IMG/VR virus record: IMGVR_UViG_3300049822_000176
Coordinates: 1 to 64,000 of that record
Source of the DNA: a virus
Reading direction: 5' to 3' (one strand)
DNA: 64,000 bases
Part shown: positions 1 through 64,000 of the stretch, piece by piece
How the letters are laid out: every line of letters starts with the position of its first letter
Position numbering within the stretch: position 1 is the first letter of the stretch
Position numbers and translations under genes: made by a program
Notes under the pieces: model-generated
Told to the model about the DNA's origin: nothing
Database searches by the model: none
Seen by the model: only the letters and a program-made list of their open reading frames with translations

Positions 1-237
1 GGGGGTGGTCCAGGCGCGCACGTCGAGTTGCCCGTCGAACCGCTTACGGGCGGTTCCGGGCTGCTCCTTGGGGCCGTCGCTGATCCGCTGCACCATCTCG
101 CCGTAGATCCAGTTCAGGAAGCGGTGGGCTGGGAGGCCGGCGGGGTCGATTCCTGCGGCGGCTGCGTGTCCGTCGAGCTCGTGCCAGATTCCGGGCTCGG
201 TGGCCCATCCGATGAGGGCTGCGACGGCTGGGTAGGG
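1..237 (-). CDS. tail assembly chaperone -1 frame (gpT-like) extension, partial, runs off window start
   Basis: The frame -1 relative to 114..590 reads ...AVAALIGWATEPGIWHELDGHAAAAGIDPAGLPAHRFLNWIYGEMVQRISDGPKEQPGTARKRFDGQLDVRAWTTP. It is protein-like and open to nt 1. This fits the G/GT chaperone arrangement that precedes a tape-measure gene. Confidence 0.5.
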
Positions 238-590
238 CGCAGGCCGTAGGCCTCCAGCAGCCATATGACGACGTCGGCCATCTGGTCGTCGTCGATCGGG
301 TTGGCCTTGTCTGCCAGCCGCTTCGCGAACCGGTCCCACGATTCGGGGAGGAGCGCGAGTTGCACGGCGGCCTTCAGCAGGTCGTGCGTTTCCTGGTAGC
401 TCTCGACGCGGCCGGTGCGGTTGTAGAGGGTGACGAACTCGGCGTAGACGTCGCCCGGCAGGACGGGTGCCGGCGTGAACGTGTCGCCGTCGATGGTGAA
501 GGCGAGCGACGGGCGGGGGCGGCTGAAGTCCCGGCCCGGGGGTGCGGCGAGCGCCGGGGTGCCGTTCGCGTGTGTGAGGAGCTCGGTCAT
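114..590 (-). CDS. tail assembly chaperone (gpG-like)
   Basis: 158 aa from ATG 590, the last part of track ORF 114..1685: MTELLTHANG...LAFTIDGDTFTP...DDQMADVVIWLLEAYGLRP. Size, position after the neck genes and an overlapping -1 frame fit a chaperone. The S/T/P-rich tail is the out-of-frame reading of the gpT frame. Confidence 0.65.
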   Translation of the reverse strand: MTELLTHANGTPALAAPPGRDFSRPRPSLAFTIDGDTFTPAPVLPGDVYAEFVTLYNRTGRVESYQETHDLLKAAVQLALLPESWDRFAKRLADKANPIDDDQMADVVIWLLEAYGLRPTQPSQPSSDGPPSPESGTSSTDTQPPQESTPPASQPTAS

Positions 591-597
591 GGTGGGG

Positions 598-630
598 ACG
601 GTAGGCACCCCCGGCCCATGATCATTCCGG
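598..630 (-). promoter_or_regulatory. conserved late element copy A (CCGGAATGATC-N12-TGCCTACCGT), 7 nt upstream of ATG 590
   Basis: The minus strand reads ccggaatgatcatgggccgggggtgcctaccgt, then ccccacc, then ATG. Geometry is the same as the copy at 20362..20394. Confidence 0.5.
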
Positions 631-634
631 GCGG

Positions 635-1024
635 TCAGAGAGCGAACCTGAGCGCATCCCTGAGGAACTCGTTCGGTCGATTTCCCGGATGGTTGACGTA
701 CTTCGCGTACACCACCCGGCCGTCTACCGTGAACCGCAGCACGCCGCCCGGTCGGCGCGGAGAGATCCGGTGGGGGCGAGTTCCCAGGGTCACGAAGAGC
801 GCTGCTGGGTGATTGACTGTGATGACGCCTTCGAAGTCGCGTCCCGCGCTGCGGATCTGTGCGCGGATCGTCGCCCCCATGCTGCCGGGGGCGCTCCGTA
901 CCGCCTCCGCCTCCACGCGCAGGAGACGGCGTGTCATGTCGCGGTACACGAGCCCGCCGGGCAGGCGCAGCATCCGCTGCACCCTTGTGCGGTCCAGGTT
1001 GAAACTCGTCGACACAGAAAACAC
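635..1024 (-). CDS. HK97 gp10-like neck/tail-completion protein
   Basis: 129 aa with a GTG start. ...VITVNHPAALFVTLGTRPHRISP...VVYAKYVNHPG resembles the HK97 gp10 family. It lies immediately upstream of the chaperone gene. Confidence 0.65.
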   Translation of the reverse strand: MFSVSTSFNLDRTRVQRMLRLPGGLVYRDMTRRLLRVEAEAVRSAPGSMGATIRAQIRSAGRDFEGVITVNHPAALFVTLGTRPHRISPRRPGGVLRFTVDGRVVYAKYVNHPGNRPNEFLRDALRFAL

Positions 1025-1033
1025 CCGGGCCCC

Positions 1034-1540
1034 CTAGTTTCGGGCCAGCGAGACGACGGCGCGCAGCTCGTTGCCGACGCAGCCGCCGGACGGACCCTGC
1101 GAGGTAAGCGGGCGCAGGATGAAGTCGGCGATCTCCCGGTCCCGGTTCATCTGGCACAGCTTCACCGACACCGCACGGAGCATTTCGTAGGCGTCGCGCA
1201 GCACTTCCTGAGCGGACGTGTCCAGTTCGGCCGTGGTCGGCGCGGTCATCGGATCGTCCGGGTTCGGTGCGCAGCGGACCACTTGGATGATGACCTCGGC
1301 CGCTTCCCATGGCGCATCGCAGGCGTTGCCGACGCGGCGCGTGAGCGGGTCGGGGAAGGTCTCGGTGAGGTAGATGGTGCCGACGGATACGGCGAGGAGA
1401 CCGCAGTCGCATTCGTCCCAGGCGATCAGGCCGGGCACCACGGAGTGTCGGTCGGGTTTCGTGGTCAGCTCGGCGTAGACCGCCTGCTCCAGAGTGGAGG
1501 CGACCGTGTACCACTTGAGCTCGCCCGTGATCATCGGCAT
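1034..1540 (-). CDS. virion neck/connector-region protein (hypothetical)
   Basis: 168 aa from ATG 1540 (MPMITGELKWYTVAST...), 2 nt after the upstream stop. Placed by synteny between an adaptor-like and a gp10-like gene. Confidence 0.55.
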   Translation of the reverse strand: MPMITGELKWYTVASTLEQAVYAELTTKPDRHSVVPGLIAWDECDCGLLAVSVGTIYLTETFPDPLTRRVGNACDAPWEAAEVIIQVVRCAPNPDDPMTAPTTAELDTSAQEVLRDAYEMLRAVSVKLCQMNRDREIADFILRPLTSQGPSGGCVGNELRAVVSLARN

Positions 1541-1542
1541 GG

Positions 1543-2382
1543 TCAGGTCCCCGCTCTGCGTACCGTCGGCCGGTCCACGCTGTACACCCGCGAGCGTTGC
1601 CGCAGCCCGCCCGGATTCCACGTCGCCACGAACATGTCCACCAGATACAGCCCGGTACGCCCCTGCCGGAACAGGGCGCCCACATCCGGATACGAGATCG
1701 TCACACCCTGCCGCACCAACTGCTGCAACCCCGCCGGAAGCTTGCAATCCCCGCCGTCCGCGGCCTTCGCGATCTCACACGCCAACTGGCCCATCGCCAG
1801 CGCAGCACCATCCGGGACGACCTCGCCGAACGTAGCCGTCACCGACCACGTATCAACCTCGCTGTCGTCCTTGGACAGGTCGTTGCAGCGCGGCCACCTG
1901 CCGCCGTCCGTGCGGACCACGATCCGGTTGTTGTCCAACCGGTACGCGCCGGACACCATCGGCGTCCCGTCGATTTTCACTTCGATGATCTGATGCACGG
2001 GCGCGGGCAGTACGAACTCGCTGACGTCGCTGCACGAGCAACTCCCCGGGCATGAGCCGCACGTCAGGTTGAACCACACCCCGCCGATCAGCGCGGGCTG
2101 CGGATAGGAGTGGGCAGACCAGGAGGGGCCGAAGTCGTCGAAGAACGACCCGTCATCACACGACCGCGCGCACGGCCTCAGCGTCACGTTGCACAACCCG
2201 AACCGCATCCCCGTCAACGCCCACAGCGTGTCCGTCGCCATGCTCACGGCGAGCCCCGTCACCGCAGGATTCAGCGTCGACACTTCACACGTCCACGACA
2301 CCGGCCACGGCGAACACGGCCCGAAGTCCGCACCCCCGCCAGGGCTGACACCACTAGCAGGCGTCGGATTGATCACCGGCAC
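1543..2382 (-). CDS. Cys-rich virion structural protein (possible head-tail adaptor)
   Basis: 279 aa, GTG start preceded by AAGGAG, tightly packed in the structural operon. The functional call rests on position only. Confidence 0.5.
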   Translation of the reverse strand: MPVINPTPASGVSPGGGADFGPCSPWPVSWTCEVSTLNPAVTGLAVSMATDTLWALTGMRFGLCNVTLRPCARSCDDGSFFDDFGPSWSAHSYPQPALIGGVWFNLTCGSCPGSCSCSDVSEFVLPAPVHQIIEVKIDGTPMVSGAYRLDNNRIVVRTDGGRWPRCNDLSKDDSEVDTWSVTATFGEVVPDGAALAMGQLACEIAKAADGGDCKLPAGLQQLVRQGVTISYPDVGALFRQGRTGLYLVDMFVATWNPGGLRQRSRVYSVDRPTVRRAGT

Positions 2383-2393
2383 AAGGCGTCTCC

Positions 2394-3575
2394 TTACGGT
2401 GTCGGGAACTTACCCGCGCGCACGAAGACTGCCTGCGCGGGATTGGACAGATCGGTAGCTGTCTTGACCACGGCGATGTACCCGACCAGACCCCCGTTGC
2501 CTTCCACGAAGTACGGGTTGACCGTGTAATTGTTCCCGGCGCCGATGGCCGCCACGGCAGCGGAGAGACTGGCATACGTGGACTGCCCGTAGGTGATGAC
2601 CGTCTGGAACGGCGGATCGTTGGCGAACTGCCACACGCGCAGGATCTGTGACTGGTTGGCGCCCCCGCCTACGGGGGTGAGCACACCGCCGTTGTCGTAG
2701 TTGGCCACGTCCACCACGGTGGTGATGGCGGGAGCCACCGTCGTGTTCTGCAGGATCTGAATGAACTGCACCGGGGCCTGCGCCTGTGTCGCCACCACAT
2801 GCGGGTTGTTGGTGAGCACGTTGTTGTCGTAGTGGTTGAACGACCTGGCGAAAATGGTGCCGGCGCTCTGGTTGAGCTGAAGGTTCGCCCCGTTCGGGGA
2901 GATCACGCCTCCGCTGATGACGAACGCCCCCAGCGCTTCCATCAGGTCGTGGAGTTGTCCCACCGGGTTGGCGAGGACCACGGGTACCGACTGGGACACT
3001 CCGATCACGCCACCCGTGTGCGCGGTCACCCCCAGCAGGATATGGGTACGCCGCTGGCTCACGTCCGGCTTGGCCGCTTGCTGGATCACGGCTCCGGTGG
3101 AATCGATCAGCCAGTAGGTGACCGCGCGCGCGAGTGCGGCCGCGTCCATCGGGACGGTCTGGTCCTGCGTTTTCACCCGAGTGATGACCGGCTCGGACTG
3201 ATCGCCCGCCATGTAGTCGACGATGTATCCGTCCATCGCGCCGATGTCCACCGACGACGGCACGAGGGCGTTCGGGGTCAGCTCCCCACCCGAGGCGACG
3301 CCCGTGGACAAGTCGGCCTGTTCCTGCGACATTCCCACCGTCACACCGAACGTCTCGGTGTCCAGGTGCACCCAGTACTCGCCGGGCTCCGCCCAGAATG
3401 ACAGCACGCCCGTACCGTTGGTGCTCGTCGGGTTCGCCAGCGGCACAGTGCCGGAGGCGTCTGTGTAGAGCGTTGCGAGGGTGCTGGAGTTCTTGGGGAA
3501 GATGCTGGAGGCCACGTTCGCGGCCAGCACCCCGCTGGGGAACCAGAAAGTGTCTGTGTAGTGGGCGAGCGCCAT
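2394..3575 (-). CDS. virion structural protein, function unclear (fibre/decoration-like)
   Basis: 393 aa with ATG 3575. T/N/G/V-rich beta-type composition (…NGANLQLNQSAGTIFARSF…), located in the head-to-neck block. Confidence 0.55.
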   Translation of the reverse strand: MALAHYTDTFWFPSGVLAANVASSIFPKNSSTLATLYTDASGTVPLANPTSTNGTGVLSFWAEPGEYWVHLDTETFGVTVGMSQEQADLSTGVASGGELTPNALVPSSVDIGAMDGYIVDYMAGDQSEPVITRVKTQDQTVPMDAAALARAVTYWLIDSTGAVIQQAAKPDVSQRRTHILLGVTAHTGGVIGVSQSVPVVLANPVGQLHDLMEALGAFVISGGVISPNGANLQLNQSAGTIFARSFNHYDNNVLTNNPHVVATQAQAPVQFIQILQNTTVAPAITTVVDVANYDNGGVLTPVGGGANQSQILRVWQFANDPPFQTVITYGQSTYASLSAAVAAIGAGNNYTVNPYFVEGNGGLVGYIAVVKTATDLSNPAQAVFVRAGKFPTP

Positions 3576-3593
3576 CGGGTTCCCCTGGCGTGG

Positions 3594-4271
3594 TTATGCG
3601 GCGAGTGTGGTCGGGTCACAGGCCACGGTCGGGGGTGCGGTCGTCGTCACATTCCACACCCAGTGCTCGTCGGTTTCGATGCTCGCCCCGGCCGGGAGGT
3701 AGTCGTCGCCGACGAGGGTGTCCCACGTTGCTGCTGCGCCCTGCGTCTCGGACGTGAACTGGAAGATGGTGCGGCCGTTCTCGACGGTCTGTGAGCCGAT
3801 CTTCGTTGCGCCGACGTTCGGCCACGCATGGTAGATGTACCGCTGGTTCCCGGACGCGTCGCACGCCCCGGACCCTGCGACTTCCTGCCACACCTCGAGC
3901 GAGTACCGGTTGGTGGGGTTGCCTCCGGCGACAGCGAAGCCGGTGCCGGTGGTGGGGCTGCCGGTGGTGAGTTCGCGGGCGGAGATGATGTAGGCGATCG
4001 CGGACACGTTCACCTCGCACATCTGCACCGTCAACCCCATGCGCTTCAACGTGGGGTCGTCTTTCTGGTTGACGCACGCCTCACCGGATGCGGTCCGCTC
4101 GAAGAACTCTTGCCCGTCTTCGTAGTCCGGTTCCATCTGGACCTGGACGAATCCGGAGCTCACGGCGACCATGCCGGGAGTGCCGGTGACGGGGATCCCG
4201 CACGCGTTCAAAGCGATGATCCGCATGTGCGTGCCCTTGATCGGAGTCACGCACGTCGACGTAGCTGCCAT
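3594..4271 (-). CDS. virion structural protein (tail-tube-like or capsid accessory; uncertain)
   Basis: 225 aa, AGGAG before ATG 4271. The beta-rich sequence (RYSLEVWQE, RYIYHAWPNVG, TIFQFTSET) recalls major tail/tube proteins, but the gene sits before the connector genes. Confidence 0.5.
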   Translation of the reverse strand: MAATSTCVTPIKGTHMRIIALNACGIPVTGTPGMVAVSSGFVQVQMEPDYEDGQEFFERTASGEACVNQKDDPTLKRMGLTVQMCEVNVSAIAYIISARELTTGSPTTGTGFAVAGGNPTNRYSLEVWQEVAGSGACDASGNQRYIYHAWPNVGATKIGSQTVENGRTIFQFTSETQGAAATWDTLVGDDYLPAGASIETDEHWVWNVTTTAPPTVACDPTTLAA

Positions 4272-4283
4272 AGTGATCTACTC

Positions 4284-5162
4284 CTATTCGGTGGGCACGC
4301 CCAGGGTGATGTGCGCGGCCAGTAGGCAGCACTCGAACCCAATCAGGTAGGTCCGCTCGGCCAGCATCCGGATCGTGTTCGAGGTCCGGTCCAGGGAGTC
4401 CCGCAGCCGCGACACATACGGATCGGAGCGGTACCCCCACGCCGCGCCCGTCGCATAAATCCAGGCGGTGCCGTCCGCGGCGTCGGTCCCGTCGGGGGCA
4501 CTGCCCGTGTAGCCGGTCCCGGCCACGATCAGGTTTCCCGCCGGCGTGACGAGACGTCCGTCGACGAGGGCGGCGAGGTTCCAGGCGGCGAGGGTGGGCA
4601 GGGCGCTGCGGGGGACGTGGATGATGCCTTGTCCGGCGTAGCAGTCGGCGAGCTGCTGTTCGAGGATGCCGAGGGCATGGACGACGTCCGCGCCGCCGGT
4701 GACGAGGGGGGTGGCGACGGTCTGCAGGACGATGTCCCCGTCGCTGCTTTCGGTGTCTGCTGCGAGGTGAGGGAACACGACCGGCTGGCCGCCCGCGACA
4801 CCGGTCCAGAACGCGGTTTCGACCTGTGTCTGCTCGACGCGCGCCAACGCGTCCGAGGCGACCGTCTCAGCGTCGGCGACGCCGACGGGCGAACACTCGA
4901 ACTCGGCATACACCGTGAACGGCAGCGCCCCCCGCAGCTGCTGCTCCACGTTCGCGGTCTTCGCCGGAGGCGTGGGAGGGGCGCCGGTGCCGGTGACGGA
5001 CAGGCATTCGTCGTAGGTGGTGTCGCCGGTCGGGCAGCGTTCCACCCAGGTGATGCCCTGCTGCCAGTGCGGGCCGCCCACGGTCGGGTGCTGGACGGTG
5101 TCCCACAGCCCGTAGGGGAGAGGGGTGAACACTGCTGGCAGGTCGACGAGTTGGCGGGCCAT
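4284..5162 (-). CDS. structural protein with HK97-capsid-like sequence features
   Basis: 292 aa. VETAFWTGVAGGQP, GIIHVPRSALPTL, DGRLVTPAGNLIVAGTGY and AERTYLIGFE resemble conserved blocks of HK97-family capsid proteins. This is from recollection and has not been searched. Confidence 0.45.
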   Translation of the reverse strand: MARQLVDLPAVFTPLPYGLWDTVQHPTVGGPHWQQGITWVERCPTGDTTYDECLSVTGTGAPPTPPAKTANVEQQLRGALPFTVYAEFECSPVGVADAETVASDALARVEQTQVETAFWTGVAGGQPVVFPHLAADTESSDGDIVLQTVATPLVTGGADVVHALGILEQQLADCYAGQGIIHVPRSALPTLAAWNLAALVDGRLVTPAGNLIVAGTGYTGSAPDGTDAADGTAWIYATGAAWGYRSDPYVSRLRDSLDRTSNTIRMLAERTYLIGFECCLLAAHITLGVPTE

Positions 5163-5204
5163 CGGCGCTCACCCCTTTCCCTGGGTTGGTGTCACGGTCA
5201 GGCG

Positions 5205-6965
5205 TCAGACGCGGACAGTGCCGGTGAGGAGAGCCGACGTGGAGCCGTTGACGTTGAAGCCGACGCGGTAACGGCGCGACTCGTGGCCGACGCGGGCGAT
5301 GAGGTGGGCTTCCTCGGACCAGGCGGCGGTGTGGTCGTTGGTCTCGTTGAGAACCGAGTCGCGGACGACGCCGAGGTCGAGGCTCATGCCGTTTCCGTGG
5401 AGGAACGTGCCCGCCGGGTACATCAGGAAGTCGACGGTGGTCGGCCACGCGGTCATCGCGGTCGCGTTGCCGAACTGGCTCGCGCCGCGGACCTGCCAGT
5501 CGTCGACCCACTGCGGGCGGACGTTGCGGGCCAGGAAGTACGAGTCGATCTCCGCGTTGCCGACGGCGAGGAGTTCGACGCCCGCCTTCCACGCGAGGTC
5601 GGCGCGGATGACTTCCCGCACCCACTGCGGGAGGACGATCTCGAGGACGTCGTCGATGCACATGCCGTACCGCTCGCGGGTGTCGACGGCGGCAAGGGCG
5701 GCGGCGTTGAAGATGCGGGGGGCTGCCGCGTCGGTGGCCGCGCCGCCGCTGATGGTGATCGCGGCGGTGGACAGGGTCAGCATTTGCGCGATCAGGTTGG
5801 CGTTGACGGCGTGGTCGTGCGCGGCCATCAGCAGTTTCAGCGTGTTCGCGGTCGCCTCGGGGTAGGCGTCGTTGGCGAGGTTGCCCGCGGTGAGGCAGAT
5901 GCCGTACACGTCGAGGCGGGCCTCGTCGAAGTCGGGGCACGGCACCCGCAGGCACGGCTTCGTCGGGGAGCCGGTTGCGGCGGCGATGTCGTCGGCTTCG
6001 GTCCACAGCCACGGCACCGATGTCACGCTGAGGGTTTCGGCGAACGGGGCGAACGCGATGGAGTCGACGGCGTCCGCGAGGGACGGCGACACGGGGAACT
6101 GGACGCCGCCGCGGGTGACACCGAACGTCGGCAGGTCGATCATGCCCGAGCTGCAGGCGATGTTGAAGAAGTCGTAGCGGATCTCGCTGGGTGCGCACCA
6201 TCCGCCGGCCGCGACGAGGGCTTCGGCGTCGCCGTCGCGGGAGGTGAGGAGACGGAACAGTCCCTCGACCTGGCGGGCGGGGGTGTGGTCGTCGACGGTG
6301 TGGGCGAACTCGTTGCGGATGGACGCGACGAGCTGGTGGTTCGGGTTGCCGCGGGTGACCGGCATGCTCTTGGCCTTGCGGGCGACGACGTCGGCGACGG
6401 ACGCGAGGTTGGACAGCTCGCCGCCGTGGGCGACGCCGGGGATGTCGACGGACGCGGTGACGGCGAGACGCTTCTCCGGCATCTTCGGCGCCGGGGCGTG
6501 CTGCGCGGTCTCGGCGAGCGATGCGGTCGCGCGGCGGGCGATCTCACCGGGGCGAACGCTGCTGCCGCGGCGGTCCATCATGAAGCTGGCCAGTGCCGCG
6601 GTGACGCCCTGCGCGGTGGCCTCGGCGATGGCGCCGGTGTCGACTGCTGCGGGGGCCTGGGAGTTGGTGTCCGCTGCGGTCTGTCCGTGGACGCGTTCCC
6701 TGAGGGCGGCGAGCTGCTCGCCGACGCGGGTGCGCTGGAGCTCGGAGTTGGCCTGGGCGCGGACCTCGCGGACGCGGAGTTCGGCGCGGATGCGGTCGAG
6801 GTCGTCGGCGAGGCGCATCGCGTACTGGAGGGTCTCGGGGTCGACGTTGTCGATGGCTTCGACGCGGTCGAACTCTGCGGCTCCTCGGCTTTCGAGGTCG
6901 CTGAGTTCGGTGTCGCTGGAGAGGGTCAGGTCCGGCGGGGCGTTGAAGAGCTCTTCGGCTGCCAC
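5205..6965 (-). CDS. major capsid protein with N-terminal scaffold-like coiled-coil domain
   Basis: 586 aa, GTG start with GGAGGA RBS. About 150 aa of charged coiled coil at the N terminus, then ...ALVAAGGWCAPSEIRYDFF... as seen in actinophage capsid proteins. It follows the protease gene. Confidence 0.8.
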   Translation of the reverse strand: MAAEELFNAPPDLTLSSDTELSDLESRGAAEFDRVEAIDNVDPETLQYAMRLADDLDRIRAELRVREVRAQANSELQRTRVGEQLAALRERVHGQTAADTNSQAPAAVDTGAIAEATAQGVTAALASFMMDRRGSSVRPGEIARRATASLAETAQHAPAPKMPEKRLAVTASVDIPGVAHGGELSNLASVADVVARKAKSMPVTRGNPNHQLVASIRNEFAHTVDDHTPARQVEGLFRLLTSRDGDAEALVAAGGWCAPSEIRYDFFNIACSSGMIDLPTFGVTRGGVQFPVSPSLADAVDSIAFAPFAETLSVTSVPWLWTEADDIAAATGSPTKPCLRVPCPDFDEARLDVYGICLTAGNLANDAYPEATANTLKLLMAAHDHAVNANLIAQMLTLSTAAITISGGAATDAAAPRIFNAAALAAVDTRERYGMCIDDVLEIVLPQWVREVIRADLAWKAGVELLAVGNAEIDSYFLARNVRPQWVDDWQVRGASQFGNATAMTAWPTTVDFLMYPAGTFLHGNGMSLDLGVVRDSVLNETNDHTAAWSEEAHLIARVGHESRRYRVGFNVNGSTSALLTGTVRV

Positions 6966-6980
6966 GTTGTTCCTCCGTGG

Positions 6981-7017
6981 TCAAAGGGTGGTTTGCGGGC
7001 TCGTCAACGCCCTTTGA
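6981..7017 (-). promoter_or_regulatory. inverted repeat (TCAAAGGG/CCCTTTGA, 21-nt loop) just upstream of the capsid gene RBS
   Basis: Read directly from the sequence. It lies in the 194-nt lower-GC spacer, which also holds TTGACT-N17-CTATGC on the minus strand (7032..7060). Confidence 0.3.
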
Positions 7018-7159
7018 TCACGGAGGCTAGCGCATAGCACACGCACTGGCAAAGAGTCAATTCTCTTTACCGGTGCGGTAAACATAATGGTCAGACGCTT
7101 GGAGGGGGCGGCGGCGGGGGTGCCGGACGACGCCTCTTATTGCAACTGCACATTCCCAT

Positions 7160-10100
7160 TCACCCCCTTCCCGGGTGGACTCGGCGCGACAGCATACGCA
7201 TCACGATCCGGACCGCGTCCCGCTCCACCTCCGCCTGCGAACGACCCCACGCCACCGTCGGACGACCAGCCGCCACCAGCGCCTGCGGAGCACCCGACGC
7301 CACCCGCGCCCGCATCTTCGGCACCGGGAACCCCGGCACGTTCACCCCAAGCAGACCCACCAGCCTGAGCTGTCCGCCGATCCGCCGCCAGTCCCCCGAC
7401 ACCTGACCCGCCGCCTGCAGCTCATACACCTTCAGCGGATCCGCGCCCGGCCGGATCGCCCCCGCCACCCAGATACCGTGCGCGTCGTTGCCGACGGCCA
7501 CATCCGCGACCGCCGCGCCGGTGTTGTCGTAGTGCTCCGCCGCCGGAGACGCCCCGTAGTGCAGCGGCGCATGCCCCGTGCCGACCGTGATCTGACCGAC
7601 CGCCACCCGCGACCCGTCCGCGCACACCACCTCACCCGTGCGGTAGTACGGGTGCGCGTCCTCGTGCGGCGGCTGCACACACACATCCTCCTGCCCGATG
7701 TGACACGACCCCCACTGCGCGGCATGCCCGTAGATGCGGCCGTCGTCCGTCACCGTGATCGGCGTCGGCAGCGACAACCCCGGATCCGAGAACCAGGCAG
7801 CCGGCGGCCGGAACACCCCAGCCGCCGCAGCGGTCACCGGGTGCAGGGCACGGAACGGCTCCGGCTCCTGCCCGGCGTCCCGCAGATGCGCGGCGACGTG
7901 GTCGTACACGCCACGCCGGTCCGCGTCCGGAATGCTGGCACCGCCGCGCGCGCCGTGCAGCGCGCCGATCGCCGCGGAGCACGCGGCGAGGTTCGCCGCA
8001 CCCGCGTTGCCGTCCGCTGAGATTTCGTGGTGCAGGAACTTCGCCGCCGACTTGGGGAGTTCGCCGTCCTCCACCTGCCCGCCGTCGTACCAGGCATACG
8101 CGGCACGCGCCTTGGCCAGCGTCAGCGGGCCGTCGAGGCGCTTCTCGTTCGCGGCCGCGTCCCACGGCCCGTCCGTGGTGGCGGTGGTGTGGGTGCCGAC
8201 CGCGCCCAGCTCCTGCACGGTGAGCGCCTGAAGTTCCTGCTCGGTGACCGGCTGCCCGCCGGCGACGACCGCGCCGGCTTCGTCGAGGAGGGCGATGTAC
8301 GCCTCGGCGAACGCGGGGATGTCGACGAGGGTGGCGGCGCGGATTCGGCCGCCGTGGAAGATGACTTTTTCGGGCTGCGCGAACAGCATCTCGAACGGGT
8401 CGTCGTCTTCGCCGTCGCTGGTGCCGGCGTTGACGTCTTCGGGCCACACGAACTCGACGTCGGCGTCGGCGATGGAGTCGGCGTCGATGCTGACGCCGCG
8501 CAGGAACTTTCCTTCGATTTTGGCGTGGACGCGGCGGCCGTCGTCGTCGGACAGATCGAGGACGCCTTCGCCCATGATGAGGCTGCCGTCGCGCCAGACT
8601 TTGTCGATACGGCCGACGTTCACGGCGATCGTGCGGGCCTCGCCGCCGTGGGAGTCTTCCTTGTTCCAGCGCAGGGGGACGGGGAGTTCGGCCCAGGTGA
8701 GGGCGTCGGGGGCGAACTCGCGGCCGTCGCCGGTGACGATGCCCTCGACGGCGAGGGGGCCGCGCCAGGGTGCGGTCTTGCCGGTGTAGTCCATGTTCTC
8801 GTCGCCGTCGTCGGCGGGCATGTCGCCTGGCACGTCGGCTTCGTTGAGCATGGCGGCCTGCCGGTCGGCCTCCTCCTGGGTGGCGTAGCAGCCTTCCACC
8901 TCTTGGGTTTCTTCGTTGACGACGGCCCACGGCGTGTCGGCACCGCAGTCCGGGTTGTCCTGCATCGTGCGGTACACGGTGCCTCCCTGCTCGTGTTGGG
9001 TCGGGGGGATTGTGGCCGCACTCGCCGCCAAGATCATTCCGGCTGCTGCCTGCTCGTCGGGCTGCGGCCACACCGTGACGAGCGTCCCCCGGCAGCGCGC
9101 ACCGCCCAGACAGCCGGTGTAGCCGCCCGTCGGGTACGCCTTCCGCGCCGCCGTCAGCTCGGTGTACTTCGTGCCGTCGATGTCCCGGCACGGCTTGCAC
9201 GAGTTCTTGTCGAGCGCCTCGCTGGCCGTATATGTGGCGGGCGGGGCGACGGCGAGGACAGCCATGCGGCCCTCGTTCTGCGCCGCGGTCATCGCCGCAC
9301 CCACTTGCTCCTCCAGCTGCGCCCCCGAGAGGTCGGCAAGATGCGCGTCGACTTGCGCGGCGACCTGCTCCGCCGTTCCGGAGCCCCACACCCGCATCGC
9401 CTGCCGCGCCGCCGACTGCACGAGCCCCACACCGAGAACACGGGCGGCGGTACGGCCGATCTGCCGCAGCCGATCCCGGATCGCCGCCGCGGTGAGCGCC
9501 TCGTCGTCGAGCGACCAGTCGGGGACGGTCACGCCTTGCGCTTCGGCTTCGGCCTGCTGCTGGTCGCCTGCCTCCCGCGCGTAGGCGATCATGCGGGCGA
9601 TGAGGAGACGCGCCCCATCCGCGGTGTCGACCGTGAACGAGTTGAGGCGGTCGAGGTCGTCGGCTTCCGCCGCAGCCTGCACCGCGGCCGTGATCTCCTC
9701 GCGTTGCGCGGTCTGCACGTCCGCCCACGCGGTGACGGTGGCGTCCACGGCGTCCCGCCACGCCTTGTCCATCTGCGCGAAGTCGACGCGGGAGGCGAGT
9801 TCGAGTTCGGTTGGCTGGCGGCGCAGCGGCCCGGCCGCCGCGGTCACCGTGTCGCTCAGGGGGATGTCGGTGTAGTCGCCTGCGAACTCCACCCTCACCC
9901 GGTCGAAGGTGACAAGGCCGAGCCGCTCCTCCAGGGCGATGATGAGGTCGAGCTCCGCCGAATACGCTGCACAAACATGGGCGACCCAGGGCGTGTGCGG
10001 GGCCGGGAGCTCGACATCGATCGGAGCGGCGAGCAGTGCCTCTTCGGCCATGCCCTGCGCTGCCTCCAGCGACTGGCCATGCTCGGGGTCATCGCCGACG

Positions 10101-10393
10101 GACCACACCCACGACGGCTCGTCGCCGTTGCCGTTCCAGTGAGCAGCCCCGAAGATCTTCGACGTGATCGGCGGCATCCCCTCAGCGAGCATGCGCACCG
10201 AGTCCACGATCGCGGCGCGCGCAGTCTCGTCGAAGTCGGCGCCCTTGCCGAGGTAGCGCAGCGTCAGGTGCAGCTGGTCGGCCGTCTCGCCGCCCTCGAT
10301 CGCCAGCCGGGTCGCGTCCTCGACTGTGGGCATCAGCGCGATCATCGCGCCCGACAGGTGCGAGCCGTCAGCGGCTGCGGTGAGCGAACCCAT
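7160..10393 (-). CDS. polyprotein: 2H-phosphoesterase (LigT-like) domain + MuF-like minor capsid domain + capsid maturation protease
   Basis: 1077 aa.
- The N terminus has HLTLRYLGK and a second H-x-[C/T]-x block (VAHVCAAY).
- The middle ...CKPCRDIDGTKY...GGYTGCLGGARCRGTL is the MuF C-terminal signature.
- The C-terminal half (APWRGPLAVEGIVTGDGREF...; ...GRIYGHAAQWGSCHIG...) is protease-like.
- An alternative start exists at 10345. Confidence 0.8.
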   Translation of the reverse strand: MGSLTAAADGSHLSGAMIALMPTVEDATRLAIEGGETADQLHLTLRYLGKGADFDETARAAIVDSVRMLAEGMPPITSKIFGAAHWNGNGDEPSWVWSVGDDPEHGQSLEAAQGMAEEALLAAPIDVELPAPHTPWVAHVCAAYSAELDLIIALEERLGLVTFDRVRVEFAGDYTDIPLSDTVTAAAGPLRRQPTELELASRVDFAQMDKAWRDAVDATVTAWADVQTAQREEITAAVQAAAEADDLDRLNSFTVDTADGARLLIARMIAYAREAGDQQQAEAEAQGVTVPDWSLDDEALTAAAIRDRLRQIGRTAARVLGVGLVQSAARQAMRVWGSGTAEQVAAQVDAHLADLSGAQLEEQVGAAMTAAQNEGRMAVLAVAPPATYTASEALDKNSCKPCRDIDGTKYTELTAARKAYPTGGYTGCLGGARCRGTLVTVWPQPDEQAAAGMILAASAATIPPTQHEQGGTVYRTMQDNPDCGADTPWAVVNEETQEVEGCYATQEEADRQAAMLNEADVPGDMPADDGDENMDYTGKTAPWRGPLAVEGIVTGDGREFAPDALTWAELPVPLRWNKEDSHGGEARTIAVNVGRIDKVWRDGSLIMGEGVLDLSDDDGRRVHAKIEGKFLRGVSIDADSIADADVEFVWPEDVNAGTSDGEDDDPFEMLFAQPEKVIFHGGRIRAATLVDIPAFAEAYIALLDEAGAVVAGGQPVTEQELQALTVQELGAVGTHTTATTDGPWDAAANEKRLDGPLTLAKARAAYAWYDGGQVEDGELPKSAAKFLHHEISADGNAGAANLAACSAAIGALHGARGGASIPDADRRGVYDHVAAHLRDAGQEPEPFRALHPVTAAAAGVFRPPAAWFSDPGLSLPTPITVTDDGRIYGHAAQWGSCHIGQEDVCVQPPHEDAHPYYRTGEVVCADGSRVAVGQITVGTGHAPLHYGASPAAEHYDNTGAAVADVAVGNDAHGIWVAGAIRPGADPLKVYELQAAGQVSGDWRRIGGQLRLVGLLGVNVPGFPVPKMRARVASGAPQALVAAGRPTVAWGRSQAEVERDAVRIVMRMLSRRVHPGRG
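9009..9042 (-). promoter_or_regulatory. conserved late element copy B inside the polyprotein gene, followed by GGGAGG and in-frame GTG 8977
   Basis: The minus strand reads ccggaatgatcttggcggcgagtgcggccacaat. It sits at the MuF/protease domain boundary. Confidence 0.4.
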
Positions 10394-12170
10394 TGCTGCT
10401 CCGAGAGATCGTCGTCAGAAAGCCGGTCGTATCCAAATGCGGGGAAAGCTGCCCGATCGTCAGCTGCCCGAACACACTCAGCCGCGCCTCATACACACCC
10501 GACGTCCCCGGCCGTGTCGCCGTCGCCAGCTTCACCGCCGCATGCGTGAACGGACACGAGTAGGCGTGCTGCGCGCACAGGCTCGGGTGCAGCAACTCCG
10601 GCGGGCGGCCCGTCGAGAACCGGACCGCATGCAGGGCGTTCGCCTGACGCGCCATCCGCGCAGCCCGCTCCTCAGCCGCCGCAGCCTGCGCCGCCCCGTC
10701 CACCGGCGGCGGAGCGCCGGACGCATCCGGCGGCGTCCGATCCTCCGCCGGCTCGTCCGACGCCGGCGTGCCGGCTTCTCCTGGTGGTGCGGCGGCCACG
10801 GGCTGAATGGTGATCTGGTCGCCCGTGAGCTCCGACAGCGCGGACCCGGCACCAGAGGGAAGGGTCTTGATGATGACCTTGAGGCCCTGTTCCTTCAGCT
10901 CCTCCGCTGTCGGCTTGTCCGTCTCGTCGAAACCGGTCTCGCGGCGGAGGGCGTCGCCGTTGATCTCCAGCCGGTCGTACAGCTGGATGGCGTCGTCGGA
11001 GCGGTCGGGGCGCAGGGTCAGTTCGGACATGTCGTACCAGACAACCCAGTTCGCCCAGTCCTCTACGCGGGAGGCCCTGAGGCGCGGCTGAAGGTAGCCG
11101 GTGGTGAGGGCCGCGGAGATGAGTTCGGCGTCGGGTGCGACGTTGACTTTCAGTGATGTCTCGTCGACTGCCCACGCGTTCCAGTGGTTGAGGTCGCCCA
11201 TCCCCAACAGGACTTCGGGGGGCACGTTGAGCTGCGAGGCCAGGCGCTTGATCGCGGAGTCCCGCTTCTCGATGATCTTCTCGTCGATCTTCAGGGTGAA
11301 GTCGATGTGGCGGATCTTCTCGACGTACTCGCCCGGCACCCGGATGGGCATCGGCAGCACGCCCGATGCCGTCCCCGGCTGACTGATCGCCGTGCGCCCG
11401 TTCTCGATCCACTCCTCCATGAACGGGTCCGCGGCGTCAGCGAACTCTTCCCGCACGGGGAAGGTGATCTCGTCGGGGAAGATGACCACTCCGGCCGACG
11501 CGAGGCGCGACAGGTACTGGGCTTGAATGTGCCGGTTGACGAGCTCCAGTTCCCGCATCGTCGAGCGGGCTGCGCGGGCCGGGCTGTCGGCGATGTGGTG
11601 GTAGCGCTTGTTCGGCCGCCATACCCGGATCGGCGCCATGGAGTCGGCGGCGAGGGGCCGCCAGTTCGTTCCGGTGCGGGGACTGTTCTCGTCGATGACT
11701 TCGTAGTGGCCGCGCGCTGCCTGGACTTCGTCGATGGAGCGGACGGACCATTGCTCGATGCCGTTGATGTTCTCGACGATCAGATAGCCCTCGCCGGGGA
11801 CTGCGAGTTGTGTGCCGAGTCCGGCCATGATCTGGGCTTGTCCGGCGACGCCTCCGGCGAACTGCGTCATGAGGTCGACGGCGGTTCCGGCGTCGGTGCG
11901 GACTGGTTCATCGGTGCCGGGCTCCAGCTTCGCGGCGTAGAAGCGGACGCGGGAGAGCATGTTGGCTTCCCAGTCGGCGGCGTACCGGAATTCACCGAGG
12001 GTGTCGTAGTACTCCCAGGCTTCGTTTTGCCAGGCGTCGGGGGTGCGGATGAGTTCGGTGCGGGGGCTGGTGACCGGTGCGGCGGCGGCGGTGACGGCCT
12101 GGGGTTGGGGGTTCGGTGTGGGGCGTGCAGGCACAGGGCCGCGCCGTGTGAATGCGTGGTACCAGGCCAC
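10368..12170 (-). CDS. portal protein
   Basis: 600 aa, GTG start with AGGAGG 5 nt upstream. Its size and its position between terL and the MuF/protease gene fit a portal. The central sequence is portal-like and the tail is acidic/Pro-rich. Confidence 0.8.
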   Translation of the reverse strand: MAWYHAFTRRGPVPARPTPNPQPQAVTAAAAPVTSPRTELIRTPDAWQNEAWEYYDTLGEFRYAADWEANMLSRVRFYAAKLEPGTDEPVRTDAGTAVDLMTQFAGGVAGQAQIMAGLGTQLAVPGEGYLIVENINGIEQWSVRSIDEVQAARGHYEVIDENSPRTGTNWRPLAADSMAPIRVWRPNKRYHHIADSPARAARSTMRELELVNRHIQAQYLSRLASAGVVIFPDEITFPVREEFADAADPFMEEWIENGRTAISQPGTASGVLPMPIRVPGEYVEKIRHIDFTLKIDEKIIEKRDSAIKRLASQLNVPPEVLLGMGDLNHWNAWAVDETSLKVNVAPDAELISAALTTGYLQPRLRASRVEDWANWVVWYDMSELTLRPDRSDDAIQLYDRLEINGDALRRETGFDETDKPTAEELKEQGLKVIIKTLPSGAGSALSELTGDQITIQPVAAAPPGEAGTPASDEPAEDRTPPDASGAPPPVDGAAQAAAAEERAARMARQANALHAVRFSTGRPPELLHPSLCAQHAYSCPFTHAAVKLATATRPGTSGVYEARLSVFGQLTIGQLSPHLDTTGFLTTISRSSNGFAHRSR

Positions 12171-12200
12171 GTGTGCCTCCTGCTCGCTGGTCTGCGGCGC

Positions 12201-12233
12201 AGGGTAGACACGACCCAGGGAAGATCATTCCGG
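12201..12233 (-). promoter_or_regulatory. conserved late element copy C upstream of portal gene
   Basis: The minus strand reads ccggaatgatcttccctgggtcgtgtctaccct, 30 nt before GTG 12170. Confidence 0.5.
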
Positions 12234-12359
12234 GTGTGGGAAGGGGCCGCCTGCGGAACACCGGGCGCAGGCGGCCCCACTCCATCACCAGGGCCCCAAG
12301 CCAGGACCCTGCCCACAGACCGCACAGTACGCGCTGCTACGCCCACTCCTGTCCGGCGA

Positions 12360-12740
12360 TCAGTCGAGCATCCCCAGCGCGCGAGCCACATGCGGCGGCA
12401 TCTGCCGCTCCGCCGTCCTACGCACGGTCTGACTCACCTCATCGATGTCATAGTCAGTTTCAAGTGATCCGCCAGTGACCTCATAGGGGACAGGGTCATC
12501 CCGGCCCAAGTCGTGTCGGTAGGTGATGTAGTCGCGCAGTCGGAACACCGAGGCCGAAGTCTCAAGGAGCGCCCACGCCAGTTCTTCTGGTGTGTGAGTC
12601 AGCAGATGATTGATCACGTCTGCGTCGGTGTGCAGCTTGTCGGCGCAGTTCAACGAGGCCGGGCATCCGCCGTCCACGCCGCACCGGTAGTCGTTCAGCT
12701 CGGTGGCTTCGGTCAGCGGGTCTACGGCGTCAGATTCCAT
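12360..12740 (-). CDS. hypothetical protein
   Basis: 126 aa, acidic. TACAAT (12747..12752 on the minus strand) lies 6 nt upstream of ATG 12740. Confidence 0.6.
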   Translation of the reverse strand: MESDAVDPLTEATELNDYRCGVDGGCPASLNCADKLHTDADVINHLLTHTPEELAWALLETSASVFRLRDYITYRHDLGRDDPVPYEVTGGSLETDYDIDEVSQTVRRTAERQMPPHVARALGMLD

Positions 12741-12769
12741 GCGTCGATTGTATTAACCAGACCGGTGGC

Positions 12770-13192
12770 CTACGCCCACTCCTGTCCGGCCACCAACGCA
12801 CCCGCACCCCACACCGCAACCCACACCAACAACGGCAACGGCAAACCCACCACCGCCCACACCCCGCCCGTCACCCCCGCCGCAATCCAACCCGACGCAC
12901 ACCACGGGCACGAGATCAACTCGGCCAGCCAGAACGGCGAACGCCGCCACCGGCGCACATACCGCTGCCGCAGATCGTCGTCCGGGTCATATGACCACGT
13001 CTCCCGGATGATGGCCTGCGCAGACGGCGACGCCTCGACGTAGCGTTCATGCTCGGCAAGGGTGAGCTCACGCCACCCCCCAGCCAACCGGTCACGCGCC
13101 CACAGCACCGGAGGGAACGTGTCCTCCACCACCAACTTCGTCAGCCGGTACACGGCCAGCGACATCACGAGGAGCAGCAACCACACGCTCAT
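12770..13192 (-). CDS. DUF1360-like membrane protein
   Basis: 140 aa. N-terminal TM segment, CPWCASGW motif and C-terminal TM segments as in the DUF1360 family. The start overlaps the upstream stop. Confidence 0.65.
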   Translation of the reverse strand: MSVWLLLLVMSLAVYRLTKLVVEDTFPPVLWARDRLAGGWRELTLAEHERYVEASPSAQAIIRETWSYDPDDDLRQRYVRRWRRSPFWLAELISCPWCASGWIAAGVTGGVWAVVGLPLPLLVWVAVWGAGALVAGQEWA

Positions 13193-13437
13193 GCCGTCCC
13201 CTCCAGCGCCGCGCTCAGTCGGTCACGCAGCAAAGCCACGTTGTCCCGATCCAACAGCACGTCCTTCGTCGAGCCGTCGCACTCGATACCGAGGCGCACC
13301 TTGTCGTGGAAGGCCGTCACGGACACATCGACAACAGCCGTGGCGCTGCCGTGGCCCTCGTAGTGGGCTGCCGCGCCGTCTTCCGGGACACCCACGATGT
13401 CCGGGCCATCGCCGCCAACCGTCGTCCAGATGCTCAT
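13189..13437 (-). CDS. hypothetical protein
   Basis: 82 aa from ATG 13437 (MSIWTTVGGDGP...), 5 nt after the terL stop. Confidence 0.55.
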   Translation of the reverse strand: MSIWTTVGGDGPDIVGVPEDGAAAHYEGHGSATAVVDVSVTAFHDKVRLGIECDGSTKDVLLDRDNVALLRDRLSAALEGTA

Positions 13438-13442
13438 GCCGG

Positions 13443-14868
13443 TCACCGTAGCCGCCCGCCGAGGATCTGCTTTCTGGCCAGACCACCACCCAACGAACCC
13501 GTGCCGCGCGCAGCCGTCCCCACCAACTTGAGCTGCCACGCCGGCCACACCATCGCGTCGAGTCGATCAGGTGACCAGCCGAGTTCCGGATACCAAGTCG
13601 CGAGCTGGTCCTCCAGTTCGGGGAACACGCCGGCCATATGCCACCGCCCCTGCGCTGCGAGGGCGGCGACGGGCTGCGCGCGCACCACCTTCCCTCGCGT
13701 CGCCGTCACCGTGCGGATCGGGATGTCCACACCGAGCGCCTCCGCCGCCGTCCGCAGCGTCGCCACGGCCATAGCCCCGCCATAGTTGATCTCACACGTG
13801 ATCTCATCGGCTTCCCAGTCGACCGCCGCCTGCACCGCACGACGCCCCCACTGATCCGGCGACAGCTTGCACGACCGGTCATCGAGGACGAAGCCGTGGT
13901 GCTGCGGCCGCTCTTGCGCCTGAGCGCGCACGAGGAGTGCATCTTCGCGGCCCAGCGGCGAACCCGGCAACGCGCTCGGCAGCAGGAGCCCCGACTTCCC
14001 CACGACGACAATGCCCTGCTCCCCGGCCCCGCCCGACGGGTCGACACCGACGGAAATCCTGGTGAGCTCCGGTACCTCGTCGGGCCGGACACGGGTCGCT
14101 TCAAGTGTGGCGCGCGTCCACAGGGCGTCGGTGGCTTCGTCGATGAGCCGGCCTTGGAGTTCCTGCGCGCCGATGTCGGTGCCGGCGTAGGCGTCTTCGA
14201 GGGCGTCCTTCACGGACTGCTCGAGGTGCGGGTTGTCGTACATCGTGGCGTGCGTGTGGACGATGCCGGGGATGTCCCCGCTCAGCATGCGTTTCAGGAG
14301 CGGGCGCGGCTTCGGGGTGGTCGCGGCAATCCAGTGCGGGTGGGGTCCGGAGCGCAGACCGAACCGGAGCTGGTCGTAGGTCTGCTCCATGTACCGCCAC
14401 GTCGCGAACTCCTCCATGACCGCAAGGCACGAGTTGCCCGCCGCGCGCAGTCGCTCCACGTCCTCGGGGGTGTGGGCCCCGAGCAGCTTCGCCTGCGACC
14501 CGTTCGGCCAGCGGATGACGGTACCGCCGGGGGCCTGCACGAGGCGGGCGCCGGGGTCGGCGTTGCGGATGCCGCCGGGCCCTTCGTACATGGAGGTGAC
14601 GCCGTCGCCGATGGTGGGCGCAATGATCGCGATCCAGTGCGGTACGGGGCCGGGGAGGCAGGGGGGTCCGTCGACGTGCTGGCGGACGTACTCGGCGCAG
14701 GCTTTCGACTTGCCGGCTCCTCGGTAATCGACCGGCCATCAAAAGCCAGCCGGTCCAATCACCTCCCGGGGGGATCTGGTGGGGTTGTGGTTGCCAGCGC
14801 GGCTTGAGGTGGGCGGCGAGGAGTTCGGCGGCGCGTTGCGCTACGCGGGCCTTGTCCTCTGCGGTCAT
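13443..14868 (-). pseudogene. terminase large subunit, reading frame broken at 14725..14738 (needs a +1 shift)
   Basis: - The N-terminal frame (ATG 14868) reads MTAEDKARV...PPGGDWTGWLLMAGR, then junk.
- The next frame reads (stop)WPVDYRGAGKSKACAEYV...MYEGPGG..., with the P-loop and the nuclease half running to 13443.
- No start codon lies upstream of the P-loop in the second frame. Confidence 0.8.
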
Positions 14869-14875
14869 GCTTCGG

Positions 14876-14908
14876 ATTGTGACGGTTGTTGGGCGAGGTG
14901 TTGTCCGG
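14876..14908 (-). promoter_or_regulatory. degenerate late element copy F (CCGGA-N22-CACAAT), 7 nt upstream of terL ATG
   Basis: The minus strand reads ccggacaacacctcgcccaacaaccgtcacaat, then ccgaagc, then ATG. The CCGGA-to-CACAAT spacing matches copy E. Confidence 0.35.
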
Positions 14909-14911
14909 AGG

Positions 14912-15496
14912 TCAGCGGCGGCGGGCGTCTCCTCGGTTGGGGAGTCCGGCGGAGTTCAGGCCGTGATGGTGCCATGTCCAGCTGCGGCGGGGGAGGTGGA
15001 CGATGTGGGCTCCGGCGGCAACGCAGCCGAGGGTGAAGGCGTAGTCCTCGCCGGACACCTGGGTGTTCGGGTCGCGGGTGAAGCCGACCTGTTTGGCGAG
15101 TTCGGTTCGGACGAGGATGGTGATGGTTGTGCTGTTGGGGCAGGTGGGGTCGAAGGTGCGGCCGTAGAACATGGGGAATGGGTCGGTGCCTCCGTGCACG
15201 CGGAACCACGGGTACACGTAGTCGGCGCCGGTCTCGGACGCGTGGGCGAGGAGGTGTTCGATGTGGTCGGGGTCCATCTCGTCGTCGCTGTCGAGGAACG
15301 CGGTCCACTCTGTCTGGACGAGGTGGAGGCCGTGGGCGCGGGTGATGGCCGCGCCGAGGTGGTGGATGTCCTCGGCGAGGATGTGTTCGACGGGCACGGT
15401 CTGCGCGCGGACTGAGCGGGCGCACCGGTCGAGCATTCCGTTCGCGCGCCGCTGCTCATGGAACGGCGTCACGACCGTGACACCTGGCTTGATCAC
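14912..15496 (-). CDS. glycosyltransferase family 2 (small GT-A)
   Basis: 194 aa. VTVVTPFHEQ... and a DSDDEMD (DxD) motif. The start overlaps the upstream stop. Confidence 0.7.
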   Translation of the reverse strand: MIKPGVTVVTPFHEQRRANGMLDRCARSVRAQTVPVEHILAEDIHHLGAAITRAHGLHLVQTEWTAFLDSDDEMDPDHIEHLLAHASETGADYVYPWFRVHGGTDPFPMFYGRTFDPTCPNSTTITILVRTELAKQVGFTRDPNTQVSGEDYAFTLGCVAAGAHIVHLPRRSWTWHHHGLNSAGLPNRGDARRR

Positions 15497-16065
15497 CGCG
15501 TTTGCTCCGCGCGCTCAGCGAGCCATCGCCGGACAACCTGGTTGTGGCGGGCGTCTGCGAGCGCGTCATGCTCACTGCCCTCCTGCTTGGGGAGTTCGCC
15601 CCAGGCGATGCCGAGGCGGCGGGCTTCCTGCTGGATGTCGTGGGTGAACATCGGCACGCCCGGCGGCAGATCCACCATCAGCCCCCACAGCCAGCAGAGG
15701 CGGACGTGGTCGTAGGCGCCGTAGTTCGCCCACAGTTCGACGTCGTCGGTGGACTGGATGAACGCGGCGACTTCGCGGGCGATCTGCGCCTGCGGCTTCA
15801 CGCGCGGGTCGGCGTAGTGGAACAGCCAGCGTTTCGACATGCTGTTCCGCATGTCGCCGTGACCCTTTGGGAGGTGCGGTACGACGTTCTTCATCAGCCA
15901 CTTGTGGCGTCGGATGCGTCGCACGGGCATGTCCCGGTTGGCCGCGTAGTACTCGCGGCCGTCGTCGGCGACGAGCGCGATGCTGATCAGCTCGATCGTG
16001 TACCGCTTCCGCAGCCAGCCCGTCCGGTACTCGATGAACTCCAGGTCGTAGTCGATCGCGCTCAC
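15493..16065 (-). CDS. Rv2179c-like DEDDh 3'-5' exoribonuclease
   Basis: 190 aa from GTG 16065 (GTGA overlap). IDYDLEFIE...ISIALVADDGREYYA...WANYGAYDHV...SEHDALADA matches the exonuclease motifs of that family. Confidence 0.65.
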   Translation of the reverse strand: MSAIDYDLEFIEYRTGWLRKRYTIELISIALVADDGREYYAANRDMPVRRIRRHKWLMKNVVPHLPKGHGDMRNSMSKRWLFHYADPRVKPQAQIAREVAAFIQSTDDVELWANYGAYDHVRLCWLWGLMVDLPPGVPMFTHDIQQEARRLGIAWGELPKQEGSEHDALADARHNQVVRRWLAERAEQTR

Positions 16066-16502
16066 CGGGGCGTGCCCTTCCAGAGGATCTCGTTGTCGCC
16101 CTGGATCAGCAGCTCGTGCGTGGTCCAGTACTTGATCCCGTAGTCCGCATTCGCCGCGAACGACCCGTCGAAGTAGTGGAACGACGGGATGCACCAGAAG
16201 GAGACGTGCGTCGGGTCCGCGAACGCGTGCCACGTCCCCGACAGGGCGTTCGGCACCCGGATCTCGAACACGCCACCCGGGCGCAGCACCCGGTGCGCTT
16301 CGTTCATCACGTCGATCCGCGGCTGCCCGGCCGGAATGTGCTCCATCACATGCGACGCCCGGATCGCGTCAATGCTGCCGTCCGCTGCAGGCCACGGGAC
16401 TTGCTGTGCTTGCCGCTGCCATTCGCCGCGCCCGTGGGCGGGGTCGAGGTTGATCCACCCGGCCTGGACGAGGTGACCGCCACCGATCTCTATGCTCGTC
16501 AT
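16062..16502 (-). CDS. class I SAM-dependent methyltransferase
   Basis: 146 aa from ATG 16502 (ATGA overlap). IGGG...NLD...SIDAIRASHVMEHI...VLRPGGVFEI is Methyltransf_11-like. Confidence 0.7.
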   Translation of the reverse strand: MTSIEIGGGHLVQAGWINLDPAHGRGEWQRQAQQVPWPAADGSIDAIRASHVMEHIPAGQPRIDVMNEAHRVLRPGGVFEIRVPNALSGTWHAFADPTHVSFWCIPSFHYFDGSFAANADYGIKYWTTHELLIQGDNEILWKGTPR

Positions 16503-17170
16503 CCGTGCCTCGCACTTCCTTGATAGGCCAGCCACGGCGTGGCCAGATGATTCCCCGGCAACGCCTGCGGGCGCAGCCCCATGTTCCGTAGCGCGAACGG
16601 CTGGGAGATCTGATCCTGGAACGACCAGGCGTGGGTCTCCGCGACCCAGCCCGCACCCAGCTCCCGCACCGCATCGGTGTGCCGGCGCGCGATCACGCCG
16701 GTCGCCCACAACCCCCAGCCCTCCGGATGCCCGGCCGCCCGATACGAGTCGGCCTGCTGGAGTACCGGCTCTCCCGCATACTTAGACAGCCCGGCCGACT
16801 CCTTCGCCTCCGCGTACAGGCAGTCCCGCCACGGATGGACGAACTGGGCGATCGGCTCGACGTCCGTCAGCCCGGCCGTGGCCTCGACGGCGAACCGGTC
16901 GGAGACCACCCGGAACGACGCATCCACCCACAAGCTGACGGGTGCGCTGGTGTACTTCCATGGCTCGTACTTGGGGTGCTTCGCCGCCCGGTTCGGATGC
17001 ACGCCCGGCCGCGGCTCGTACACCAGCGTCCAGCCCTGTGCGGCTTCGGCGTCGGGCGGAGTCCCGTCGTGGACGCAGATCCATTCGACGTCCACGCCGG
17101 CCTGCGGGAGGACCGGCTTCAGCTCGTCGTACCCGTCGTAGATCGCGGTGATCAGCGCAACTTGGCTCAT
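16499..17170 (-). CDS. DUF616-type glycosyltransferase-like protein
   Basis: 223 aa from ATG 17170. VALITAIYDGYDEL...NRAAKHPK...LWVDASFRVV...VHPWRDCLYAEA...FQDQISQPFAL follows the DUF616 pattern. Confidence 0.65.
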   Translation of the reverse strand: MSQVALITAIYDGYDELKPVLPQAGVDVEWICVHDGTPPDAEAAQGWTLVYEPRPGVHPNRAAKHPKYEPWKYTSAPVSLWVDASFRVVSDRFAVEATAGLTDVEPIAQFVHPWRDCLYAEAKESAGLSKYAGEPVLQQADSYRAAGHPEGWGLWATGVIARRHTDAVRELGAGWVAETHAWSFQDQISQPFALRNMGLRPQALPGNHLATPWLAYQGSARHG

Positions 17171-17982
17171 GCCGGAGACCGATACCACTCCACCGTCGCC
17201 GCCACACGCGCCCAGTCGTGTTCCGGCTTCCAGTCCAGCCGATCCCACCCATCCCCCGCGGCGACGATTCGCGTCGGGGTTTCACCCGTCCGCATCGGGA
17301 GATGCTCCACCCCCGCCGAAGATCCCGTCTCCTCCAGCACGAACGCGGCCAGCTCGTTCACCGTGACCGCCACCCCCGTGCCCGCGTCGAGGGTGACGTC
17401 GTCGCCGTGACCGGTCGCCTCCACCAGCATGCGTGCCACGTCGTCGGTGTGGACGAGGTCCATGGTCTGCTCGCCGTCGCCCCACACCGGGAGCGGGCGG
17501 CCCTCCCACGCGGCGCGCGCGAAGGTGGGCAGGATCTTCTGCGGGTGGCCGGGACCCCACTTCTGGCCGGGGCCGTAGGCGTTGAACGCGCGGACGTGGG
17601 AGACGGGGATGCCGTAGGCGGTGTGCCAGGCCGTCGCGAGACGGTCGGCGCAGACTTTCGTCGCCGTGTACACGGAGGGGAACACGGGCGGCATGGTGAT
17701 GCCGACGTATCCGGCGCCGTGCTCTTCGCACCAGCGGAGGATCCGCAGGGTGCCGATGACGTTGGCGTGGACGGCGGACTCCGGCGCGTCGAACAGCTCC
17801 GACGTGCCGAGCATCCCCGCGAGATGGATGACGGTGTCCGCGCCGGCCAGATGGGAGAGGTCGCCGAGGATGTCGTTGCCGTGCGCCCGGTCGAACGACC
17901 ACGCCTCATGGCCGGCGTTCTCGGCGGCGTGGATGGTGGCCTGTCCGAGGAAGCCGGACCCGCCGGTGACTGCGATCTTCAC
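17167..17982 (-). CDS. NAD-dependent sugar epimerase/reductase (extended SDR)
   Basis: 271 aa from GTG 17982 with AGGAG upstream. It has GGSGFLG (the Rossmann motif) and YTATK (YxxxK). Confidence 0.8.
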   Translation of the reverse strand: MKIAVTGGSGFLGQATIHAAENAGHEAWSFDRAHGNDILGDLSHLAGADTVIHLAGMLGTSELFDAPESAVHANVIGTLRILRWCEEHGAGYVGITMPPVFPSVYTATKVCADRLATAWHTAYGIPVSHVRAFNAYGPGQKWGPGHPQKILPTFARAAWEGRPLPVWGDGEQTMDLVHTDDVARMLVEATGHGDDVTLDAGTGVAVTVNELAAFVLEETGSSAGVEHLPMRTGETPTRIVAAGDGWDRLDWKPEHDWARVAATVEWYRSPA

Positions 17983-17995
17983 TGGTGTCTCCTGT

Positions 17996-18673
17996 TCACC
18001 ACGGGGTGCGGCCCCACTTGATGCGGAAGGTCTCCCGGTCGCGGCCTGCCTGCTCGCGGAGCTCGGGCCGCTCCTGCGTCGAGATGTTGGGGCAGCGGTG
18101 CTCCACCGGGATCCCGGGCACGAGGAGCGCGCCGCCCTGCTCGCGGGCCGTCCAGTCGGCCGAGTCGTCGCCGTACCACCAGGCGAGGTCCTCGTCGAAG
18201 CGCTGGCCGTGCTCGCCGCGCAGCATGAAGGCGTAGCCGGTGATCCGCTGCCGCAGATCGATCGGCTCGGCTTTCGTGTGCAGGATCTGCCGGCGGCCGC
18301 CGTGCTGGTCGGGGTAGGCGAGGACGGCCGTGGTGGCGCGCATCGCCTTCGACAGCGTGCTGATCCAGCCCGGAGGGACGGTGACGTCGGAGTTGAGGAC
18401 GGCGATATCCCACGCCTCCGCGCGCGCAAGGTGGGCGCCGGCGTCGGCGAGGGCCAGGCCGACGTTCCACAAGGTAGAGATGTTCGGCGGGTCGATGGGC
18501 ACGCGGGCGACCGCGACCTTCCCGTGCCAAGGGTCGGGGTCGATGGCCGGCGAGGACAGGTTGTCGATGACGATGACCCGGTCGACCTGGTCGATCACGG
18601 AGTTGATGCAGTCGGCGAGCATGTCATGCCGATCACGGGCGGGGACGACCGCCACCCGATGCACGGCGCTCAC
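17996..18673 (-). CDS. glycosyltransferase family 2-like
   Basis: 225 aa from GTG 18673 (GTGA overlap). VAVVPARDRHDMLADCINSVIDQVDRVIVIDN... is a GT-A-like N terminus. Confidence 0.6.
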   Translation of the reverse strand: MSAVHRVAVVPARDRHDMLADCINSVIDQVDRVIVIDNLSSPAIDPDPWHGKVAVARVPIDPPNISTLWNVGLALADAGAHLARAEAWDIAVLNSDVTVPPGWISTLSKAMRATTAVLAYPDQHGGRRQILHTKAEPIDLRQRITGYAFMLRGEHGQRFDEDLAWWYGDDSADWTAREQGGALLVPGIPVEHRCPNISTQERPELREQAGRDRETFRIKWGRTPW

Positions 18674-19332
18674 GCGGTGGCCGCCTGGGTGTGCAGGGCC
18701 GCCCGCAGTAGCGAGTCCGGAGTGCCCATGTCCGACCACACCCCAGGCACTTCGCGCACGTCCATCAGGCCGCGCCGCAGGTACCAGTTGTTGACGTCGG
18801 TGATCTCCAGCTCGCCCCGCGGTGACGGCACCAGCGTCCGCACCACGTCGAACACCCGGTCGTCGTACACGTACAAGCCGGTGACCGCGAGATCCGACAC
18901 CGGGTCCTTCGGCTTCTCCACGATCCGCCTCACCCCAGCATCGAAGATCCCGAACGCTTCCGGCCGGTCCGTCCGGCTCGTATAGATCGCCGGGCCGCCC
19001 GGCATGGTGAAGTCGGCGGAGAAATAGTTGTCGCCGAGGATCACGGGGAACAGGCCGCCGACGTAGCCCTCCGCGAGGGCGAGCGCGCCCGCGATGCCGT
19101 CGGGCTGCTCCTGCACCCGGTAGGTGAACCCGGAGCCGAGGAGCTGCGCGAACCCGCCGACCTGCTCGCCGCCGGTGATGATGAGGATGTCCGTCACGCC
19201 CATCGTCCGGAGCGTGGCGATGGGGTGGTAGATCATCGGCCGGTCGTAGACGGGCAGCAGATGCTTGTTCACGACCCGCGTCGTATCGCCGAGGCGGGTG
19301 CCTCGGCCGCCCGCGAGGATGACGCCCCTCAC
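18670..19332 (-). CDS. rmlA: glucose-1-phosphate thymidylyltransferase-like nucleotidyltransferase (short form)
   Basis: 220 aa from GTG 19332 (GTGA overlap). GVILAGGRGTRLG...NKHLLPVYDRPMIYHPI is the RmlA signature. Confidence 0.75.
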   Translation of the reverse strand: MRGVILAGGRGTRLGDTTRVVNKHLLPVYDRPMIYHPIATLRTMGVTDILIITGGEQVGGFAQLLGSGFTYRVQEQPDGIAGALALAEGYVGGLFPVILGDNYFSADFTMPGGPAIYTSRTDRPEAFGIFDAGVRRIVEKPKDPVSDLAVTGLYVYDDRVFDVVRTLVPSPRGELEITDVNNWYLRRGLMDVREVPGVWSDMGTPDSLLRAALHTQAATA

Positions 19333-20354
19333 GACTGCACCAGCATGTTCAGCCACGCCGGGCGCGCCGTGTACCAGTCGACGATGTCTGTAAGGGTTTC
19401 CTCCAGCGATCGGGACGGCCGCCAGCCTGCGTCGGCGAGCTTGCGGCCGTCGAGGGCGTACCGCAGGTCGTGACCGGGCCGCGACGCGTGGAACGACACC
19501 AGCTCGTACTTCAGGGGCTTGCCGATGATGTCGGCGATGATCTGCGCGACCTCCAGGTTGGAGCGTTCCTCACCGACGATGTGCCACAGCGACGGCCGGT
19601 CGTCGTCGGGGTAGCGCTGCGGTTCCGTGTGCTGGAGGAGGTGCAGCCACGCCCCGGCGAAGTCGCGGGTGTCGATCCAGTACCGGGAGCCAGGGATGCC
19701 GTCGGGGCTGGAGTAGATCGGCACGGTCTCCCCGGCAAGGACCTTGCGGATCACCGTCGGCACGAGCTTCTCCGGGCCTTGGCCGGGGCCGATCAAATTC
19801 ATGGTGCGGGTGAGGACGACCGGCAGGCCGTAGGTGCGCCACCACGCGGTCGCGAGAGACGACTGTGCGGCCTTCGACGCGGCATACGGGTTGGACGGGA
19901 TGATGGGGTCCCATTCGCGGTGCGCATAGCCTGCGGGGGCCGGCCCGTACACCTCGTCGGTGTCCATGTGGAGGAACACCTTGGGCTGGACTTGGCGGGC
20001 GTATTCCAGCAGGTTGACCATGAGTTCGGTGTTGTTGCGGACGAAGCGGGCGGGGTCGGCGATGGATTCCTCGACGCCGCTGTTGGAGGCGATGTTGAGG
20101 ATGTAGTCGACGGGTCCGATGTCGTCGATGAGGGTGGCGGGCATGGGTGTGGCGAGGTCGTGCATGACGGTGGTGACGCGGTGGTTCCATGCGCCGGGTT
20201 CGGGGGCTTGGTCGAGGGCGTCGGCGAGGCGTTGGGAGTTGCCGTGGTGGCGGAGTGTCCAGGGGCAGACGATGTCGGCGTCGGTGTGGGTGAGGAAGTG
20301 GGCGAGGACGTGGGAGCCGACGAATCCCGCGGCCCCGGTGAGGAGGATGCGCAT
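19329..20354 (-). CDS. rmlB: dTDP-glucose 4,6-dehydratase
   Basis: 341 aa. It has TGAAGFVGSH, DTDEVYG and YAASK motifs, and is the first gene of the cassette. Confidence 0.8.
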   Translation of the reverse strand: MRILLTGAAGFVGSHVLAHFLTHTDADIVCPWTLRHHGNSQRLADALDQAPEPGAWNHRVTTVMHDLATPMPATLIDDIGPVDYILNIASNSGVEESIADPARFVRNNTELMVNLLEYARQVQPKVFLHMDTDEVYGPAPAGYAHREWDPIIPSNPYAASKAAQSSLATAWWRTYGLPVVLTRTMNLIGPGQGPEKLVPTVIRKVLAGETVPIYSSPDGIPGSRYWIDTRDFAGAWLHLLQHTEPQRYPDDDRPSLWHIVGEERSNLEVAQIIADIIGKPLKYELVSFHASRPGHDLRYALDGRKLADAGWRPSRSLEETLTDIVDWYTARPAWLNMLVQS

Positions 20355-20361
20355 GCGGGGG

Positions 20362-20394
20362 ACGGTAGACAGCCGCCCGTGAAGATCATTCCGG
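20362..20394 (-). promoter_or_regulatory. conserved late element copy D, 7 nt upstream of rmlB-like ATG
   Basis: The minus strand reads ccggaatgatcttcacgggcggctgtctaccgt, then cccccgc, then ATG 20354. It starts 2 nt after the terS stop. Confidence 0.5.
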
Positions 20395-20395
20395 G

Positions 20396-20950
20396 TCAGG
20401 TGGTACCGCTGCTGCCCGCGCCCAACAGGTGCTGGTGTGCTGCGCCGAGCGCTAGCCTGCGCTGCTCGTGATCCAAGTCCAGGGCGTCCAACGCCGCCGA
20501 CAACGCGGCCGCCACCAGCTCGCCCTCCAGGTCTAGGCGGCGTTCCAGGGCGACCATCACGCCCGCGTCGACAGCCTGTTTCGCGGTGACGGCGGCGAGC
20601 CTGCGCTCGTCGCGGGACTGCTTCAGCCAGCCCACCACATCCCGCGGCGGGTTCAGGGGATCACCACCCTCCGCGATGTGTTCCCTCAGGCGTTCGGTGA
20701 TGATCGTGTCGACGTAGGCGGCCCGGTTCGTCGCGGTACGCACCAGTCCGAGGAGCGCCTCGTGGGGGGTGATGTTCTGCTCGGCGGCGATCTCTTGTGC
20801 CATGGCCCAGGCCTCTTCGACTTGTGGGTGTTTGCCGCGGTGCCAGACGCAGGCGCCGAGGCCGGGATGCTGGGTGCCTTGGCCGGCGCGGTGGGAGCAC
20901 ATGCGGCCGTTGGCCTGGCGGGTGGGGCAGCGCGCCGGGTAGACGGTCAT
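20396..20950 (-). CDS. terminase small subunit (zinc-ribbon type), putative
   Basis: 184 aa. N-terminal C-x..-C...GTQHPGLGACVWHRG motif and a helical C-terminal half, as in actinophage small terminases. It heads the packaging genes. Confidence 0.55.
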   Translation of the reverse strand: MTVYPARCPTRQANGRMCSHRAGQGTQHPGLGACVWHRGKHPQVEEAWAMAQEIAAEQNITPHEALLGLVRTATNRAAYVDTIITERLREHIAEGGDPLNPPRDVVGWLKQSRDERRLAAVTAKQAVDAGVMVALERRLDLEGELVAAALSAALDALDLDHEQRRLALGAAHQHLLGAGSSGTT

Positions 20951-20956
20951 GGGTGG

Positions 20957-20989
20957 ATTGTGGCCCGGCCAGGTCCGGTGATCTTCCGG
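20957..20989 (-). promoter_or_regulatory. late element copy E (CCGGAAGATC variant ... CACAAT), 6 nt upstream of terS ATG
   Basis: The minus strand reads ccggaagatcaccggacctggccgggccacaat, then ccaccc, then ATG 20950. Confidence 0.4.
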
Positions 20990-21000
20990 TGGACGCGTGT

Positions 21001-21033
21001 GTGGCCCTATCCCGGGTGTCGGGGTAGGGCCAC
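21001..21033 (-). terminator. imperfect 14-bp hairpin between the 296-aa gene and terS
   Basis: gtggccctatcccg / cggggtagggccac (13 of 14 paired) with a 5-nt loop, read directly. Confidence 0.4.
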
Positions 21034-21055
21034 AGGCGGGCGGGGTGGGGTTGGT

Positions 21056-21946
21056 CTACTCGTCGGCGTGGTGTCCGGTCCATTCGACGCCGGAGACGAC
21101 GCCGGTGCGTGCAGTGCCGACGAAGGTGGGGGCCCAGCCGTCGGCGATGAACTTGGCGGCCGTGGCCTGCGGTACCCAGCGGTCGCCGCGCGCCGGGTCG
21201 GACATCCACGCTGCGAGTTCGTCGGCCGTCCGGAAGACGGGGCTGATCGGGGAGCCTTCGGTCACGGTTTCCCACAGTTGCCAGCCGTCGCCTTTCGGTG
21301 GGTCGGTGGGCTCCCATGCTTCGGCGTCGGCACGCTGCCCGGGGTAGGTCTCGATGGTGGCGTGGCCGTCGCAGGTCTGGCAGGTGGGGTTGACGCCTTC
21401 GCGTTCGCAGCGGGCGCTGACGGCGACGCTGGCGTTGATGGCGTCGTGGCCGAAGCCGGTCAGGGACCACTCGTTGACCTGTGCAGCAGTCGGAACGACG
21501 GCAGGCTCCTTGGGCTGCCAGCCGTTCTCGCGGGTCCACGTGTGGGTGAAGTCGTGGAGGCGTCCGGCCTCGACGAGGGCGTCGACGTCGTCTTGGGAGA
21601 GGTGGTGCAGCCAGCCGGTGTTGAAGTGGTCGGCGAGGCGTTGGGCTTCGCGGGCGATGGCCGTCTCACCTTTGCCGTAGTAGTCGGGTGCGTCGGTGAT
21701 GTTGCGTTCGGCGCGGGCCCGGATGGCGGGGGTGTCGGCGCGCCATGGGGTGGAGCCGGTGCTGGTCGGGTCGAAGGGGATCTTGCCGTACCAGAGGTCG
21801 TGCAGGTTCTCTGCTTGCGGGGAGTAGCCGGTCTTGCAGTTGGGGCAGGGCTGGCCGTCGAGGGTGTCGGGGCTGAGGAAGCCTTCCCAGATTTTGTTGA
21901 GGGGCCAGTCGAAGTCGGCGGGTACTCGGCGGATTTCGCGTCCCAT
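21056..21946 (-). CDS. hypothetical protein (Cys-containing, conserved-looking)
   Basis: 296 aa, AAGGAGAG before ATG 21946, with a protein-like W/D-rich sequence. Confidence 0.65.
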   Translation of the reverse strand: MGREIRRVPADFDWPLNKIWEGFLSPDTLDGQPCPNCKTGYSPQAENLHDLWYGKIPFDPTSTGSTPWRADTPAIRARAERNITDAPDYYGKGETAIAREAQRLADHFNTGWLHHLSQDDVDALVEAGRLHDFTHTWTRENGWQPKEPAVVPTAAQVNEWSLTGFGHDAINASVAVSARCEREGVNPTCQTCDGHATIETYPGQRADAEAWEPTDPPKGDGWQLWETVTEGSPISPVFRTADELAAWMSDPARGDRWVPQATAAKFIADGWAPTFVGTARTGVVSGVEWTGHHADE

Positions 21947-22042
21947 GCGGGCTCTCCTTGCGGGCGGTGGCGGGTTCGAGGCTACGGCGGCAGGCGGTGG
22001 TGGTGTGCCCGGTCTCGCGACAACGACAGGGCGGGGGCGGGG

Positions 22043-22471
22043 TCAGGCGCGGCGGGAGCGCTGCTCGTAGGCGTTCCGGTACGGCTGTTCGTGCTTGCGG
22101 ACTTCTTCGGCGATCTTCTCCGCGAGTTGCGCGCCGACCAGCCCCCGGAACCGCTCGGCTTCCTGCATGTCGATGGCGACGCTGTACTTGCTGTACAGCA
22201 GGGATTCCGGGTCGGGGCCGATGCCGTAGGTGAGGTCGGCTTCGATGGTGTCGTCGTCGGGGCCGGGCCGCAGGTCGATGTTGTAGACGCGGGCCTCCTT
22301 GCCGTCCATGTCGGGGTCGGTGAACTCGGCGAAGCCGCTCATGCCGTCACGGGTGATGTGCGGGGGTGTGCCGGGGTAGCCGTAGTGGAGGGGCTGGAGT
22401 TCGAAGCCGAGCCCGCACGCTTCGAGGGCGGTGGCGGCTTCGAGGATGGCGTGGGCTTGACGCAGGCGCAT
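22043..22471 (-). CDS. hypothetical protein
   Basis: 142 aa ORF-track frame with balanced composition. Confidence 0.6.
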   Translation of the reverse strand: MRLRQAHAILEAATALEACGLGFELQPLHYGYPGTPPHITRDGMSGFAEFTDPDMDGKEARVYNIDLRPGPDDDTIEADLTYGIGPDPESLLYSKYSVAIDMQEAERFRGLVGAQLAEKIAEEVRKHEQPYRNAYEQRSRRA

Positions 22472-22503
22472 GGGTCATCCTGTCGTGAGGGTGCGGGCGG
22501 GGG

Positions 22504-22638
22504 TCACGCGTCGTTCATGCGGCGAATCTGGCGGAGGGCGGCCCGCCGGACACCGTGGTCGAAGCGGGTCCAGCCGTGACGGCGCAGGCGAGCCTCGGCG
22601 AGGATGCGGCGGGCTTCCTCGGGGATCGGGTCGGACAT
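22504..22638 (-). CDS. small hypothetical protein (44 aa)
   Basis: Below the track size cutoff. ATG 22638 is preceded by AGGAG. It translates as MSDPIPEEARRILAEARLRRHGWTRFDHGVRRAALRQIRRMNDA. Confidence 0.45.
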   Translation of the reverse strand: MSDPIPEEARRILAEARLRRHGWTRFDHGVRRAALRQIRRMNDA

Positions 22639-22699
22639 TCGGGGACTCCTAGGCGTTGGGGCGGCGGGCTGGTTCGTCTGCTGCGCCGTGGAGTTGGTC

Positions 22700-23083
22700 T
22701 CAGGCCGCCTCCTGGTACGAGGAGGCGAGCAGGTGGCGGGTGCCCTTGTAAGCCTGGAGGCCGGCGTAGAGGGCGGGGTCGATGGGGCCGTAGGCGTAGA
22801 CGTGGTTCCACTTGCCGGTGGTGCGGTGCTGCGCCCACACCCGGATGGGGCTGCCGCCGTGCGTCTCGCGGTAGGCCTTGGCGACGTGCCGGCCGAGCCA
22901 GGAGATCTTGCCGTCGGGGAGATCGCTTCCGCCGATGCGGGTGAGGAAGCCGGTGATGAGGATGAGCCGGCCCTGCTCGACGGCTGCGGCGACGAGGCCG
23001 CTGAGGGTGCGGTAGGCGAGGGCTTTGGGGGTGGCGGCTGCGGCGTAGAGGCCGTTGCGGCGGGTGCGGGTGATGGCGTTCAT
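22700..23083 (-). CDS. hypothetical protein, first gene of the leftward late-side operon
   Basis: 127 aa. Its start faces the divergent control region 23084..23210. Confidence 0.6.
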   Translation of the reverse strand: MNAITRTRRNGLYAAAATPKALAYRTLSGLVAAAVEQGRLILITGFLTRIGGSDLPDGKISWLGRHVAKAYRETHGGSPIRVWAQHRTTGKWNHVYAYGPIDPALYAGLQAYKGTRHLLASSYQEAA

Positions 23084-23099
23084 GTGGTCCCCCTCGTTC

Positions 23100-23167
23100 G
23101 ACTGCCAACTTTGTTGACGTCTTCAGTGTGGCAGAGGCGGGGCGAGACTGCAACATAGTTGGCAGTC
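23100..23167. promoter_or_regulatory. operator-like inverted repeats in divergent intergenic region
   Basis: GACTGCCAACT (23100..23110) and its exact complement AGTTGGCAGTC (23157..23167). A third half-site AGTTGGC lies at 23180..23186, and TTGACG at 23114..23119. Confidence 0.45.
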
Positions 23168-23210
23168 ATTCGTCTAGAAAGTTGGCGGCGGTCCGTGAGA
23201 CCATGCCCCT

Positions 23211-23576
23211 ATGACGCCGAACATCAGCCCCTCCGACGCGGCCGCTCACATCCGCAAGCTCGACCGGGCCACCGCCGCACACGAGAAGACCCGCACCGCC
23301 CTCGACAACGCCATCGCCGAAGCGCGCACGGCCGGGCTCCCGCTTACGACCATCTCGGAGCACACCCCGTACAGCCGAGAATGGGCGCGGAAGATCGCCA
23401 AACGGGTCGACGCCGAACGCTGCAACGCCGTAGGCGACGCGATCAACAGCACCGGCACCGAGCGCTGCCACCTGCCCGCAGGTCATGAGGGCCGTCACTA
23501 CGACAAGGACGGCATCACGACTTGGCCCAACCGCGCCCCAGAGCGCCCGCAGTCCAGCGAGGAGACCACCCGATGA
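23211..23576 (+). CDS. hypothetical protein with HTH-like N-terminal half
   Basis: 121 aa, first of four plus-strand genes joined by ATGA overlaps. Confidence 0.6.
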   Translation: MTPNISPSDAAAHIRKLDRATAAHEKTRTALDNAIAEARTAGLPLTTISEHTPYSREWARKIAKRVDAERCNAVGDAINSTGTERCHLPAGHEGRHYDKDGITTWPNRAPERPQSSEETTR

Positions 23577-23797
23577 GCGAGCGCAGGCAACTGAACGTCA
23601 GCGCCTACCCCGAGACCGGGGAGGTGCGCCTGTCCGCCTCCTTGCTCCCCGAGGAAGCGCGCCACGGTGCCTACGTGCGGGGTCTCAGTGCCAAGGGTGC
23701 CCGAGCTCTCGCGGCCGAGCTGCTTCAGGCTGCGGACGAGGTCGACCCGCACGCCAGCGCGAGCCCAGTGCGCCCGGACGAGGAGCGAGACGCATGA
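23573..23797 (+). CDS. hypothetical protein
   Basis: 74 aa from ATG 23573 (ATGA overlap): MSERRQLNVSAYPETGEV... Confidence 0.55.
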   Translation: MSERRQLNVSAYPETGEVRLSASLLPEEARHGAYVRGLSAKGARALAAELLQAADEVDPHASASPVRPDEERDA

Positions 23798-23994
23798 GCC
23801 CGCCCGACGGCATGTCCGACGGCGAGTTCATGGCCGCGATGCGTGACGCCCCGCAGCTGCCCCATGTCCGCATCGAGACCGATGAGGGCATAGAGATCAT
23901 GTTCTACGGGTCAGGCCCCGGACTGTCCGACGGCGGGACCCTGTTCATTCCGCACGGCGCAATCCCGACACGCCCGGACGAGGAGCAGACATGA
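23794..23994 (+). CDS. hypothetical protein
   Basis: 66 aa from ATG 23794 (ATGA overlap): MSPPDGMSDGEFMAAMRD... Confidence 0.55.
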   Translation: MSPPDGMSDGEFMAAMRDAPQLPHVRIETDEGIEIMFYGSGPGLSDGGTLFIPHGAIPTRPDEEQT

Positions 23995-24206
23995 GCGACG
24001 ACCTGGTCGCCTTCCTCAAGGCACACACCAATCGGGACCTGCAGACCGCCCGCACGGTGGGAGCCCTGCGGTGCGTCAACGACTCGCTCGCTCGCCTCGC
24101 CACGATCGAGAAGCACCAGGACAACCCCGTCATCCTGCGAGCGCTAGCTGACCGCTACGGCGGCTACCACGTCGGCTGGGAACGCGGTGACCAGCCCACG
24201 GCATGA
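23991..24206 (+). CDS. hypothetical protein
   Basis: 71 aa (ATGA overlap): MSDDLVAFLKAHTNRDLQTART... Confidence 0.6.
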   Translation: MSDDLVAFLKAHTNRDLQTARTVGALRCVNDSLARLATIEKHQDNPVILRALADRYGGYHVGWERGDQPTA

Positions 24207-24210
24207 CGAA

Positions 24211-24240
24211 GGCCCCGCCCGGTCCGACCGGTGCGGGGCC
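24211..24240. terminator. bidirectional stem-loop between convergent genes
   Basis: ggccccgc-ccggtc-c-gaccgg-t-gcggggcc: a 14-bp interrupted stem (8+6 bp, one unpaired T on the 3' arm) closed by a 1-nt loop, placed between stops 24206 (+) and 24255 (-). Confidence 0.6.
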
Positions 24241-24254
24241 GCTGCACATACGGG

Positions 24255-24650
24255 TCAGTACGCGCCGACCTCCCGCAGTTCGTCCTGCACCCCGGGCAGA
24301 TACGTCGGGCAGTACGCCTTCACCGCAGCCACCACCAGCCCGTAAGCGTCCGCCTTGGCCGTACCCCACTCGATGCCGTTCGGGTACAGGTCGTCCTGCC
24401 CGAGCAGCCATTCCACACTGTGGCCTCCGCCGAGGCCGGCGCACCACTGCGGCGGGAAGATCAGCAGCTCATCGTCGGTCGGCGACCCGTTGAACGTCAC
24501 CTCCCGCGCATCCGCCAGATACAGGGCGGCCTTGCTGACCGGCGACGACGCGGACGCGGACGGCTTGTCGCTGCCGCTGTCCGAGCTGGAGCAGCCGGCG
24601 AGCACGAGACCCGCCACGAACAGCACGACGACGGTGGCGGTGTGGCGCAT
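24255..24650 (-). CDS. secreted lipoprotein (moron)
   Basis: 131 aa from ATG 24650. The signal peptide MRHTATVVVLFVAGLVLAGC has an L-A-G-C lipobox. The mature part has two Cys. The gene has its own upstream spacer of 166 nt. Confidence 0.7.
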   Translation of the reverse strand: MRHTATVVVLFVAGLVLAGCSSSDSGSDKPSASASSPVSKAALYLADAREVTFNGSPTDDELLIFPPQWCAGLGGGHSVEWLLGQDDLYPNGIEWGTAKADAYGLVVAAVKAYCPTYLPGVQDELREVGAY

Positions 24651-24816
24651 GGGTCCCCCAGGTGTGTGATGCCCGGGATCGTAGCCGCAGCCGCCGACAC
24701 CAGGGGGAGGAAACAGCGAAGCCCCTGCCGGCGGGGGACGACGGACAGGGGCTCCACAGGCATCCGGTACGGAGCAGCCCGGCTGCTGTGAGCAGTCTTC
24801 CAGCACTGTCAAACAG

Positions 24817-25065
24817 TCAGCGGCCCCAGCAGTTCGACAGCAACAACGCCAGCAGAAACAGCAGCGCCCACGGCCACCCAGCCGGCAGAGGCCCGTCTCC
24901 CCGGGCGGTCGCGTGGACCTGCCTGATGCCGTCTCCAGCGTCCGGCCTGAGACCTCCATGCGCAGCACGACGGTGCTCAACAAGCTCATCCTCGGCGTCG
25001 TCACGGCGCTCCCACTGCTGCGCCGACACAGCGCTACAGGCCCGGCATTCGTAGATCCACGGCAT
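24817..25065 (-). CDS. small protein with C-terminal TM segment
   Basis: 82 aa. The start shares 1 nt with the upstream stop (TGATG). The C terminus reads WPWALLFLLALLLS. Confidence 0.5.
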   Translation of the reverse strand: MPWIYECRACSAVSAQQWERRDDAEDELVEHRRAAHGGLRPDAGDGIRQVHATARGDGPLPAGWPWALLFLLALLLSNCWGR

Positions 25066-25844
25066 CAGGCGCCCCCTCTCGGCAGCAGCCTACGGAAGGG
25101 CCTACGCGGCATAGCTACGCCCTGCCTACGCTTTCCTACGTCGCTGGTCAGAGCGTCGCTACAGGGGTCGCTACGGGCCTGAGAAGGGGCTGGAGAGGCG
25201 GTCGGGGGGAGGGCCTCGTGCCAGGCCAGCAGGTCGGCCCGATGCACCCCCTCGTTCACCCTCCCCGCAGCATCCCGAACAGAGGCCCGAACGGGCACCT
25301 GCAGGGCGGCCAGCTTGGCGCGCACCGCGGCCCTGTCCACGGGCTGTTCCGGGGCGGTGGCGTTAAGGTGCGCGGCGACCGTCTTGAGGTGCGTTCCGGG
25401 GGCGTCTCCGAGGAGCTGCCACAGGACGATGACGAGGGGGTCGACGGTGGGGATTTCGTCAGCCTCGACGGGCTCCTCGCGCGGGGCTCGGCCGCGCTTC
25501 TCGATGCGGTCGGCGGCCCGCTCCAGGTGCTCGCGGGGCATGAACGCCAGGACAGCCAGCAGCCACACCGCGGGGACCAGGACGGCCACCCACCCGCCGT
25601 AGAAGCCGACCGCCCACACGGCGCCGATGTGGACGGCCAGCGCGGTGCCGGCGCCGAAGCGGCCGGCGATCCACTGTGCGGGGCCTGCAATGCCGACGAC
25701 GACGGCCCCTACAGCACTGACAGGGGGTGACGAGGGCGGCGGTTCGGTCTCCTCGCCCATGTCGGCGACGACATCCTCAGGCTCCTCGACGACCTCCTCG
25801 GGCTCGGATTCGGGGGCGGGTTTCCGCAGGCTGAAGTAGCTCAT
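25065..25844 (-). CDS. membrane protein (acidic N terminus, 3-4 TM, soluble C-terminal domain)
   Basis: 259 aa from ATG 25844 (ATGA overlap): MSYFSLRKPAPESEPEEV... Confidence 0.6.
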   Translation of the reverse strand: MSYFSLRKPAPESEPEEVVEEPEDVVADMGEETEPPPSSPPVSAVGAVVVGIAGPAQWIAGRFGAGTALAVHIGAVWAVGFYGGWVAVLVPAVWLLAVLAFMPREHLERAADRIEKRGRAPREEPVEADEIPTVDPLVIVLWQLLGDAPGTHLKTVAAHLNATAPEQPVDRAAVRAKLAALQVPVRASVRDAAGRVNEGVHRADLLAWHEALPPTASPAPSQARSDPCSDALTSDVGKRRQGVAMPRRPFRRLLPRGGA

Positions 25845-26245
25845 GCCAGATTCGTTCCGAGGTGCGCAATGCTGTCGGACAGGTACGACCAGGTGCCGCC
25901 CGCACCCGCGGCGATGTACCAGAACGCGATACCGAGCAGGCCGACCTGCTTCGTCGTCAGCTTCTTGAACAGGATGAACACCGCGAGGGCGAGCGCAAGG
26001 GCCGGCATGGTCAGGCCGGGCACCACTCCCCTGGCCGTATCGATCATGCTGCCGACGAAGTCCGGGACGATCCCGAAGATGCCGCCCGCCGCCTTGTACG
26101 CAGACCCGGCGAGCATCGCCAGGATCAGCGTCGGCCACCAGCCGAGCGGCTTCAGCTGGCCGCCTGCGGGGATGCCGACGAGGAGCAGCACAGTGAGGAC
26201 GACTGCCAAGCCGACGGGGCCGAGGTTGCCGAACACGCTGTTCAC
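25841..26245 (-). CDS. polytopic membrane protein
   Basis: 134 aa from GTG 26245 (VNSVFGNLGPVGLAVVL...), with about four hydrophobic segments. Confidence 0.55.
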   Translation of the reverse strand: MNSVFGNLGPVGLAVVLTVLLLVGIPAGGQLKPLGWWPTLILAMLAGSAYKAAGGIFGIVPDFVGSMIDTARGVVPGLTMPALALALAVFILFKKLTTKQVGLLGIAFWYIAAGAGGTWSYLSDSIAHLGTNLA

Positions 26246-26255
26246 GAGGGGTTCC

Positions 26256-26906
26256 TTACGGGTGCGGGGCGTACAGGAGCACGCCGACGACGGTGGAGGT
26301 AACAGGCACTGCGGCGAGCCACGCGACCGGTTTCCACCAGTGGCGGGTACGCCGGTAGACGAGGACCGTTCCGGCTGCGGCGCCGTACCAGAACACGGCC
26401 TGCGGGCCGACGAGTCCCGTGCGGTCGATCCAGGCGGTGACGTAGGTGGCATAGCCGACGAGGCCCGTTGACCAGCCGAGATAGGCGGCGGAAGCGTGAT
26501 AGCCGAGCCACTTCAGCCGGTACGGGACGCGGTCCCAGGCGTCGGTGAGGGACTGCCGAGGCGACGGCGGCCGGGTGTCCCATGCGGCCTGCGCGCCGCC
26601 CGGCTTCGGGCGCCTGGACTTGCGCTTGGCCTTGCGGCCAGGCTTCGTCCGAGGCTTCTTCGGCTTCGCCTCGGCGGGTGCGGCCTCAGGTTCCTCGACG
26701 GCCGGCTCAGGCTCGGGTTCAGGCTGAGGCGTCTCCTCCTCGACGGGTTCCGGCTGGGCTTCGAGGAGATCGTCAAGCCAGTCCCGCGGCCGGGCGGCCG
26801 GCTTCGGGGGAACCGTCGGCTTCGGCGGGACGGCGTCGGGGCCGACCTGATGGGCGACGAGGAGGGCACGGATACGGAGCTCGTCCGCTCCGGGTGTCTG
26901 ATTCAC
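26256..26906 (-). CDS. membrane protein with Pro/Glu/Lys-rich N-terminal half
   Basis: 216 aa, with C-terminal TM segments (YLGWSTGLVGYATYV..., AAVPVTSTVVGVLLY). Confidence 0.6.
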   Translation of the reverse strand: MNQTPGADELRIRALLVAHQVGPDAVPPKPTVPPKPAARPRDWLDDLLEAQPEPVEEETPQPEPEPEPAVEEPEAAPAEAKPKKPRTKPGRKAKRKSRRPKPGGAQAAWDTRPPSPRQSLTDAWDRVPYRLKWLGYHASAAYLGWSTGLVGYATYVTAWIDRTGLVGPQAVFWYGAAAGTVLVYRRTRHWWKPVAWLAAVPVTSTVVGVLLYAPHP

Positions 26907-26928
26907 GGGTACGTCCCTTCTGCGAGGG

Positions 26929-28278
26929 TCAGGCGGACTTCGACTTCTGCGCGTCGGCGTACAGCCGCTGGGCGGTGACGAGCCGGTCGTAGGCGGTGGT
27001 CTGCTTCAGGCCGAAGCGCTCCTGAACCCACTTCAGGGAGACCGCTTCGGGGTTGCTGGCTTCGACCATGCGGGCGAGGACTTCGGCGACTTCGGTCTGC
27101 TTCTTCGCGCGGGGCCCGGTGATGGGCGAAACCGAAATCGAAGCGGCATCCGAAGTGCCGGTCTTCTTGGAGGCTGAAGCCGAAGCTGCTGCTTCGACGG
27201 CAATGCGCTGGGCACGCTCGCGGGCCTGCTGCTCCCGGGCCTGGCGTTCGGCTTCAGACTGGAGGCGTGCCTGCTCAGCGGCCCGGCGCTGCTGGTTCAG
27301 TTCGGCTTCGGCTTCGGCCTCGCGCTGGGCTCGGACGATCTCAGCGAGCTTCGCTTCGGTTTCGGCTACGAGGATGCGGGCCGCTTCGGCTTCGCGCCGC
27401 CGGCTGGCTTCGGCTTCGGCCCTGGCGCGCGCTTCGGCCGCTTCGGCTTCGGCGATTTCAGCCCGCCGCTTCGCTTCGACTTCAGCGGTTCGCAGGGCGG
27501 CCTGATGCTGCGCTTCGGCTTCCGCTTCCGCTTTCACCCTGGCTTCGGCCGCGCGCTTCGCTTCGGCTTCGGCCAGCTTCGCGGCCTCCCGCTCCGGGAG
27601 TTCGACGGCCTCCCGGATGCTCATGCCGTCCTTGGCGAGGGACAGCACCAGCACCTGCTCTGCGGTCGCCTTCCGCCGCCACGACCAACGCCCATGCTCC
27701 TTACGGAGCTGGGCTACGTAGATGCGGCGCTCCCGCTCGAGGTCGAGAACGGTGTCCCAGGTGCGGATGCCCCACAGGCGCTGGCGCCGCCACAGGATGA
27801 ACGTGCCGGCCGGGTTGAGGAACCAGCGGGCGACGTTCGGGCCTTCGAGGTGCTTGTCCGCGGTGATGTCGGCGATGCGGCCGATGGCATGCCGTGCGGC
27901 TTCGACGGCGATGACGAAGAGGATCGGGATGGTGCCGTGCATGCCGGTGCCGACGGGGTCGGGCCACGCGGTGACGGCGTTGAAAGCAATGGTGGCTGCG
28001 GTCAGACCCCACGCGGTGTAGCGCAGGAGAGGGAAGGCGATGCGCCGCCAGGTGAGGAGGAGGTCGAGGGCGAGGAAGGCGATGATGCCGGCGTCGACGG
28101 CGACGGGGAAGGCGTGGGCGAACTGGCCGAAGCCTTTTGTGGCGGCGAGTCGGGTGACGGCCGTGTAGGAGCCGACGAAGCCGAGGGTGGCGATGGTGAG
28201 GACGGCGCCGACGACGATCCCGGTGAGGATCTTCTGGGTGCGGGTGAGGGGCTGGAGGGGATTCCCCGGCGTGGTCAC
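26929..28278 (-). CDS. DUF2637-like membrane protein with long Ala/Glu/Arg coiled coil and C-terminal HTH-like end
   Basis: 449 aa from GTG 28278 (GTGA overlap). Four N-terminal TM helices (AFPVAVDAGIIAFLALDLLL...) are typical of DUF2637, followed by an AEAEAKRAAEARVKAEAEAE-type repeat region. Confidence 0.65.
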   Translation of the reverse strand: MTTPGNPLQPLTRTQKILTGIVVGAVLTIATLGFVGSYTAVTRLAATKGFGQFAHAFPVAVDAGIIAFLALDLLLTWRRIAFPLLRYTAWGLTAATIAFNAVTAWPDPVGTGMHGTIPILFVIAVEAARHAIGRIADITADKHLEGPNVARWFLNPAGTFILWRRQRLWGIRTWDTVLDLERERRIYVAQLRKEHGRWSWRRKATAEQVLVLSLAKDGMSIREAVELPEREAAKLAEAEAKRAAEARVKAEAEAEAQHQAALRTAEVEAKRRAEIAEAEAAEARARAEAEASRRREAEAARILVAETEAKLAEIVRAQREAEAEAELNQQRRAAEQARLQSEAERQAREQQARERAQRIAVEAAASASASKKTGTSDAASISVSPITGPRAKKQTEVAEVLARMVEASNPEAVSLKWVQERFGLKQTTAYDRLVTAQRLYADAQKSKSA

Positions 28279-28436
28279 TTCGTCTGGTCCTTCCGGACGG
28301 GGCGGTGGGAGCGCCAGGCGTAGGCGGCGAGGAGAGCGCAGACGAGGGCGGGTGTCCACAGTCCGTTGGCCGCGGCGAACACGGCGAGGACGGTGAAGCC
28401 GTACCGGGCCAACGGGGTGCGGAAGTCGCGGCGCAT
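28275..28436 (-). CDS. small two-TM membrane protein (53 aa)
   Basis: Below the track cutoff. ATG 28436 is preceded by AAGGAG. It reads MRRDFRTPLARYGFTVLAVFAAANGLWTPALVCALLAAYAWRSHRPVRKDQTK. Confidence 0.5.
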   Translation of the reverse strand: MRRDFRTPLARYGFTVLAVFAAANGLWTPALVCALLAAYAWRSHRPVRKDQTK

Positions 28437-28505
28437 CTGCTGCTCCTTGGGGCGGAGGCCGGCCCCTCGCGGGGGGAGTTTCGCGAGGGGCCGGGGTCTG
28501 GTGGG

Positions 28506-28697
28506 TTATTGCCGGTAGCGGCCGCGGCGTGCCCGTTCGGCTTGGCGGTCCTGGTCTTCCCAGGCTTGGCCGGCGCGGTCGGCTTGGCGGGCTCCGCTGG
28601 TTTTGCTGCGGAAGAACCGTCCGGCTGAGCCGGTGACCGAGGTTCCGGCGGCGGGGTAGTGGCGGCTGGTTTGGTCGCGGCGGAAGGGCCAGGCCAT
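28506..28697 (-). CDS. small basic hypothetical protein
   Basis: 63 aa. The ATG shares 1 nt with the upstream TAA (TAATG). Confidence 0.4.
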   Translation of the reverse strand: MAWPFRRDQTSRHYPAAGTSVTGSAGRFFRSKTSGARQADRAGQAWEDQDRQAERARRGRYRQ

Positions 28698-28828
28698 TAC
28701 CGGTTGCTTTCGCCGTGGAGGATGCCGTCGCGTTGGCCGGGGCCGCCTTGGGCTGCGTGCTGGCGTGCGGCGGTTTGGGCGGCGGTGTAGTCGGTGACGG
28801 CGGGGTTGGGGTGCGGCTGGTCGCTCAC
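28697..28828 (-). CDS. micro-ORF (43 aa, P/Q/A-rich), uncertain
   Basis: GTG 28828 overlaps the upstream TGA (GTGA). It is part of a chain of coupled micro-ORFs. Confidence 0.3.
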   Translation of the reverse strand: MSDQPHPNPAVTDYTAAQTAARQHAAQGGPGQRDGILHGESNR

Positions 28829-28950
28829 AGGGAGCCTCCGGGGGTGCGGCGGGGGAGGCTGTCGTCGGGGTGTGGGCGGGGTGCGGGTATGGGGAGGGGT
28901 TGTTGCGGGTTGCCGGTGGGGCGTGTGTGTTCGGGCTGCTGGCCGCTCAT
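28825..28950 (-). CDS. micro-ORF (41 aa, P-rich), uncertain
   Basis: ATG 28950 overlaps the upstream TGA (ATGA). Confidence 0.3.
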   Translation of the reverse strand: MSGQQPEHTRPTGNPQQPLPIPAPRPHPDDSLPRRTPGGSL

Positions 28951-29090
28951 GACTGGGCCGCCTGCTGCTGGCGCGGGTGGGTGGCGAACGCCTGCTCGAG
29001 GCGTTGCAGGGCGGCGGCGGCCGGGGGCGGGAGCTCTTGCGTGGGGGTGGGTTGTTGCGGGGTGGTGTCGGTACGCTCTTGCACAGTCAT
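28947..29090 (-). CDS. micro-ORF (47 aa), first gene of the membrane-protein operon, uncertain
   Basis: ATG 29090 is preceded by CAGGAGCG. It reads MTVQERTDTTPQQPTPTQELPPPAAAALQRLEQAFATHPRQQQAAQS. Confidence 0.35.
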   Translation of the reverse strand: MTVQERTDTTPQQPTPTQELPPPAAAALQRLEQAFATHPRQQQAAQS

Positions 29091-29117
29091 CGCTCCTGTT
29101 AGGGCAGGGGTGGTGGT

Positions 29118-29151
29118 GGCCCCGACCGAGGGTGAGATCTCGGTCGGGGCC
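29118..29151. promoter_or_regulatory. 13-bp perfect inverted repeat in divergent control region
   Basis: ggccccgaccgag / ctcggtcggggcc with an 8-nt loop. Confidence 0.4.
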
Positions 29152-29180
29152 GTACTTGTTGGTGCCGTTCCAGAGTGCAC

Positions 29181-29207
29181 GATCTGCTTTACAACGTCAA
29201 GCAGATC
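29181..29207. promoter_or_regulatory. 9-bp inverted repeat (GATCTGCTT/AAGCAGATC) abutting the RBS of the HTH gene
   Basis: Read directly. GGGAGG follows at 29209..29214 and GTG at 29223. Confidence 0.45.
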
Positions 29208-29222
29208 AGGGAGGATGTTGCC

Positions 29223-29717
29223 GTGCCCAAGAGCCCTGAACCAGAGGGGAGCCCGCGCTTGATGACCACCACCGAGATCGCGGCGGAGCACGGGGTCAGC
29301 CGTCAGACGATCCACACGTACCGGCGGACTGGCGTCTTCCCTTCCCCTGTCGAGGGCGAGGGCAGCACGCGGCCACGCTTCCGCGAGGACGAGGTGGCCG
29401 CGTTCTTTAAGGCGAACCCCAAGCAGCCACGCAAGAAGCGGCGCTACCCGCCCGAGCAGCAAGGAGATCCCATGACCGCCCGCGCAGACCTGTACGCGTT
29501 CGCGATGCAGGGCAAGCCGCATTCGCCGGACAACTCGGAGAAGGCATCCGAGAGGATCGACGCCTTCCGGGCGGCTGTCCTCCGTCAGGCTGCCGATGCG
29601 CTGGACGAGTCCGAGACGCTGCGGGATCTGACGGACGACCACATGCACGACGTGAACGCTGCGGCGAACGAGCTGCGCCGCATGGCCGACGAGCCGCCGC
29701 AGCCCGAGGAGGTCTAA
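29223..29717 (+). CDS. excisionase/MerR-type HTH DNA-binding protein with extra C-terminal domain
   Basis: MTTTEIAAEHGVSRQTIHTYRRTGVFPSP...RFREDEVAAFF is the excisionase-family HTH pattern. Start choices are 29175, 29223 and 29262. It is divergent from the 29090 operon. Confidence 0.65.
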   Translation: MPKSPEPEGSPRLMTTTEIAAEHGVSRQTIHTYRRTGVFPSPVEGEGSTRPRFREDEVAAFFKANPKQPRKKRRYPPEQQGDPMTARADLYAFAMQGKPHSPDNSEKASERIDAFRAAVLRQAADALDESETLRDLTDDHMHDVNAAANELRRMADEPPQPEEV

Positions 29718-29741
29718 CGTCCGTAGCCCCCGCATACAGCT

Positions 29742-29769
29742 GGCCCCCGCCGACGTATCGGCGGGGGCC
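29742..29769. terminator. bidirectional terminator hairpin (12-bp stem, CGTA loop)
   Basis: ggcccccgccga-cgta-tcggcgggggcc, between convergent stops 29717 (+) and 29854 (-). Confidence 0.6.
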
Positions 29770-29853
29770 TTCGCTGTGCATCACCGGGGTTCCAGCCCGT
29801 GCCGCCTGTGTGCCAGCTGGAACACGGGCGGCAGGTTCATGCTCGCAGGCGTG

Positions 29854-30501
29854 TCAAACGGTGGGCGGACGGGGCGGGTCGTTCGGTTCTGTTTCTGGTG
29901 CGGCGGGCGAACAACTTCCGCCGGTCGCTTCGGCCGCTACCTCGGTGATCTTGTCGTGCAGGTCGGGTTGGTCGGCGGCGAGTTGCCGCCCGCACTGTGC
30001 GCCCTTCAACCAGGTGCGGACGTCGCCGGTGGTGATGGCCTGCTGGTTTCGGTCGGCGATGTTGCAGCATTCGGCGACGAACGCGAGCGCGTCTTGGGCG
30101 CGGTACAGGTCTGTGGCGAGTTCGGCGGCGAGGTCGCGGGCTTCCTCGGCGATCAGCTCGGGAACGTCGGTCGCTGCCGGCTCGGTGTCGAGGGCGGCGG
30201 CGAGTCGTTCGTTGGCGGTGGTGAGGCCGGGGTAGTTGCGGCAGATCCAGGCCGCTGCTTCTCGGACCCTTGCGACAACGGCTTCGGCTTGTTCGGCGCG
30301 GTCGCGCATGGTGGTCCAGTCGCAACGGAGGCGGTCGGCTTCCCGGCCGTACTGGTCGCGTTCCTTCTCGGTGCTGCTGTGGGTGGCGTACCAGGCGGCG
30401 GCGGTTTCGCTGTCGGCTGCGGCTTGTCGTGCGCGTTCGAGGGCGGCGCGTTCGAGGTCGGGGTCGACGGGGCGGGCGGTGTAGCGGTGCTGGTCGGTCA
30501 T
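29854..30501 (-). CDS. hypothetical protein (last gene of early operon)
   Basis: 215 aa from ATG 30501 (ATGA overlap): MTDQHRYTARPVDPDLERAALE... Confidence 0.6.
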   Translation of the reverse strand: MTDQHRYTARPVDPDLERAALERARQAAADSETAAAWYATHSSTEKERDQYGREADRLRCDWTTMRDRAEQAEAVVARVREAAAWICRNYPGLTTANERLAAALDTEPAATDVPELIAEEARDLAAELATDLYRAQDALAFVAECCNIADRNQQAITTGDVRTWLKGAQCGRQLAADQPDLHDKITEVAAEATGGSCSPAAPETEPNDPPRPPTV

Positions 30502-31130
30502 GGGGTGGGCTCCGGGGTGTCGAGGGCGGTGTGGATGCGGTCGATGGCGTGGACGATGCCGCGTTCGCGGTCGGTGTGGGGTTGGCCGTCGGCGAGGACG
30601 GCGGCACGACGCAGCTGGTCGCAGGCGTCCCGGGCGCGGGTGAGGGCGGCTTCGGCGCGGTCGCCGCGTTCCTGCCACGTGTGCCGTTCGGCGGCCATCT
30701 GCTGCCGCTGCTCGAGGGCGAGGCGGGCGGCTTCGTCGGCCCGGTCGGCGCGCTGTATGGCGGCGACGCGGTCCTTCTCGTTGACGGCGAGTTCGTCGTG
30801 CCAGCGGTCCCGGTCGGCTTCGGCCGTCTTGGCGCGCTTGCTGACGGCCCGGACCCAGTCTGCGAGGCGCTCCACCTCGGCAGCCTGCTCGTCCCGCTGT
30901 TTCTCTGCCGTGTCGGCGCGCTGTTTCTGCTGCTCCCAGTCGTCGACGGTGGGTGCTGCGTCGCCGCGTCCGCAGTCGGGGCAGTAGCCGCGCGCCACCT
31001 GGCGGAGGGCGGCGAACGCGTCCAGCTCGGGCTTCAGCGCCGCGTACACGGCGCGGGCTACGTCGTCGGGGTAGCCGGCGGCCGTGTCGTGGAGGACGCC
31101 GGTGATGCGGGCGAGGATCGGGTCGGTCAT
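30498..31130 (-). CDS. hypothetical coiled-coil protein
   Basis: 210 aa with a CPDCG motif and a long charged helical region. Confidence 0.6.
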   Translation of the reverse strand: MTDPILARITGVLHDTAAGYPDDVARAVYAALKPELDAFAALRQVARGYCPDCGRGDAAPTVDDWEQQKQRADTAEKQRDEQAAEVERLADWVRAVSKRAKTAEADRDRWHDELAVNEKDRVAAIQRADRADEAARLALEQRQQMAAERHTWQERGDRAEAALTRARDACDQLRRAAVLADGQPHTDRERGIVHAIDRIHTALDTPEPTP

Positions 31131-31300
31131 CGCTGCTTCTTCCGTCGGGCGCGTGCGAGGGCGCGGCGGGTGGCGCGGTTGGGTGTGGGGTTGGGGGCGT
31201 TGAGGTCGATGACGGTTTCGGTGCGGACGAGGGTGGTGTCCCAGGTGACGCCGGGTGTGCCGGCGTGTTCGCCGCGCGGGCTACTCGACGGGCCGGTCAC
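31127..31300 (-). CDS. small hypothetical protein (57 aa)
   Basis: GTG 31300 in a GTGA overlap, with a basic C terminus (RRALARARRKKQR). Confidence 0.4.
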   Translation of the reverse strand: MTGPSSSPRGEHAGTPGVTWDTTLVRTETVIDLNAPNPTPNRATRRALARARRKKQR

Positions 31301-31749
31301 GGCTGCTCGCTGGTGTCGTTGAGGCGTCCTCGGATCCACTCGGCGTCGGACTCGGCGACGTGCGCGCCTGCCGACCGGCAGACGATGATCTGCATGGGCT
31401 GCCCGTCGCCGTCCCGCTCTGGGCTGAGGAACGCGCCCCAGGTCTGGCCGTGGTCGGGCGGGGTGTGGCCGTCGGGGCAGTGCGGGCAGCCAGGCACGAG
31501 CGCGTAGCCGGGTGCTTCCTCGATGGCGCGGAGCACGGTGAGCGGGTCGTCGTGGGCCTGGGGGTCGATCATGTCGGCTGCGTCCCGGTAGTAGATCCGG
31601 GTGAGGCCTGACTTCCGGCCGCGCGCCGACTCGCCACGGATGTGCTCGGCGAGCTGGTGGGCGTGGACGGTGAGGATGCCGTCGATGACGTCTTCGGGGA
31701 TGCCGTGGTCGGTGAGCATCTGACGGGCGTCTAGGGGCTTCTCGGTCAT
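31297..31749 (-). CDS. hypothetical protein
   Basis: 150 aa from ATG 31749 (MTEKPLDARQMLTDHGIPED...), with a CPHCPDGH motif. Confidence 0.6.
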   Translation of the reverse strand: MTEKPLDARQMLTDHGIPEDVIDGILTVHAHQLAEHIRGESARGRKSGLTRIYYRDAADMIDPQAHDDPLTVLRAIEEAPGYALVPGCPHCPDGHTPPDHGQTWGAFLSPERDGDGQPMQIIVCRSAGAHVAESDAEWIRGRLNDTSEQP

Positions 31750-31928
31750 GTGCTGCTCCGGGTGTGGTGTCGGCTGCGTGCGTGGAGGTAGAGGAGGCTG
31801 GGTGCAGGCCACGCCACGACGGCAACGAGCCACCAGGGCCAGTCGTTGGCGGCGAGCCAGCCGGCTGTGGTGAGGGTGGCGAGGGTGAGGGCGCGGCAGG
31901 TACGGGCGACGGCGAGATCGGGGGTCAC
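31746..31928 (-). CDS. small membrane protein (60 aa)
   Basis: GTG 31928 in a GTGA overlap, with two hydrophobic segments (WPWWLVAVVAW). Confidence 0.45.
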   Translation of the reverse strand: MTPDLAVARTCRALTLATLTTAGWLAANDWPWWLVAVVAWPAPSLLYLHARSRHHTRSST

Positions 31929-32284
31929 GACGGGCCGCCGAGGAGCTGCGCCGGGGTGTAGCCGCTGCCCTGCAAAGGGACACGGTTGCGGCGACCGAGG
32001 GCCGCGAACCACTCGATGCGGGTACGCCCGTCGACGATGGACTCGCGCATCCACTCGTGGCGGCCCTCAGGTGTGGTGGCGGGTGACGATTCGACGACGG
32101 TGATGAGCGCTTCGAGGCGGTCGGCTGCGCGCCGCGGGTAGCGGAATGTGGGCCGGGTGAGGCCGTAGTGGACGGTCATGAGGCTGACGTCGGTGAGGTT
32201 CGCGATCAGACCCCAGTCGAAGCCGGAGATGGCGTGCAGGTGTTGGAGGCGGTCAGCGGTCGTGGGTTCGTCGGCGGGGGTCAT
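31925..32284 (-). CDS. hypothetical protein
   Basis: 119 aa ORF-track frame. Confidence 0.55.
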   Translation of the reverse strand: MTPADEPTTADRLQHLHAISGFDWGLIANLTDVSLMTVHYGLTRPTFRYPRRAADRLEALITVVESSPATTPEGRHEWMRESIVDGRTRIEWFAALGRRNRVPLQGSGYTPAQLLGGPS

Positions 32285-32337
32285 GTTGCTCCTTGTGCTG
32301 GTTGGGGGTGCGTGGTGCGAGCCCCCGAAGACGCGGG

Positions 32338-32670
32338 TCAGGCTTCGGTTCCGCAGGTGCGGCAGGCGAACCCGGCGGGCGGATGGTCCATGCAGGCGAA
32401 GCAGGCGGGCGCGGTGAGGAGCTGCTCCGGCCTCAGGCCGAACACGGTCGCGAGGACGACGAGGTCGTCGACGATGACGGCGACGGCTGGCGCGTGTGGG
32501 TCGCGGCCTCGTTCGAGGCGGCCGATGGTGGCGAACCCGATGGGTTTGCCTGCGGCTTTGGTGAGGCGTTCGAGGTGGCGTTGGGACCAGCCGTGTGCGG
32601 TGCGGAGGGCGTGGATGCGGGCTCCGACGATGCGGGAGGTGGGGAGGTCTTCGGCGAGACGGGGTGGCAT
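32338..32670 (-). CDS. XRE-family HTH protein with C-terminal CxxC...CxxC
   Basis: 110 aa from ATG 32670. GARIHALRTAHGWSQRHLERL is the HTH, and the C-terminal end reads ...PACFACMDHPPAGFACRTCG. Confidence 0.65.
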   Translation of the reverse strand: MPPRLAEDLPTSRIVGARIHALRTAHGWSQRHLERLTKAAGKPIGFATIGRLERGRDPHAPAVAVIVDDLVVLATVFGLRPEQLLTAPACFACMDHPPAGFACRTCGTEA

Positions 32671-32821
32671 CAGGTGGCTTCCTTTCGTGTCGGCGGCTCT
32701 GAGCGCCTCTGTGCGGGTTCGGCGTCCGGAGCGACGCTGGAGCGGAGATCGGGCGCGAGAGGGGCCTTCAGAGGCCGTCTCGGGCCTGCTGTGGCCCGAC
32801 GGGACAGCCGCCGCCACGCCC

Positions 32822-33058
32822 TCACGCCTTCGTCTCCTCGGTGAACTCGATGACGATCTCCTCGTCGCGGACGTGGAACCGGAGCGCGTCGTCGTGGAGC
32901 GGCTGCTCCTTCGGGATCCCGTGGTGCCTGCGGTAGTCCAGCTCGGCCGCCGCCCACGCTTTGCCGATCTCGGCTGCTGCGGCACCCCACGGTTCGGCGG
33001 CGGGCACGATCCAACGGCGGATGGTGCGGGTCACGGTCTCGGACGTGAACTCAGCCAC
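32822..33058 (-). CDS. hypothetical protein
   Basis: 78 aa ORF-track frame. Confidence 0.55.
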   Translation of the reverse strand: MAEFTSETVTRTIRRWIVPAAEPWGAAAAEIGKAWAAAELDYRRHHGIPKEQPLHDDALRFHVRDEEIVIEFTEETKA

Positions 33059-33263
33059 GGGGCGTCTCCCTCGCGGTTGCGGCGGCGGCGTAGTCGAGGG
33101 TGCGCTGATCGTCCTCCGCCCTGAACGCGGCGTAGAAGTAGTGCCCGACGGGCGGGAACGACCGCGGGCTGTCGGGCCACTCGGCTAGGGCGGCGTCGGT
33201 CTCGTACTCGGCGGCGATCGTCTCGATGGAGAACCCGCAGGCATTCAGCTGGCGCTCGTTCAC
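33051..33263 (-). CDS. hypothetical protein (70 aa)
   Basis: GTG 33263 in a GTGA overlap: VNERQLNACGFSIETIAAEYE... Confidence 0.5.
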   Translation of the reverse strand: MNERQLNACGFSIETIAAEYETDAALAEWPDSPRSFPPVGHYFYAAFRAEDDQRTLDYAAAATARETPRG

Positions 33264-34114
33264 AGGGCGTCGAACCCCCGGCAGACGAGGTTGCTGGTGC
33301 TGTCGGGGTCGCAGGCGTCGCAGAGAAGTCGGCCGCTGACGGTGATGTGCTCGGCGCGGGTGTGGCTGCAGACGCAGACGGCGCGCGTCCCCGTCTCGTC
33401 CTGCGGTTCGGCGGACCCCACCGGCAGAACGGCAGGCGCGTCCGTCCAACCGGGGGCGTCGTGCCGGTTGCTGCACGGCTCACAGCGGTGGTCGCCGTCG
33501 TGTCCGGACGGCAGCGTGCACCAGCAGTCGCCGGGCCAGCCTGTCGGCGGTTCGGCGCTGCACCTCTCCGCCTCGTCGATAGCGGGCTGGTCGCCGACCC
33601 ATGAGGTCCACTCGTTGCCGTCTTGCCGCGTGTTGCGGTGGTAGCCGAGGTGCCCGGACGGCTCGGTACACGGGTAGCCATCGGAGCTGCGGTGCCCACA
33701 GGTGCCGGGCTCGGACGGCCTGTCGTCCTGTGTGTCGCCGTCGTGCGCCTCGGCAGCCAGACGACGCAGCAAGGCGGCAGCGTCCCGCCACGCGTGCTGT
33801 CCGGCCAGCGCAGCCTCGACCGGGTCCAGCGCCTCCAGCCGCGCGGCGGCTTCGGTGAGGGCGGCGGCACGACCAGCAGACGCAGACAGCACGGCCAGCA
33901 CCGCATCAGCAATCTCGCCCGGCGTTGCGTCGCCAAGACGCTCGCCGCCGGGAGGGGACCGGAACAGCCCGGCGATCCGGTCGCGCAGTCCGACCGGGCA
34001 GTCGTCCGCGTGGTCCGGCGGGTACAGCTGGAACGTCGACAGGTGGATGACGCCGCGGGTGCGCTCGTCATGGCGGCAGCGTCGGCAGTCGGCCGGCGTC
34101 TCGGGCTGGGTCAT
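33260..34114 (-). CDS. Cys/His-rich hypothetical protein
   Basis: 284 aa from ATG 34114 (MTQPETPADCRRCRHDE...), with multiple C/H clusters. Confidence 0.6.
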   Translation of the reverse strand: MTQPETPADCRRCRHDERTRGVIHLSTFQLYPPDHADDCPVGLRDRIAGLFRSPPGGERLGDATPGEIADAVLAVLSASAGRAAALTEAAARLEALDPVEAALAGQHAWRDAAALLRRLAAEAHDGDTQDDRPSEPGTCGHRSSDGYPCTEPSGHLGYHRNTRQDGNEWTSWVGDQPAIDEAERCSAEPPTGWPGDCWCTLPSGHDGDHRCEPCSNRHDAPGWTDAPAVLPVGSAEPQDETGTRAVCVCSHTRAEHITVSGRLLCDACDPDSTSNLVCRGFDAL

Positions 34115-34212
34115 GGGGTTCCTTCCGGTGGTGGGTGCGCCGGCCGCGGGCGGGCCGGCGGGTAGGTTGATGCGTGGCTCGGCCGGGTTGCTGCCGGCCG
34201 AGCCGACTGACG

Positions 34213-34848
34213 TCACGAGACGGGGCGGGCGGCGTGGTGCGCGGTGTACGGCTTGCCGCAGTGCTTGCAGTTCGCGAGCCGCCGCTTGGCGTCGCTGACG
34301 CCCTGGTATTCCTTCTCGAAGCCGGGGCATCCGCGCTCCAGGACGTCGGCGTCCCGCTCCAACGTGGCCGCCGCGTCGTCGGCCCAGTCGCCGCTGTAGG
34401 TGTCGCGAACGAACTCGGCGCAGCGGCGCATGATGCGGGCGTCGTTCTGGGCGAGTGCCGCGCTGGTGTCGTCCTTCGGGGCGTCGACCGCGTGCGTGGC
34501 CTGCTGGAGCAGGTACAGGGCTCCGAGGGCGTTGCTGCCGGGGTCGTCGAGGTCGTAGCAGAGGGCGGCCAGGGCGGCGCGGGCGTGGACGGCGGGGCCT
34601 TCCAGCTCGGTGACGCGGGCGGTGAGGCGGCGGACCTCGGCGAACAGGGCGGCGATGTCTTCCGGGGCGTTCTCGATGAACTCCCCGTTGCGGGATGTCT
34701 GCGTCGGCTCCCACACGTCGGCGATCGTTTCGCCGGTGAGCGGGGCGACGATCGTGTCCGCGTCGGTGAGATGCCACGGCCCCTTGGTGGCGGCGTTGTG
34801 GCGGGCTTCGATGTCGTCGATCTGCTGCCGTTCGGGTGTCTGGTTCAT
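34213..34848 (-). CDS. Ead/Ea22-like hypothetical protein
   Basis: 211 aa, AGGAGA RBS. IEARHNAATKGPW is the motif I associate with Ead/Ea22-like phage proteins. Confidence 0.55.
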   Translation of the reverse strand: MNQTPERQQIDDIEARHNAATKGPWHLTDADTIVAPLTGETIADVWEPTQTSRNGEFIENAPEDIAALFAEVRRLTARVTELEGPAVHARAALAALCYDLDDPGSNALGALYLLQQATHAVDAPKDDTSAALAQNDARIMRRCAEFVRDTYSGDWADDAAATLERDADVLERGCPGFEKEYQGVSDAKRRLANCKHCGKPYTAHHAARPVS

Positions 34849-34874
34849 GCTGTTTTCTCCTGGTGTGATGGGCG

Positions 34875-34902
34875 GACGGTGCAGGTCAGACGGTGCAGGT
34901 CA
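34875..34902. repeat. 14-bp perfect tandem duplication (GACGGTGCAGGTCA x2)
   Basis: Read directly. The second unit contains the stop codon of 34900..35292. Confidence 0.9.
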
Positions 34903-35292
34903 GACGGGGGTGGAGGCGGTGGGCCAGCTGACGGTCGCGTCGGCGCAGTGGTCGCCGTCGTGTCCGGCTACGAGGCCGCACGTGACGTCGTCGTTGACGG
35001 CGTGACAGGTGTCGTCGTCGGGGTCGCGGTCCGGGGTGAGGCGGGCGGGGCAGAAGCGGGTGACGGATTCCCCGGCGAGGTCGACGGTCATGAACGCGCC
35101 GACGGTCAGGTCGCGGTTGGCGTGGAAGAAGCAGTCGGCGAGTTCGGGGCGGCCCTTCTCGGCGAGCGCGGGCGTCAGGTAGGGGATGGCGTGCTTGGTG
35201 ATGGTTTCGATGGCGGCGGCCCGGTCGGTGAAGTCAACGGTGAGCGGGGGGACGTTCCAGGCGGGGCCGAACTCGATCAGGTAGGTGGTCAT
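34900..35292 (-). CDS. hypothetical protein
   Basis: 130 aa ORF-track frame. Confidence 0.6.
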   Translation of the reverse strand: MTTYLIEFGPAWNVPPLTVDFTDRAAAIETITKHAIPYLTPALAEKGRPELADCFFHANRDLTVGAFMTVDLAGESVTRFCPARLTPDRDPDDDTCHAVNDDVTCGLVAGHDGDHCADATVSWPTASTPV

Positions 35293-35347
35293 CGGGTTCC
35301 TTCGGGTGTGGTGTCGGGCGCGGGACTGATCACAGGCGGCGGGCGGG

Positions 35348-35653
35348 TTAGGCGGGGGCGGGGGTGCCGCTGCCGGGGCAGGGGTTGTCGTGTGCGCCGT
35401 GTCGGCGGATGCGGCCGGTTTGGGTGGTGAGGTGTTTCAGGCCGCAGCAGGGGCACGGGGTGCGGGGCTTTGTGCTGGGTGCGCGTCGGGGGTAGGCGAG
35501 GGGCACGTACAGGCCCCATCCGCTGGACATGAGGTATTCGCCGGCGCGTTCGGCGGCACCGTGTGGGGTTTGCTGGTCGGCGGGGGTGGTGAGGCGGTAG
35601 TCGTCGAGGGCGGCGGCGATGACGGCGACCGCCGCGTCGGGGATGCCGGTCAC
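35348..35653 (-). CDS. hypothetical protein
   Basis: 101 aa from GTG 35653 (GTGA overlap), with a CPCCG...CPG motif. Confidence 0.5.
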   Translation of the reverse strand: MTGIPDAAVAVIAAALDDYRLTTPADQQTPHGAAERAGEYLMSSGWGLYVPLAYPRRAPSTKPRTPCPCCGLKHLTTQTGRIRRHGAHDNPCPGSGTPAPA

Positions 35654-36405
35654 CGGGTCTCCTCGTCGGGGAAGAGGCTGGGCTGCGGGCTGGTGTTGCC
35701 GCGGGCTTCCCACTGCTGCCGGTACCGCTCGACTTCGCCGGCGCACTCCTGTCGGGCGTGGAAGACGGCGGAGTGGTCGGGCATGTCGGGCCGCCACAGG
35801 TTGGGGCCGGGGAAGCGGGCGGCCTGTTGGCGGGTGGTGACGTATTCGCCGCAGCCGAGGCAGTGGCCGGGCGGGATGTCCATGAGGACGTCGGCGCGTG
35901 CGGCCTGCTGGTCGGCTTCCCGTTCGTTCAGTTCATGCGGGCAGGGCGGGAGTTCCCCGCAGGCGGAGCAGATCGCATAGTGCTCGGGCAGCACCTGCCA
36001 CGAGAAGTGGTACGGGCCGATGAGGTGGACCGGCTTCTCGTGCGGCTTCCCGTCCGGGGCGAGCACGACCACCATGGGGCGGCTGGACCAAGTGGCTTTC
36101 TCCGGTCGGTCGCCACGGCCCCAGCGCTCCCACGCCGCGACGGCTTCGGCGAACCCCTTCTCGTACTCGTCGTCCCACAGGTCGAGCGGGCGTTCCGCGG
36201 TCTCGATGACGCGCCAGGGCTGCCGGTCGTAGACGACGAGGACGCCCGGCTTGAGCTGGACGTAGTTGGCGAGGATCCGCTTGTCGTGGATGCGTTCTTC
36301 CTGGCGTCGCATGGCGGACGACGGTTCGCCGATGCGGTTGAGGGCGGTGAGGGGCGGGTGGAATCCGCCGTGCTTCGTGTGCTCTCGCGGGTACCAGCGG
36401 GTCAT
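35650..36405 (-). CDS. hypothetical protein
   Basis: 251 aa from ATG 36405 (ATGA overlap): MTRWYPREHTKHGGFHPP... Confidence 0.6.
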   Translation of the reverse strand: MTRWYPREHTKHGGFHPPLTALNRIGEPSSAMRRQEERIHDKRILANYVQLKPGVLVVYDRQPWRVIETAERPLDLWDDEYEKGFAEAVAAWERWGRGDRPEKATWSSRPMVVVLAPDGKPHEKPVHLIGPYHFSWQVLPEHYAICSACGELPPCPHELNEREADQQAARADVLMDIPPGHCLGCGEYVTTRQQAARFPGPNLWRPDMPDHSAVFHARQECAGEVERYRQQWEARGNTSPQPSLFPDEETR

Positions 36406-36569
36406 CGGGTGGCCCCCTTCTGTGTGATCTTGGTGAGGTGCCACCAGCCGCAGCGGCATTCGTAGGGGCGGAGGTGGCGGCCGACGGTGATCACGGCGTG
36501 GCGTCCGGCGTGGTCGGCAGCAGCGCGGGTGGCGTACCGATCCTTGGCCGGAGTCGGGCAGGTGGTCAT
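36402..36569 (-). CDS. small hypothetical protein (55 aa)
   Basis: ATG 36569 in an ATGA overlap, with a C-x-C...WWH motif. Confidence 0.45.
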   Translation of the reverse strand: MTTCPTPAKDRYATRAAADHAGRHAVITVGRHLRPYECRCGWWHLTKITQKGATR

Positions 36570-36718
36570 CGGTTGGGCTCCTTCACGGTGTGGGCTGTGA
36601 TGCGGGCGTCGTGGGATTGGACTTGGATGCGGCGGCCTTTCGGGCTCGTACACCGGCGGCCAGGCGGGGCGTGACACCACGGACAGGAGATGGCCCACTC
36701 GGGCGGGTCGCCGGTCAC
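36566..36718 (-). CDS. small zinc-finger-like protein (50 aa)
   Basis: GTG 36718 in a GTGA overlap, with a CPWCHAPPGRRC motif. Confidence 0.45.
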   Translation of the reverse strand: MTGDPPEWAISCPWCHAPPGRRCTSPKGRRIQVQSHDARITAHTVKEPNR

Positions 36719-37464
36719 GCGGGGTCCTCGACGATCTCGGCGTCGGGAATGTCGGCGGCTTCGGCTTGCTGGCGGGCGAAGAACGCGGCGGCGCGGGCTT
36801 TGATCGCCTGCTCCTGCGTGACGCGCTGCTCCACCGTCACTTCCGGAACACCCTGTGCGGCCCTCAGGCGGGCGCTGTGCGGCTTCGGGCGGGGTTTCCC
36901 CATCGGCTGCTTCTCGGATCCGCCAGGCGTCTTGCACGGGCGCCCTATGGCCGCGTGGCAGGCGGGGCAGACGACGCCGAGCGGGCCGGCGCGGCGGACG
37001 GAGTCGACTGCGGCCTCTTCGTCGGAGGTCGGGACGGTGCGGTTGCCTTCCCAGCCGCGGGCCTCCAGCTCCTCCATGAACTCGCGGGCCGGGCCGCCCT
37101 CGAGTGCGAGCCGGCCGGAGGGCGCAGCGACACGGCCCGAGGCGATCGCCTGAACCTGGCCGCGGTAGCGGGCGATGAACTCGGCTGGCGTCTCGTCCCC
37201 GATCGGCTCGTACTGGAAGTTCTCCAGACGGGCGGACCGGATCTTCGAGCGGAGCGTGCGGACGTGGTGCGGAAGGATCCACAGCTTGCCGTCGGGGTCC
37301 TTCGGGGCGGTCGTGTAGTAGGCGGCGACGGCGGCCTTGGTGTCGCCGTCGAGCGGGATGTCGTTGAGGGCTGCGGCCCATGCCAGTGCGGCACCCTGGC
37401 TGGGCTTGCGGTTGTCGAATGCCGCGCAGTGGCCGAGCAGTTCGGCTGCCTCTCGTGGATTCAT
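36715..37464 (-). CDS. hypothetical protein with CPACHAAIGRPC zinc-finger-like motif
   Basis: 249 aa. It is downstream of and coupled to the initiator-like gene. Confidence 0.6.
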   Translation of the reverse strand: MNPREAAELLGHCAAFDNRKPSQGAALAWAAALNDIPLDGDTKAAVAAYYTTAPKDPDGKLWILPHHVRTLRSKIRSARLENFQYEPIGDETPAEFIARYRGQVQAIASGRVAAPSGRLALEGGPAREFMEELEARGWEGNRTVPTSDEEAAVDSVRRAGPLGVVCPACHAAIGRPCKTPGGSEKQPMGKPRPKPHSARLRAAQGVPEVTVEQRVTQEQAIKARAAAFFARQQAEAADIPDAEIVEDPA

Positions 37465-38660
37465 GCGGAGTCCTCGGAGTGGGTGTCGTAGTCGGCGAGG
37501 GATGCGGCGACGGCGCCCCAGCCGGCGAGGTTGGTGTCGGTGCCGGGCAGCGGCTGGCCGGAGGCGATGTCGACGACGGTGCCGCCCTGGTAGGTGCCGC
37601 GGATCTTGGAGAAGGCGAACTGGAGACTGTTCGCGGTGACCGGCTTGCTCGTCTCACCGAGCTGCTCTACGGCGCGCCACAGCTCGGCGGGGTCGGTCTG
37701 GTTGGCGAGGGCGTCGGCGATCGTGGTTCGCACTTGGCGGCGCTTGTAGGAGTTGCCGCGGGCGAAGCGGTCGAGGAAGGCGTCGGTCATCCGGTCGGCG
37801 ATGGGCCTCTCGCCCGTCTGCACGACGGCGGGTTCGCTGGCTCGACCGGTGGGGGGTAGGGGGGTGTTCCCTTCCCTTCCTTTCCCTTCCTTTCCCTTCC
37901 CTTCCGTCAGTGAATGGTTCAGTGAATAAATGTCGCCGTCGGTAGCGAACAGGGACTCACTCATCAACGGAGCGTTAGATTCCTTCACTGAGTCATTCAC
38001 TGAACCGTTCACGGAAATGTCGTGCGCGTTCACTGAACGGTTCAGTGCGTCATCCACGGACGCCTCGATCCCGGCAAGACTGCTCGGCGGAACGAACTCC
38101 TCACCATCCGGCGCGCCCCGGCGGCTCTTGTGGCACGCCGCATGCGTGGCCCGGACGTTCGACGGGTGGTCGCTCCCGCCGGCCAGCTGCGGGCGGATGT
38201 GGTCGATCGCAAGGTTGTGGTCGTCGTTCACGACAGGCAGCCGCGGGATGTCGAAGCCGCAGAGCTGGCAGACCCAGCCGTCGCGGCGGGCGTACATGTC
38301 GCGGACTTTGTAGCTGCCCAGCGCGGGCGGCGGAAGCTTGGACTTCTGCGGCCGGTTGATTCGCTGGTGCTTGCGGAAGTTCACGACGACGGCCATCTGC
38401 TGGCGGGCCACGCCGCCGATGTATGGGAAGAGCAGGCCGGCGTCGGCGAGCAGGCCCATGAGGTGCTCGACGTACTTGAGGGTGACGTCGTCGTCGTACA
38501 TGAACGTCTGCGCCTTGATGTACGACGGCGTCCAGCGGAGCAGGCCTTCGTCGTCGGCCATGTTGAACGTGGAGATGAAGAGCAGCCGCGCATCGCGAGG
38601 CAGCAGCCCGACGACCTCGTCCTCCCACAGCTCAGGCTTCACAGTGCGGATGCGCGGCAT
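37461..38660 (-). CDS. replication-initiator-like DNA-binding protein with internal HNH nuclease motif
   Basis: 399 aa.
- The N terminus MPRIRTVKPELWEDE...LLFISTFNMADDEG is a pattern I associate with phage/ICE replication organiser proteins.
- DHIRPQLAGGSDHPSNVRATHAACH is the HNH motif.
- The low-complexity linker is encoded by the iteron cluster. Confidence 0.55.
   Translation of the reverse strand: MPRIRTVKPELWEDEVVGLLPRDARLLFISTFNMADDEGLLRWTPSYIKAQTFMYDDDVTLKYVEHLMGLLADAGLLFPYIGGVARQQMAVVVNFRKHQRINRPQKSKLPPPALGSYKVRDMYARRDGWVCQLCGFDIPRLPVVNDDHNLAIDHIRPQLAGGSDHPSNVRATHAACHKSRRGAPDGEEFVPPSSLAGIEASVDDALNRSVNAHDISVNGSVNDSVKESNAPLMSESLFATDGDIYSLNHSLTEGKGKEGKGREGNTPLPPTGRASEPAVVQTGERPIADRMTDAFLDRFARGNSYKRRQVRTTIADALANQTDPAELWRAVEQLGETSKPVTANSLQFAFSKIRGTYQGGTVVDIASGQPLPGTDTNLAGWGAVAASLADYDTHSEDSA
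37867..37905. repeat. 39-nt pure polypyrimidine (plus strand) CCCTTCC/TTTCCCTTCC tract
   Basis: ttcccttcccttcctttcccttcctttcccttcccttcc, read directly. It encodes EGKGKEGKGREGN in the initiator-like gene. Confidence 0.9.
37907..38047. repeat. iteron-like cluster: about 7 copies of TTCACTGA / TCAGTGAA in both orientations
   Basis: - Copies at 37907, 37919, 37984, 37996 and 38029.
- A variant at 38008.
- A partial copy at 38042 that forms the palindrome CACTGAACGGTTCAGTG.
- The local GC content is visibly lower. Confidence 0.8.
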
Positions 38661-38729
38661 TGAAGATTCCTTACGCTCGTGCGTGTCGGTAAGAAGGGCG
38701 GGCCCGTCTGTCGACGGCCCCGCAGCGGG

Positions 38730-40199
38730 CTATTGGCTGGCGAGCGGGTACTGGTCGAGCCACTGCATGCCGGGTGCGGTCCGCAGGTTGGGCTTGAGGT
38801 GGACGCGGCAGCCGGCGTCGAGTGCCTGGACAACGGTCCGGGCGACCCATTCGAAGGGCGGCGCGAACGCGGGGACGTGGCCGTCGGGCTGCCGGGTCTC
38901 GGTCTGCGCGCCGATGACGACCCAGTCGAAGACGGACAGGTCGGTGAACTCGAGCGGTTCACGGAGCGGTTCGAGGGACAGCCACTTGACGGCGACGCCG
39001 TCGATCTTCCGGAAGGCGTCTTCGGCGATGCGGACGCGCTTCTGTTCGTCGACCGACGTGCCGACCCATGCGCCGGGCGGCATGTCCAGGCCGACGTATC
39101 GGGCGGGGAACTTCGTCAGGGTGATGTACTGCCACTGCGGGTTGGCGCACATGGAGGCGTGGACCTTGCCGATCCACTCGTCGGGGACCCAGCGGCCGTA
39201 CAGGTCGGCCATGGAACAGACGAACACCCGCTGGTAGGCCGGGTCATCGCGGCGGGCGGCGGGGATGGCCGTGTTCGCGGGGGCGTCGAGACGCTCGTGG
39301 TGGAACAGTGGGGTGAAGCCGGCCGGGTAGGCGCTGCTGTAGCGCTCGTCGGTGGCGATGGCGCGGGCGTAGCAGTAGGTGCAGCCGTGCAGGCATCCGG
39401 TTACGGGGTTCCAGGACCAGGCGGCCCATGAGATTCCGGCGCCCTTGGTCTCGTTGAAGGTGGCCTTGGCCTGCGGCTCGGGGTACTTGACCTCTTCACC
39501 GGTGTGGGTGCGAAGAGTGAGGAAGGTACGGGTGGGCTTCGGTACCGGCTCGGGCTTGGGCATCGCGGCGAGGCGCTGCTTGCGCTCACGGTCGGCGCGG
39601 TCGAGGGCGATCTCTCCAGCGCGGACCTTGGCGGCGAGATCGGGCGCATCACGGACGACAGCCTTCGCCTGTTGGACCGCGCGGCCGGACGCGCCGACGA
39701 CCTTTGCCGCGCGCTCGTCCGATCGCTGCTGACGTCGAGCCTGCGGCTCAATCCACTCGCCAGCCGTGCGCAGATCTGCGCGCGTTGTATCAGCAGAAGG
39801 CGACGGTCCGGGCGGTCGATGTGACGCGTTGTGATTGCCGACCGGGGCGCCCTTCGGCTGGGCAGCGGCGTAGTACCGCTCGTACTCCAGCGCCATCAGT
39901 GCGCGTTGCCCTGCGTTGAGTTGGCGACGGGCCATGTTCTTCGACACGATCAGGTCGAGGATCATCGGCTCTGTGTAGTGCGTACCGAGCCGCTCGTAGA
40001 CCTGATCTGAGCCTGCGGCCTCACAGGCCCGGTATCGGTTGCGTCCGTCGATCAGCACGGTGCCGTCGTGGTTCAGGATGATCGGCTCGCGCAGACCGTT
40101 CTTCTTCACGTCCATGACGAGCTGACCGAACTCGTCTCCGTCGATCAGCGGAAACGCGTCCGCGAACGGGTGGACCTCGAATTCTCCGAGACGTGCCAT
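38730..40199 (-). CDS. ParB-like nuclease domain fused to DUF5131 (phage Gp37/Gp68 family, three-Cys motif)
   Basis: 489 aa from ATG 40199.
- The N terminus ...PIILNHDGTVLIDGRNRYRA is ParB/Srx-like.
- The C-terminal half reads WSWNPVTGCLHGCTYCYA...VFVCSMADLYG...ITLTKFP...WVGTSV...KWLSLEPL...DWVVIGA, which follows the PF07505 pattern. Confidence 0.75.
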   Translation of the reverse strand: MARLGEFEVHPFADAFPLIDGDEFGQLVMDVKKNGLREPIILNHDGTVLIDGRNRYRACEAAGSDQVYERLGTHYTEPMILDLIVSKNMARRQLNAGQRALMALEYERYYAAAQPKGAPVGNHNASHRPPGPSPSADTTRADLRTAGEWIEPQARRQQRSDERAAKVVGASGRAVQQAKAVVRDAPDLAAKVRAGEIALDRADRERKQRLAAMPKPEPVPKPTRTFLTLRTHTGEEVKYPEPQAKATFNETKGAGISWAAWSWNPVTGCLHGCTYCYARAIATDERYSSAYPAGFTPLFHHERLDAPANTAIPAARRDDPAYQRVFVCSMADLYGRWVPDEWIGKVHASMCANPQWQYITLTKFPARYVGLDMPPGAWVGTSVDEQKRVRIAEDAFRKIDGVAVKWLSLEPLREPLEFTDLSVFDWVVIGAQTETRQPDGHVPAFAPPFEWVARTVVQALDAGCRVHLKPNLRTAPGMQWLDQYPLASQ

Positions 40200-40462
40200 C
40201 AGTCGGCCTTTCCGTGGATGTCGCAGTGGCAGCGATGGCACACGGCGAGCAGGTTGGTGGGGACGTCGAACGCACCCCACGGCGGATAGCGCAGGTGGTG
40301 AGGCTCAGTCGGCGGCCGGTCGCCGCAGCGCTCGCATCGGCCGCCGGCTCGCTCGAACGCCGCCTTCCTGACCGCGAGGAACCGCGGGTGACGCAGGTAC
40401 TCGGCGTAGGAGCGGTACGGCTTGTCGATGCCGGGCTGCGGCGGCGCGTAGTGGCGAGTCAC
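40199..40462 (-). CDS. small HNH-type nuclease-like protein
   Basis: 87 aa from GTG 40462 (GTGA overlap): GGRCERCG...PHHLRYPPWG...LLAVCHRCHCDIH. Confidence 0.55.
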   Translation of the reverse strand: MTRHYAPPQPGIDKPYRSYAEYLRHPRFLAVRKAAFERAGGRCERCGDRPPTEPHHLRYPPWGAFDVPTNLLAVCHRCHCDIHGKAD

Positions 40463-41445
40463 GCCACGTCGTCCAAGCCGAAGAGCGTCAGGTCGCCACC
40501 GTCGTCCGGGAGGTCGCCGGGCTTCGGCGCGACCGGGCGCGGGATCATCGCGAGCCGCTGCTCGCTGCTCGCCGCCATCCACTCGCGCTCACGGCCGCGG
40601 ATCTGCTCCAGCTCCGACTTCTGAAGGAACAGGCGCAGCAGGAGGTCATCAAACTGGTGGGGCTCCTGCCGCCACCAGGCGATGCTCACGGACCGGTTGC
40701 AGTTCTTGGCGCTCTTCTTGGCGGCTTGATCGGTCTTGGCGCGCCACTCCTTGGAGGTGGCCACCAGGTAGGCCCACTGCGCTTCGTCCCGGTCGAGTGC
40801 GGCAAGCGAGAGGTCCCGGTACTCGGGCATGGCTTGTTGCTGCTCGCGGACGGTGGCGAACCAGTTGATGCGGTCGGTGATGGGGCCGCGCTTGATGCCG
40901 CCGGGGTTGCAGCCCATCGTCGACAGGCAGCGGGAGAGCCACGTCTTGGTGGCGATCTCGGCGGCAAAGGTGGGGCGCATGGCCCACTCGGTGATGGCGT
41001 TGGGGTCGTTGACGACGAACACGGCCGTGTCGCGGTCGATGTCGGTGACGTCGGCGTTGGCGCCGCTGCGGTTGTACGCCGTCACGGCCGACTCGCTGCC
41101 CGGGTGAGTCCACGTGCCCGGCCCTTCCGCGGTGTAGCCGAGGGCCGGAAGGTAGATGCCCAGGTTGCTGAGGAGACGGTCGTATGTGGCGGGCTGGATC
41201 TCGTGCAGGCGGACATGCACGGGTACCGGGCACTGAGATGCGTGGTAAGCGAGGATGCCGGGCGAGCAGGCGCGATGCCACATTTTTCCGGGGATGAGTG
41301 CGGCGTCGCCTGCGGTGAGGTCGTACCAGGTGCCGCGTTGGGCGCCGAGGTGGGCGATGGCTCCGGCCTCTTGCCCGACGATGCTCCACGTGTAGTCGTG
41401 CTTGATGGGTGTGCGCCAGCTGCGGCCGACGTTGGGCTTTGCCAT
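40459..41445 (-). CDS. TcmP-like (three-Cys-motif partner) methyltransferase-fold protein, putative
   Basis: 328 aa from ATG 41445 with GAGGAG RBS. WYDLTAGDAA, CSPGILA, VRLHEIQPATYDRLLSNL and VFVVNDPN resemble the TcmP/TIGR04474 pattern. This is from recollection. Confidence 0.5.
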   Translation of the reverse strand: MAKPNVGRSWRTPIKHDYTWSIVGQEAGAIAHLGAQRGTWYDLTAGDAALIPGKMWHRACSPGILAYHASQCPVPVHVRLHEIQPATYDRLLSNLGIYLPALGYTAEGPGTWTHPGSESAVTAYNRSGANADVTDIDRDTAVFVVNDPNAITEWAMRPTFAAEIATKTWLSRCLSTMGCNPGGIKRGPITDRINWFATVREQQQAMPEYRDLSLAALDRDEAQWAYLVATSKEWRAKTDQAAKKSAKNCNRSVSIAWWRQEPHQFDDLLLRLFLQKSELEQIRGREREWMAASSEQRLAMIPRPVAPKPGDLPDDGGDLTLFGLDDVA

Positions 41446-41551
41446 TGAGGGTCTCCTCTGCTTTTGAACATGGCTGGTTAGGGCGTCTTGGCAGCGCTGG
41501 CCTCGCACTGCCATACTACTTTAAAGGTTGGAAAGAATGGAAGGATTGGTA

Positions 41552-41884
41552 ATGACTTACACTCTGTTCATGCCTGCTGACCAGCGCATTCAGATCGCAG
41601 ATGACGGCGTCGCCGAGGTCCCGATGACCCACGCCCGGGCCGCGCTGACCGCACTCATCCGCGAGGTCAGCTGGGGCAAGCGCCCCGGCGCCTTCACGGA
41701 ACGCGGTAGCCGGGTCGCCGTGGTGATCCCGACCGAGGAATATGAGGGGCTCGCCGTACTTCGCGAACTCCGGAAGTACGTGGAGGAGCTGGAGGCCGGC
41801 ACCGCGCCAGACCACGCGCACAAGGCGCGCATCCTTGGCGAGGCCCTGGCCTTGGCGACGCGTCGCGCGCTTGATTCGTCCTGA
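41552..41884 (+). CDS. Phd/YefM-family antitoxin-like protein, no adjacent toxin
   Basis: 110 aa (alternative starts at 41528 and 41537). ...VPMTHARAALTALIREV...AFTERGSRVAVVIPTEEYEGL is the Phd/YefM N-terminal fold pattern. It is the only plus-strand gene between 29.8 and 54.3 kb. Confidence 0.65.
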   Translation: MTYTLFMPADQRIQIADDGVAEVPMTHARAALTALIREVSWGKRPGAFTERGSRVAVVIPTEEYEGLAVLRELRKYVEELEAGTAPDHAHKARILGEALALATRRALDSS

Positions 41885-41939
41885 CACGTCTCCTCCTCTC
41901 CTTCGGCCTCGCTTCGGCGGGGCCTTCGTCACGCGCGGG

Positions 41940-42080
41940 CTACTGGCCTGGGGCGCGGGTCTTCCGGGGTATGCGGCGGTCGCAGCGGATGGGGTCGGCG
42001 CATTGGGGTTTGCCGTCCCACCAGGTGGGTTTGCCTTGGGTGGGCTGTCGGCACCACTGGCAGATGGGGCGGGCGGTCAT
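41940..42080 (-). CDS. small zinc-ribbon-like protein (46 aa)
   Basis: ATG 42080 in an ATGA overlap: MTARPICQWCRQPTQGKPTWWDGKPQCADPIRCDRR... Confidence 0.45.
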   Translation of the reverse strand: MTARPICQWCRQPTQGKPTWWDGKPQCADPIRCDRRIPRKTRAPGQ

Positions 42081-42409
42081 GCGATCCGGCCGGCTTGTGC
42101 TGCGCGTGTGCCGCGCCAGGTGCGGACTCCGGAGTGGTGGGAGGTGGGCCGGTCGGAGCAGGCCCATCCGGCGGTGCGGACGTAGCCCTGCTCTTTCAGC
42201 AAGGTCATGAGCCGGCCCCAGTGGGCTTGGGGGTTGGGCGGGTCGGGGAGGCGGTGTGCGTCGGCGATCTCGTAGCAGGTGAAGGTGCGGCCCGAAGCGG
42301 CGGCGTCTACGAACTTGGGCCAGACTTCGGCGTGCCAGGTTTCGTAGTCGTCGGCTTGTGGTCGGGGTTCGGGCAGGGTGCCGTCGAGGGTCGGTTGCAC
42401 GGGTGTCAT
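42077..42409 (-). CDS. hypothetical protein
   Basis: 110 aa ORF-track frame. Confidence 0.6.
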   Translation of the reverse strand: MTPVQPTLDGTLPEPRPQADDYETWHAEVWPKFVDAAASGRTFTCYEIADAHRLPDPPNPQAHWGRLMTLLKEQGYVRTAGWACSDRPTSHHSGVRTWRGTRAAQAGRIA

Positions 42410-42430
42410 CGCGGGTCTCCTCCAGGGCGG

Positions 42431-42619
42431 TCAGGTGGTTTGGGCCTTGGCGGCGGAGACGACGGTGACGATGAGCCACAGCGACAGCCACACGGCGAGC
42501 CAGAGCCGCGCCCACAGGGGCGTGTGTCCGGTGATCGCGATGTAGGCGGCGGGCGGGATCTCCAGGGCGAGGCCGAGGAGACGGCCGCCGGTGCTGGTCT
42601 TCTGGCGGGTGGTGGTCAC
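42431..42619 (-). CDS. small membrane protein
   Basis: 62 aa with two hydrophobic segments. Confidence 0.5.
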   Translation of the reverse strand: MTTTRQKTSTGGRLLGLALEIPPAAYIAITGHTPLWARLWLAVWLSLWLIVTVVSAAKAQTT

Positions 42620-42710
42620 GGGGTGCCTTTCGGGTCGAGGGGTTCCGGGCCGGGTGTGGGGGCACCCGGCCCGGGTGGCAGCCGTGGGGGAACGGCCGCC
42701 GGAAGGGTGG

Positions 42711-42854
42711 TCAGTCGGCGTAGGTCATGCGGCGGTCGTAACCACGGCACTCGCAGTCGCAGTTGTGGGAGCGCTCGCAGGGGCACGGCTCGCAGCAGTA
42801 GTGCGTTCCGCAGTCACGGCAGTGCGAGCCGTTGCAGTCCTCGCAGCGGTCCAT
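42711..42854 (-). CDS. Cys-rich micro-protein (47 aa, 11 Cys)
   Basis: Below the track cutoff. The ATG shares 1 nt with the upstream TGA. It reads MDRCEDCNGSHCRDCGTHYCCEPCPCERSHNCDCECRGYDRRMTYAD. Confidence 0.5.
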   Translation of the reverse strand: MDRCEDCNGSHCRDCGTHYCCEPCPCERSHNCDCECRGYDRRMTYAD

Positions 42855-43117
42855 CAGACGGCGCTCCCGGCGTGCGTGGGGCAGAAGTCGTCGCCGTCGT
42901 CCGTGTACTCCCAGCCCTCGTTCTGCACGAGGTGGGTGCGGGCGACGTCCAGGCGTTCCCCGGGGCTCATCTCGGCGCTGACCATGTACTCGCCGGTGTT
43001 CTCGACACCGCAGTGGTCGCAGAACACGGTGATACGGGTGGGGTAGCGGGGGTCGTCCATGTCGCGGACGATCGCGTTGACCTCGTCGGGGGTGAGGGTG
43101 TTGGGCTGGTCGGTCAT
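42854..43117 (-). CDS. hypothetical protein
   Basis: 87 aa ORF-track frame with a CDHCG...CPTH motif. Confidence 0.6.
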   Translation of the reverse strand: MTDQPNTLTPDEVNAIVRDMDDPRYPTRITVFCDHCGVENTGEYMVSAEMSPGERLDVARTHLVQNEGWEYTDDGDDFCPTHAGSAV

Positions 43118-43179
43118 CGTGGTCTCCTTGTCCCAGCCCCGCCGGTTTCCGCCCGGCGGGGCGTTGTCGTGTGGGCGGG

Positions 43180-43509
43180 TCAGCGGTAGTTGTGGATCAG
43201 CAGCCAGGCGGGTGCCGGATGGTCTGCGTACTCGAGGCGGACGGCGACGTCGTGGAGGGCCGTGTCCCAGGCGGTCGTCTCGTCGGTCTTGGCGAGGGAG
43301 TCGGCGGTGAGACGGACGACGGTGTTCTCGTCGGCGCTGGTGTAGCGGGTGACGAGGAGCAGCCGGTCGTAGTCGCCCATGACGATGTGGCCGACGCTGT
43401 CCTTGAGCAGGTCGGGGCCGTCACCGATGACCTTGTCGAGCTGGTCGATGTCGGTGTCGGCGGGGATCTCGAATCCGTAGGCGAGAGCGACGGAGTGGTA
43501 GAGGCCCAT
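43180..43509 (-). CDS. hypothetical protein
   Basis: 109 aa from ATG 43509: MGLYHSVALAYGFEIPADTD... Confidence 0.6.
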   Translation of the reverse strand: MGLYHSVALAYGFEIPADTDIDQLDKVIGDGPDLLKDSVGHIVMGDYDRLLLVTRYTSADENTVVRLTADSLAKTDETTAWDTALHDVAVRLEYADHPAPAWLLIHNYR

Positions 43510-43688
43510 CAGGTGTCCTTCCTGGCCGGGCATTGGTCCCGGTGTGTGTGGGTGGGGTCGGAGGTGACGAGGTCGATGACCCGGTGTTTGCCGGTGGCTC
43601 GGCGGTGGGCGAGGCACCAGCCGCACAGCCAGTCCGCGACCGGAACCTGACCTGCACGCACATGCAGCCCGCCGAGCCACGCGGTCAC
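43509..43688 (-). CDS. small hypothetical protein (59 aa)
   Basis: GTG 43688 in a GTGA overlap, with a WLCGWCLAH motif. Confidence 0.4.
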   Translation of the reverse strand: MTAWLGGLHVRAGQVPVADWLCGWCLAHRRATGKHRVIDLVTSDPTHTHRDQCPARKDT

Positions 43689-44251
43689 CGCGGAACCAGG
43701 ACCTTCGTCGTGCCCGTGCGGCGCAGCCGGTTGTCGGCGTCCGTGTTCGCCTGACGGCACGGCTGACAGATCGGCGTCTTCTCCCGCACGTGCTTCTGAT
43801 AGCCGGACCGCGTCCCGCACTTGGCGGGCTCCCGCTTCTCCCGTGCCTGCCGGTACTCGGCCGACCGTGCGGTGTGCGCGGCGCGGCAGGCGTCGTCGAT
43901 GGGCTCGCCGAGCTTGGAGTGCCGGTCGTATGCGGACGCGGTCCCGCACTCGGCGCGCGGCCGGCCGCCCTTGCGGGGCGGGACCGTTTCGCCGTCGGCG
44001 ACTCGGCGCCGCAGCATGGCGCGGCGTTCGGCTTCCGACTTGCCGCCCCACACGCCCCACTCCTGGCCGGAGTCGAGGGCCCACGCGAGGCACACCGCCC
44101 GGACCGGGCAGCCAGCGCACACCGACTTGGCGAGCTCGACGCCCGCCGTGCTCGTCTCGAACATCAGGTCCGCGTCGTCACGGCAGGCCGCACTGTCACG
44201 CCAGTCCGGTGCGCGTCGGGTGTCGGGGACAGCCCCGGTGTACGCGGTCAT
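43685..44251 (-). CDS. WhiB-like (Wbl) Fe-S transcription factor with C-terminal repeat extension
   Basis: 188 aa. AACRDDADLMF...CAGCPVRAVCLAWAL...WGVWGG is the Wbl signature. It is followed by two CGT-x-SGY-x-H...C-x2-C repeats. Confidence 0.8.
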   Translation of the reverse strand: MTAYTGAVPDTRRAPDWRDSAACRDDADLMFETSTAGVELAKSVCAGCPVRAVCLAWALDSGQEWGVWGGKSEAERRAMLRRRVADGETVPPRKGGRPRAECGTASAYDRHSKLGEPIDDACRAAHTARSAEYRQAREKREPAKCGTRSGYQKHVREKTPICQPCRQANTDADNRLRRTGTTKVLVPR

Positions 44252-45036
44252 GCGGCGCTCCTCTGCTGGCGCAGGATTCCGGTCACGGTGGAGAAGGCCA
44301 TCCCGAGCCGAGCGGCGATCTCATCGGCGGGGACGTTGAAGCCAGCCAGATGCTCGACTTCCTGACGGCGCAGCTCAGCGAGCGCGTTCCGCTTCACGTC
44401 GTGTTCGTCGTGCACGTCCTGCGGTTGGGCGTGCGGGTCGTCGATGTCGTCCCACGCCATCGGCCCATGCCAGCCCCGCGACGCGGCCATCGTGCGGGCC
44501 TGCTCGGCGAACCGGGTGCGCGGCGCCGGATGCTGCGACAGCTCCCGGTAGGCGCTGGCTACGGCATTCGCGGTTGCGAGGCGGACGGTTTCCCAGCGGC
44601 CGTCGACGATCTCGTACAGGCCGCGGTTGATGATGTGGCTGCGGCGGGCGATGTCGGGCAGGGTGTGGCCGAGGGTCATGAGGGCTTGGAGGCGGCGGCG
44701 GGTTCCGGTCGCGTTGACGAAGCCGCGTGAGATCGGCGGTGTCTGGTCGAGGCGGATGTTGAGGATGGCTGCGGCTGTGGTCCTTTGGACGCCTTTGAAC
44801 CGGCCGGACAGGACGATGGAGATGGTGGCCTGGTGGAGGCCGCTGGCGGCGGCGATCTGGTCTTGGGTCCAGCCGCGGGCGATGAGGCGTTCGAGGTGGG
44901 TTCGCGGTTGGGTGGCGTCGATGCGTCGGGGGATGTTGTTGGAGCGTTCGTAGGCTCGGCGGATGCGGAAGCTGGTGCAGGGTTTGCAGTCGCATTTCGC
45001 GGCGATGGCGCGGGTGTAGGTGCCGTGGGCGCTCAT
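44248..45036 (-). CDS. multi-HTH DNA-binding regulator
   Basis: 262 aa with three HTH-like segments, including a C-terminal ADEIAARLGMAFSTVTGILRQ (sigma region 4/LuxR-like). Confidence 0.6.
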   Translation of the reverse strand: MSAHGTYTRAIAAKCDCKPCTSFRIRRAYERSNNIPRRIDATQPRTHLERLIARGWTQDQIAAASGLHQATISIVLSGRFKGVQRTTAAAILNIRLDQTPPISRGFVNATGTRRRLQALMTLGHTLPDIARRSHIINRGLYEIVDGRWETVRLATANAVASAYRELSQHPAPRTRFAEQARTMAASRGWHGPMAWDDIDDPHAQPQDVHDEHDVKRNALAELRRQEVEHLAGFNVPADEIAARLGMAFSTVTGILRQQRSAA

Positions 45037-46445
45037 ACGGCGACCCCCGCGCGTGCAGCCAACAGCGGGAGAGCCGCCGCAGCCTGGACGGAGACGACGC
45101 CGTTACCGAGGGCCTTCAGCATCGCCCTCCGCGACAGGCCCGGAACGCCCGTCACATGCCCGTCGTCGAGGCCCTGCATCCACTCGACGAACAGCGGCGC
45201 CAGGCGCCCGTTCTCGTCGACCGGGGCTGGCGCGGCGCGGCCTGTCACTTGTTCCCACCGGTGGATGGCGGGGGCGTAGCGGCCCCAAGATGCTCGATCA
45301 CATCCGCAATCGACGGCTGATGCCCCCCCGCCCGTCGTTTCGCCGGGTGCTGCGTGCCGCCGTTCGTCGCGAGGTTCGCTGTGGGTGTCGGCAGCAGTGA
45401 GGGTGCCGACGGCGGTGCGGAGGTCGGGTCCTCCGTTACCGTGCTGCCCCCCCCGTTTGAGTCCGAGGTTCGCGGCGTGGGCAGTAGCGGAGTCCCGAGC
45501 GGCAGCACCACTTGCGACAGCGGCGGCCGGAAGCCTTCGCTCGCCCGCCGGCCCGGCGTGCCCGTATCGCTCGCGCGTGGGGTCGGCAGGAGATGCGCCA
45601 CCGTCGCCGACAGGGCGAGGTCGCCCTTCGAGCCGCGCTGGTTCGGGCCGCCCTGGTTCGGGCCGCCCTTCTCCCCGTCCGACGCCCTGGGCGTCGGAAG
45701 CAGCTTCGCCAGCGAGTCCAGCGACGGCCGAACGGCCGCGTCCGCTGACGGCGACTGGTTGTTCCCATACGGTGTCGCGGTCGGGGTGGGCAGCATCCGC
45801 AGCGTCTCGTGCAGGCCGTCCTTGCCGCCCGTCTTCCAGTCCCGGGCTCGGGGCGTGGGCAGGCCAGGCGAGGATGAAGACCCGGCGGCGTTTGTGGCAG
45901 GCACCGACAGCGGACGCGTCCAGACTCGTCCACTCCGCATCGAACCCGAGGCCGGCCAGGTCTGCGAGTACGGCTCCGAGTGCCCGCAGAGGAGGTTCAT
46001 CTCCGGGGTCTCCCAGACACCACGGGCACGGTTCCACGTAGCCATCGGCAGGGGAGGAGAGAAGTCCGGGCACATTCTCGATCACCACCAGGGAGGGTCG
46101 AAGGATGGAAATGGTGCGGGCGCAGTGGCGCCACAGGCCGGAGCGGTTGCCGTCGAGGAGCCCGGCGCGCTGGCCGGCGACGGATACGTCCTGGCAGGGG
46201 AAGCCCATGGTCAGAACGTCGATGGGTGGGACCTGGTCCCAGTCGATGGCGGTGACGTCGCCGAGGTTGGGCACGTTGGGGTAGTGGTGGGCGAGGATCG
46301 CGGCGGCCCCGGGGTCGTTGTCTGCGACCCATACGAGTTCGCCGCCGAACACGCGCTGCACGGCGTCGTCGAGGCCGCCGTAGCCGGTGCAGACGGAGCC
46401 GATGCGTACAGCCGGCCGACCGCTTGGGTGGCGGGTGTCAGGCAT
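45033..46445 (-). CDS. DNA (cytosine-5) methyltransferase; central target-recognition part appears out of frame
   Basis: Motifs seen are CTGYGGLD (I), GFPCQDVS (IV), ENVPGL (VI), HKRRRVFILA (VIII) and LKALGNGVV (X). The stretch from about 45290 to 45845 is R/G/A/P junk in this frame. The +1 frame (track ORF 45245..46075) carries six LLPTPxxxD-type repeats. Confidence 0.75.
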   Translation of the reverse strand: MPDTRHPSGRPAVRIGSVCTGYGGLDDAVQRVFGGELVWVADNDPGAAAILAHHYPNVPNLGDVTAIDWDQVPPIDVLTMGFPCQDVSVAGQRAGLLDGNRSGLWRHCARTISILRPSLVVIENVPGLLSSPADGYVEPCPWCLGDPGDEPPLRALGAVLADLAGLGFDAEWTSLDASAVGACHKRRRVFILAWPAHAPSPGLEDGRQGRPARDAADAAHPDRDTVWEQPVAVSGRGRSAVAGLAGEAASDAQGVGRGEGRPEPGRPEPARLEGRPRPVGDGGASPADPTRERYGHAGPAGERRLPAAAVASGAAARDSATAHAANLGLKRGGQHGNGGPDLRTAVGTLTAADTHSEPRDERRHAAPGETTGGGASAVDCGCDRASWGRYAPAIHRWEQVTGRAAPAPVDENGRLAPLFVEWMQGLDDGHVTGVPGLSRRAMLKALGNGVVSVQAAAALPLLAARAGVAV

Positions 46446-46623
46446 TGCCGCGCTCCTTGGGTGCGGGCATGTGGGCCCAGGTGGCACGGACCTTCTTGTC
46501 GTTGGCGTAGTTCTCGACGGTGGTGAGGCCGCGTGCGATGTCGGCGCGGCGTGTGCGGTACGCGGCGACCGCAAAGAGGGTGATGCCGAGGAGGCACCAT
46601 CCGGCGACGACGATGACGGTCAC
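46438..46623 (-). CDS. small membrane protein (61 aa)
   Basis: GTG 46623 in a GTGA overlap: VTVIVVAGWCLLGITLFAVAAY... Confidence 0.45.
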   Translation of the reverse strand: MTVIVVAGWCLLGITLFAVAAYRTRRADIARGLTTVENYANDKKVRATWAHMPAPKERGNA

Positions 46624-46850
46624 AGGACGCCTCCCCAGGTGGTGGTGACGGTGATGTGCTGGCCGCAGCCTGGGCACGGGACGGCGAGTTCTTGCGCGGG
46701 GATCAACTCGTAGGCGGGCACCCACTCGACGACCGGCTCCGGGCGGCTGGGTGCGGGTTCGCCGCCGGTCACAGCCCAGCGGACGAGGAGGACCGCGGCG
46801 ACGAACGTGAGGGCTTCGACGGCGAGGCCGGCGTGCGCGGTGCCGGTCAT
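46620..46850 (-). CDS. small membrane protein (76 aa) with CPGCG motif
   Basis: ATG 46850 in an ATGA overlap. Confidence 0.5.
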   Translation of the reverse strand: MTGTAHAGLAVEALTFVAAVLLVRWAVTGGEPAPSRPEPVVEWVPAYELIPAQELAVPCPGCGQHITVTTTWGGVL

Positions 46851-47248
46851 GTCGTGGCCTGCTTCGGGTCCTGGTAGCCGGGCTGCCAGCTGCTCGAGTC
46901 GACCGGCCGCGCGCCGGCGAGTCCGACGGCGTTGTCGTACTGCTTCTGCAGCTGATCTGCGCGTCGCTTCTCCCGCTTCAGCTCCGCCCGCAGCTGTCCG
47001 GCGAGGCTGTCGGAGGCGTCGGCTCGAGCGGCGGCAAGGTCTTCGGTGAGGCGTGTGTTGACGAGGGACACGGCGGTGTACTTCTCGTCGAGGTCCGTGT
47101 ACTGGTGGAGGATCCGTTCCCGGTTGAAGACCGCGGTCTCCATGTTCTTGATCGCCTTGTTGCGTTGGGTACGGAGTCGGGCGGTTTCCGCGCGGGCGGC
47201 AGCAAGGTCGTCCTCGTGGCGGCGGCGGGAGATGAAGGGAAGCCTCAT
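46847..47248 (-). CDS. coiled-coil hypothetical protein
   Basis: 133 aa from ATG 47248 (ATGA overlap). Confidence 0.55.
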   Translation of the reverse strand: MRLPFISRRRHEDDLAAARAETARLRTQRNKAIKNMETAVFNRERILHQYTDLDEKYTAVSLVNTRLTEDLAAARADASDSLAGQLRAELKREKRRADQLQKQYDNAVGLAGARPVDSSSWQPGYQDPKQATT

Positions 47249-47955
47249 GCGGCACCGCCTGCCAGGCACAGCGGCCACGACCCGTCGATGACCGCGGTCG
47301 GGTCCTTCTGCCTCAGGTAGTCCTGGAAGGAGGCGGCCTGCTCCGCAGCCCACACGGTCTGTGCCTTGTGCAAGCCGTCGAGGTCGAGTTCCGCAAGGCG
47401 TGGATACCGGCTGCCCAGACGCCACGCGACCCGGCATGCGGCGATCGCGTCGGCGTCCGCGGAGTGCGCGCCGTCGAGGGGCACGTCATAGTGCGCGCAC
47501 AGGTCAGTGAGGGTCCGCTTCCCCGGCCGGTACGTGTCGACCTGCTTGTCGAGAACGCGGGGATCGATCACCCGTAGGCGGCCCTCTTCGTAGTCCGCCA
47601 GCGGGAACACGCGATGCCGTCGGGCCTCACGATCCAGCATGGTCAGATCGAACGGCGCGTTCATCGCCACGATCGGGATGCCGGAGTTGAGGGCCTGCGC
47701 GAGGGCTTGGACGACCTGCTGAACGACCTCGCCCGCGGGCTGCCCTTCCGCCTTCGCCTGCTCGGTCGTGACGCCGTGCACTGCTGCGGCGGCTTCCGGG
47801 ATGTCGACGCCGGGGTTGGCGAGCCAGGTCGTCGACTGGGTGGGGTGCTTGCCGCCGCACAGGACGACGCACGCGGTGACGATGCGATCGGTCTCGACGT
47901 CGACGCCGGTGGTCTCCAGGTCGAATCCGCAGAGACGGCCGAGATGCCAGCTCAT
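47245..47955 (-). CDS. DnaQ-like (DEDDh) 3'-5' exonuclease
   Basis: 236 aa with GFDLETTG (ExoI), NAPFDL (ExoII) and HSADADA (ExoIII). Confidence 0.8.
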   Translation of the reverse strand: MSWHLGRLCGFDLETTGVDVETDRIVTACVVLCGGKHPTQSTTWLANPGVDIPEAAAAVHGVTTEQAKAEGQPAGEVVQQVVQALAQALNSGIPIVAMNAPFDLTMLDREARRHRVFPLADYEEGRLRVIDPRVLDKQVDTYRPGKRTLTDLCAHYDVPLDGAHSADADAIAACRVAWRLGSRYPRLAELDLDGLHKAQTVWAAEQAASFQDYLRQKDPTAVIDGSWPLCLAGGAA

Positions 47956-48046
47956 GTGGTTCTCCGTTCAGGGGTTGGTGTGGTGTGCTGTGGGGTGGCC
48001 GACCCGCCTGATTTCGGCGGGCGGGTCGGCCACCACTTCGGAAGGG

Positions 48047-48928
48047 CTACTGGCCGGAACCGGGCTGTGCCGCGGCCGGCCACTGCGCCGGGGCGTGGTC
48101 CTCGTCGACGAACTCGCCCTCAATCGGGCCGTCCTCCTCGCCGTCGTCGCCGTCGTCCGGGAGGTCGGCGGAAGGCTGCGGCAGCGGCGGCGCGAACCCG
48201 GCCGGAAGTTCAGCGGCAACCTCGGCCTGTGCACGCATCTGCTCGCGCATGTACTCGGCGCTGGTGGGCACCCACTTGGCGAGGCGACGCGCGGCGGTCT
48301 TCAACCACATCGCTTCCTCGTTGGTGTTCCACGGGGAGAAGTCGCTGTTGCGGCCGTCGGACTTGGCCTTGGCGTCCATGACCTGCTGCCGGTTGAGGAT
48401 GACGACCTTCGACGTGGCGCCGTCCTTCATGACGGCGTAGGCGTACACGCCGACGAGATCTCCGCGCTCGCCGCTGAACCAGTTCACGTCGTGCACGGGT
48501 CGTTCGTCACGGCCGATGACGTACCGGAACGTGTCGTTGGCTCGGACCGTCTCGACGACCACCGACGACACAGCGCCCGCGCGGTAGATCAGTTCGACGA
48601 TGCCTTGGTAGCCGACGATGCCCTTGATGATTTTCTGGCCGCGGTGGGCTTTCGACTTGCGGGGCGTCAGGTAGAACTGCTCGGTGCCCGGCTCCAGGCC
48701 GAGACGGGCCGCGGTCTTCAGCTCCCGCAGGAACACGCCGACGTCGTTCTGTGCGGCCTGCTCGAGGTCGCGGTTGCCGCGGATGGCACCGACTGCGAGA
48801 CGCACCCACATGTCGGCGTTGACGTGGGAGGGGACAAGCGCGGCGTATTCGGCCTTGTACTGCTCGACCATCGCGCCGGGGCTGTTGTCGCGGACGGCGA
48901 CGGCGTTGGAGACGGTGTTGTCGGTCAT
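48047..48928 (-). CDS. recT: RecT-family single-strand annealing protein
   Basis: 293 aa from ATG 48928 (ATGA overlap). LKTAARLGLEPGTEQFYLTP...GIVGYQGIVELIYRAG is RecT-like, with an acidic tail. Confidence 0.75.
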   Translation of the reverse strand: MTDNTVSNAVAVRDNSPGAMVEQYKAEYAALVPSHVNADMWVRLAVGAIRGNRDLEQAAQNDVGVFLRELKTAARLGLEPGTEQFYLTPRKSKAHRGQKIIKGIVGYQGIVELIYRAGAVSSVVVETVRANDTFRYVIGRDERPVHDVNWFSGERGDLVGVYAYAVMKDGATSKVVILNRQQVMDAKAKSDGRNSDFSPWNTNEEAMWLKTAARRLAKWVPTSAEYMREQMRAQAEVAAELPAGFAPPLPQPSADLPDDGDDGEEDGPIEGEFVDEDHAPAQWPAAAQPGSGQ

Positions 48929-49824
48929 CGGGCGTTCCTTCGGGTACGGGCCGGCATGAGGGAGTAGGTGGATCCGTTGCGGACCTGGCGGGTGGCGATC
49001 CGGGCGCGTTCGCACACAGCGCGCTGCCCGGTACCAATCGCGTCGAGGAGCAGGCCCTTGCAGGCAGTCAGCTCGTCCTCCGCCGCCCACGCCGCGTCCT
49101 GCGCCGCATAGAAGCGGTCACGCAGCAGCGTGGTGATCTCGACATCGATCGGGTCGAGACCCTCGGGGATCTCTCGGATCGCCTGATAGGTGGCGGAGTG
49201 GCCGTCGATGTCCGGACGGTTGTTGCGGGCGAGGTCGTCCATGAAGCGGGCGCCGGCCTCACGCAGGAGCAGGGCTTCGTCCGCGTCGTAGTCGACGGCG
49301 TACTCGCGGTATTCCGACCCGGCGATCAGTACGCCCACCCAGCAGCGGCGGGTGCCGGTGACGTCCATGTAGTGGAGGCACTGGGCGCGGTAGTGGACGG
49401 GGATTTGGTCGGTGCCCTCCTCGCCCCAGCCTTCGCTGTCGCGGGCGGTCTTCGCTTCGAAGAGGTCCGGTCCGGCGTGACGGTCGGGGTTGGCGATCTG
49501 CCACGGCCGGTCGGGGTGGCAGTAGGTGGGTGCGGGTGTGACGTCGAGGTCGGGGTGTTCGCGGGCGAAGCGGCGGCAGATGGCGGGCTCGTGTTCCTTG
49601 CCCCAGTACATTTCCTCGGATTCTTCGACGGGGGCGATGAGGTTCTTCTTGCGGTGCCAGAGGGAGAACGCCGACTCGTAGGGGGAGAGACCGAGGACGG
49701 CGGCGATCTCGCTGCCGCCGATGCCGTTGGCGCGGGCGGCGTGCCAGTCGTCGGAGCCGGGCTCGAAGTGGCCCAGGACGACCGGGCCGGCGGCCGGGGC
49801 TTCGGTCTGCACGGTGGCGGTCAC
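48925..49824 (-). CDS. YqaJ-type (lambda Exo-like) recombination exonuclease
   Basis: 299 aa. GIGGSEIAAVLGLSPYESAFSLWHRK is the typical YqaJ N-terminal motif. It is paired with recT. Confidence 0.75.
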   Translation of the reverse strand: MTATVQTEAPAAGPVVLGHFEPGSDDWHAARANGIGGSEIAAVLGLSPYESAFSLWHRKKNLIAPVEESEEMYWGKEHEPAICRRFAREHPDLDVTPAPTYCHPDRPWQIANPDRHAGPDLFEAKTARDSEGWGEEGTDQIPVHYRAQCLHYMDVTGTRRCWVGVLIAGSEYREYAVDYDADEALLLREAGARFMDDLARNNRPDIDGHSATYQAIREIPEGLDPIDVEITTLLRDRFYAAQDAAWAAEDELTACKGLLLDAIGTGQRAVCERARIATRQVRNGSTYSLMPARTRRNAR

Positions 49825-50108
49825 CGGGCACCGCCGACGTAGCGGGCGTACACGCGGTACTCGCCGAACAGGGTGCGGGCTTCGGCTTCGTAGCCTCCGT
49901 CGGTGAACCCAGGCTTGAGGGAACGCCGAATCAGGTAGGCGGTCTGGCCCGCCATTCCTGGCGTTGCGTACCTGCCGAGGAGGGCCCAGACGCGCGGCCG
50001 TTCACGAAGTGCGGCGGCGAACGCGGTGAGGGACTCGGCCCGGCACAGCGGGTGCGGTGCGGGCTCTTCGAAGCGGACCGCGATCACGGGCGGTGCTGCG
50101 GCAGTCAT
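49821..50108 (-). CDS. hypothetical protein
   Basis: 95 aa from ATG 50108, which shares 1 nt with the upstream stop. Confidence 0.5.
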   Translation of the reverse strand: MTAAAPPVIAVRFEEPAPHPLCRAESLTAFAAALRERPRVWALLGRYATPGMAGQTAYLIRRSLKPGFTDGGYEAEARTLFGEYRVYARYVGGAR

Positions 50109-50308
50109 CAGCTGTCCTTTCGGTGGCAGGGGCAGGGGCAGGGCAGCCACGCGAGAGCGGCGACCGTGGCGAAGCAGCCGGCTCCGATACAGGCGGCGGT
50201 CGCGCCGGTTGGGCTGGAGATGGGGAGGAGGGACGCCGCCCACGTCACGCTGGTGGCGATGACGAACACAGCGATCACGTAGACGGCCTGGAGGAGGCGG
50301 TACCTCAC
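50108..50308 (-). CDS. small membrane protein (66 aa) with CPCPCH tail
   Basis: GTG 50308 in a GTGA overlap. Confidence 0.4.
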   Translation of the reverse strand: MRYRLLQAVYVIAVFVIATSVTWAASLLPISSPTGATAACIGAGCFATVAALAWLPCPCPCHRKDS

Positions 50309-50568
50309 TGGCCACCGCCCACGGCCACGTACCGGCGGTTGTTCTGCGCGCCGTGCTCCTGCACGAACCCGCGCCGGGTGAGGTGTTGGAGGTCTTTGCG
50401 GGCTGTGGTCCGGCACACGCCCCAGCCGCGTTCGCGGTAGAGGCGGGCAACCTCGCCGGTCTTCCACACCCCGCCGTCCTCGCGGAGCACGGTGAGGAGG
50501 TTTTGGTGCCGCTGGTTTTCGACGGACACCCGCTGCCGGTCAACGAGAACCTTCATCGCCGCACTCAC
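50305..50568 (-). CDS. winged-helix DNA-binding protein
   Basis: 87 aa. ...TGEVARLYRERGWGVCRTTARKDLQHLTRRGFV is wHTH-like. Confidence 0.55.
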   Translation of the reverse strand: MSAAMKVLVDRQRVSVENQRHQNLLTVLREDGGVWKTGEVARLYRERGWGVCRTTARKDLQHLTRRGFVQEHGAQNNRRYVAVGGGQ

Positions 50569-51350
50569 GAACCGTCACCCGTCTCGGTCCAGCCGCCGTG
50601 CTGCCAGTCGTCCGGGTCGAGGGCGATGGCGTACCAGTGATGGACGCCATCGACGCCGTAGACGGGGGCGAACTTCCAGCCGAGCGCCCGCCGCTCACCG
50701 GTACCGGGGCCAGCGCTGATGATGTCGCACCGGAACTTCAATGTGCCGCTGGCGTAGACGTGGCCCGGCCGGAAGAAGTCCGCCGGGGCGTCGGAGAGTT
50801 CGTCCTTGACCAGGCCGGACCGTTCGATCACCGCGGTAGCCGCGGCAAGGTATTGCGACACCAGCAGCAGCGCGCCCGACAGATCGTCAGTCAGCCGCCA
50901 CTCGCCGATACGCGCCCCCAGGACGTGCAGTTCGTGCCGCCCGGCCGCGCCTTTCAGCCAGATCAGTTCGCGCGGCGACAGCGGGTCGCCCGTACCCTGC
51001 CGAATCTCTGCGATCCGCTGATCGGCCGGGATGGATGCGGGGCACCAGGTGGGGTGCGCGGTCTCGTCGCAGGAGCAGACGCGCTCGGCGTAGATCGTTG
51101 CCGCGCGTTCCGGGTTGGCGATCCCATCCAAGCCGTCCTCGGCCAGCTCGGGGTTCTCTTCGACGAACTTGTCCGCCGCCGCGTCTCCGGCCGAGTAGCG
51201 CAGCAGGAACAGGAAGTCCGACAGTGCCTTCGCGCGTACCTCGGCCGCGTGCGCGTCCAGCATCTCCTCAGCGACGGCCTTTGCTTGCGTGTCGTCCGCG
51301 CTGGGCACCGCCCACCACAGACGCTCAGCAATCCGCTCCCGGGCGTTCAC
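50565..51350 (-). CDS. hypothetical protein
   Basis: 261 aa from GTG 51350 (GTGA overlap). Confidence 0.55.
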   Translation of the reverse strand: MNARERIAERLWWAVPSADDTQAKAVAEEMLDAHAAEVRAKALSDFLFLLRYSAGDAAADKFVEENPELAEDGLDGIANPERAATIYAERVCSCDETAHPTWCPASIPADQRIAEIRQGTGDPLSPRELIWLKGAAGRHELHVLGARIGEWRLTDDLSGALLLVSQYLAAATAVIERSGLVKDELSDAPADFFRPGHVYASGTLKFRCDIISAGPGTGERRALGWKFAPVYGVDGVHHWYAIALDPDDWQHGGWTETGDGS

Positions 51351-51679
51351 ACCGCACCGCCAGGGGTCTGCTCGGCGTCCGCGTTCAGCAGGGCCACCAG
51401 GTACGCGGCCACGTCCGCCGAGTAGGTGTCGAACTGCGGCCACGGGCAGCAGTCGTAGACGCCGTCCTCGTCGCGGATCGGACCGCCCGGATAGTCGTCG
51501 ATCATGTGGAGGGCGTCGCTGCGCTCACCCGCACACACGGGAGCGACACCGGTCGGGGACTCGCTGTCAGTGATGACCACCCGCCACCTCGGGTGATCGA
51601 CACCCGTGTCCTGCCGAAGGATCTTGGCGACCTCGGCACGCGCCTTCACGAGGGCCGCGTTCGTCGACTGGGCGTTCAT
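51347..51679 (-). CDS. hypothetical protein
   Basis: 110 aa ORF-track frame with an ATGA-type overlap. Confidence 0.6.
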   Translation of the reverse strand: MNAQSTNAALVKARAEVAKILRQDTGVDHPRWRVVITDSESPTGVAPVCAGERSDALHMIDDYPGGPIRDEDGVYDCCPWPQFDTYSADVAAYLVALLNADAEQTPGGAV

Positions 51680-52065
51680 GCGGTCCTCCTCGCGGGCTGC
51701 GTGGGGACCCGACGGAGCGGGTTGAACCGGCCCAACTTGTCGGCCACCCGCATCGCCTCCGTCACCAGACGGCGAGTGGTCGTCGCGTCGATCTCGATGC
51801 GGGCCGTGTCCATCGACGCCACGCCTTCCACGTCCTCCACGGCGGCGTCCAGTTCGCCCTCCGTGCGCGGGCCCTGCACCACCTCCGCGAGATAGTCGAG
51901 CCGGGCGATCACGTCGTCACGGGTGTCGGGGTCCCCCCACCCGGCGACCAGCTGCACGAGCGTGTCCGTGCGGATCTGGTCGACGCGGAGCAGGCCCTTC
52001 AGGTGATCGGGGCGAAGCTCGAAGCTGAGATCCGGGTTCGTCGACGTGGGTTCGATGCGCTTCAC
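51676..52065 (-). CDS. hypothetical protein
   Basis: 129 aa ORF-track frame. Confidence 0.6.
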   Translation of the reverse strand: MKRIEPTSTNPDLSFELRPDHLKGLLRVDQIRTDTLVQLVAGWGDPDTRDDVIARLDYLAEVVQGPRTEGELDAAVEDVEGVASMDTARIEIDATTTRRLVTEAMRVADKLGRFNPLRRVPTQPARRTA

Positions 52066-52367
52066 GAAAGCGCTCCCTTCGGGGAAGTCGTGAGGAGAAG
52101 AACGAGAGCCGCCGTGTCCCGGCAGGCATCACCCGCAGCCGTCTTCAGGCGCGGCCAAGCGAGGAGCAGCCAGCAGCCGGACGGAGTGGCCAACACCCGA
52201 TCCACCGGCCGCGACAACAGCAGCCGACGTGCGGCCGGCCGGGGGTCGAAGTCGCACGGGTCCGCGTCCACTAGCAGGAAGAACGGGACCGAGCACGCCT
52301 CGAACACCGCGACGGCCAGGCACAGCATCTGCAACCAATCCGCGAGCGACGGCGGTTGGCCGCTCAC
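52062..52367 (-). CDS. membrane protein
   Basis: 101 aa with hydrophobic segments (MLCLAVAVFEACSVPFFLLV, CWLLLAW). Confidence 0.5.
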   Translation of the reverse strand: MSGQPPSLADWLQMLCLAVAVFEACSVPFFLLVDADPCDFDPRPAARRLLLSRPVDRVLATPSGCWLLLAWPRLKTAAGDACRDTAALVLLLTTSPKGALS

Positions 52368-52819
52368 GAGGTGGCCCCATGCGCACGAACCGCGTGACGG
52401 TGAAGCTCTTCCTCCGCCGACCCGTCATCCACATGCCAGACCGACGTCTCCCAGCCGCACGTCTTGCACCGGCAGGACACCTTGGCGCTCTGCGTGTGCA
52501 CCGACCGCCAGTACGAGCCACCGCCGAACGGGTCCGTCTCCGAGGTGTAGCCGTGGCAGTCGGAGGCCTCGCACTGGTACGGGTCGAAGACCGGAGCGAA
52601 CGGACGCCACTCGTCATCCACCGGGCACCGGCACACGGCCTTACGGGCATTCCGGCGGGCCAGCATGCGGGCCTTGATCTGCGCTTCCGTCGGCCGCTCC
52701 CAGGCGTGCATGCCGCGTCCGGGCAGGTACATCCGGCCGTGAGGCCCCGGGAATCCGCACCAGCGGCAGCCGAACGGAGTCGGCGGACGACCATCAGGCC
52801 AGCGGACGTAGCCGGTCAC
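52364..52819 (-). CDS. Cys-rich hypothetical protein
   Basis: 151 aa with CRWCG and CRCKTCGW motifs. Confidence 0.6.
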   Translation of the reverse strand: MTGYVRWPDGRPPTPFGCRWCGFPGPHGRMYLPGRGMHAWERPTEAQIKARMLARRNARKAVCRCPVDDEWRPFAPVFDPYQCEASDCHGYTSETDPFGGGSYWRSVHTQSAKVSCRCKTCGWETSVWHVDDGSAEEELHRHAVRAHGATS

Positions 52820-53226
52820 AGCGCGCCACCCAGCTCGGGCAGGTCGTGACCCAGCCGATACGGGTGGTACAGCGGCGAATCATGCGGGTCCTCCAGCGAC
52901 CGGCGATCCACCCGCACCGCCTGCGACGGCGCGAGCCTTACTGTGACCCCGTCAAACTCCGACCCATCCAGCCGATGCCCCGCGCCCGGTGTCCGCCACT
53001 CCGCGCACACCTTCTCCACTGCCGCCAACACCTCGCGGTCCGGCACCTCGGGATCCGACTGCCACCGGCCCATCGCCGCCGACACCAGATCAGCGAGGAA
53101 CCCGTGCAGGTCGTGGTCCGACATCACGTGCGCCCACGGCAACGCCAGCGGCACCGGGCCTGCGGGCATCGGCAGCGCACCCAGCTCGCGCACCGCATCC
53201 TCGACCGTCTCGATCGGCTCACTCAT
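52816..53226 (-). CDS. hypothetical protein
   Basis: 136 aa ORF-track frame. Confidence 0.6.
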   Translation of the reverse strand: MSEPIETVEDAVRELGALPMPAGPVPLALPWAHVMSDHDLHGFLADLVSAAMGRWQSDPEVPDREVLAAVEKVCAEWRTPGAGHRLDGSEFDGVTVRLAPSQAVRVDRRSLEDPHDSPLYHPYRLGHDLPELGGAL

Positions 53227-53627
53227 GACCGGACCGCCTGACGGATCCAGTCCATGACCAGCTCGCCCGCCGGAACCGGCACCGACACATGCACCAGCAC
53301 CGCCGACCCGTCCTCACGCGGCTCCGTGCGCGTGTGCAGCGTCCACAACTCCACACCCTCAAACTCCGGGCTCACATGAACCTCGCCCCCGAGAGCGCGC
53401 AGCCACTCACCGAGGTCGTCGACATCCGCGACCATCACATGCACCGACCCCGCCCGCGGGATCCGCACCGGAGCCGGCAGACTCGCGCGGTCGATCAGGC
53501 AGTCAACGGTGAACGCGTTGCGGTTCTGCGCCAGCGCGCGCGCCTTCTCCGCGTCCGGCAGCGGCGCTTTCGGCAGGGTCATCACCAGCGTGGTGTGACC
53601 GGGAAGGCCAGTAGGGGTCATACTCAT
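53223..53627 (-). CDS. hypothetical protein
   Basis: 134 aa from ATG 53627 with AAGGAG RBS. Confidence 0.6.
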   Translation of the reverse strand: MSMTPTGLPGHTTLVMTLPKAPLPDAEKARALAQNRNAFTVDCLIDRASLPAPVRIPRAGSVHVMVADVDDLGEWLRALGGEVHVSPEFEGVELWTLHTRTEPREDGSAVLVHVSVPVPAGELVMDWIRQAVRS

Positions 53628-53717
53628 TGCGATCCACTCCTTGCTTTGCTTCGGTGGGTCTGGGCTCGTCACCGGGGGCGTCCGGGGCGGGCCCGCTTTC
53701 GTTCGGGCGGTGGAGTC

Positions 53718-53981
53718 TCAGCCCGTCGGGGCGAGCTCCTGCGCGTCTTCGGTCGACCACGACCGTGCGTCCGTCGCGTTCTGGGTGTGCCAGGCCTGGC
53801 ACTTCGCCAGGTCGTATCGGCGTCCCTGGCCGGCGAACGGCTCGTCCGGCATGCCGGCCTTCCGCCACTGGTCGATCTGCCAGGTGGAGACGCCGTAGTA
53901 CGTCTCGATCTCGCGCTGGGTGAGCAGGGGAACGAGCCCGGCCGGGAGGGGGACGCGGCGCTCATGCTTCGTTCGCTGCAT
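53718..53981 (-). CDS. excisionase/AlpA-like HTH protein
   Basis: 87 aa. LLTQREIETYYGVSTWQIDQWRKAGMP is an Xis-type HTH. It is the second gene of the early operon. Confidence 0.6.
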   Translation of the reverse strand: MQRTKHERRVPLPAGLVPLLTQREIETYYGVSTWQIDQWRKAGMPDEPFAGQGRRYDLAKCQAWHTQNATDARSWSTEDAQELAPTG

Positions 53982-54348
53982 CAGACCTTGACCTTTCTAC
54001 TGTTGAAGTTGAATCTGGGGGCGTGAAAAACGGGGGGTCGAAGAGGTCCTGGAGGGGGGCGTTCGTGCGCCGGTGGAGTGCTACGGCGACGACCCAGGCT
54101 GTGGTCCACTCGCAGCGGTCGCGAGCGCTCTTGCCGCGAGAGGTGAGGCGGCCGACGGTGGAGGCGCTGACGCCTTTGCCGTCGGGGTCCACGTCCTTCG
54201 TCGCCTCGGCGAGTTCCTCGATGGTGAGGTGGGCTCGGTCCATGGCTTCTCTGAGTGGCTTGCCTTCGCCCTTGCGGGTGAGTTTCGGCATGTGTTCCCC
54301 GTACCAGGTGGTGGTGGGTTCGTCCCGTTCTCCGAGGCGATGAAACAT
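53962..54348 (-). CDS. Cro-like HTH regulator (first early gene)
   Basis: 128 aa (alternative start ATG 54291). LTIEELAEATKDVDPDGKGVSASTVGRL is the HTH. It is divergent from the repressor gene, and an operator repeat abuts ATG 54348. Confidence 0.6.
   Translation of the reverse strand: MFHRLGERDEPTTTWYGEHMPKLTRKGEGKPLREAMDRAHLTIEELAEATKDVDPDGKGVSASTVGRLTSRGKSARDRCEWTTAWVVAVALHRRTNAPLQDLFDPPFFTPPDSTSTVERSRSDAANEA
53995..54015. promoter_or_regulatory. operator repeat O1 (TTCTACTGTTGAAGTTGAATC)
   Basis: A 21-bp direct repeat of 54349..54369 (19 of 21 identical). It lies 14 nt upstream of ATG 53981, inside the 3' end of the Cro-like gene. Confidence 0.5.
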
Positions 54349-54369
54349 TTCTACAGTTGAAGTTGAACC
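54349..54369. promoter_or_regulatory. operator repeat O2 (TTCTACAGTTGAAGTTGAACC)
   Basis: It lies immediately upstream of ATG 54348. Confidence 0.55.
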
Positions 54370-54373
54370 CTGT

Positions 54374-54413
54374 CAACGGGAAGTGCCGAGAAGTACTGAG
54401 AAGCTTCCCGTTG
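54374..54413. promoter_or_regulatory. 10-bp inverted repeat (CAACGGGAAG/CTTCCCGTTG) with 20-nt loop
   Basis: Read directly in the switch region. The loop holds a GAGAAG direct repeat. Confidence 0.4.
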
Positions 54414-54508
54414 GTGATGGCTGAGCGTAGGGTCTCCGGTGCGGGTAGTGAACCGCATATGCCACTACGCGTAACGCCGCCGTCGCGCGCCGCACACCTT
54501 TGCGCCAC

Positions 54509-54539
54509 GCTTCTACTTTCGCTTGCTTAAAGTAGAAGC
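54509..54539. promoter_or_regulatory. palindromic operator (GCTTCTACTTT-N9-AAAGTAGAAGC) at the repressor gene start
   Basis: An 11-bp perfect inverted repeat sharing the TTCTAC core with O1 and O2. Confidence 0.55.
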
Positions 54540-54927
54540 GGCAGGGCAGTCTAGGCGCGTGGAGACCGAAGGTAACCCCCCAGTCGAGGACTTCGCGCAG
54601 GCGCTCGCTGCCCTCAAGGACGAATACGGGGTCAACGACAGCGACATCGCGAAGGCCGTCGGCGTCTCCTCGGCAGCCGTCGGCACCTGGGTGCACCGGC
54701 AGAAGAAGCCCCGCCGCGCCTCGGTCGTCGCCCTCGCGAAGGCCTTCCCGAAGTTCACCGAGGACCGCCTGTTCAGCGCGCTCGGCCGGGAGACTCCCGG
54801 CCCCATCAGCGCCAGCAGGGAAGAGGCCCTCTTCGAGCTGTTCCGTGAACTGACCGTGGAGCAGCAGGAGATGAAAGAGATCGAGATGCGCGCGCTCGCG
54901 GAGCGCAACCGTTCCAAGTTCTCGTGA
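54523..54927 (+). CDS. CI-like XRE-family repressor
   Basis: 134 aa from TTG 54523, or GTG 54559. DSDIAKAVGVSSAAVGTWVHRQKKP is the HTH. It is divergent from the Cro-like gene and upstream of the integrase. Confidence 0.7.
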   Translation: MLKVEAAGQSRRVETEGNPPVEDFAQALAALKDEYGVNDSDIAKAVGVSSAAVGTWVHRQKKPRRASVVALAKAFPKFTEDRLFSALGRETPGPISASREEALFELFRELTVEQQEMKEIEMRALAERNRSKFS

Positions 54928-55089
54928 GTCTCCGTTAGACCGCCTATCTCACTCCAAGTGAGATCGCGGCAACCATTTGTTCAACATCGGTCGCATATAT
55001 CTCCGCATGGGGGTACGGTCGTCCCCACGGCCGATGCCCTCCCCCTCGGCCGCAGGAACCCGCCCAGCCTGCGATTCCGGGGGTCACGC

Positions 55090-55335
55090 ATGTGCGTCCG
55101 CATCCGCTTCACAGCCCACTCCACTGCGCCGATCTACGACGGCGCTGGGCTGATCACCCTTCCTGCATCCATCGCCACTTCACGCAGGGTCACCGCCGTC
55201 CGTGCGGTTCTCTCTGAACTTCACGTCATTCAACCCGAGTTGGGTGCAGTCTGCTGGTGCGGGGAGACGATTCTTCTCCTCCCCGCAGTACCTCAGCAGC
55301 GAAGGAGCGAGCAGGTGGTGAAGCATGGGGCGTAG
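55090..55335 (+). CDS. small hypothetical protein overlapping the integrase start
   Basis: 81 aa from ATG 55090 (MCVRIRFTAHSTAPIYDG...). Its end overlaps the integrase ATG by 11 nt. Confidence 0.4.
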   Translation: MCVRIRFTAHSTAPIYDGAGLITLPASIATSRRVTAVRAVLSELHVIQPELGAVCWCGETILLLPAVPQQRRSEQVVKHGA

Positions 55336-56611
55336 CGCCTCGAACAATCCGCGGCAGATCCGCGTGAAGACATGCGGATGCCAGGACTGCATGACCACAT
55401 ACCCGCCCGAGAACGGGAACCCCGAGCGTCGCCGACGCCGGGACTGCGCCGGTCCGTGGCAGGCCCGATACCGGGACCCGTCAGGGAAGCAGAAAGCGAA
55501 GAACTTCCCCATCGCAGCCGGCGGGAAGAAGGCGGCCGAGGCGTTCCTCGACAAGACGCGGACGAAGGTTCGCGAGCGGACGTATGGGGACCCCAAGCGC
55601 GGCGAGATCACTCTCGCCGACTGGTGGGAGAAGTGGTGGGAAGCCCAGCCCGATCGGGCCGTCACGACGACGAACAGGAAGCTGTCCAACTGGAACGCCC
55701 ACATCAAGCCCAAGTGGGGCCAGTGGCGGCTGTGCGACCTGGAGTACATCGAGCTCCAGGCGTGGCTCACGAAGGAGGTGAAGGGCTATCACACCCGGAA
55801 GAAGGTGTGCGAGGTCCTCAACCAGATGCTGCGGGCCGCGGTGAAGGACGGCCGACGTATCCCCTTCAACCCGGCCGCAGACCTCGAGGTCGGCGAGGCT
55901 CCGGCCAAGCACCCAGATGATTTGCGGCCGCCGACGCGTGAGCAGGTCGCGCTCATCGTGGAGCAGTTGCCGATGTACTACCGGCCGTTGGTGGTGTTCC
56001 TGGAGAACACGGGGATGCGGTGGGGTGAGGCGACGGGGCTTCGGTGGGAGAACGTGGACCTCGAGGCTCAGCACCTCAAGGTGAAGGAAGTGCTCAGCGA
56101 GGACGACGGGAAGTTGTTCCGGAAGGCGGCGCCCAAGAGCGTGGCCGGTTTCCGGACTGTGCCGGTGACGCCTCAAGCGGCCGACGCGGTGCGGACGATG
56201 GCGGCTCGGTGGCGGCCGGCGGAGTCGGTGACGCCCATCGGCGATGACCCCTACGATCTGGTGCCGGCCGAGCTGGTGTTCCGGGGGCCGCAGGGCGGCG
56301 TGCTGACGCGGCACAACTTTCGTCGTGTGTGGGTGCCGGCCATTCAGGAGGCGGGCCTGGCACGGCAGGTGAAGAACCCGGAGACGGGTCGTATGGAGTG
56401 GTGGCCGCGGGTGCACGACTTGAGGCATGTGTTTGCGACGTGGTTGAAGGATCTGGGGATTCCGGAGAAGGATGCGCAGGCGGTCATGGGTCATGAGCGT
56501 GGGTCGAAGGTGACGTGGATTTACCAGCATGCGCCGGAGGATGTGGCGGCGAAGGTGCGGGCTCGGATGGCGCCGGAGTCGGAGGGTGTTCGAGTGCTGA
56601 GGGCGGTGTGA
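55325..56611 (+). CDS. int: tyrosine integrase
   Basis: 428 aa. It has an N-terminal SAM-like domain and the C-terminal motifs ...GMRWGEATGLRWENVDL..., HDLRHVFATWL and MGHERGSKVTWIYQH (R..HxxR..Y). Confidence 0.85.
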   Translation: MGRSASNNPRQIRVKTCGCQDCMTTYPPENGNPERRRRRDCAGPWQARYRDPSGKQKAKNFPIAAGGKKAAEAFLDKTRTKVRERTYGDPKRGEITLADWWEKWWEAQPDRAVTTTNRKLSNWNAHIKPKWGQWRLCDLEYIELQAWLTKEVKGYHTRKKVCEVLNQMLRAAVKDGRRIPFNPAADLEVGEAPAKHPDDLRPPTREQVALIVEQLPMYYRPLVVFLENTGMRWGEATGLRWENVDLEAQHLKVKEVLSEDDGKLFRKAAPKSVAGFRTVPVTPQAADAVRTMAARWRPAESVTPIGDDPYDLVPAELVFRGPQGGVLTRHNFRRVWVPAIQEAGLARQVKNPETGRMEWWPRVHDLRHVFATWLKDLGIPEKDAQAVMGHERGSKVTWIYQHAPEDVAAKVRARMAPESEGVRVLRAV

Positions 56612-56617
56612 CGGGGT

Positions 56618-56648
56618 GGAGTCCACGCGGAGTCCACATGGAGTCCAC
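56618..56648 (+). repeat. three direct GGAGTCCAC repeats at 11-nt phasing (arm-type integrase sites, int-proximal arm)
   Basis: Copies start at 56618, 56629 and 56640, read directly. Confidence 0.7.
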
Positions 56649-56676
56649 AACGCCCCCTTGAAGGTTCGGGGGCGTT
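56649..56676 (+). terminator. hairpin after integrase (AACGCCCCC / GGGGGCGTT)
   Basis: 9-bp stem with a 10-nt loop, followed by CTCGTTGCTT. Confidence 0.5.
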
Positions 56677-56762
56677 CTCGTTGCTTCCTGTTTCCGCAGG
56701 TCAGGGGAACTCTCGGAAGTTCGCGTAACTCCTCGGAAGTTCGTGACTGTCGGTCACGTTCT

Positions 56763-56804
56763 CTCCTAAAGCGGGTGTCGCAGGTTCGAATCCTGCCGGG
56801 GGCA
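56763..56804 (+). other. attP core: 3' half of a tRNA-Arg(CCU)-like sequence (not a complete tRNA)
   Basis: ctCCTaa-agcgg-gtgtc-gcagg-ttcgaat-cctgc-cgggggc-a. In order these are the anticodon loop, 3' anticodon stem, variable loop, T arm, 3' acceptor strand and discriminator. No matching 5' half (GCCCCCG...) lies upstream. Confidence 0.7.
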
Positions 56805-56833
56805 CAGCTTGCATAGCGGGTCAGAGTGGGTGC

Positions 56834-56864
56834 AGGCCCCTCGTTCTATTCGAACGGGGGGCCT
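56834..56864. terminator. hairpin in attP distal arm (AGGCCCC-T-CGTTC...GAACG-G-GGGGCCT)
   Basis: Read directly. It could equally be a protein-bending or binding site. Confidence 0.35.
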
Positions 56865-56875
56865 GTTCCATGATC

Positions 56876-56895
56876 AGAGTCCACATGGAGTCCAC
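56876..56895 (+). repeat. two direct (A/G)GAGTCCAC repeats at 11-nt phasing (distal arm)
   Basis: Copies start at 56876 and 56887. GAGTCCACATGGAGTCCACA is identical to 56630..56649. Confidence 0.7.
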
Positions 56896-57065
56896 ACACC
56901 CACGTGATCTTTCTGCAGCTCACCCATACGAGGGACTGGACTGCGTTCAAACAGCACGTAGAGTGGCCCGCACGAGAGGGGCAGGCGTGCTCCCCACACG
57001 CGCCTGAGACGTGCTTCTCGTAGGCCTGCACGGTGCCCCTGGGGAGGACGGCCCGGCAGGCAGAG

Positions 57066-57094
57066 GGCCCCCATCGGTGATATCGGTGGGGGCC
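57066..57094 (+). terminator. stem-loop GGCCCCCA...TGGGGGCC followed by TTCTTG
   Basis: 8-bp stem with a 13-nt loop, in the ORF-free region. Confidence 0.4.
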
Positions 57095-57113
57095 TTCTTG
57101 CGTACAAGGTAGA

Positions 57114-57143
57114 CCGCCCCGACACCTGATGGTGTCGGGGCGG
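57114..57143. terminator. 13-bp perfect hairpin CCGCCCCGACACC-TGAT-GGTGTCGGGGCGG
   Basis: Read directly in the ORF-free region. Confidence 0.5.
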
Positions 57144-57303
57144 GACGCTTTGACCGAGTCTTAGCGTCTAACGGCCGAAGGGCGGAGACGTGTACGCCCG
57201 CCGGCCGCTTCGGTCCCGCGCGGCCTGCATCACCCGATCCGGCGCGCGGCGTCTGTCCAGTTAACCTCAGCCAAGATCATTAAATTTGCCTGGCTGGTGG
57301 GGT

Positions 57304-57349
57304 GAGCGGCCTGCCGTCGGCAACGGGGAGCCGATACGGCAGGCCGCTC
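57304..57349 (-). terminator. 14-bp perfect hairpin downstream of the 57391..57848 operon
   Basis: GAGCGGCCTGCCGT...ACGGCAGGCCGCTC with an 18-nt loop. An A/T-rich tract follows on the minus strand. Confidence 0.55.
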
Positions 57350-57390
57350 GTGCCCGGGGCCCGCAACAGGGGGGTGCGGGGGCCGGGCAG

Positions 57391-57534
57391 TCAGTGGGGT
57401 ATTGGTGCCGGTTTCGGCTGGCGCGGGGTCTGGTGGTAGTAGACGGTGGGGCGGGCTCCGGACATCGAGTCGGGGATGACCGTCTCGTAGGGCTCGCCGG
57501 GCTGGATCGGCTTGCCGCAGCGGGCGCAGATCAT
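57391..57534 (-). CDS. small zinc-ribbon-like protein (47 aa)
   Basis: ATG 57534 in an ATGA overlap: MICARCGKPIQPGEPYETVIPDS... Confidence 0.45.
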   Translation of the reverse strand: MICARCGKPIQPGEPYETVIPDSMSGARPTVYYHQTPRQPKPAPIPH

Positions 57535-57848
57535 CGGTACTCCCGCATCAAAGCGCGGAGTGCGACGCCGGTTTCGCAGCGGTCGACGTCGTCGACGCAC
57601 GGTTCGCATGTGGGCGCGTGGTCCATCAGGGTGAGGTAGGCCTGCTGGTGGACGCACTTGCGGCAGGCGCGGGGGAATGCGGTGATGCCGTCGGTGCGGC
57701 GTTCCCCGAGGTTTACGGCGGTCGCTGTGTCGAGGATGGTCTCGCACCACACGCAGGTCGCGCCGCGTACCTGGGACGCGAGCAGTCCGCTGAGGGTGGG
57801 CAGGTCCAGTAGGGCTAGTGCGGTCATCTGTTCGGTGTTCATGGGCAT
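57531..57848 (-). CDS. Cys-rich hypothetical protein
   Basis: 105 aa from ATG 57848 with GGAGAA RBS (MPMNTEQMTALALLD...), with CVWCE, CRKC and CEPC motifs. Confidence 0.55.
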   Translation of the reverse strand: MPMNTEQMTALALLDLPTLSGLLASQVRGATCVWCETILDTATAVNLGERRTDGITAFPRACRKCVHQQAYLTLMDHAPTCEPCVDDVDRCETGVALRALMREYR

Positions 57849-57927
57849 CGTCGCTTTCTCCGACCCGACTCGGTGAAGGACCACCATCCTGTGGCGTGCA
57901 ATTGCGCGAAGGCCATGTAACGGCTAC

Positions 57928-58998
57928 ATGGCGTGGGCGTATGGTCGCTCCATGAGTCGTCGGGAACTCTGGGCGGACGGCCGCCTGCGTGCAGCGTGGG
58001 CAGGCCGTGACTGGCCCACGCTCATCCGCCGGTACCGGGCCCTGGCGGGCATCTCACAGCAGCGCTTCGGTGAACTGGTGGGGATGGACCAGGGCTACGT
58101 GTCACGCCTCGAGCACGGGCGGGCGCGGGTGACCAGTGAAACGGTCGTCGCCCGGTTCGTGGAAGGACTCGGCGTGCCAGGAGAACTCGGCGGCGTGCGC
58201 ACCACAGACGGCGGGCAGGAGTGGGGGCCGGGGGCGGAGCTTCGGGAGCGGATCGCTCACGCTCACACCAGCGGCCGCACCGACCTGCGGACCGCGGAAT
58301 GGATCGGCCGGGTCCTCGCCGAACACCGGCGCGCGGAGGATGAGGTCGGCGGGCGGGCACTGTGGCCCATCGTCCGTTCCCAGTTGGACACGGTCACCCA
58401 GCTCATCCCCCACGCCGCCGGTGAGACCGCGGACCGGCTCATGCTGCTCGCCGCCGAGCACGCGCACTGGCTGTCGTGGGTGGCGTGGCAGGAGTCGAAG
58501 CGCGGGCCGGCGCTCGCGTGGATTGATCTCGCGCACGGGTGGGCTGTCGATGGGGGGCATGCGGATATGGCGTCGTGGGCGCAGCGGGTGCGTGCTCACT
58601 ACAGCCTCACGGGTGGGGATCCGGTGCGCGCCCTGCGGACGGCGGAGGCTGCACGGTATGTGGGGTCGCGTCCGTTGTCGCCTGCGGCGGAGTCTGTCGC
58701 GGTGCATCAGGCGGCGATGGCTGCTGCGGCGTGTTCGGAGCGGGGCCTGGCGAAGCGGTGGGCGGACGAGGCGCACGAGTTGGCGTTGCGGGTTCCCGCG
58801 GTGGAGGAGCGGCCGGGTTGGCTGTACTGGCTGGATCCGGCGCGGGCAGCGCTGCAGCGGGCGGACGCCTCGTATGCGTGCCGGGATTGGGCGGATGCTG
58901 CGGCCCGGTTTGAGGCGGTGTTGCCTGCGCTGGCCGGGTATCCGCGGGATCACGCCTATTTTCAGGCCCGGTTTGAGGATGCCCGGCAGCGGGCTTAG
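57928..58998 (+). CDS. XRE-family HTH regulator with long helical-repeat (TPR-like) C-terminal domain
   Basis: 356 aa (alternative start ATG 57952). LAGISQQRFGELVGMDQGYVSRLEHGR is the HTH. About 230 aa of Ala/Trp/Arg-rich helical repeats follow. Confidence 0.7.
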   Translation: MAWAYGRSMSRRELWADGRLRAAWAGRDWPTLIRRYRALAGISQQRFGELVGMDQGYVSRLEHGRARVTSETVVARFVEGLGVPGELGGVRTTDGGQEWGPGAELRERIAHAHTSGRTDLRTAEWIGRVLAEHRRAEDEVGGRALWPIVRSQLDTVTQLIPHAAGETADRLMLLAAEHAHWLSWVAWQESKRGPALAWIDLAHGWAVDGGHADMASWAQRVRAHYSLTGGDPVRALRTAEAARYVGSRPLSPAAESVAVHQAAMAAAACSERGLAKRWADEAHELALRVPAVEERPGWLYWLDPARAALQRADASYACRDWADAAARFEAVLPALAGYPRDHAYFQARFEDARQRA

Positions 58999-59234
58999 GC
59001 GAGGGTGCAGCGCAGGATGATCGGCTGTTCCCCGTCGGCGAGACGCGCAGCGATGGCGGCTTCCACCTCATGCCGGGGGGGCCCGGTGCTGATGTCCTGC
59101 CCGCTGACGGTGGTCACCTGTTCGGGGTCGGACAGGTCGAACTCTTCCTCGCGGAGGATCAGGTCGGCCGGCTCGTAGTCGTCGGGGCCGACTCCGGGGG
59201 GCAGGATGCGGTATCTCACGAGGTAGCGGGTCAT
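58995..59234 (-). CDS. hypothetical protein
   Basis: 79 aa from ATG 59234 (MTRYLVRYRILPPGVGPDDYEP...), convergent with the regulator. Confidence 0.5.
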   Translation of the reverse strand: MTRYLVRYRILPPGVGPDDYEPADLILREEEFDLSDPEQVTTVSGQDISTGPPRHEVEAAIAARLADGEQPIILRCTLA

Positions 59235-59392
59235 GGTCGTTTCTGCTCCCGACAGTAGGGCGCCCCGGGTGTCGGGACCCGGGGCGATGGGGTTGAGCAT
59301 AGTGGGGGTGGGTGCGGGCTGTCTGCGGTGCCGGTCGGGATTCGGCCGGGTGGGGGTGAGTGGATGGGTGTGCGGATCATTAGGCTGAGGGC

Positions 59393-59575
59393 ATGCCCCC
59401 CACTCTTGCGGCCTGTGGTCGTGTGCGTCCTGCTGCGGTCGTGAATGAGTCGATCCGTGCGCTTGTTGTGGGTGCGGCGGGCAGGGAGTGGCGGCAGGCG
59501 GAGCGGGCGTTGTATGGGCTGTTGTTGGAGGAGTGGGAGGCCGCGATGCGGGGTGAGGTGGTGGAGGCGGCGTAG
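59393..59575 (+). CDS. small hypothetical protein
   Basis: 60 aa ORF-track frame. Confidence 0.4.
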   Translation: MPPTLAACGRVRPAAVVNESIRALVVGAAGREWRQAERALYGLLLEEWEAAMRGEVVEAA

Positions 59576-59578
59576 ATG

Positions 59579-59621
59579 CTATGCACCCCTGCATTGACAT
59601 TGCCTATGCGGGGGTGCATAG
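59579..59621 (+). promoter_or_regulatory. promoter-like TTGACA (59594..59599) enclosed by an 11-bp inverted repeat (CTATGCACCCC/GGGGTGCATAG)
   Basis: CATAGT lies 17 nt downstream of TTGACA and falls inside the right repeat arm. It is upstream of ATG 59665. Confidence 0.5.
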
Positions 59622-59664
59622 TTCTTGGTGTAGGGACAACCCAACCAGCCACCAGGGGGAAACC

Positions 59665-60159
59665 ATGTTCGACGAATTCGGCCAGCGCTACCGCGACAAC
59701 GAGGGCAGCACCTTCATCGTCATCGAACCCCGCACCGCCGACGAACGCCACGCCCTCCTCATGGAGGACTTCGAAATCCTCACCAACCCCGACGACTTCG
59801 AGTGGGCCGCCTCCCACATCACCGACCAGCACATCAACCAGCCCGTCCGCATCGAGGACAACCCAGAGATGACCCGCATCGTCCGCAAGCGTGCCGACGA
59901 AGAGCAGGTCAAGGCGGACATCATGGCCCGGGTGCCCGGCAACGAGTACCGCCGGTTCTTCAACGCCATGCACGACGTCCGGTCATGCAGCAAAGCCATC
60001 GCCGACGCACAGGGGACGGTCGCCCGCTACTCCGCGATCCGCGCCCGGGAGCTGCAGAAGATGGTCGACATCATCGGCAGCCAGACCGCCGTGGCCCGCC
60101 TCCTCGGCATGAACCAGTCCACCCTCAGCCGCGCACTCCGCCCCCGCACCGCCGACTGA
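59665..60159 (+). CDS. DNA-binding protein with C-terminal HTH
   Basis: 164 aa from ATG 59665 with GGGGGA RBS. The C terminus reads GSQTAVARLLGMNQSTLSRAL. Confidence 0.6.
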   Translation: MFDEFGQRYRDNEGSTFIVIEPRTADERHALLMEDFEILTNPDDFEWAASHITDQHINQPVRIEDNPEMTRIVRKRADEEQVKADIMARVPGNEYRRFFNAMHDVRSCSKAIADAQGTVARYSAIRARELQKMVDIIGSQTAVARLLGMNQSTLSRALRPRTAD

Positions 60160-60187
60160 CAACACAGCGGCCGAGGCGGCGTAGGCC

Positions 60188-60820
60188 TCACGCGTACTGG
60201 CGGCGCTGCGGATCCAACGCCAACGCCTGCGGCGACCGACCATCACCACCATCCGGAACGGGAACGTCGTCACGGCGACACACCAACGCATCCGGGTCAT
60301 AGGCAGGAACCTGCAAGCTGTAGCCGGTCGGGCAGGCCGGCCCGGGTGGCCCCTGCTCGCCGTCGTCGCCCGGCACGCCCTGCGGACCAGCCGGACCCGG
60401 TGCACCCTGCGGTCCCGTCGCGCCGGCCGGCCCCGTCGCGCCTACCGGGCCCGGTTTCCCGGACGGCCCGGGACTGCCCGGGATCCCGTTCTTGCCGGGG
60501 GTACCTGGCGGTCCGGGTGGTCCGGGGATCGGCACCGGGACTTCGGCTCGCGCCGGGAGGTCCTCCACGGCCGTCGTCGGATCGGGGGCGACTGGCTCTG
60601 CGCCTTCCGCCTGGACCTGCGCCCGCAAGGCCCGCACGTCACCGGCGAGCGTCGACACGGCAGCCCCCCGCAGGTTCGCTTCCTCCTCGAGGCGGTCGGC
60701 GAGTTCGGCGCGGTCGACCATCAGCCATGCCACCGCTGCTGCGCCGCCTGCGCACAGCAGGACAGCGATCGTCCACAGTCCGTGGCGGGCCCGGTACAAG
60801 ACGCCCTGCGTTCGTGTCAC
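60188..60820 (-). CDS. membrane-anchored collagen-repeat protein
   Basis: 210 aa from GTG 60820 (GTGA overlap). It has an N-terminal TM segment ([21 protein letters not shown]), a coiled coil, about 20 G-X-Y triplets and a Cys-containing C terminus. Confidence 0.7.
60338..60523 (-). repeat. G-X-Y collagen-like triplet repeat coding region
   Basis: [62 protein letters not shown]. Confidence 0.85.
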
Positions 60821-61083
60821 GGTGTGCCCCCCAGTTGCTGCACCAGCAGTCGCAGCCGCGCGTTCTCCAGCTCGAGGAGGTCGGCTCGCTGCTCGGCCTT
60901 CGCCTGGTCGGCTTCCGCCTTGTCGCGCTCCGCGACGAGGCGCTGCGTCAGGCTGTCGTATCCCGTCACCGCGCTGGCCTCCCTGGCCGCCCTGGTTGCG
61001 CCGCGGTTGCCGTACATGGCGGCCGCTGCGGCCAGGGGTCCGGCGATCAGAGCGCCGATCGCCGTCACCATGGCCGCGTCCAC
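60817..61083 (-). CDS. membrane plus coiled-coil protein
   Basis: 88 aa with an N-terminal TM segment ([20 protein letters not shown]) and a leucine-rich coiled coil. Confidence 0.55.
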
Positions 61084-61293
61084 GCCGCCACCTCCCCGAC
61101 GCGTTCATGGGGCAGGTCAAACCGCCTGGGTGGTGTGGGGGTGTGGCGTCATCGGGATCCTCCCGTGTGGTGTGGGTCCTTTTCAGCGGGAGTGTGGCAT
61201 GTGGGGCGGCCGGTTCTTTCCGGCCGTGGTGGCTGTTTGACTCCTTCCGCATACTGGTATTCAGCCGACCGGGCAAGTGAATGCGAGGTTGTC

Positions 61294-61539
61294 ATGGAGC
61301 AGATCGTGCAGCGGCGACCCGGGCGTCCCCGCGACCCCCAAGTGGCGGCCCGCGACGAAACCGTGTATCGGCTCATCGCTGCTGGCACCGGATCCCGCAG
61401 TGACCTCGCCGCCGCAACCGGCCTCGACCGGGCCACCGTGCAGCTCTCCTGCCAGCGCCTGCACCGGGCGGGCCGCATCCGTAAATGTTTGGCGGACACC
61501 GTCATCTGGTTGGTCGCCGACGGCACGCCCTGCCCCTGA
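61294..61539 (+). CDS. winged-helix (MarR-like) DNA-binding protein
   Basis: 81 aa from ATG 61294: ...VYRLIAAGTGSRSDLAAATGLDRATVQLSCQRLHRAGRI. Confidence 0.6.
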   Translation: MEQIVQRRPGRPRDPQVAARDETVYRLIAAGTGSRSDLAAATGLDRATVQLSCQRLHRAGRIRKCLADTVIWLVADGTPCP

Positions 61540-61549
61540 GGAGACGGCC

Positions 61550-61963
61550 ATGTCGGAGTTCCTCGAGCAGCGGATCGTTGCTGCGATCGTCATCAGTGCC
61601 GAGTCCACCGCGTGGCAGGAAGACGCCCCGTGTGCGACCGCGTCTTTCGATTTCGTGCCCGACGTGGAGACCGATGACGGTGTGGTCGAGGCGCAGCAGT
61701 GGTGCCGTGCCTGCCCGGTCCGCACCACGTGTCTGGCGTGGGCGATGGTCCACGGCGCGGAAGGCTACTGGGGCGGAACCACCACCTACCAGCGCAACCA
61801 GCTGCGGCGGGTCCGTACCCGCGCGAAGTGCCCCCTCTGTCTGGGGACGGCACTGGTGTACGAGGACCCGCACGAACTGTGCCTCGGGTGTGGGGTGTCG
61901 TGGGTGCGGGACGTGCGTGAACAGCCGATCGCCGCTACACCACTACCCGCGCCCGCCGCGTAG
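61550..61963 (+). CDS. WhiB-like (Wbl) protein with C-terminal zinc-ribbon extension
   Basis: 137 aa from ATG 61550 with GAGGAGA RBS. APCATAS...WCRACPVRTTCLAWAM...GYWGG is the Wbl signature, followed by CPLCLG...CLGCG. Confidence 0.75.
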   Translation: MSEFLEQRIVAAIVISAESTAWQEDAPCATASFDFVPDVETDDGVVEAQQWCRACPVRTTCLAWAMVHGAEGYWGGTTTYQRNQLRRVRTRAKCPLCLGTALVYEDPHELCLGCGVSWVRDVREQPIAATPLPAPAA

Positions 61964-61997
61964 TCTGCGGTCACCACCATCAAGCACCGGAGGCATC

Positions 61998-62267
61998 ATG
62001 GGCATGTCCACGCACGTCGAAGGGTTCGTTCCGCCGGACGGGCAATGGCAGCAGATGAAGGCCGTATGGGACGCCTGCGCCGCGGCCGGAATCGACCCGC
62101 CCTCCGAGGTGGATGAGTTCTTCGACGGGCAGGAGCCTGACCCGAATGGCCAAGAGGTCGAGATCCCGCATCAGGACTGGCAGAACGGTCACAGTCAAGG
62201 AGTCGAGATCAAGACCGAGGACATTCCCAAGAACGTCAAGGTGATCCGCTTCTACAACTCGTGGTGA
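61998..62267 (+). CDS. hypothetical protein
   Basis: 89 aa from ATG 61998 with GGAGG RBS: MGMSTHVEGFVPPDGQWQQMKAVWD... Confidence 0.55.
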   Translation: MGMSTHVEGFVPPDGQWQQMKAVWDACAAAGIDPPSEVDEFFDGQEPDPNGQEVEIPHQDWQNGHSQGVEIKTEDIPKNVKVIRFYNSW

Positions 62268-62273
62268 GCGGCC

Positions 62274-63323
62274 CTACGCCGGGACCGCCGTCCGGGGCGT
62301 AGCGTGTTGCAGGTCGTGGGCGTGCTGCCAAGCCTCCGCCCACCTCCATGCATGCAGGGACAGCCGTAGCTGTTCGGCGACCGCGCGCCCCGCCTCCGAC
62401 AACTCCTGCCGCAACCCGGCCGAATCCCGCAGTCGCTTCAACTCCCGATACCAAGACCGCGGCCGATCCGCCAGGACGCCCGCGCCCATCGCATGCAGCC
62501 GCTTGTACTCGGCGCGAGGGCTTGCCACCCACGGCACACCACAAGCGGACATCTCGAGCGGCTTGAGCCACGACTTCGCGCCGTTGAAGCGGGTGTCCGC
62601 CAGCGGGGCAATCCCGACCCCCAACGAGGCAACCGCGGACGGCCACTGTTCGATCGGCACCCCGCCACCCGCAGGATCCTGCCCGAGCCCGAACGCCTTC
62701 CCCGCACCCGACGGGTCGCCCCGCATCACGAACTGCGCGCCCTCATCCACCAGTCGCGCCACCGCCCCGCCCACCACCTCCGGATCGTTCGGGTGCGAGT
62801 GGAACGAGCCCGGCCAACCCACCACATCCGAATCGACACGGGGCAGACCGTAGTAGTGATCCGGCAGATAGTTCGGCAACACCACCCCCCTACCGTGCCG
62901 GGCATACACGCCCAACAGAGCAGGCGTCGACACCGTCACCAGCGTCGCATCCCTGCACGCCCGCTGCAGGTTGTGCCACGAGTGGACGCCGCGGCCCGGC
63001 CGGTGCATCGCCCATGCCGGGTTCGACGGATGAATCGACGACAGGTCATCGTCGACGTCCACGACGACGGCGACGCCTTTCGCCCGCAGGATGCTCACGG
63101 CCTGCGCCATGTAGGCGTGCGTGACCCGCTGCAGCACGACCACGTCCACATCGTCGATGAGGACGTCACGGACCGTGTCGCGTTCCATGACCAAGCGCAC
63201 CGCACGATGGCCCTGGGCGACGACCCGCACGTCATGCCCGGCCGCCGCACACTGCTCGCCGGGCCAGATGATGCGGAGGCTGCCACAGCCCCAGGCGTCA
63301 GAGGGGTAGGCGCGGACCTTCAC
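62274..63323 (-). CDS. GT-B fold glycosyltransferase (GT1/GT4-like)
   Basis: 349 aa with a two-Rossmann-like layout and a C-terminal ...GIAPLADTRFNGAKSWLKPLEMSACGVPWVAS motif region. Confidence 0.6.
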   Translation of the reverse strand: MKVRAYPSDAWGCGSLRIIWPGEQCAAAGHDVRVVAQGHRAVRLVMERDTVRDVLIDDVDVVVLQRVTHAYMAQAVSILRAKGVAVVVDVDDDLSSIHPSNPAWAMHRPGRGVHSWHNLQRACRDATLVTVSTPALLGVYARHGRGVVLPNYLPDHYYGLPRVDSDVVGWPGSFHSHPNDPEVVGGAVARLVDEGAQFVMRGDPSGAGKAFGLGQDPAGGGVPIEQWPSAVASLGVGIAPLADTRFNGAKSWLKPLEMSACGVPWVASPRAEYKRLHAMGAGVLADRPRSWYRELKRLRDSAGLRQELSEAGRAVAEQLRLSLHAWRWAEAWQHAHDLQHATPRTAVPA

Positions 63324-63553
63324 TCGCTGCCGGCCTTCCGGGTCCGCCGCACCACCGGCCGCGACTCCTCATCCGCGGTCGCCGTGGGCGCGGTGGGTGT
63401 GGCGGTGAGACGGTCCACGATCGCGCGGAGCGCGGCCACCTCCTTCTCCAGCGCGGCCAGCCGGCCCGCATCCTCGACAGCCGGCGCAGGCGTTGCGGCG
63501 GCGGCGAGTTCCTCGCGGGCGAGGTGACGGATTCGTGCGTCAAGAGCACTCAT
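63320..63553 (-). CDS. coiled-coil hypothetical protein
   Basis: 77 aa from ATG 63553 (ATGA overlap): MSALDARIRHLAREELAAAA... Confidence 0.5.
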   Translation of the reverse strand: MSALDARIRHLAREELAAAATPAPAVEDAGRLAALEKEVAALRAIVDRLTATPTAPTATADEESRPVVRRTRKAGSE

Positions 63554-63732
63554 GCCTGCGTCTCCTTCTTGTTCGGGACAGCCCACGTCAGACCCAGCGT
63601 CGCCAGGACCGCGGCGACCGCTGTGAGGGCTTCCTGTGTGGTGATCTGGTTGTCGGCCAGCGCCGTTCCCAGCGATGCGGCGCCCGCGGCTACGCCGGCG
63701 ACGATGGCCTTCGCGTACTTCGACACCTGCAT
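63550..63732 (-). CDS. small two-TM membrane protein (holin-like)
   Basis: 60 aa: MQVSKYAKAIVAGVAAGAASLG...ALTAVAAVLATLGLTWAV. Confidence 0.5.
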   Translation of the reverse strand: MQVSKYAKAIVAGVAAGAASLGTALADNQITTQEALTAVAAVLATLGLTWAVPNKKETQA

Positions 63733-63734
63733 GG

Positions 63735-63845
63735 TCAGGACTCCTTCTTGCCGTTCGCGCTCGATGCTCCAGCCGGTCCCTTCGGCGGGGTGCCGGGGCG
63801 GACGCCCTTCATCTGCTCGCGCTGCTGTGGGGTGGGATAACCCAT
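63735..63845 (-). CDS. micro-ORF (36 aa), uncertain
   Basis: MGYPTPQQREQMKGVRPGTPPKGPAGASSANGKKES. It shows the same CATGGTCA junction pattern as the neighbouring genes. Confidence 0.3.
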   Translation of the reverse strand: MGYPTPQQREQMKGVRPGTPPKGPAGASSANGKKES

Positions 63846-63847
63846 GG

Positions 63848-64000
63848 TCAGGACCCCTTGGTCTTCTGGGCGGCGGCGAGTTCGGCGACGGTTTTCTGTG
63901 TGTCGCGGACGCGGCGGATCAGGTCGGCGAAGAGGGTGCGGCCGGACCAGTAGTGGCCGGGGTGGTTGACGTCGGGGCTGTAGTCGGCGGCGTCGGTCGG
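63848..64000 (-). CDS. C-terminal end of an upstream gene, partial at window edge
   Basis: It reads ...PTDAADYSPDVNHPGHYWSGRTLFADLIRRVRDTQKTVAELAAAQKTKGS-stop and is open to nt 64000. Confidence 0.5.
   Translation of the reverse strand, partial: PTDAADYSPDVNHPGHYWSGRTLFADLIRRVRDTQKTVAELAAAQKTKGS

Follow-up and report, generated by a model that had tools for sequence, protein, structure and literature searches.

Bipartite elements at the late-gene junctions of a temperate Streptomyces siphovirus family: a probable class of mostly leaderless late promoters

Sites in the late region

The window analysed here is a stretch of 64,000 nt (IMG/VR record IMGVR_UViG_3300049822_000176, positions 1 to 64,000) containing a phage in attP form, with a GC content of 69%. 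The original prediction described six copies of an element upstream of late genes (sites A to F), and all six were confirmed to read as quoted on the minus strand. The 11-mer that it considered invariant was exact in sites A, B, C and D, but is one base shorter in site E and reduced to CCGGA in site F. The exact 11-mer, CCGGAATGATC, occurs four times in the window (at 620, 9032, 12223 and 20384), always on the minus (gene) strand, against 0.03 copies expected from shuffles, and no copies with one mismatch were found in the window.

Four sites directly precede a start codon. Site E (20957..20989, minus strand) is a variant, CCGGAA-GATC, followed by 17 nt, CACAAT, 6 nt and the ATG (20950) of the first late gene, called terS-like solely on account of its position. 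Site D (20362..20394, minus strand) consists of CCGGAATGATC, exactly 16 nt, TACCGT, 7 nt and an ATG (20354), and serves an eight-gene sugar cassette (20354-14912) encoding epimerases, a nucleotidyltransferase, glycosyltransferases and a methyltransferase. Site F (14876..14908, minus strand) is a weak variant (CCGGAC, 21 nt, CACAAT, 7 nt, ATG at 14868) that serves terL; the glycosyltransferase gene preceding it ends with a stop codon 3 nt before the site. Site A (598..630, minus strand) has the same box, 16-nt gap and TACCGT hexamer as site D, with an ATG (590-588) 7 nt downstream, and serves a 148-aa gene in the tail-assembly-chaperone position.

The other two sites lie further from the start they serve. 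Site C (12201..12233, minus strand), with CCGGAATGATC, exactly 16 nt and TACCCT, lies upstream of the portal GTG (12170), and the intervening sequence contains AGGAGG. As 30 nt is the distance from the hexamer to the GTG, the predicted leader is about 23 nt long, rather than the 30 nt originally attributed to it. Site B (8975..9042, minus strand) lies inside the 1077-aa ligase/MuF/protease polyprotein ORF (10393-7160); CCGGAATGATC, 17 nt and CACAAT (9042-9009) are separated by 31 nt carrying GGGAGG from an in-frame internal GTG (8977-8975), and here again a leader of about 23 nt with a ribosome-binding site is predicted instead of a direct ATG. Terminator-like GC-rich hairpins on the same strand end 9 nt before site C (12243..12278, with a 13-bp stem) and 11 nt before site E (21001..21033). 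The 60 nt upstream of site C have a minimum free energy (MFE) of −37 kcal/mol (median of relatives −34), and the hairpin region before site E has one of −30.5 kcal/mol (median of relatives −28.8).

The consensus order is a stop codon or GC-rich hairpin, the box CCGGAA(T)GATC, 16-17 nt, the hexamer YANNNT, 6-7 nt and ATG. The original claim of a downstream hexamer at a fixed distance held in all genomes: the gap is 16 nt in sites A, C and D and in a seventh site class described below, and 17 nt in sites B and E, within the 16-18 bp at which sigma-70-type promoters hold their second element. A2 and T6 of the hexamer are invariant across the seven classes, in which it reads TACCGT, TACCCT, TAACCT, TAGCCT, CACAAT, CACACT, CACCCT, CATCCT, CACCAT or GACAAT. 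Some of these begin with C or G, an unfavourable first base for the primary sigma factor on its own. At the direct sites, the A of the ATG is 7-8 nt after the hexamer as read from the sequence, and in A, D, E, F and their orthologues the 6-7 nt in between are C-rich. All these genes have an ATG start with a −10-type hexamer 6-8 nt upstream and no Shine-Dalgarno sequence or other ribosome-binding site, whereas the leadered sites have a ribosome-binding site and mostly GTG starts.

A relaxed scan of the window (CCGGA, N21-23, YANNNT) gave 15 matches on the minus strand and one on the plus strand, and only at A, D, E and F was the match followed, 6-7 nt on, by the start codon of a real gene; the core is absent from the early region of the window. 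The partial match previously noted at 57263-57273 does not stand, having neither CCGG nor a hexamer at the right distance and lying in an AT-rich spacer near attP. When TTGACA-like −35 elements were sought 16-18 nt upstream of the hexamer, the sequences at this position (ATGATC, AATGAT and GAATGA) matched at three of six positions at most, and the consensus scan found no site. The major-capsid and repressor genes of the same phage have TTGNNN −35 elements (TTGCCA and TTGCTT), so the box marks a separate promoter class.

Conservation among related phages

About 50 related IMG/VR contigs, as well as Streptomyces prophages, carry the box and hexamer at these same junctions, with divergent flanks and spacers. 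In relatives with portal genes 69-84% identical, both are kept upstream of the portal gene, where the flanks fail to align. Site A is kept in all anchored relatives, site C in 30 of 31 distinct portal-upstream sequences, site E in 20 of 21 distinct sequences (the first late gene has 345 homologues) and site D in 13 of 15 relatives, with CACCCT, CATCCT or CACCAT as the hexamer in some. Site F by itself is unconvincing, but about 19 of 22 relatives have exactly its shared residues, CCGGA and ACAATCC, at the corresponding junction. For site B, each of the 24 relatives in which a start was called keeps the frame open upstream, with a ribosome-binding site and start 31 nt after the hexamer (28 nt in two); part of this conservation could be due to protein constraint, since the DNA here is also translated (peptide AGMILAAS). 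One further junction, the seventh, follows the tape-measure gene and carries the signal in 12 sequences. Each genome has seven sites (eight in some), all in the late region.

The strand bias found by motif scanning of the window (four exact copies against none) was also seen in the relatives: in 201 kb of late DNA from 19 of them, the core occurs 53 times on the gene strand and never on the other, and in 147 kb upstream of terS it occurs twice on each strand. Related early or integrase modules, 451 kb in all, contained no core with a hexamer at promoter spacing. An exact scan of IMG/VR (box, N15, CTACC) returned 86 stretches; of the 80 listed, which fall on 52 contigs, two are chance matches and the rest belong to this phage family, in gene orientation before the same genes. 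In a metagenome scan, those of the matches listed (at least 120) that combined start-codon geometry with GC-rich DNA all looked phage-like. The early regions of the family are mosaic, and the box goes with the structural module.

A probable class of late promoters

This comparative evidence (spacing, conservation at junctions, strand and restriction to the late region), together with the ATG starts lacking a ribosome-binding site and the hairpins before two sites, supports the original suggestion of a late promoter class with leaderless transcripts, for which we infer start points and timing. The sites are probably bipartite, sigma-type late promoters, mostly leaderless, of a temperate Streptomyces siphovirus of about 70 kb, the box of which would be read by a specificity factor. 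They combine a usable −10, no −35, a phage-specific box over the −35 position, multiple copies and a single presumed temporal class, as do activator-dependent phage middle or late promoters of the T4 MotA, Mu C and P2 Ogr type. The hexamer YANNNT, whose only invariant positions are A2 and T6 (a trait of primary-sigma, HrdB-type promoters), would act as the −10, and the 11-bp box, 16-17 bp upstream, would stand where a TTGACA-like −35 is otherwise expected, from about −40 to −30. At the terS-like gene, the sugar cassette, terL and the chaperone-position gene, transcription would begin at the A of the start codon and give mRNAs translated without a leader; at the portal gene and the nested polyprotein start, the same promoter would yield the short leader. 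With both direct and leadered initiation, the late region would therefore be cut into at least seven separately initiated units, two of which would come after terminator-like hairpins. Host RNA polymerase with the primary sigma factor would read the −10, and a dedicated factor (an activator, or a remodeller of or substitute for sigma region 4) would read the box; dependence on this factor would keep the promoters silent until late. We know of no promoter element that the 11-bp box matches.

The factor itself is inferred, and the search for it yielded no regulator common to the motif-bearing relatives among the partial early regions compared. The two candidates named in the original prediction, as well as a WhiB-Zn-ribbon protein of the phage, are absent or poorly conserved in relatives: of 16 relatives, only seven have a homologue of the candidate at 22700-23083, and seven others have an unrelated WYL-domain protein in its slot; the candidate at 44248-45036 was not found in any motif-bearing relative (a RuvC-like gene occupies its position in one of them). 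A 262-aa HTH protein gave a weak, sub-threshold match to the PHROG family 'late transcriptional activator' and is not conserved in relatives. It is conceivable, and we propose it tentatively, that an undescribed specificity factor, carried by the phage and travelling with the structural module, recognises the box; the element would then be an orthogonal late promoter of about 40 bp.

Considerably less probable than late promoters with a dedicated factor is direct reading of the box by an alternative sigma or transcription factor of the Streptomyces host with no phage factor involved, in which case the activity of the host protein, or another cause such as replication or read-through, would set the timing. 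The invariance of the box across about 50 genomes with mosaic early regions, the lack of a shared regulator and the occupation of the slot just upstream of the late genes by two unrelated proteins would all suit such a reader. However, the box and its geometry were found only with the structural module, apart from the two chance matches among the IMG/VR matches listed, and the phage-like nature of the GC-rich metagenome matches with start geometry, among those listed, points weakly in the same direction. Temperate phages, moreover, need their late promoters to be silent in lysogens, and the hexamer is primary-sigma-like and, to our knowledge, resembles no −10 of an alternative sigma factor.

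It is very improbable that the 11-mer is a repressor site silencing or blocking late transcription in lysogens, like the stoperators of cluster A mycobacteriophages, which are numerous and occur in early as well as late regions, with the early lytic promoter among their locations. The 11-mer is asymmetric, keeps one orientation with respect to transcription and lies in short intergenic gaps, often abutting stop codons, features that stoperators share (see PMC3203893). However, it keeps a fixed distance to a −10-like hexamer and to start codons, and has only seven to eight copies, all in the late region, with none at immunity or early promoters; stoperators of the cluster A type were rejected, as no box copies lie between 23 and 57 kb of the window or in the immunity region. 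Furthermore, the immunity repressor (54559-54927) is only 42-79% identical in phages sharing the integrase module, whereas the box is invariant across the family.

The least probable reading is that the element acts in RNA, by processing a long late transcript into leaderless mRNAs or as a translation signal: its position directly upstream of start codons without a ribosome-binding site and a superficial likeness to the start-associated sequences (SAS) of cluster K mycobacteriophages (PMC3203893) would fit, but there is no conserved structure or covariation (RNAalifold −1.4 kcal/mol, covariation term +0.37), no conserved spacer and no Shine-Dalgarno core, the hairpins upstream of two sites argue for re-initiation, and the constant partner of the box is the hexamer rather than the start codon, since at site B and the portal gene the distance from the element to the start is longer by about 30 nt and an ordinary ribosome-binding site intervenes. 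A search of Rfam gave zero matches. The packaging or RNA-processing signal once considered as a less likely option is not supported: the copies, seven in each genome, are dispersed, and RNA structure is not conserved.

The control of late genes in actinobacteriophages is poorly understood, and this uncultivated family (about 50 IMG/VR contigs, with prophages in Streptomyces isolates, among them Streptomyces caniscabiei NE06-02D and Streptomyces sp. NBC_00444) offers an unusually clean and testable promoter class, with a geometry that predicts exact transcription starts and an 11-bp box that could serve as bait for pulling down its cognate factor. The predicted promoter embedded in frame in the head-protein gene would set the ratio of the full-length product to the nested protease/scaffold product, and, provided that it turns out to be orthogonal, the 40-bp stop-promoter-ATG cassette would offer a compact part to those engineering Streptomyces. 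If the factor is phage-borne, it would be an actinobacterial counterpart of sigma appropriation, with a promoter that starts exactly on the start codon and recurs at seven to eight places in each genome, one of them within a coding sequence, where it would drive a nested gene.

Comparison with known systems

Sigma-remodelling factors have been reviewed (PMC7403470). T4 middle promoters (MotA box, AsiA-remodelled sigma-70) resemble the present sites in pairing a host-type −10 (TAnnnT) with a phage-specific box that replaces the −35, and both have many copies per genome in one temporal class. However, the MotA box is 9 bp long, AT-rich and centred at about −30, whereas the present box is 11 bp long and centred at about −35, in an actinophage of 69% GC; no homologue or analogue of MotA or AsiA was found here, and most transcripts are predicted to be leaderless.

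Mu late promoters activated by C are described in PMC2582627 as having recognisable −10 hexamers and no typical −35, with C binding upstream. Like the late promoters of Mu (C) and of P2/P4 (Ogr/Delta), the present sites would be several late promoters of a temperate phage with a usable −10, no −35 and a conserved candidate activator site overlapping the −35 region. P2/P4 late promoters depend on Ogr/Delta, and the sites of C and Ogr have dyad symmetry and bind dimers, whereas the present box is asymmetric.

In Actinobacteria, PafBC (RecA-NDp motif) and SARP exemplify 'sigma adaptation', in which an activator motif substitutes for the −35; as here, the −10 is TANNNT, of the primary-sigma type, and the upstream motif replaces the −35. 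Motif sequence and position differ, the PafBC motif being nearer the −10 and SARP sites being direct repeats of heptamers. No link to WYL-domain proteins is apparent, because they adjoin the late region in 7 of 16 relatives but not in the window. ECF-sigma promoters have GGAAC/T, N16-18 and CGTC/GTT; GGAAT at box positions 3-7 and CGT at 31-33 recall this pattern, but an ECF-sigma promoter was rejected, as the spacing of about 23 nt is too long, and CGT is absent from the CACAAT site classes.

Like the present element, the cluster K SAS are, according to PMC3203893, short, asymmetric, in one orientation, a few bp upstream of mostly ATG starts, clade-specific and absent from host genomes. They are described there as having a Shine-Dalgarno core AGGAG 3-7 bp from the start, as lying in the non-structural half and without a paired −10, whereas the present element is bipartite and found in the structural half; membership was rejected on this location and the missing Shine-Dalgarno core. 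The leaderless units of Actinobacteria, as in a mycobacterial survey (PMC4633059), share with the direct sites a TANNNT 6-7 nt before the ATG and no ribosome-binding site; the present sites differ from such ordinary leaderless promoters in their invariant 11-bp upstream box.

Geometry of the late-gene element

The original prediction quoted six sites, located before the chaperone-position gene (A, 598..630), inside the polyprotein gene (B, 9009..9042) and before the portal gene (C, 12201..12233), terL (F, 14876..14908), the sugar cassette (D, 20362..20394) and the terS-like gene (E, 20957..20989), and all were read correctly in the window sequence. The 11-mer CCGGAATGATC is present in the window as four exact copies, every one on the gene (minus) strand, against 0.03 expected, with no one-mismatch copies in the window. 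In sites A, C and D, the 11-mer is followed after 16 nt by TACCGT or TACCCT, and in site B after 17 nt by CACAAT. Sites E and F had been counted as copies of the same family; E can be retained as a one-base-shorter variant (CCGGAA-GATC, N17, CACAAT), and F keeps only CCGGA, N21 and CACAAT. The partial match proposed at 57263 is not a member of the element family.

The claim that four sites lie close to an ATG was borne out, the distance from hexamer to ATG being 7 nt for A, D and F and 6 nt for E, with no ribosome-binding site at any of the four. In sites C and B, the hexamer is followed by 30–31 nt containing AGGAGG or GGGAGG, and then by GTG. In A, D and F, only 2–4 nt separate the box from the stop codon of the gene before it, and the element fills the entire gap of about 40 bp.

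Phage genome, host and relatives

The window has a GC content of 69%, and nearly all of its genes are on the minus strand. In minus-strand order, the immunity and early region comes first, from 54.3 kb downward, where a cI-like gene and a tyrosine integrase occupy the plus strand (54.6–56.6 kb), and the early genes after the integrase encode RecT/YqaJ, an exonuclease, a C5-methyltransferase, a WhiB fusion and HNH/DUF5131. The virion genes, from about 21 kb, are on the minus strand, in the order terS-like gene, eight-gene sugar cassette, terL, portal, polyprotein (1077 aa, RNA-ligase-like/MuF/protease), major capsid protein (phrog_777), connector and tail genes. A tRNA 3' fragment at 56761–56804 adjoins the integrase and has phage genes on either side, which argues for a circularly permuted, attP-form genome rather than a prophage with host flanks. 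A host origin of the 57–64 kb region was ruled out, since homologues of genes 62274–63323 and 63550–63732 sit after the tape-measure region in relatives, an arrangement that likewise identifies the window as an attP-form temperate phage genome. About 7.5 kb of this genome is missing, an estimate based on the longest contig with an identical terS-like protein (71,478 bp). The 57–62 kb region has genes on both strands, among them one for an XRE-family protein of 356 aa and a collagen-repeat ORF.

Streptomyces caniscabiei, Streptomyces sp. A012304 and Streptomyces sp. NBC_00444 carry close relatives in integrated form, and the host is therefore Streptomyces. No close cultured phage was found, a megablast search with 24 kb against the phage collection giving zero matches, and the best identity of the capsid protein was at most 37%, to cluster-B-like Gordonia, Mycobacterium and Microbacterium phages.

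Conservation of the element

A scan of IMG/VR with the portal protein yielded 18 loci (69–84% identity). In the portal-upstream DNA of the 15 loci with enough upstream sequence, the exact 11-mer was found in 13 and CCGGAACGATC in two, and all 15 had a TANCCN hexamer 16 nt past the box, within flanks that could not be aligned. Junctions were counted as distinct upstream sequences, with orthologous start codons as the anchor, so the motif itself was not selected for. The element was present in 30 of 31 sequences for the portal gene, 20 of 21 for the terS-like gene, 13 of 15 for the sugar cassette, about 19 of 22 for terL (where the conserved part is only CCGGA and ACAATCC) and all anchored sequences for the chaperone-position gene. 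A seventh junction, before a zinc-ribbon gene past the tape measure and outside the window, carries the element in 12 sequences, and in some metagenome contigs an eighth one, absent from the window, precedes the glycosyltransferase matching 62274–63323.

An exact scan of IMG/VR (box, N15, CTACC) returned 86 stretches; the 80 listed came from 52 contigs and, with two chance exceptions, belonged to the phage family, in gene orientation and before the same genes. The late DNA of 19 relatives (201 kb) contained 53 gene-strand occurrences of the core and none on the opposite strand; in 147 kb upstream of terS, it occurred twice on each strand. The constant parts are the box, variable only at T7 and T10 (both to C), and the hexamer, in which only A2 and T6 are fixed; the spacing between them is fixed and the spacer sequence is not conserved. 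Literature searches found no published description of the motif, and the element is clearly defined, shows wide conservation in a family of uncultivated Streptomyces phages and can be tested directly.

Probable promoter function

Judging from these sequence features, the sites are probably late promoters, and most of the late units are probably leaderless. The fixed A2 and T6 constitute the -10 signature of primary-type sigma factors, as recognized by the sigma-70 family. At the sites without a ribosome-binding site, the hexamer is separated from the ATG by a C-rich stretch of 6–7 nt, a leaderless layout that is standard in Streptomyces. A hexamer, a short gap and an ATG without a ribosome-binding site are also the standard leaderless arrangement in mycobacteria (PMC4633059). 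For the portal gene and at site B, the start codon, commonly GTG, is 30 nt away with a normal ribosome-binding site in between, which indicates that the box keeps its fixed relation to the hexamer rather than to the start codon.

The capsid gene has a canonical-looking promoter (7024–7052, minus strand; TTGCCA, N17, TAGCCT), which would be a second, different type serving the most abundant virion protein. The promoter of the cI-like repressor gene (54523–54561, plus strand) reads TTGCTT, N18, CAGTCT, N6, GTG; with its GTG at 54559, this gene appears to be leaderless, in parallel with lambda cI expressed from PRM. Since the capsid and repressor genes use a TTGNNN -35, the box defines a separate promoter class, restricted to virion genes. 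The region upstream of the capsid gene (6966–7090, minus strand) is conserved and relatively AT-rich; the capsid promoter lies partly inside an inverted repeat (7042–7078) with arms that covary between relatives, and the leader of about 60 nt contains a conserved GC hairpin.

Strong GC-rich hairpins end 9–11 nt short of both the portal and the terS site. The upstream 60 nt have a minimum free energy of -37 (portal) and -30.5 kcal/mol (terS) in the window, the relatives have medians of -34 and -29, and the other site classes range from -13 to -24 kcal/mol. These hairpins would fit termination followed by re-initiation. No shared RNA structure was obtained with RNAalifold, and there were no Rfam matches. 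Three distant portal relatives of lower GC content (L020, L021 and L025) have a different promoter-like signal, itself conserved (GGGTTGAT, about 15 nt, CGTTCCGTTA), upstream of their portal genes; other branches of the portal family may have late-promoter motifs of their own.

At site B, the polyprotein frame is open for 314–601 codons upstream of the box in the window and in 24 relatives, where the start could be called, and a ribosome-binding site and an in-frame start lie 31 nt past CACAAT (28 nt in two). Site B is thus a predicted nested gene, with an internal promoter from which the C-terminal protease/scaffold-like part could be made alone. The lambda C/Nu3 genes have a comparable nested arrangement. 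The embedded promoter sequence imposes the peptide AGMILAAS on the polyprotein.

Relationship to known elements

A loose -10 combined with an invariant box is also characteristic of the middle promoters of T4, the late promoters of Mu and P2 and the 'sigma adaptation' promoters of actinobacteria, and by its design the element would belong with the activator-dependent phage late promoters. No homologues of MotA, AsiA, C or Ogr were found. The spacing is wrong for ECF-sigma promoters, and a likeness to SigR, SigC, AdpA and Zur boxes was ruled out by spacing or by the invariant CCGG. The lack of a Shine-Dalgarno core and the location in the structural half distinguish the element from the cluster K start-associated sequence, and its absence from the early and immunity regions indicates that it is not stoperator-like.

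Candidate readers of the box

The mechanism that we favour is transcription by the host polymerase with its primary sigma factor, assisted by a dedicated box-binding factor, because the -10 is loose (sometimes with C or G first) and the box is invariant. Pfam and PHROG scans of approximately 70 ORFs in the window revealed no sigma domain, and the only regulator-like finds were a WhiB-Zn-ribbon fusion, several HTH proteins and a zinc-finger protein. The early regions of the relatives were reached with terS, WhiB, gp43180 and the integrase as queries. Other phages, which lack the motif nearby, share the window's early and integrase modules, and for this reason the comparison yielded no co-occurring regulator; the motif was absent from the 451 kb sampled of other 50–60 kb phages with these modules, suggesting that the box travels with the structural module and that the early genes are mosaic. 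These data fit a reader encoded within or beside the late module, and they also fit one encoded elsewhere in these genomes.

Reading of the box by a host protein would fit as well; the metagenome scan, among the 120 matches listed, weakly disfavours this alternative, as none suggested a host regulon. Forty-seven of these matches were located before the four TACCGT-type junctions of the family and three before the glycosyltransferase homologue, a handful were GC-rich with start-codon geometry and apparently represent further family members, one more weakly matched an integrase, and the remainder fell by chance within coding regions or in DNA of low GC content.

As for the dedicated factor, neither regulator originally put forward is a convincing candidate. 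The product of 22700–23083 (gp22700) belongs to a family present in only 7 of 16 relatives; seven others have an unrelated WYL-domain protein in that slot (Pfam WYL, 27.7 bits; hhalign probability 0.1 against the gp22700 family), and three have neither. The slot itself is conserved, 1.5–3 kb upstream of terS and divergent from a small HTH-like gene. The divergent pair (22700–23576 in the window; loci L196–L213 in relatives) has palindromes CTGCCAACT / AGTTGGCAG in its 127-bp gap, and its late-strand gene encodes either the 127-aa family or the WYL-domain protein, depending on the relative; it has the appearance of an exchangeable regulatory position shortly before the late genes. The second candidate, the 262-aa HTH protein (44248–45036, phrog_1590), was not found in relatives, and a RuvC-like gene occupies its place in L137.

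The WhiB-Zn-ribbon fusion was rejected, as it was found in one motif-bearing contig only, with 38% identity. This gene (43685–44251, minus strand) encodes a WhiB domain fused to a Cys-rich motif (CGTxxGYxxH...CxxC) that is present twice. In other phages the last copy, CGTRSGYQKH...CRQANTDADNRLRRTG, is much more strongly conserved than the WhiB part, at 78% in L138 and L228. The AlphaFold model of the terS-like protein (pLDDT 78), a zinc ribbon with long helices, had no significant PDB match and was uninformative as to a regulatory role.

Other features of the late genes and methylase

In terL (14868–13443, minus strand), a 7-nt insertion (TCGATTA, 14725–14731) breaks the Walker-A motif, which reads LLMAGRG[AS]GKSKA in a single frame in relatives, and places the first 47 codons out of frame with the remaining 426. 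This may reflect a phage copy unable to package DNA or an assembly error.

A mini-ORF of 20 codons (MCSCNKRRRPAPPPPPPPSV; 7091–7153, minus strand) begins 6 nt past the polyprotein stop and is present between the polyprotein and capsid genes in all the relatives examined; its polyproline run suggests a regulatory leader peptide.

The sugar cassette (14912–20354), between the terS-like gene and terL, encodes two NAD-dependent epimerase/dehydratases, a nucleotidyltransferase, three glycosyltransferase-like proteins, a methyltransferase and an Rv2179c-like exoribonuclease. Six of the eight are shared by every one of the 20 sampled relatives. Together with the further glycosyltransferase-like gene in the tail region (62274–63323), the cassette suggests virion glycosylation.

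The ORF at 45033–46574 (minus strand) has C5 cytosine methyltransferase motifs (FPCQDVS, ENV) and a non-coding-looking middle, and a second frame (45245–46075) contains repeated TPRARD/TPRASD motifs. The methylase gene may carry an inserted element or a frameshift.

Follow-up and report, generated by a model that had tools for sequence, protein, structure and literature searches.

Organization of the locus

The window, i.e. the whole 64,000-nucleotide stretch that was analysed (positions 1 to 64,000 of IMG/VR record IMGVR_UViG_3300049822_000176), carries on its minus strand, from 20354 to 14912, eight co-oriented genes, here called the cassette, with the large terminase gene (terL) directly 3' of them. 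The genes were delimited by GC3-based gene calling, and the calls match independent JGI/Logan calls on identical contigs. An integrase gene at 55325..56611 marks the phage as temperate. The features are listed from high to low coordinates, with a distal glycosyltransferase (GT) gene last:

20951..20989, minus strand: promoter-like element of the 184-aa gene, CCGGAAGATC...CACAATCCACCC then ATG, of the terL-element type
20396..20950, minus strand: g184, a conserved 184-aa protein (phrog_3678, 'unknown function', its sole PHROG match)
20362..20395, minus strand: promoter-like element of the cassette, CCCGGAATGATCTT-N10-CTGTCTACCGT, ending 7 nt before the first cassette ATG
19329..20354, minus strand: RmlB-like NDP-glucose 4,6-dehydratase, 341 aa (PF01370 + PF16363)
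18670..19332, minus strand: short RmlA-like sugar-1-phosphate nucleotidyltransferase, 220 aa (PF00483, E=1.6e-38)
17996..18673, minus strand: GT2a, a GT-A family 2 glycosyltransferase, 225 aa (PF00535, 31 bits, above cut-off)
17167..17982, minus strand: SDR2, a short extended-SDR sugar-nucleotide epimerase/reductase, 271 aa (PF01370, E=9e-29)
16499..17170, minus strand: DUF616/TOD1_MUCI70 protein, 223 aa (PF04765, 25 bits, above cut-off)
16062..16502, minus strand: small class I SAM-dependent methyltransferase, 146 aa (PF13489 + PF08241; phrog_6636 'methyltransferase')
15493..16065, minus strand: Rv2179c/RNase-AS-like 3'-5' exoribonuclease, 190 aa (PF16473; phrog_2259, E=9e-46)
14912..15496, minus strand: GT2b, a GT-A family 2 glycosyltransferase, 194 aa (PF00535, 48 bits; phrog_14775, E=4e-43)
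14869..14911, minus strand: promoter-like element before terL, CCGGACAAC-N18-CACAAT-CCGAAGC-ATG
13443..14868, minus strand: terL, large terminase gene (Terminase_6N/6C, PF03237 + PF17289; phrog_2)
62274..63323, minus strand: distal GT, GT-B-like, 349 aa (phrog_7162, E=1e-30; sub-threshold PF13524)

The initial annotation had described eight co-oriented genes mostly joined by GTGA or ATGA, and such 4-nt overlaps are indeed present at six of the seven internal junctions (at GT2a, for instance, the GTG start codon and the preceding stop share the sequence GTGA), the remaining junction being a 13-nt gap with a GGAGA motif; the genes are thus translationally coupled. Its eight domain calls were all recovered when Pfam, PHROG and NCBIfam were each used, the per-ORF profile searches returning sugar-nucleotide enzymes, GTs and a methyltransferase. 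No cassette protein contains a hydrophobic 19-mer above 1.7 on the Kyte-Doolittle scale, and neither a flippase nor a membrane GT is found in the cassette; its proteins are all soluble.

terL starts 43 nt downstream of GT2b, and its closest curated relatives are those of the Streptomyces phages OnionKnight and mu1/6. In both phages terS is adjacent to or overlaps terL, in the slot held here by the cassette. The terL of the window is disrupted by a frameshifting insertion of 7 nt (approximately 14725..14731), directly before the Walker A codons (RGAGKS), and is spread over two reading frames. This insertion is missing from 18 of 18 relatives, and the insertion-bearing sequence recurs in contigs from two JGI samples.

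The gene on the other side of the cassette had been taken for terS, a positional guess that no search supports. g184 has no Pfam or NCBIfam match, Foldseek found nothing in PDB or BFVD that matches its AF2 model (pLDDT 79), and there is no similarity to the terS proteins of the closest terL relatives. Its family has 942 representatives, and weak matches to a terS PHROG were obtained for only two of 74 members. Its invariant residues C8, C18, H28, C34 and H37 form a Zn-ribbon-like part ahead of long helices, making it a Zn-ribbon plus coiled-coil protein. Distant homologues are encoded after the primase/helicase module, and no terL occurs within 4.5 kb of them. A late regulator and some other DNA-binding protein are equally open readings.

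Sugar-nucleotide enzymes

The first two steps of the bacterial dTDP-6-deoxyhexose (Rml) pathway are represented in the cassette, with the characteristic motifs GGxGTRL (GGRGTRL in the RmlA-like protein), TDE and YxxxK (both in the RmlB-like protein), and the top PDB matches of the RmlB-like protein are all dTDP-glucose 4,6-dehydratases, over its full length. In contrast to the enzymes of that pathway, both proteins fall well short of the NCBIfam equivalog cut-offs: the RmlB-like protein reaches 208 bits against TIGR01181 (cut-off 365 bits), and the RmlA-like protein, which is without about 50 C-terminal residues of RmlA, reaches 185 bits against TIGR01207 (rmlA) over model positions 1-236 of 286. 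The nucleotide carrier is probably dTDP, UDP being a second possibility.

The cassette also differs from the Rml pathway in having neither RmlC nor a recognisable RmlD, and in their place stands the unclassified 271-aa SDR2. The reported absence of an RmlC-type 3,5-epimerase holds, since each of the eight cassette ORFs has an assignment other than an RmlC-type cupin. What had been concluded from it, namely a 6-deoxy-D-hexose product over L-rhamnose, is unsafe, because SDR2 has no assignable specificity and bifunctional epimerase/reductases are among its matches. SDR2 carries GGSGFLG and YTATK motifs and has no NCBIfam equivalog; its best solved-structure matches in PDB are 4,6-dehydratases, 4-epimerases and Pal (its neighbours are Pal, DesIV, MoeE5 and GalE), and bifunctional epimerase/reductases of the GDP-fucose synthase type match it more weakly.

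Glycosyltransferases, methyltransferase and exoribonuclease

GT2a and GT2b are each 57% identical to proteins of KimJongPhill, gp109 ('glycosyltransferase') and gp107, respectively. In this phage and in Zuko (Streptomyces Zukovirus), gp107-109 form a GT-methyltransferase-GT cluster with the same gene order; unlike the cassette, it is placed close to the right end of the genome, surrounded by small hypothetical genes and away from terL, it is accompanied by no RmlA/RmlB-like, SDR or DUF616 genes in the stretch examined, and its methyltransferase has no detectable similarity to that of the cassette. The AF2 model of the DUF616/TOD1 protein (pLDDT 85, pTM 0.86) matches the GT-A enzymes B3GNT2, ABO GT6, alpha3GalT and WrtF with a Foldseek probability of 1.0, and on this modelled fold the protein can be regarded as a GT-A-fold glycosyltransferase.

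The additional GT-B gene that had been pointed out at the far end of the window does match a phage GT family, its GT-B Pfam match being sub-threshold, and has no sequence relative in PDB. The gene is kept within the phage family, where it closes the late operon approximately 24 kb downstream of terL, and it was detected on the cassette-bearing IMG/VR contigs. A similar co-occurrence is seen in Arthrobacter phage Atuin, where gp165 (36% identical to the distal GT) lies 3 kb from gp169, the GT2b homologue (37% identical).

For the exoribonuclease the domain call stands (its 123 bits against NF033638 are under the cut-off, and it is 43% identical to Che8 gp101). Membership in the sugar chemistry is not supported, as among the relatives the gene occurs in a single genome (L016), which marks it as an accessory passenger.

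Conservation across the phage family

A cassette lies between a g184 homologue and terL in all 20 related IMG/VR contigs, as well as in a prophage of Streptomyces sp. NBC_00444. Chance would be far from producing such a gene set, given that 21 independent related genomes keep its order and position. The family core consists of GT2a-SDR-TOD1-methyltransferase-GT2b plus the distal GT-B, with the methyltransferase present in all relatives and SDR2 in 19 of 20; RmlA/RmlB-like genes, the exonuclease and HNH homing endonucleases are accessory. SDR2 being core and the RmlA/RmlB-like pair accessory, the substrate of SDR2 need not come from that pair. The cassette is therefore a core gene set, unlike a moron, and the idea of a recent insertion implied by calling it 'wedged' between the terminase genes has to be abandoned: it is ancestral and family-wide, in the same place in all 20 relatives. 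The family is frequent as Streptomyces prophages, including those of S. scabiei, S. caniscabiei and S. canus.

Promoter-like elements

The spacing between the cassette element and the ATG corresponds to a leaderless-type layout. The claim that the cassette has its own copy of a late element is borne out, as the element is a genuine repeat, found again on the same strand at 12201..12234 and 598..631 with 24-26 of 33 positions matching, and a CCGGAATG-type element after g184 is kept in 15 of 19 relatives, whichever gene is first. A further copy had been assigned to terL (14876..14908); as a sequence repeat this is poor, with only 12 of 33 ungapped positions shared with the cassette element, whereas the architecture is the same (CCGGA, about 22 nt, nAnnnT, 7 nt, ATG). 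Given that CCGGA[AC]-N21-[CG]ACAATCC-N4-5-ATG is found upstream of terL in 16 of 16 relatives, the terL element appears to be a real but divergent member of the class.

We scanned for CCGGA-N20-24-nAnnnT-N6-8-ATG before ORFs of at least 50 aa and obtained six matches, compared with 0.75 in shuffles. A CCGGAA-type element is found in front of g184, the cassette, terL and another structural-region gene, in each case with its end 6-8 nt from the ATG; a related copy lies upstream of the portal gene. Neither a sigma-70 consensus promoter nor a convincing terminator was found between 23600 and 12000. Because these genes have the element in common, the cassette probably belongs to a late regulon, its timing being read from sequence motifs alone.

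Possible functions of the cassette

Our tentative preference is for a late-expressed glycan module whose most likely acceptor would be virion proteins, analogous, not orthologous, to the systems of mycobacteriophages Corndog and Che8. The CCGGAA-type promoter would give a transcript beginning at the first ATG of the cassette or close to it. The RmlA-like enzyme would convert glucose-1-phosphate to NDP-glucose, the RmlB-like enzyme would convert this to NDP-4-keto-6-deoxyglucose, and SDR2 would reduce, or epimerise and reduce, the latter to an NDP-6-deoxyhexose; in family members without their own RmlA/RmlB, SDR2 may work on a host-made precursor. GT2a, the DUF616/TOD1 protein, GT2b and the distal GT-B would then build a short oligosaccharide, O-methylated by the small SAM methyltransferase, on concurrently made capsid and/or tail proteins, giving glycosylated particles, with the exoribonuclease gene as an unrelated passenger.

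Glycosylated particles have reportedly been demonstrated for mycobacteriophages Che8, Corndog and Myrna. Capsid and tail-tube glycosylation is attributed to the Corndog and Che8 enzymes in the passages of PMC12363180 and PMC11256854 that cite Freeman et al. 2023. The likeness lies in clusters of several soluble GTs plus a methyltransferase in phages of actinobacterial hosts: Corndog gp35-38, a methyltransferase and three GTs, are flanked by gp34 and the major head gene within the head-assembly operon, and Che8 gp108-110 come shortly before the genome's packaging end. In contrast, the present cassette adds RmlA-like, RmlB-like, SDR and DUF616-type genes and lies directly upstream of terL. There is no orthology to experimentally proven enzymes: nothing matches Corndog gp35-38, and GT2b resembles Che8 gp108 at the GT2-superfamily level only. 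A crude test showed no obvious Ser/Thr-rich C-terminal tail in the virion proteins of the window. Chloroviruses and mimiviruses encode both nucleotide-sugar synthesis (4,6-dehydratase plus SDR epimerase/reductase) and GTs that decorate their own capsids. The cassette is similar in combining the two functions, but the giant viruses infect eukaryotes, with unrelated gene sets in much larger genomes, compared with 5.5 kb in a tailed phage.

One may also consider, as an unlikely alternative, that the target of the cassette is a cell-wall glycopolymer or a surface glycoprotein of Streptomyces, e.g. the phage's own receptor, whose decoration would block superinfection of lysogens or keep progeny phages from adsorbing again to debris and lysing cells. 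The phage is temperate and its family common as prophages, so a role in lysogenic conversion can be entertained; the cassette has a promoter-like element of its own, and polysaccharide biosynthesis is where enzymes of the GT2 and DUF616 families are typically found. Moreover, soluble GT-A enzymes such as the prophage-encoded TarP glycosylate teichoic acids. Nevertheless, the cassette lies well inside the late packaging/head operon, away from int/att, and it is core and position-fixed and not a variable moron. Its promoter type recurs before terL, and the portal gene has a related copy upstream. It also lacks a membrane GT, a flippase and polyprenol-phosphate GT features. The Gtr (GtrA/GtrB/GtrC) cassettes of temperate enterobacterial phages likewise include a GT2-family enzyme, here possibly altering surface glycans; they differ in their GtrA flippase, membrane-anchored bactoprenol GT and GtrC, and in their position adjacent to int/att, and no Gtr-type membrane parts were found here.

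Glycosylation of modified phage-DNA bases near packaging, as a means of evading restriction or other DNA-targeting defences, is improbable. The cassette does adjoin the packaging ATPase gene, known DNA-modifying systems use both GT-A and GT-B folds, and there are phage GT clusters, reported from structural-gene neighbourhoods, by which 5hmC is hypermodified with mono- to trisaccharides (bioRxiv 10.1101/2023.12.21.572611). Yet no base-activating enzyme was seen among the window ORFs screened with Pfam (some small ORFs and approximately 7 kb of the genome lie outside this screen): cytosine (C5-)methyltransferase, TET/5mYOX and dCMP/dUMP hydroxymethylase, hence DNA-hydroxymethylation genes, were not found, and the sole methyltransferase is the 146-aa protein of Methyltransf_11/23 type. 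The earlier statement that no hydroxymethyl-pyrimidine synthase-like gene is seen thus agrees with the lack of a thymidylate-synthase-like hydroxymethylase among these ORFs, and ranking virion proteins and host envelope ahead of DNA was reasonable.

Streptomyces natural-product clusters contain deoxysugar tailoring sub-clusters of an NDP-deoxysugar synthase, a ketoreductase-like SDR, a methyltransferase and GTs. Despite this resemblance and the Streptomyces hosts, it is very doubtful that the cassette glycosylates or methylates a host metabolite, e.g. an anti-phage anthracycline or aminoglycoside, to neutralise a chemical defence, as natural-product GTs are almost always GT1-family GT-B enzymes and three of the four GTs here are GT-A (the fourth having the weak GT-B assignment given above), no precedent is known in phages, and a late-operon position fits poorly with protection that is needed early.

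Overall, the observations of the initial annotation are partly confirmed and its interpretation partly supported, with virion proteins as our tentatively preferred acceptor. A widespread family of temperate Streptomyces phages thus carries, just before its packaging gene, genes for deoxy-sugar activation and for sugar attachment and methylation.

Genes of the cassette and the proposed pathway

Each of the eight domain assignments made for the cassette in the initial annotation was recovered by Pfam, PHROGs and NCBIfam. The genes and their two flanks are as follows.

Genes from g184 to terL
20396..20950, minus: g184, 184-aa protein
19329..20354, minus: RmlB-like 4,6-dehydratase, 341 aa, with TDE and YxxxK motifs
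18670..19332, minus: short RmlA-like nucleotidyltransferase, 220 aa
17996..18673, minus: GT2a, a GT2 protein, 225 aa; PF00535 above cut-off
17167..17982, minus: SDR2, an extended SDR, 271 aa; PF01370, no equivalog
16499..17170, minus: DUF616/TOD1_MUCI70 protein, 223 aa; PF04765 above cut-off
16062..16502, minus: class I SAM methyltransferase (MT), 146 aa; PF13489, PF08241
15493..16065, minus: Rv2179c/RNase-AS-like exoribonuclease, 190 aa; PF16473, phrog_2259
14912..15496, minus: GT2b, the second GT2 protein, 194 aa; PF00535, phrog_14775
13443..14868, minus: terL, Terminase_6N/6C; starts 43 nt past GT2b

The genes had been described as mostly joined by ATGA/GTGA overlaps, and indeed six of the seven junctions are 4-nt overlaps of this kind, the seventh being a 13-nt spacer with GGAGA. 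The top PDB matches of the RmlB-like protein are all dTDP-glucose 4,6-dehydratases, across its full length. It scores 208 bits against TIGR01181 (cut-off 365), and the best NCBIfam match of the RmlA-like protein, TIGR01207, gives 185 bits against a cut-off of 361, covering model positions 1-236 of 286. Judged by these scores, both are divergent members, far under the NCBIfam equivalog cut-offs. PDB sequence searches with GT2a, GT2b, TOD1, MT and the product of a GT-B gene at 62274..63323 (minus strand) returned nothing useful. In its AlphaFold model (pLDDT 85, pTM 0.86) the DUF616 protein resembles GT-A-fold transferases (Foldseek probability 1.0), and on account of this match we count three GT-A enzymes in the cassette; they are clustered and translationally coupled with the one SAM methyltransferase, the GT-B gene lying distally.

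The pathway that we infer, from sugar activation to O-methylation, would begin with the RmlA-like and RmlB-like enzymes making NDP-4-keto-6-deoxyglucose, which the SDR would then reduce, or epimerise and reduce; in family members without their own RmlA and RmlB, the SDR would act on a precursor supplied by the host. The three GT-A enzymes and the distal GT-B would build a short glycan, to be O-methylated by the methyltransferase. From the apparent absence of RmlC, the product had been proposed to be more likely a 6-deoxy-D-hexose than L-rhamnose. There is indeed no ORF for an RmlC-type cupin in the cassette, and, in departure from the Rml pathway, neither the RmlC 3,5-epimerase nor the RmlD 4-reductase is recognisable there (SDR2 matches the NCBIfam rmlD model at no better than E=6e-4). 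The lack of RmlC nevertheless leaves room for an L-sugar, because the SDR has dehydratases and 4-epimerases among its solved relatives, as well as, at weaker similarity, bifunctional GDP-fucose synthases.

Genome setting

The window has a G+C content of about 70%, and every frame therefore contains long spurious ORFs. By third-position GC analysis, the true genes of 1..23100 are on the minus strand, and our gene calls are the same as independent ones on 100% identical metagenome contigs (JGI 3300049585 and 3300049586; Logan SRR35933081). A plus-strand ORF antisense to the cassette (17621..18985, 454 aa, with coding-like GC3) was rejected as a gene, every domain match falling in minus-strand frames; antisense ORFs like it are found in relatives too, and since their positions shift we judge it a high-GC artefact.

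Other genes of the window mark the phage as temperate and tailed. Besides those listed, they include virion genes (head-tail adaptor, major tail protein, tail fibre) and genes for WhiB, RecT/YqaJ, an RNase_T-family exonuclease, HNH and DUF5131.

Other genes of the window
5205..6965, minus: major head protein, 586 aa
10368..12170, minus: portal
55325..56611: tyrosine integrase

Two further proteins have unusual matches. A 1077-aa protein encoded after the portal (7160..10393, minus) has no Pfam match; its N-terminus matches a PHROG annotated "RNA ligase" and its C-terminal half matches PHROGs annotated "portal protein", "head maturation protease" and "virion structural protein". In the tail-fibre-like protein (2394..3575, minus), residues 1-86 match a PHROG annotated "polysaccharide deacetylase", and this part is possibly a glycan-directed receptor-binding or depolymerising domain.

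A fixed component of a Streptomyces phage family

The cassette had been regarded as wedged between terS and terL, which would imply a recent insertion. We compared 20 IMG/VR contigs (30-79 kb), each encoding a 66-78% identical 184-aa protein, and in all 20 a sugar cassette lies between the 184-aa gene and terL. The same layout is present in a prophage of Streptomyces sp. NBC_00444, whose 10.8-Mb chromosome (CP107916.1) carries it at about 1.42-1.44 Mb. In the relatives, terL is followed by a phrog_781 gene and then, where the retrieved locus reaches, by the portal gene. The GT-B-like gene, too, is found across the family: the contigs that bear the cassette also bear this gene, some 24 kb downstream of terL, where the late operon ends. 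Given a layout so constant, the cassette is no recent insertion; on this comparison it is a fixed, ancestral component whose tailoring periphery varies.

The family core is GT2a-SDR-DUF616-MT-GT2b, with the SDR replaced by a second methyltransferase-like gene in one relative (locus L012). The RmlB-like gene is either missing or belongs to one of two clades, both with TDE and YxxxK, and the RmlA-like gene is found in about half of the relatives. Among the family loci compared, the exoribonuclease gene occurs only in the window and in L016, and an extra GT2b-like gene in L016, L020 and L021. Several family cassettes are broken up by HNH_3 homing endonucleases and small ORFs, a pattern that marks the cassette as a hotspot of selfish elements.

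Some individual loci deserve mention. HNH_3/NUMOD4 homing endonuclease genes sit at differing cassette junctions (L022, 11698..12234; L024, 8043..8636; L009, ~10820..11616). In L010 (~5950..6010) the first cassette ORF opens with MRGVI, the N-terminus of the RmlA-like gene, and then runs directly into GT2a, which looks like a deletion scar left by the loss of the nucleotidyltransferase. In L013, L017, L023 and L027 (7666..7977 in the last), the 184-aa gene and the RmlB-like gene have between them a conserved 103-aa ORF that has no Pfam match.

DUF616 homologues at least 65% identical are encoded in the chromosomes of S. scabiei, S. caniscabiei, S. europaeiscabiei, S. canus and others, and we therefore take the host to be Streptomyces and the family to be common. 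Prophages of the family are present in S. scabiei, S. caniscabiei and S. canus, and it is also found in many soil metagenomes. There is no close cultured relative, since megablast of 13-23 kb against GenBank phages gave no match; among curated phages, none of which is close in DNA sequence, the closest terL proteins are those of Streptomyces phages mu1/6 and OnionKnight (41% identity).

The 184-aa protein and terL

The designation of g184 as terS found no support in Pfam, NCBIfam, PHROG, BLASTP or Foldseek searches. It has no match in Pfam or NCBIfam, its PHROG (phrog_3678) is of "unknown function", BLASTP against terS of OnionKnight and mu1/6 gave E>2, and its AF2 model, which has an N-terminal Cys/His cluster followed by long helices, matched nothing in PDB or BFVD by Foldseek. 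Tblastn against curated phages likewise backed neither terS nor another function. The g184 family has 942 representatives; when Pfam and PHROG were run on 74 diverse members, two weakly matched the terS family phrog_9231 (E ~2e-4). In the cassette-bearing family, going upstream from terL, g184 is the first gene that is not a sugar gene. In Arthrobacter phage TripleJ its homologue lies two genes short of the genome end, terL being gene 1, and distant homologues follow a primase/helicase module, terL not being found within 4.5 kb of them. On these comparisons g184 may be terS, a late regulator or something else. In OnionKnight and mu1/6, terS abuts or overlaps terL, and the cassette therefore occupies the slot where terS would be expected.

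In the window, terL is interrupted by 7 nt (TCGATTA as read on its coding strand, ~14725..14731) inserted between the codons for GWLLMAG and Walker A RGAGKS, a change that shifts the frame. The insertion is also present in contigs of two JGI samples. We rejected a programmed frameshift, since the insertion is absent from 18 of 18 relatives, each of which has one intact ORF of about 454 aa. With terL broken in this manner, the window genome may be a packaging-defective (pro)phage. Larger terL insertions occur in L009 (~830 nt, 15239..16068, after query residue 104) and in L020/L021 (~970 nt, 18475..19448, after residue 396), and may represent group I introns, inteins or insertions of homing endonucleases.

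Promoter-like elements

The cassette had been credited with its own copy of a late element, and this 33-nt stretch (20362..20394) does recur at 12201..12233, upstream of the portal, and at 598..630. It belongs to a family of CCGGAA-type promoter-like elements.

CCGGAA-type elements
20951..20989, minus: before g184
20362..20395, minus: before the cassette
14869..14911, minus: before terL
12201..12233, minus: upstream of the portal
598..631, minus: before the gene at 590

The pattern CCGGA-N20-24-nAnnnT-N6-8-ATG precedes four real gene starts, i.e. g184 (20950), the cassette (20354), terL (14868) and the gene at 590; a scan gave 6 matches in total, against 0.75 in shuffles. The second copy claimed for terL is real in that its architecture, CCGGA[AC]-N21-[CG]ACAATCC-N4-5-ATG, is kept upstream of terL in 16 of 16 relatives, but in sequence it diverges from the cassette copy (12/33 identity). 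Past g184, 15 of 19 relatives have a CCGGAATG-type element, its 3'-half existing in two variants, and it is there whether the RmlB-like gene, the RmlA-like gene or GT2a comes first. The cassette thus has an element class in common with terL and g184, a related copy being found upstream of the portal.

In most elements the -10-like hexamer is a fixed 6-8 nt from the ATG, which suggests leaderless transcripts, a transcript type common in Actinobacteria. A scan of 12000..23600 for sigma-70 consensus promoters (TTGACA-type -35) and intrinsic terminators yielded nothing above chance. We read the cassette region as a probable late regulon, transcribed from more than one internal start, and the conserved elements are candidates for defining such a regulon with leaderless transcripts. 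The GGAA(T/C) box of the elements resembles the -35 boxes of ECF sigma factors; the screened window ORFs included none recognised as a sigma factor.

What the glycan may be attached to

We tentatively favour virion proteins as the acceptor, at somewhat short of an even chance, because the cassette lies inside the packaging/head operon, its genes form the family core, its promoter class is late-type and it has no membrane or flippase parts, and because there are actinophage precedents and related modules recur. The precedents are Corndog, with a methyltransferase and three glycosyltransferases between gp34 and the major head gene, and Che8, with gp108-110 just ahead of the packaging end. For both phages, glycosylation of capsid and tail-tube proteins is reported (Freeman et al. 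2023, as cited in PMC12363180 and PMC11256854). Like actinophage systems of the Che8/Corndog/Myrna type, the cassette clusters phage-encoded glycosyltransferases with a methyltransferase, which such systems usually have. The related modules are in Zukovirus Streptomyces phages, which have a GT-MT-GT trio as in the cassette (glycosyltransferases 57% identical), and in the 194-kb Arthrobacter phage Atuin, where a cluster (4391..9672 of its retrieved locus) combines a GT-B (36% identical to that of 62274..63323) and a GT2b homologue (37%) with another glycosyltransferase and a small nucleotidyltransferase. This suggests that GT-B plus GT2b is a recurrent module in unrelated actinophages.

Some points count against virion proteins: the proven enzymes are not orthologous, acceptor tails are not evident and late expression is deduced from sequence. 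Orthology to Che8 gp108-110 or Corndog gp35-38 was rejected, phmmer and BLASTP giving only a match of GT2b to Che8 gp108 (E ~1e-6, ~70 residues), and a scan of the window's virion proteins for Ser/Thr-rich tails, a crude proxy for O-glycosylation sites, revealed no obvious acceptor.

Modification of the host envelope, which a temperate phage common as a prophage might well practise, we consider unlikely. Gtr serotype-conversion cassettes have a GtrA flippase, a membrane-anchored GtrB and a polytopic GtrC next to int/att, whereas none of these is in the cassette, which lies some 35 kb away from the integrase gene and in which no protein has a transmembrane-like segment (maximum Kyte-Doolittle 19-mer hydropathy 1.62).

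It is very improbable that the cassette makes no virion coat but acts as a chemical counter-defence or packaging-linked modifier, the phage-made methylated 6-deoxyhexose going to a non-protein target. That target could be a host-produced anti-phage metabolite, or phage DNA through base activation without a hydroxymethylase. Such a role, if true, would account for the presence, in a family of Streptomyces phages, of a complete sugar-activation pathway beside the packaging genes. Glycosylation of DNA is slightly more improbable still, no base-activating enzyme having been found: as had been noted, no hydroxymethyl-pyrimidine synthase-like gene is seen in the window, and neither a dCMP/dUMP hydroxymethylase nor a C5-MT with a TET-like dioxygenase was detected among the Pfam-screened ORFs of the window, a set that covers the genome except for about 7 kb and some small ORFs. 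Small-molecule tailoring is the least credible reading, the glycosyltransferases being of GT-A type, not GT1.

Implications

Phage-encoded virion glycosylation and Rml-type enzymes are already known. To our knowledge, the former has been shown so far only in a few mycobacteriophages, and there it shields particles from antibodies. Three features are new: autonomous sugar activation is combined with a methyltransferase and three GT-A enzymes that are non-orthologous; the set is fixed in place immediately upstream of terL; and it occurs in a Streptomyces prophage family that is large and as yet undescribed. We searched the literature for the family and for DUF616 in phages, and nothing relevant came up. 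A nucleotide-sugar supply of its own is unusual among tailed phages. The family may also be a source of compact deoxysugar, glycosyltransferase and methyltransferase parts for glyco-engineering.

Since cultured lysogens exist, the hypothesis is open to direct testing, and the family offers natural "knock-outs", in that some members lack RmlA/B and others have an additional methyltransferase or glycosyltransferase. If the cassette does coat virions, the range of self-glycosylation would be widened by a large family of temperate Streptomyces phages, as yet uncharacterised, with enzymes non-orthologous to those of the mycobacteriophages, and in soil such a glycan coat may serve particle stability, adhesion, or evasion of host surface or defence factors.
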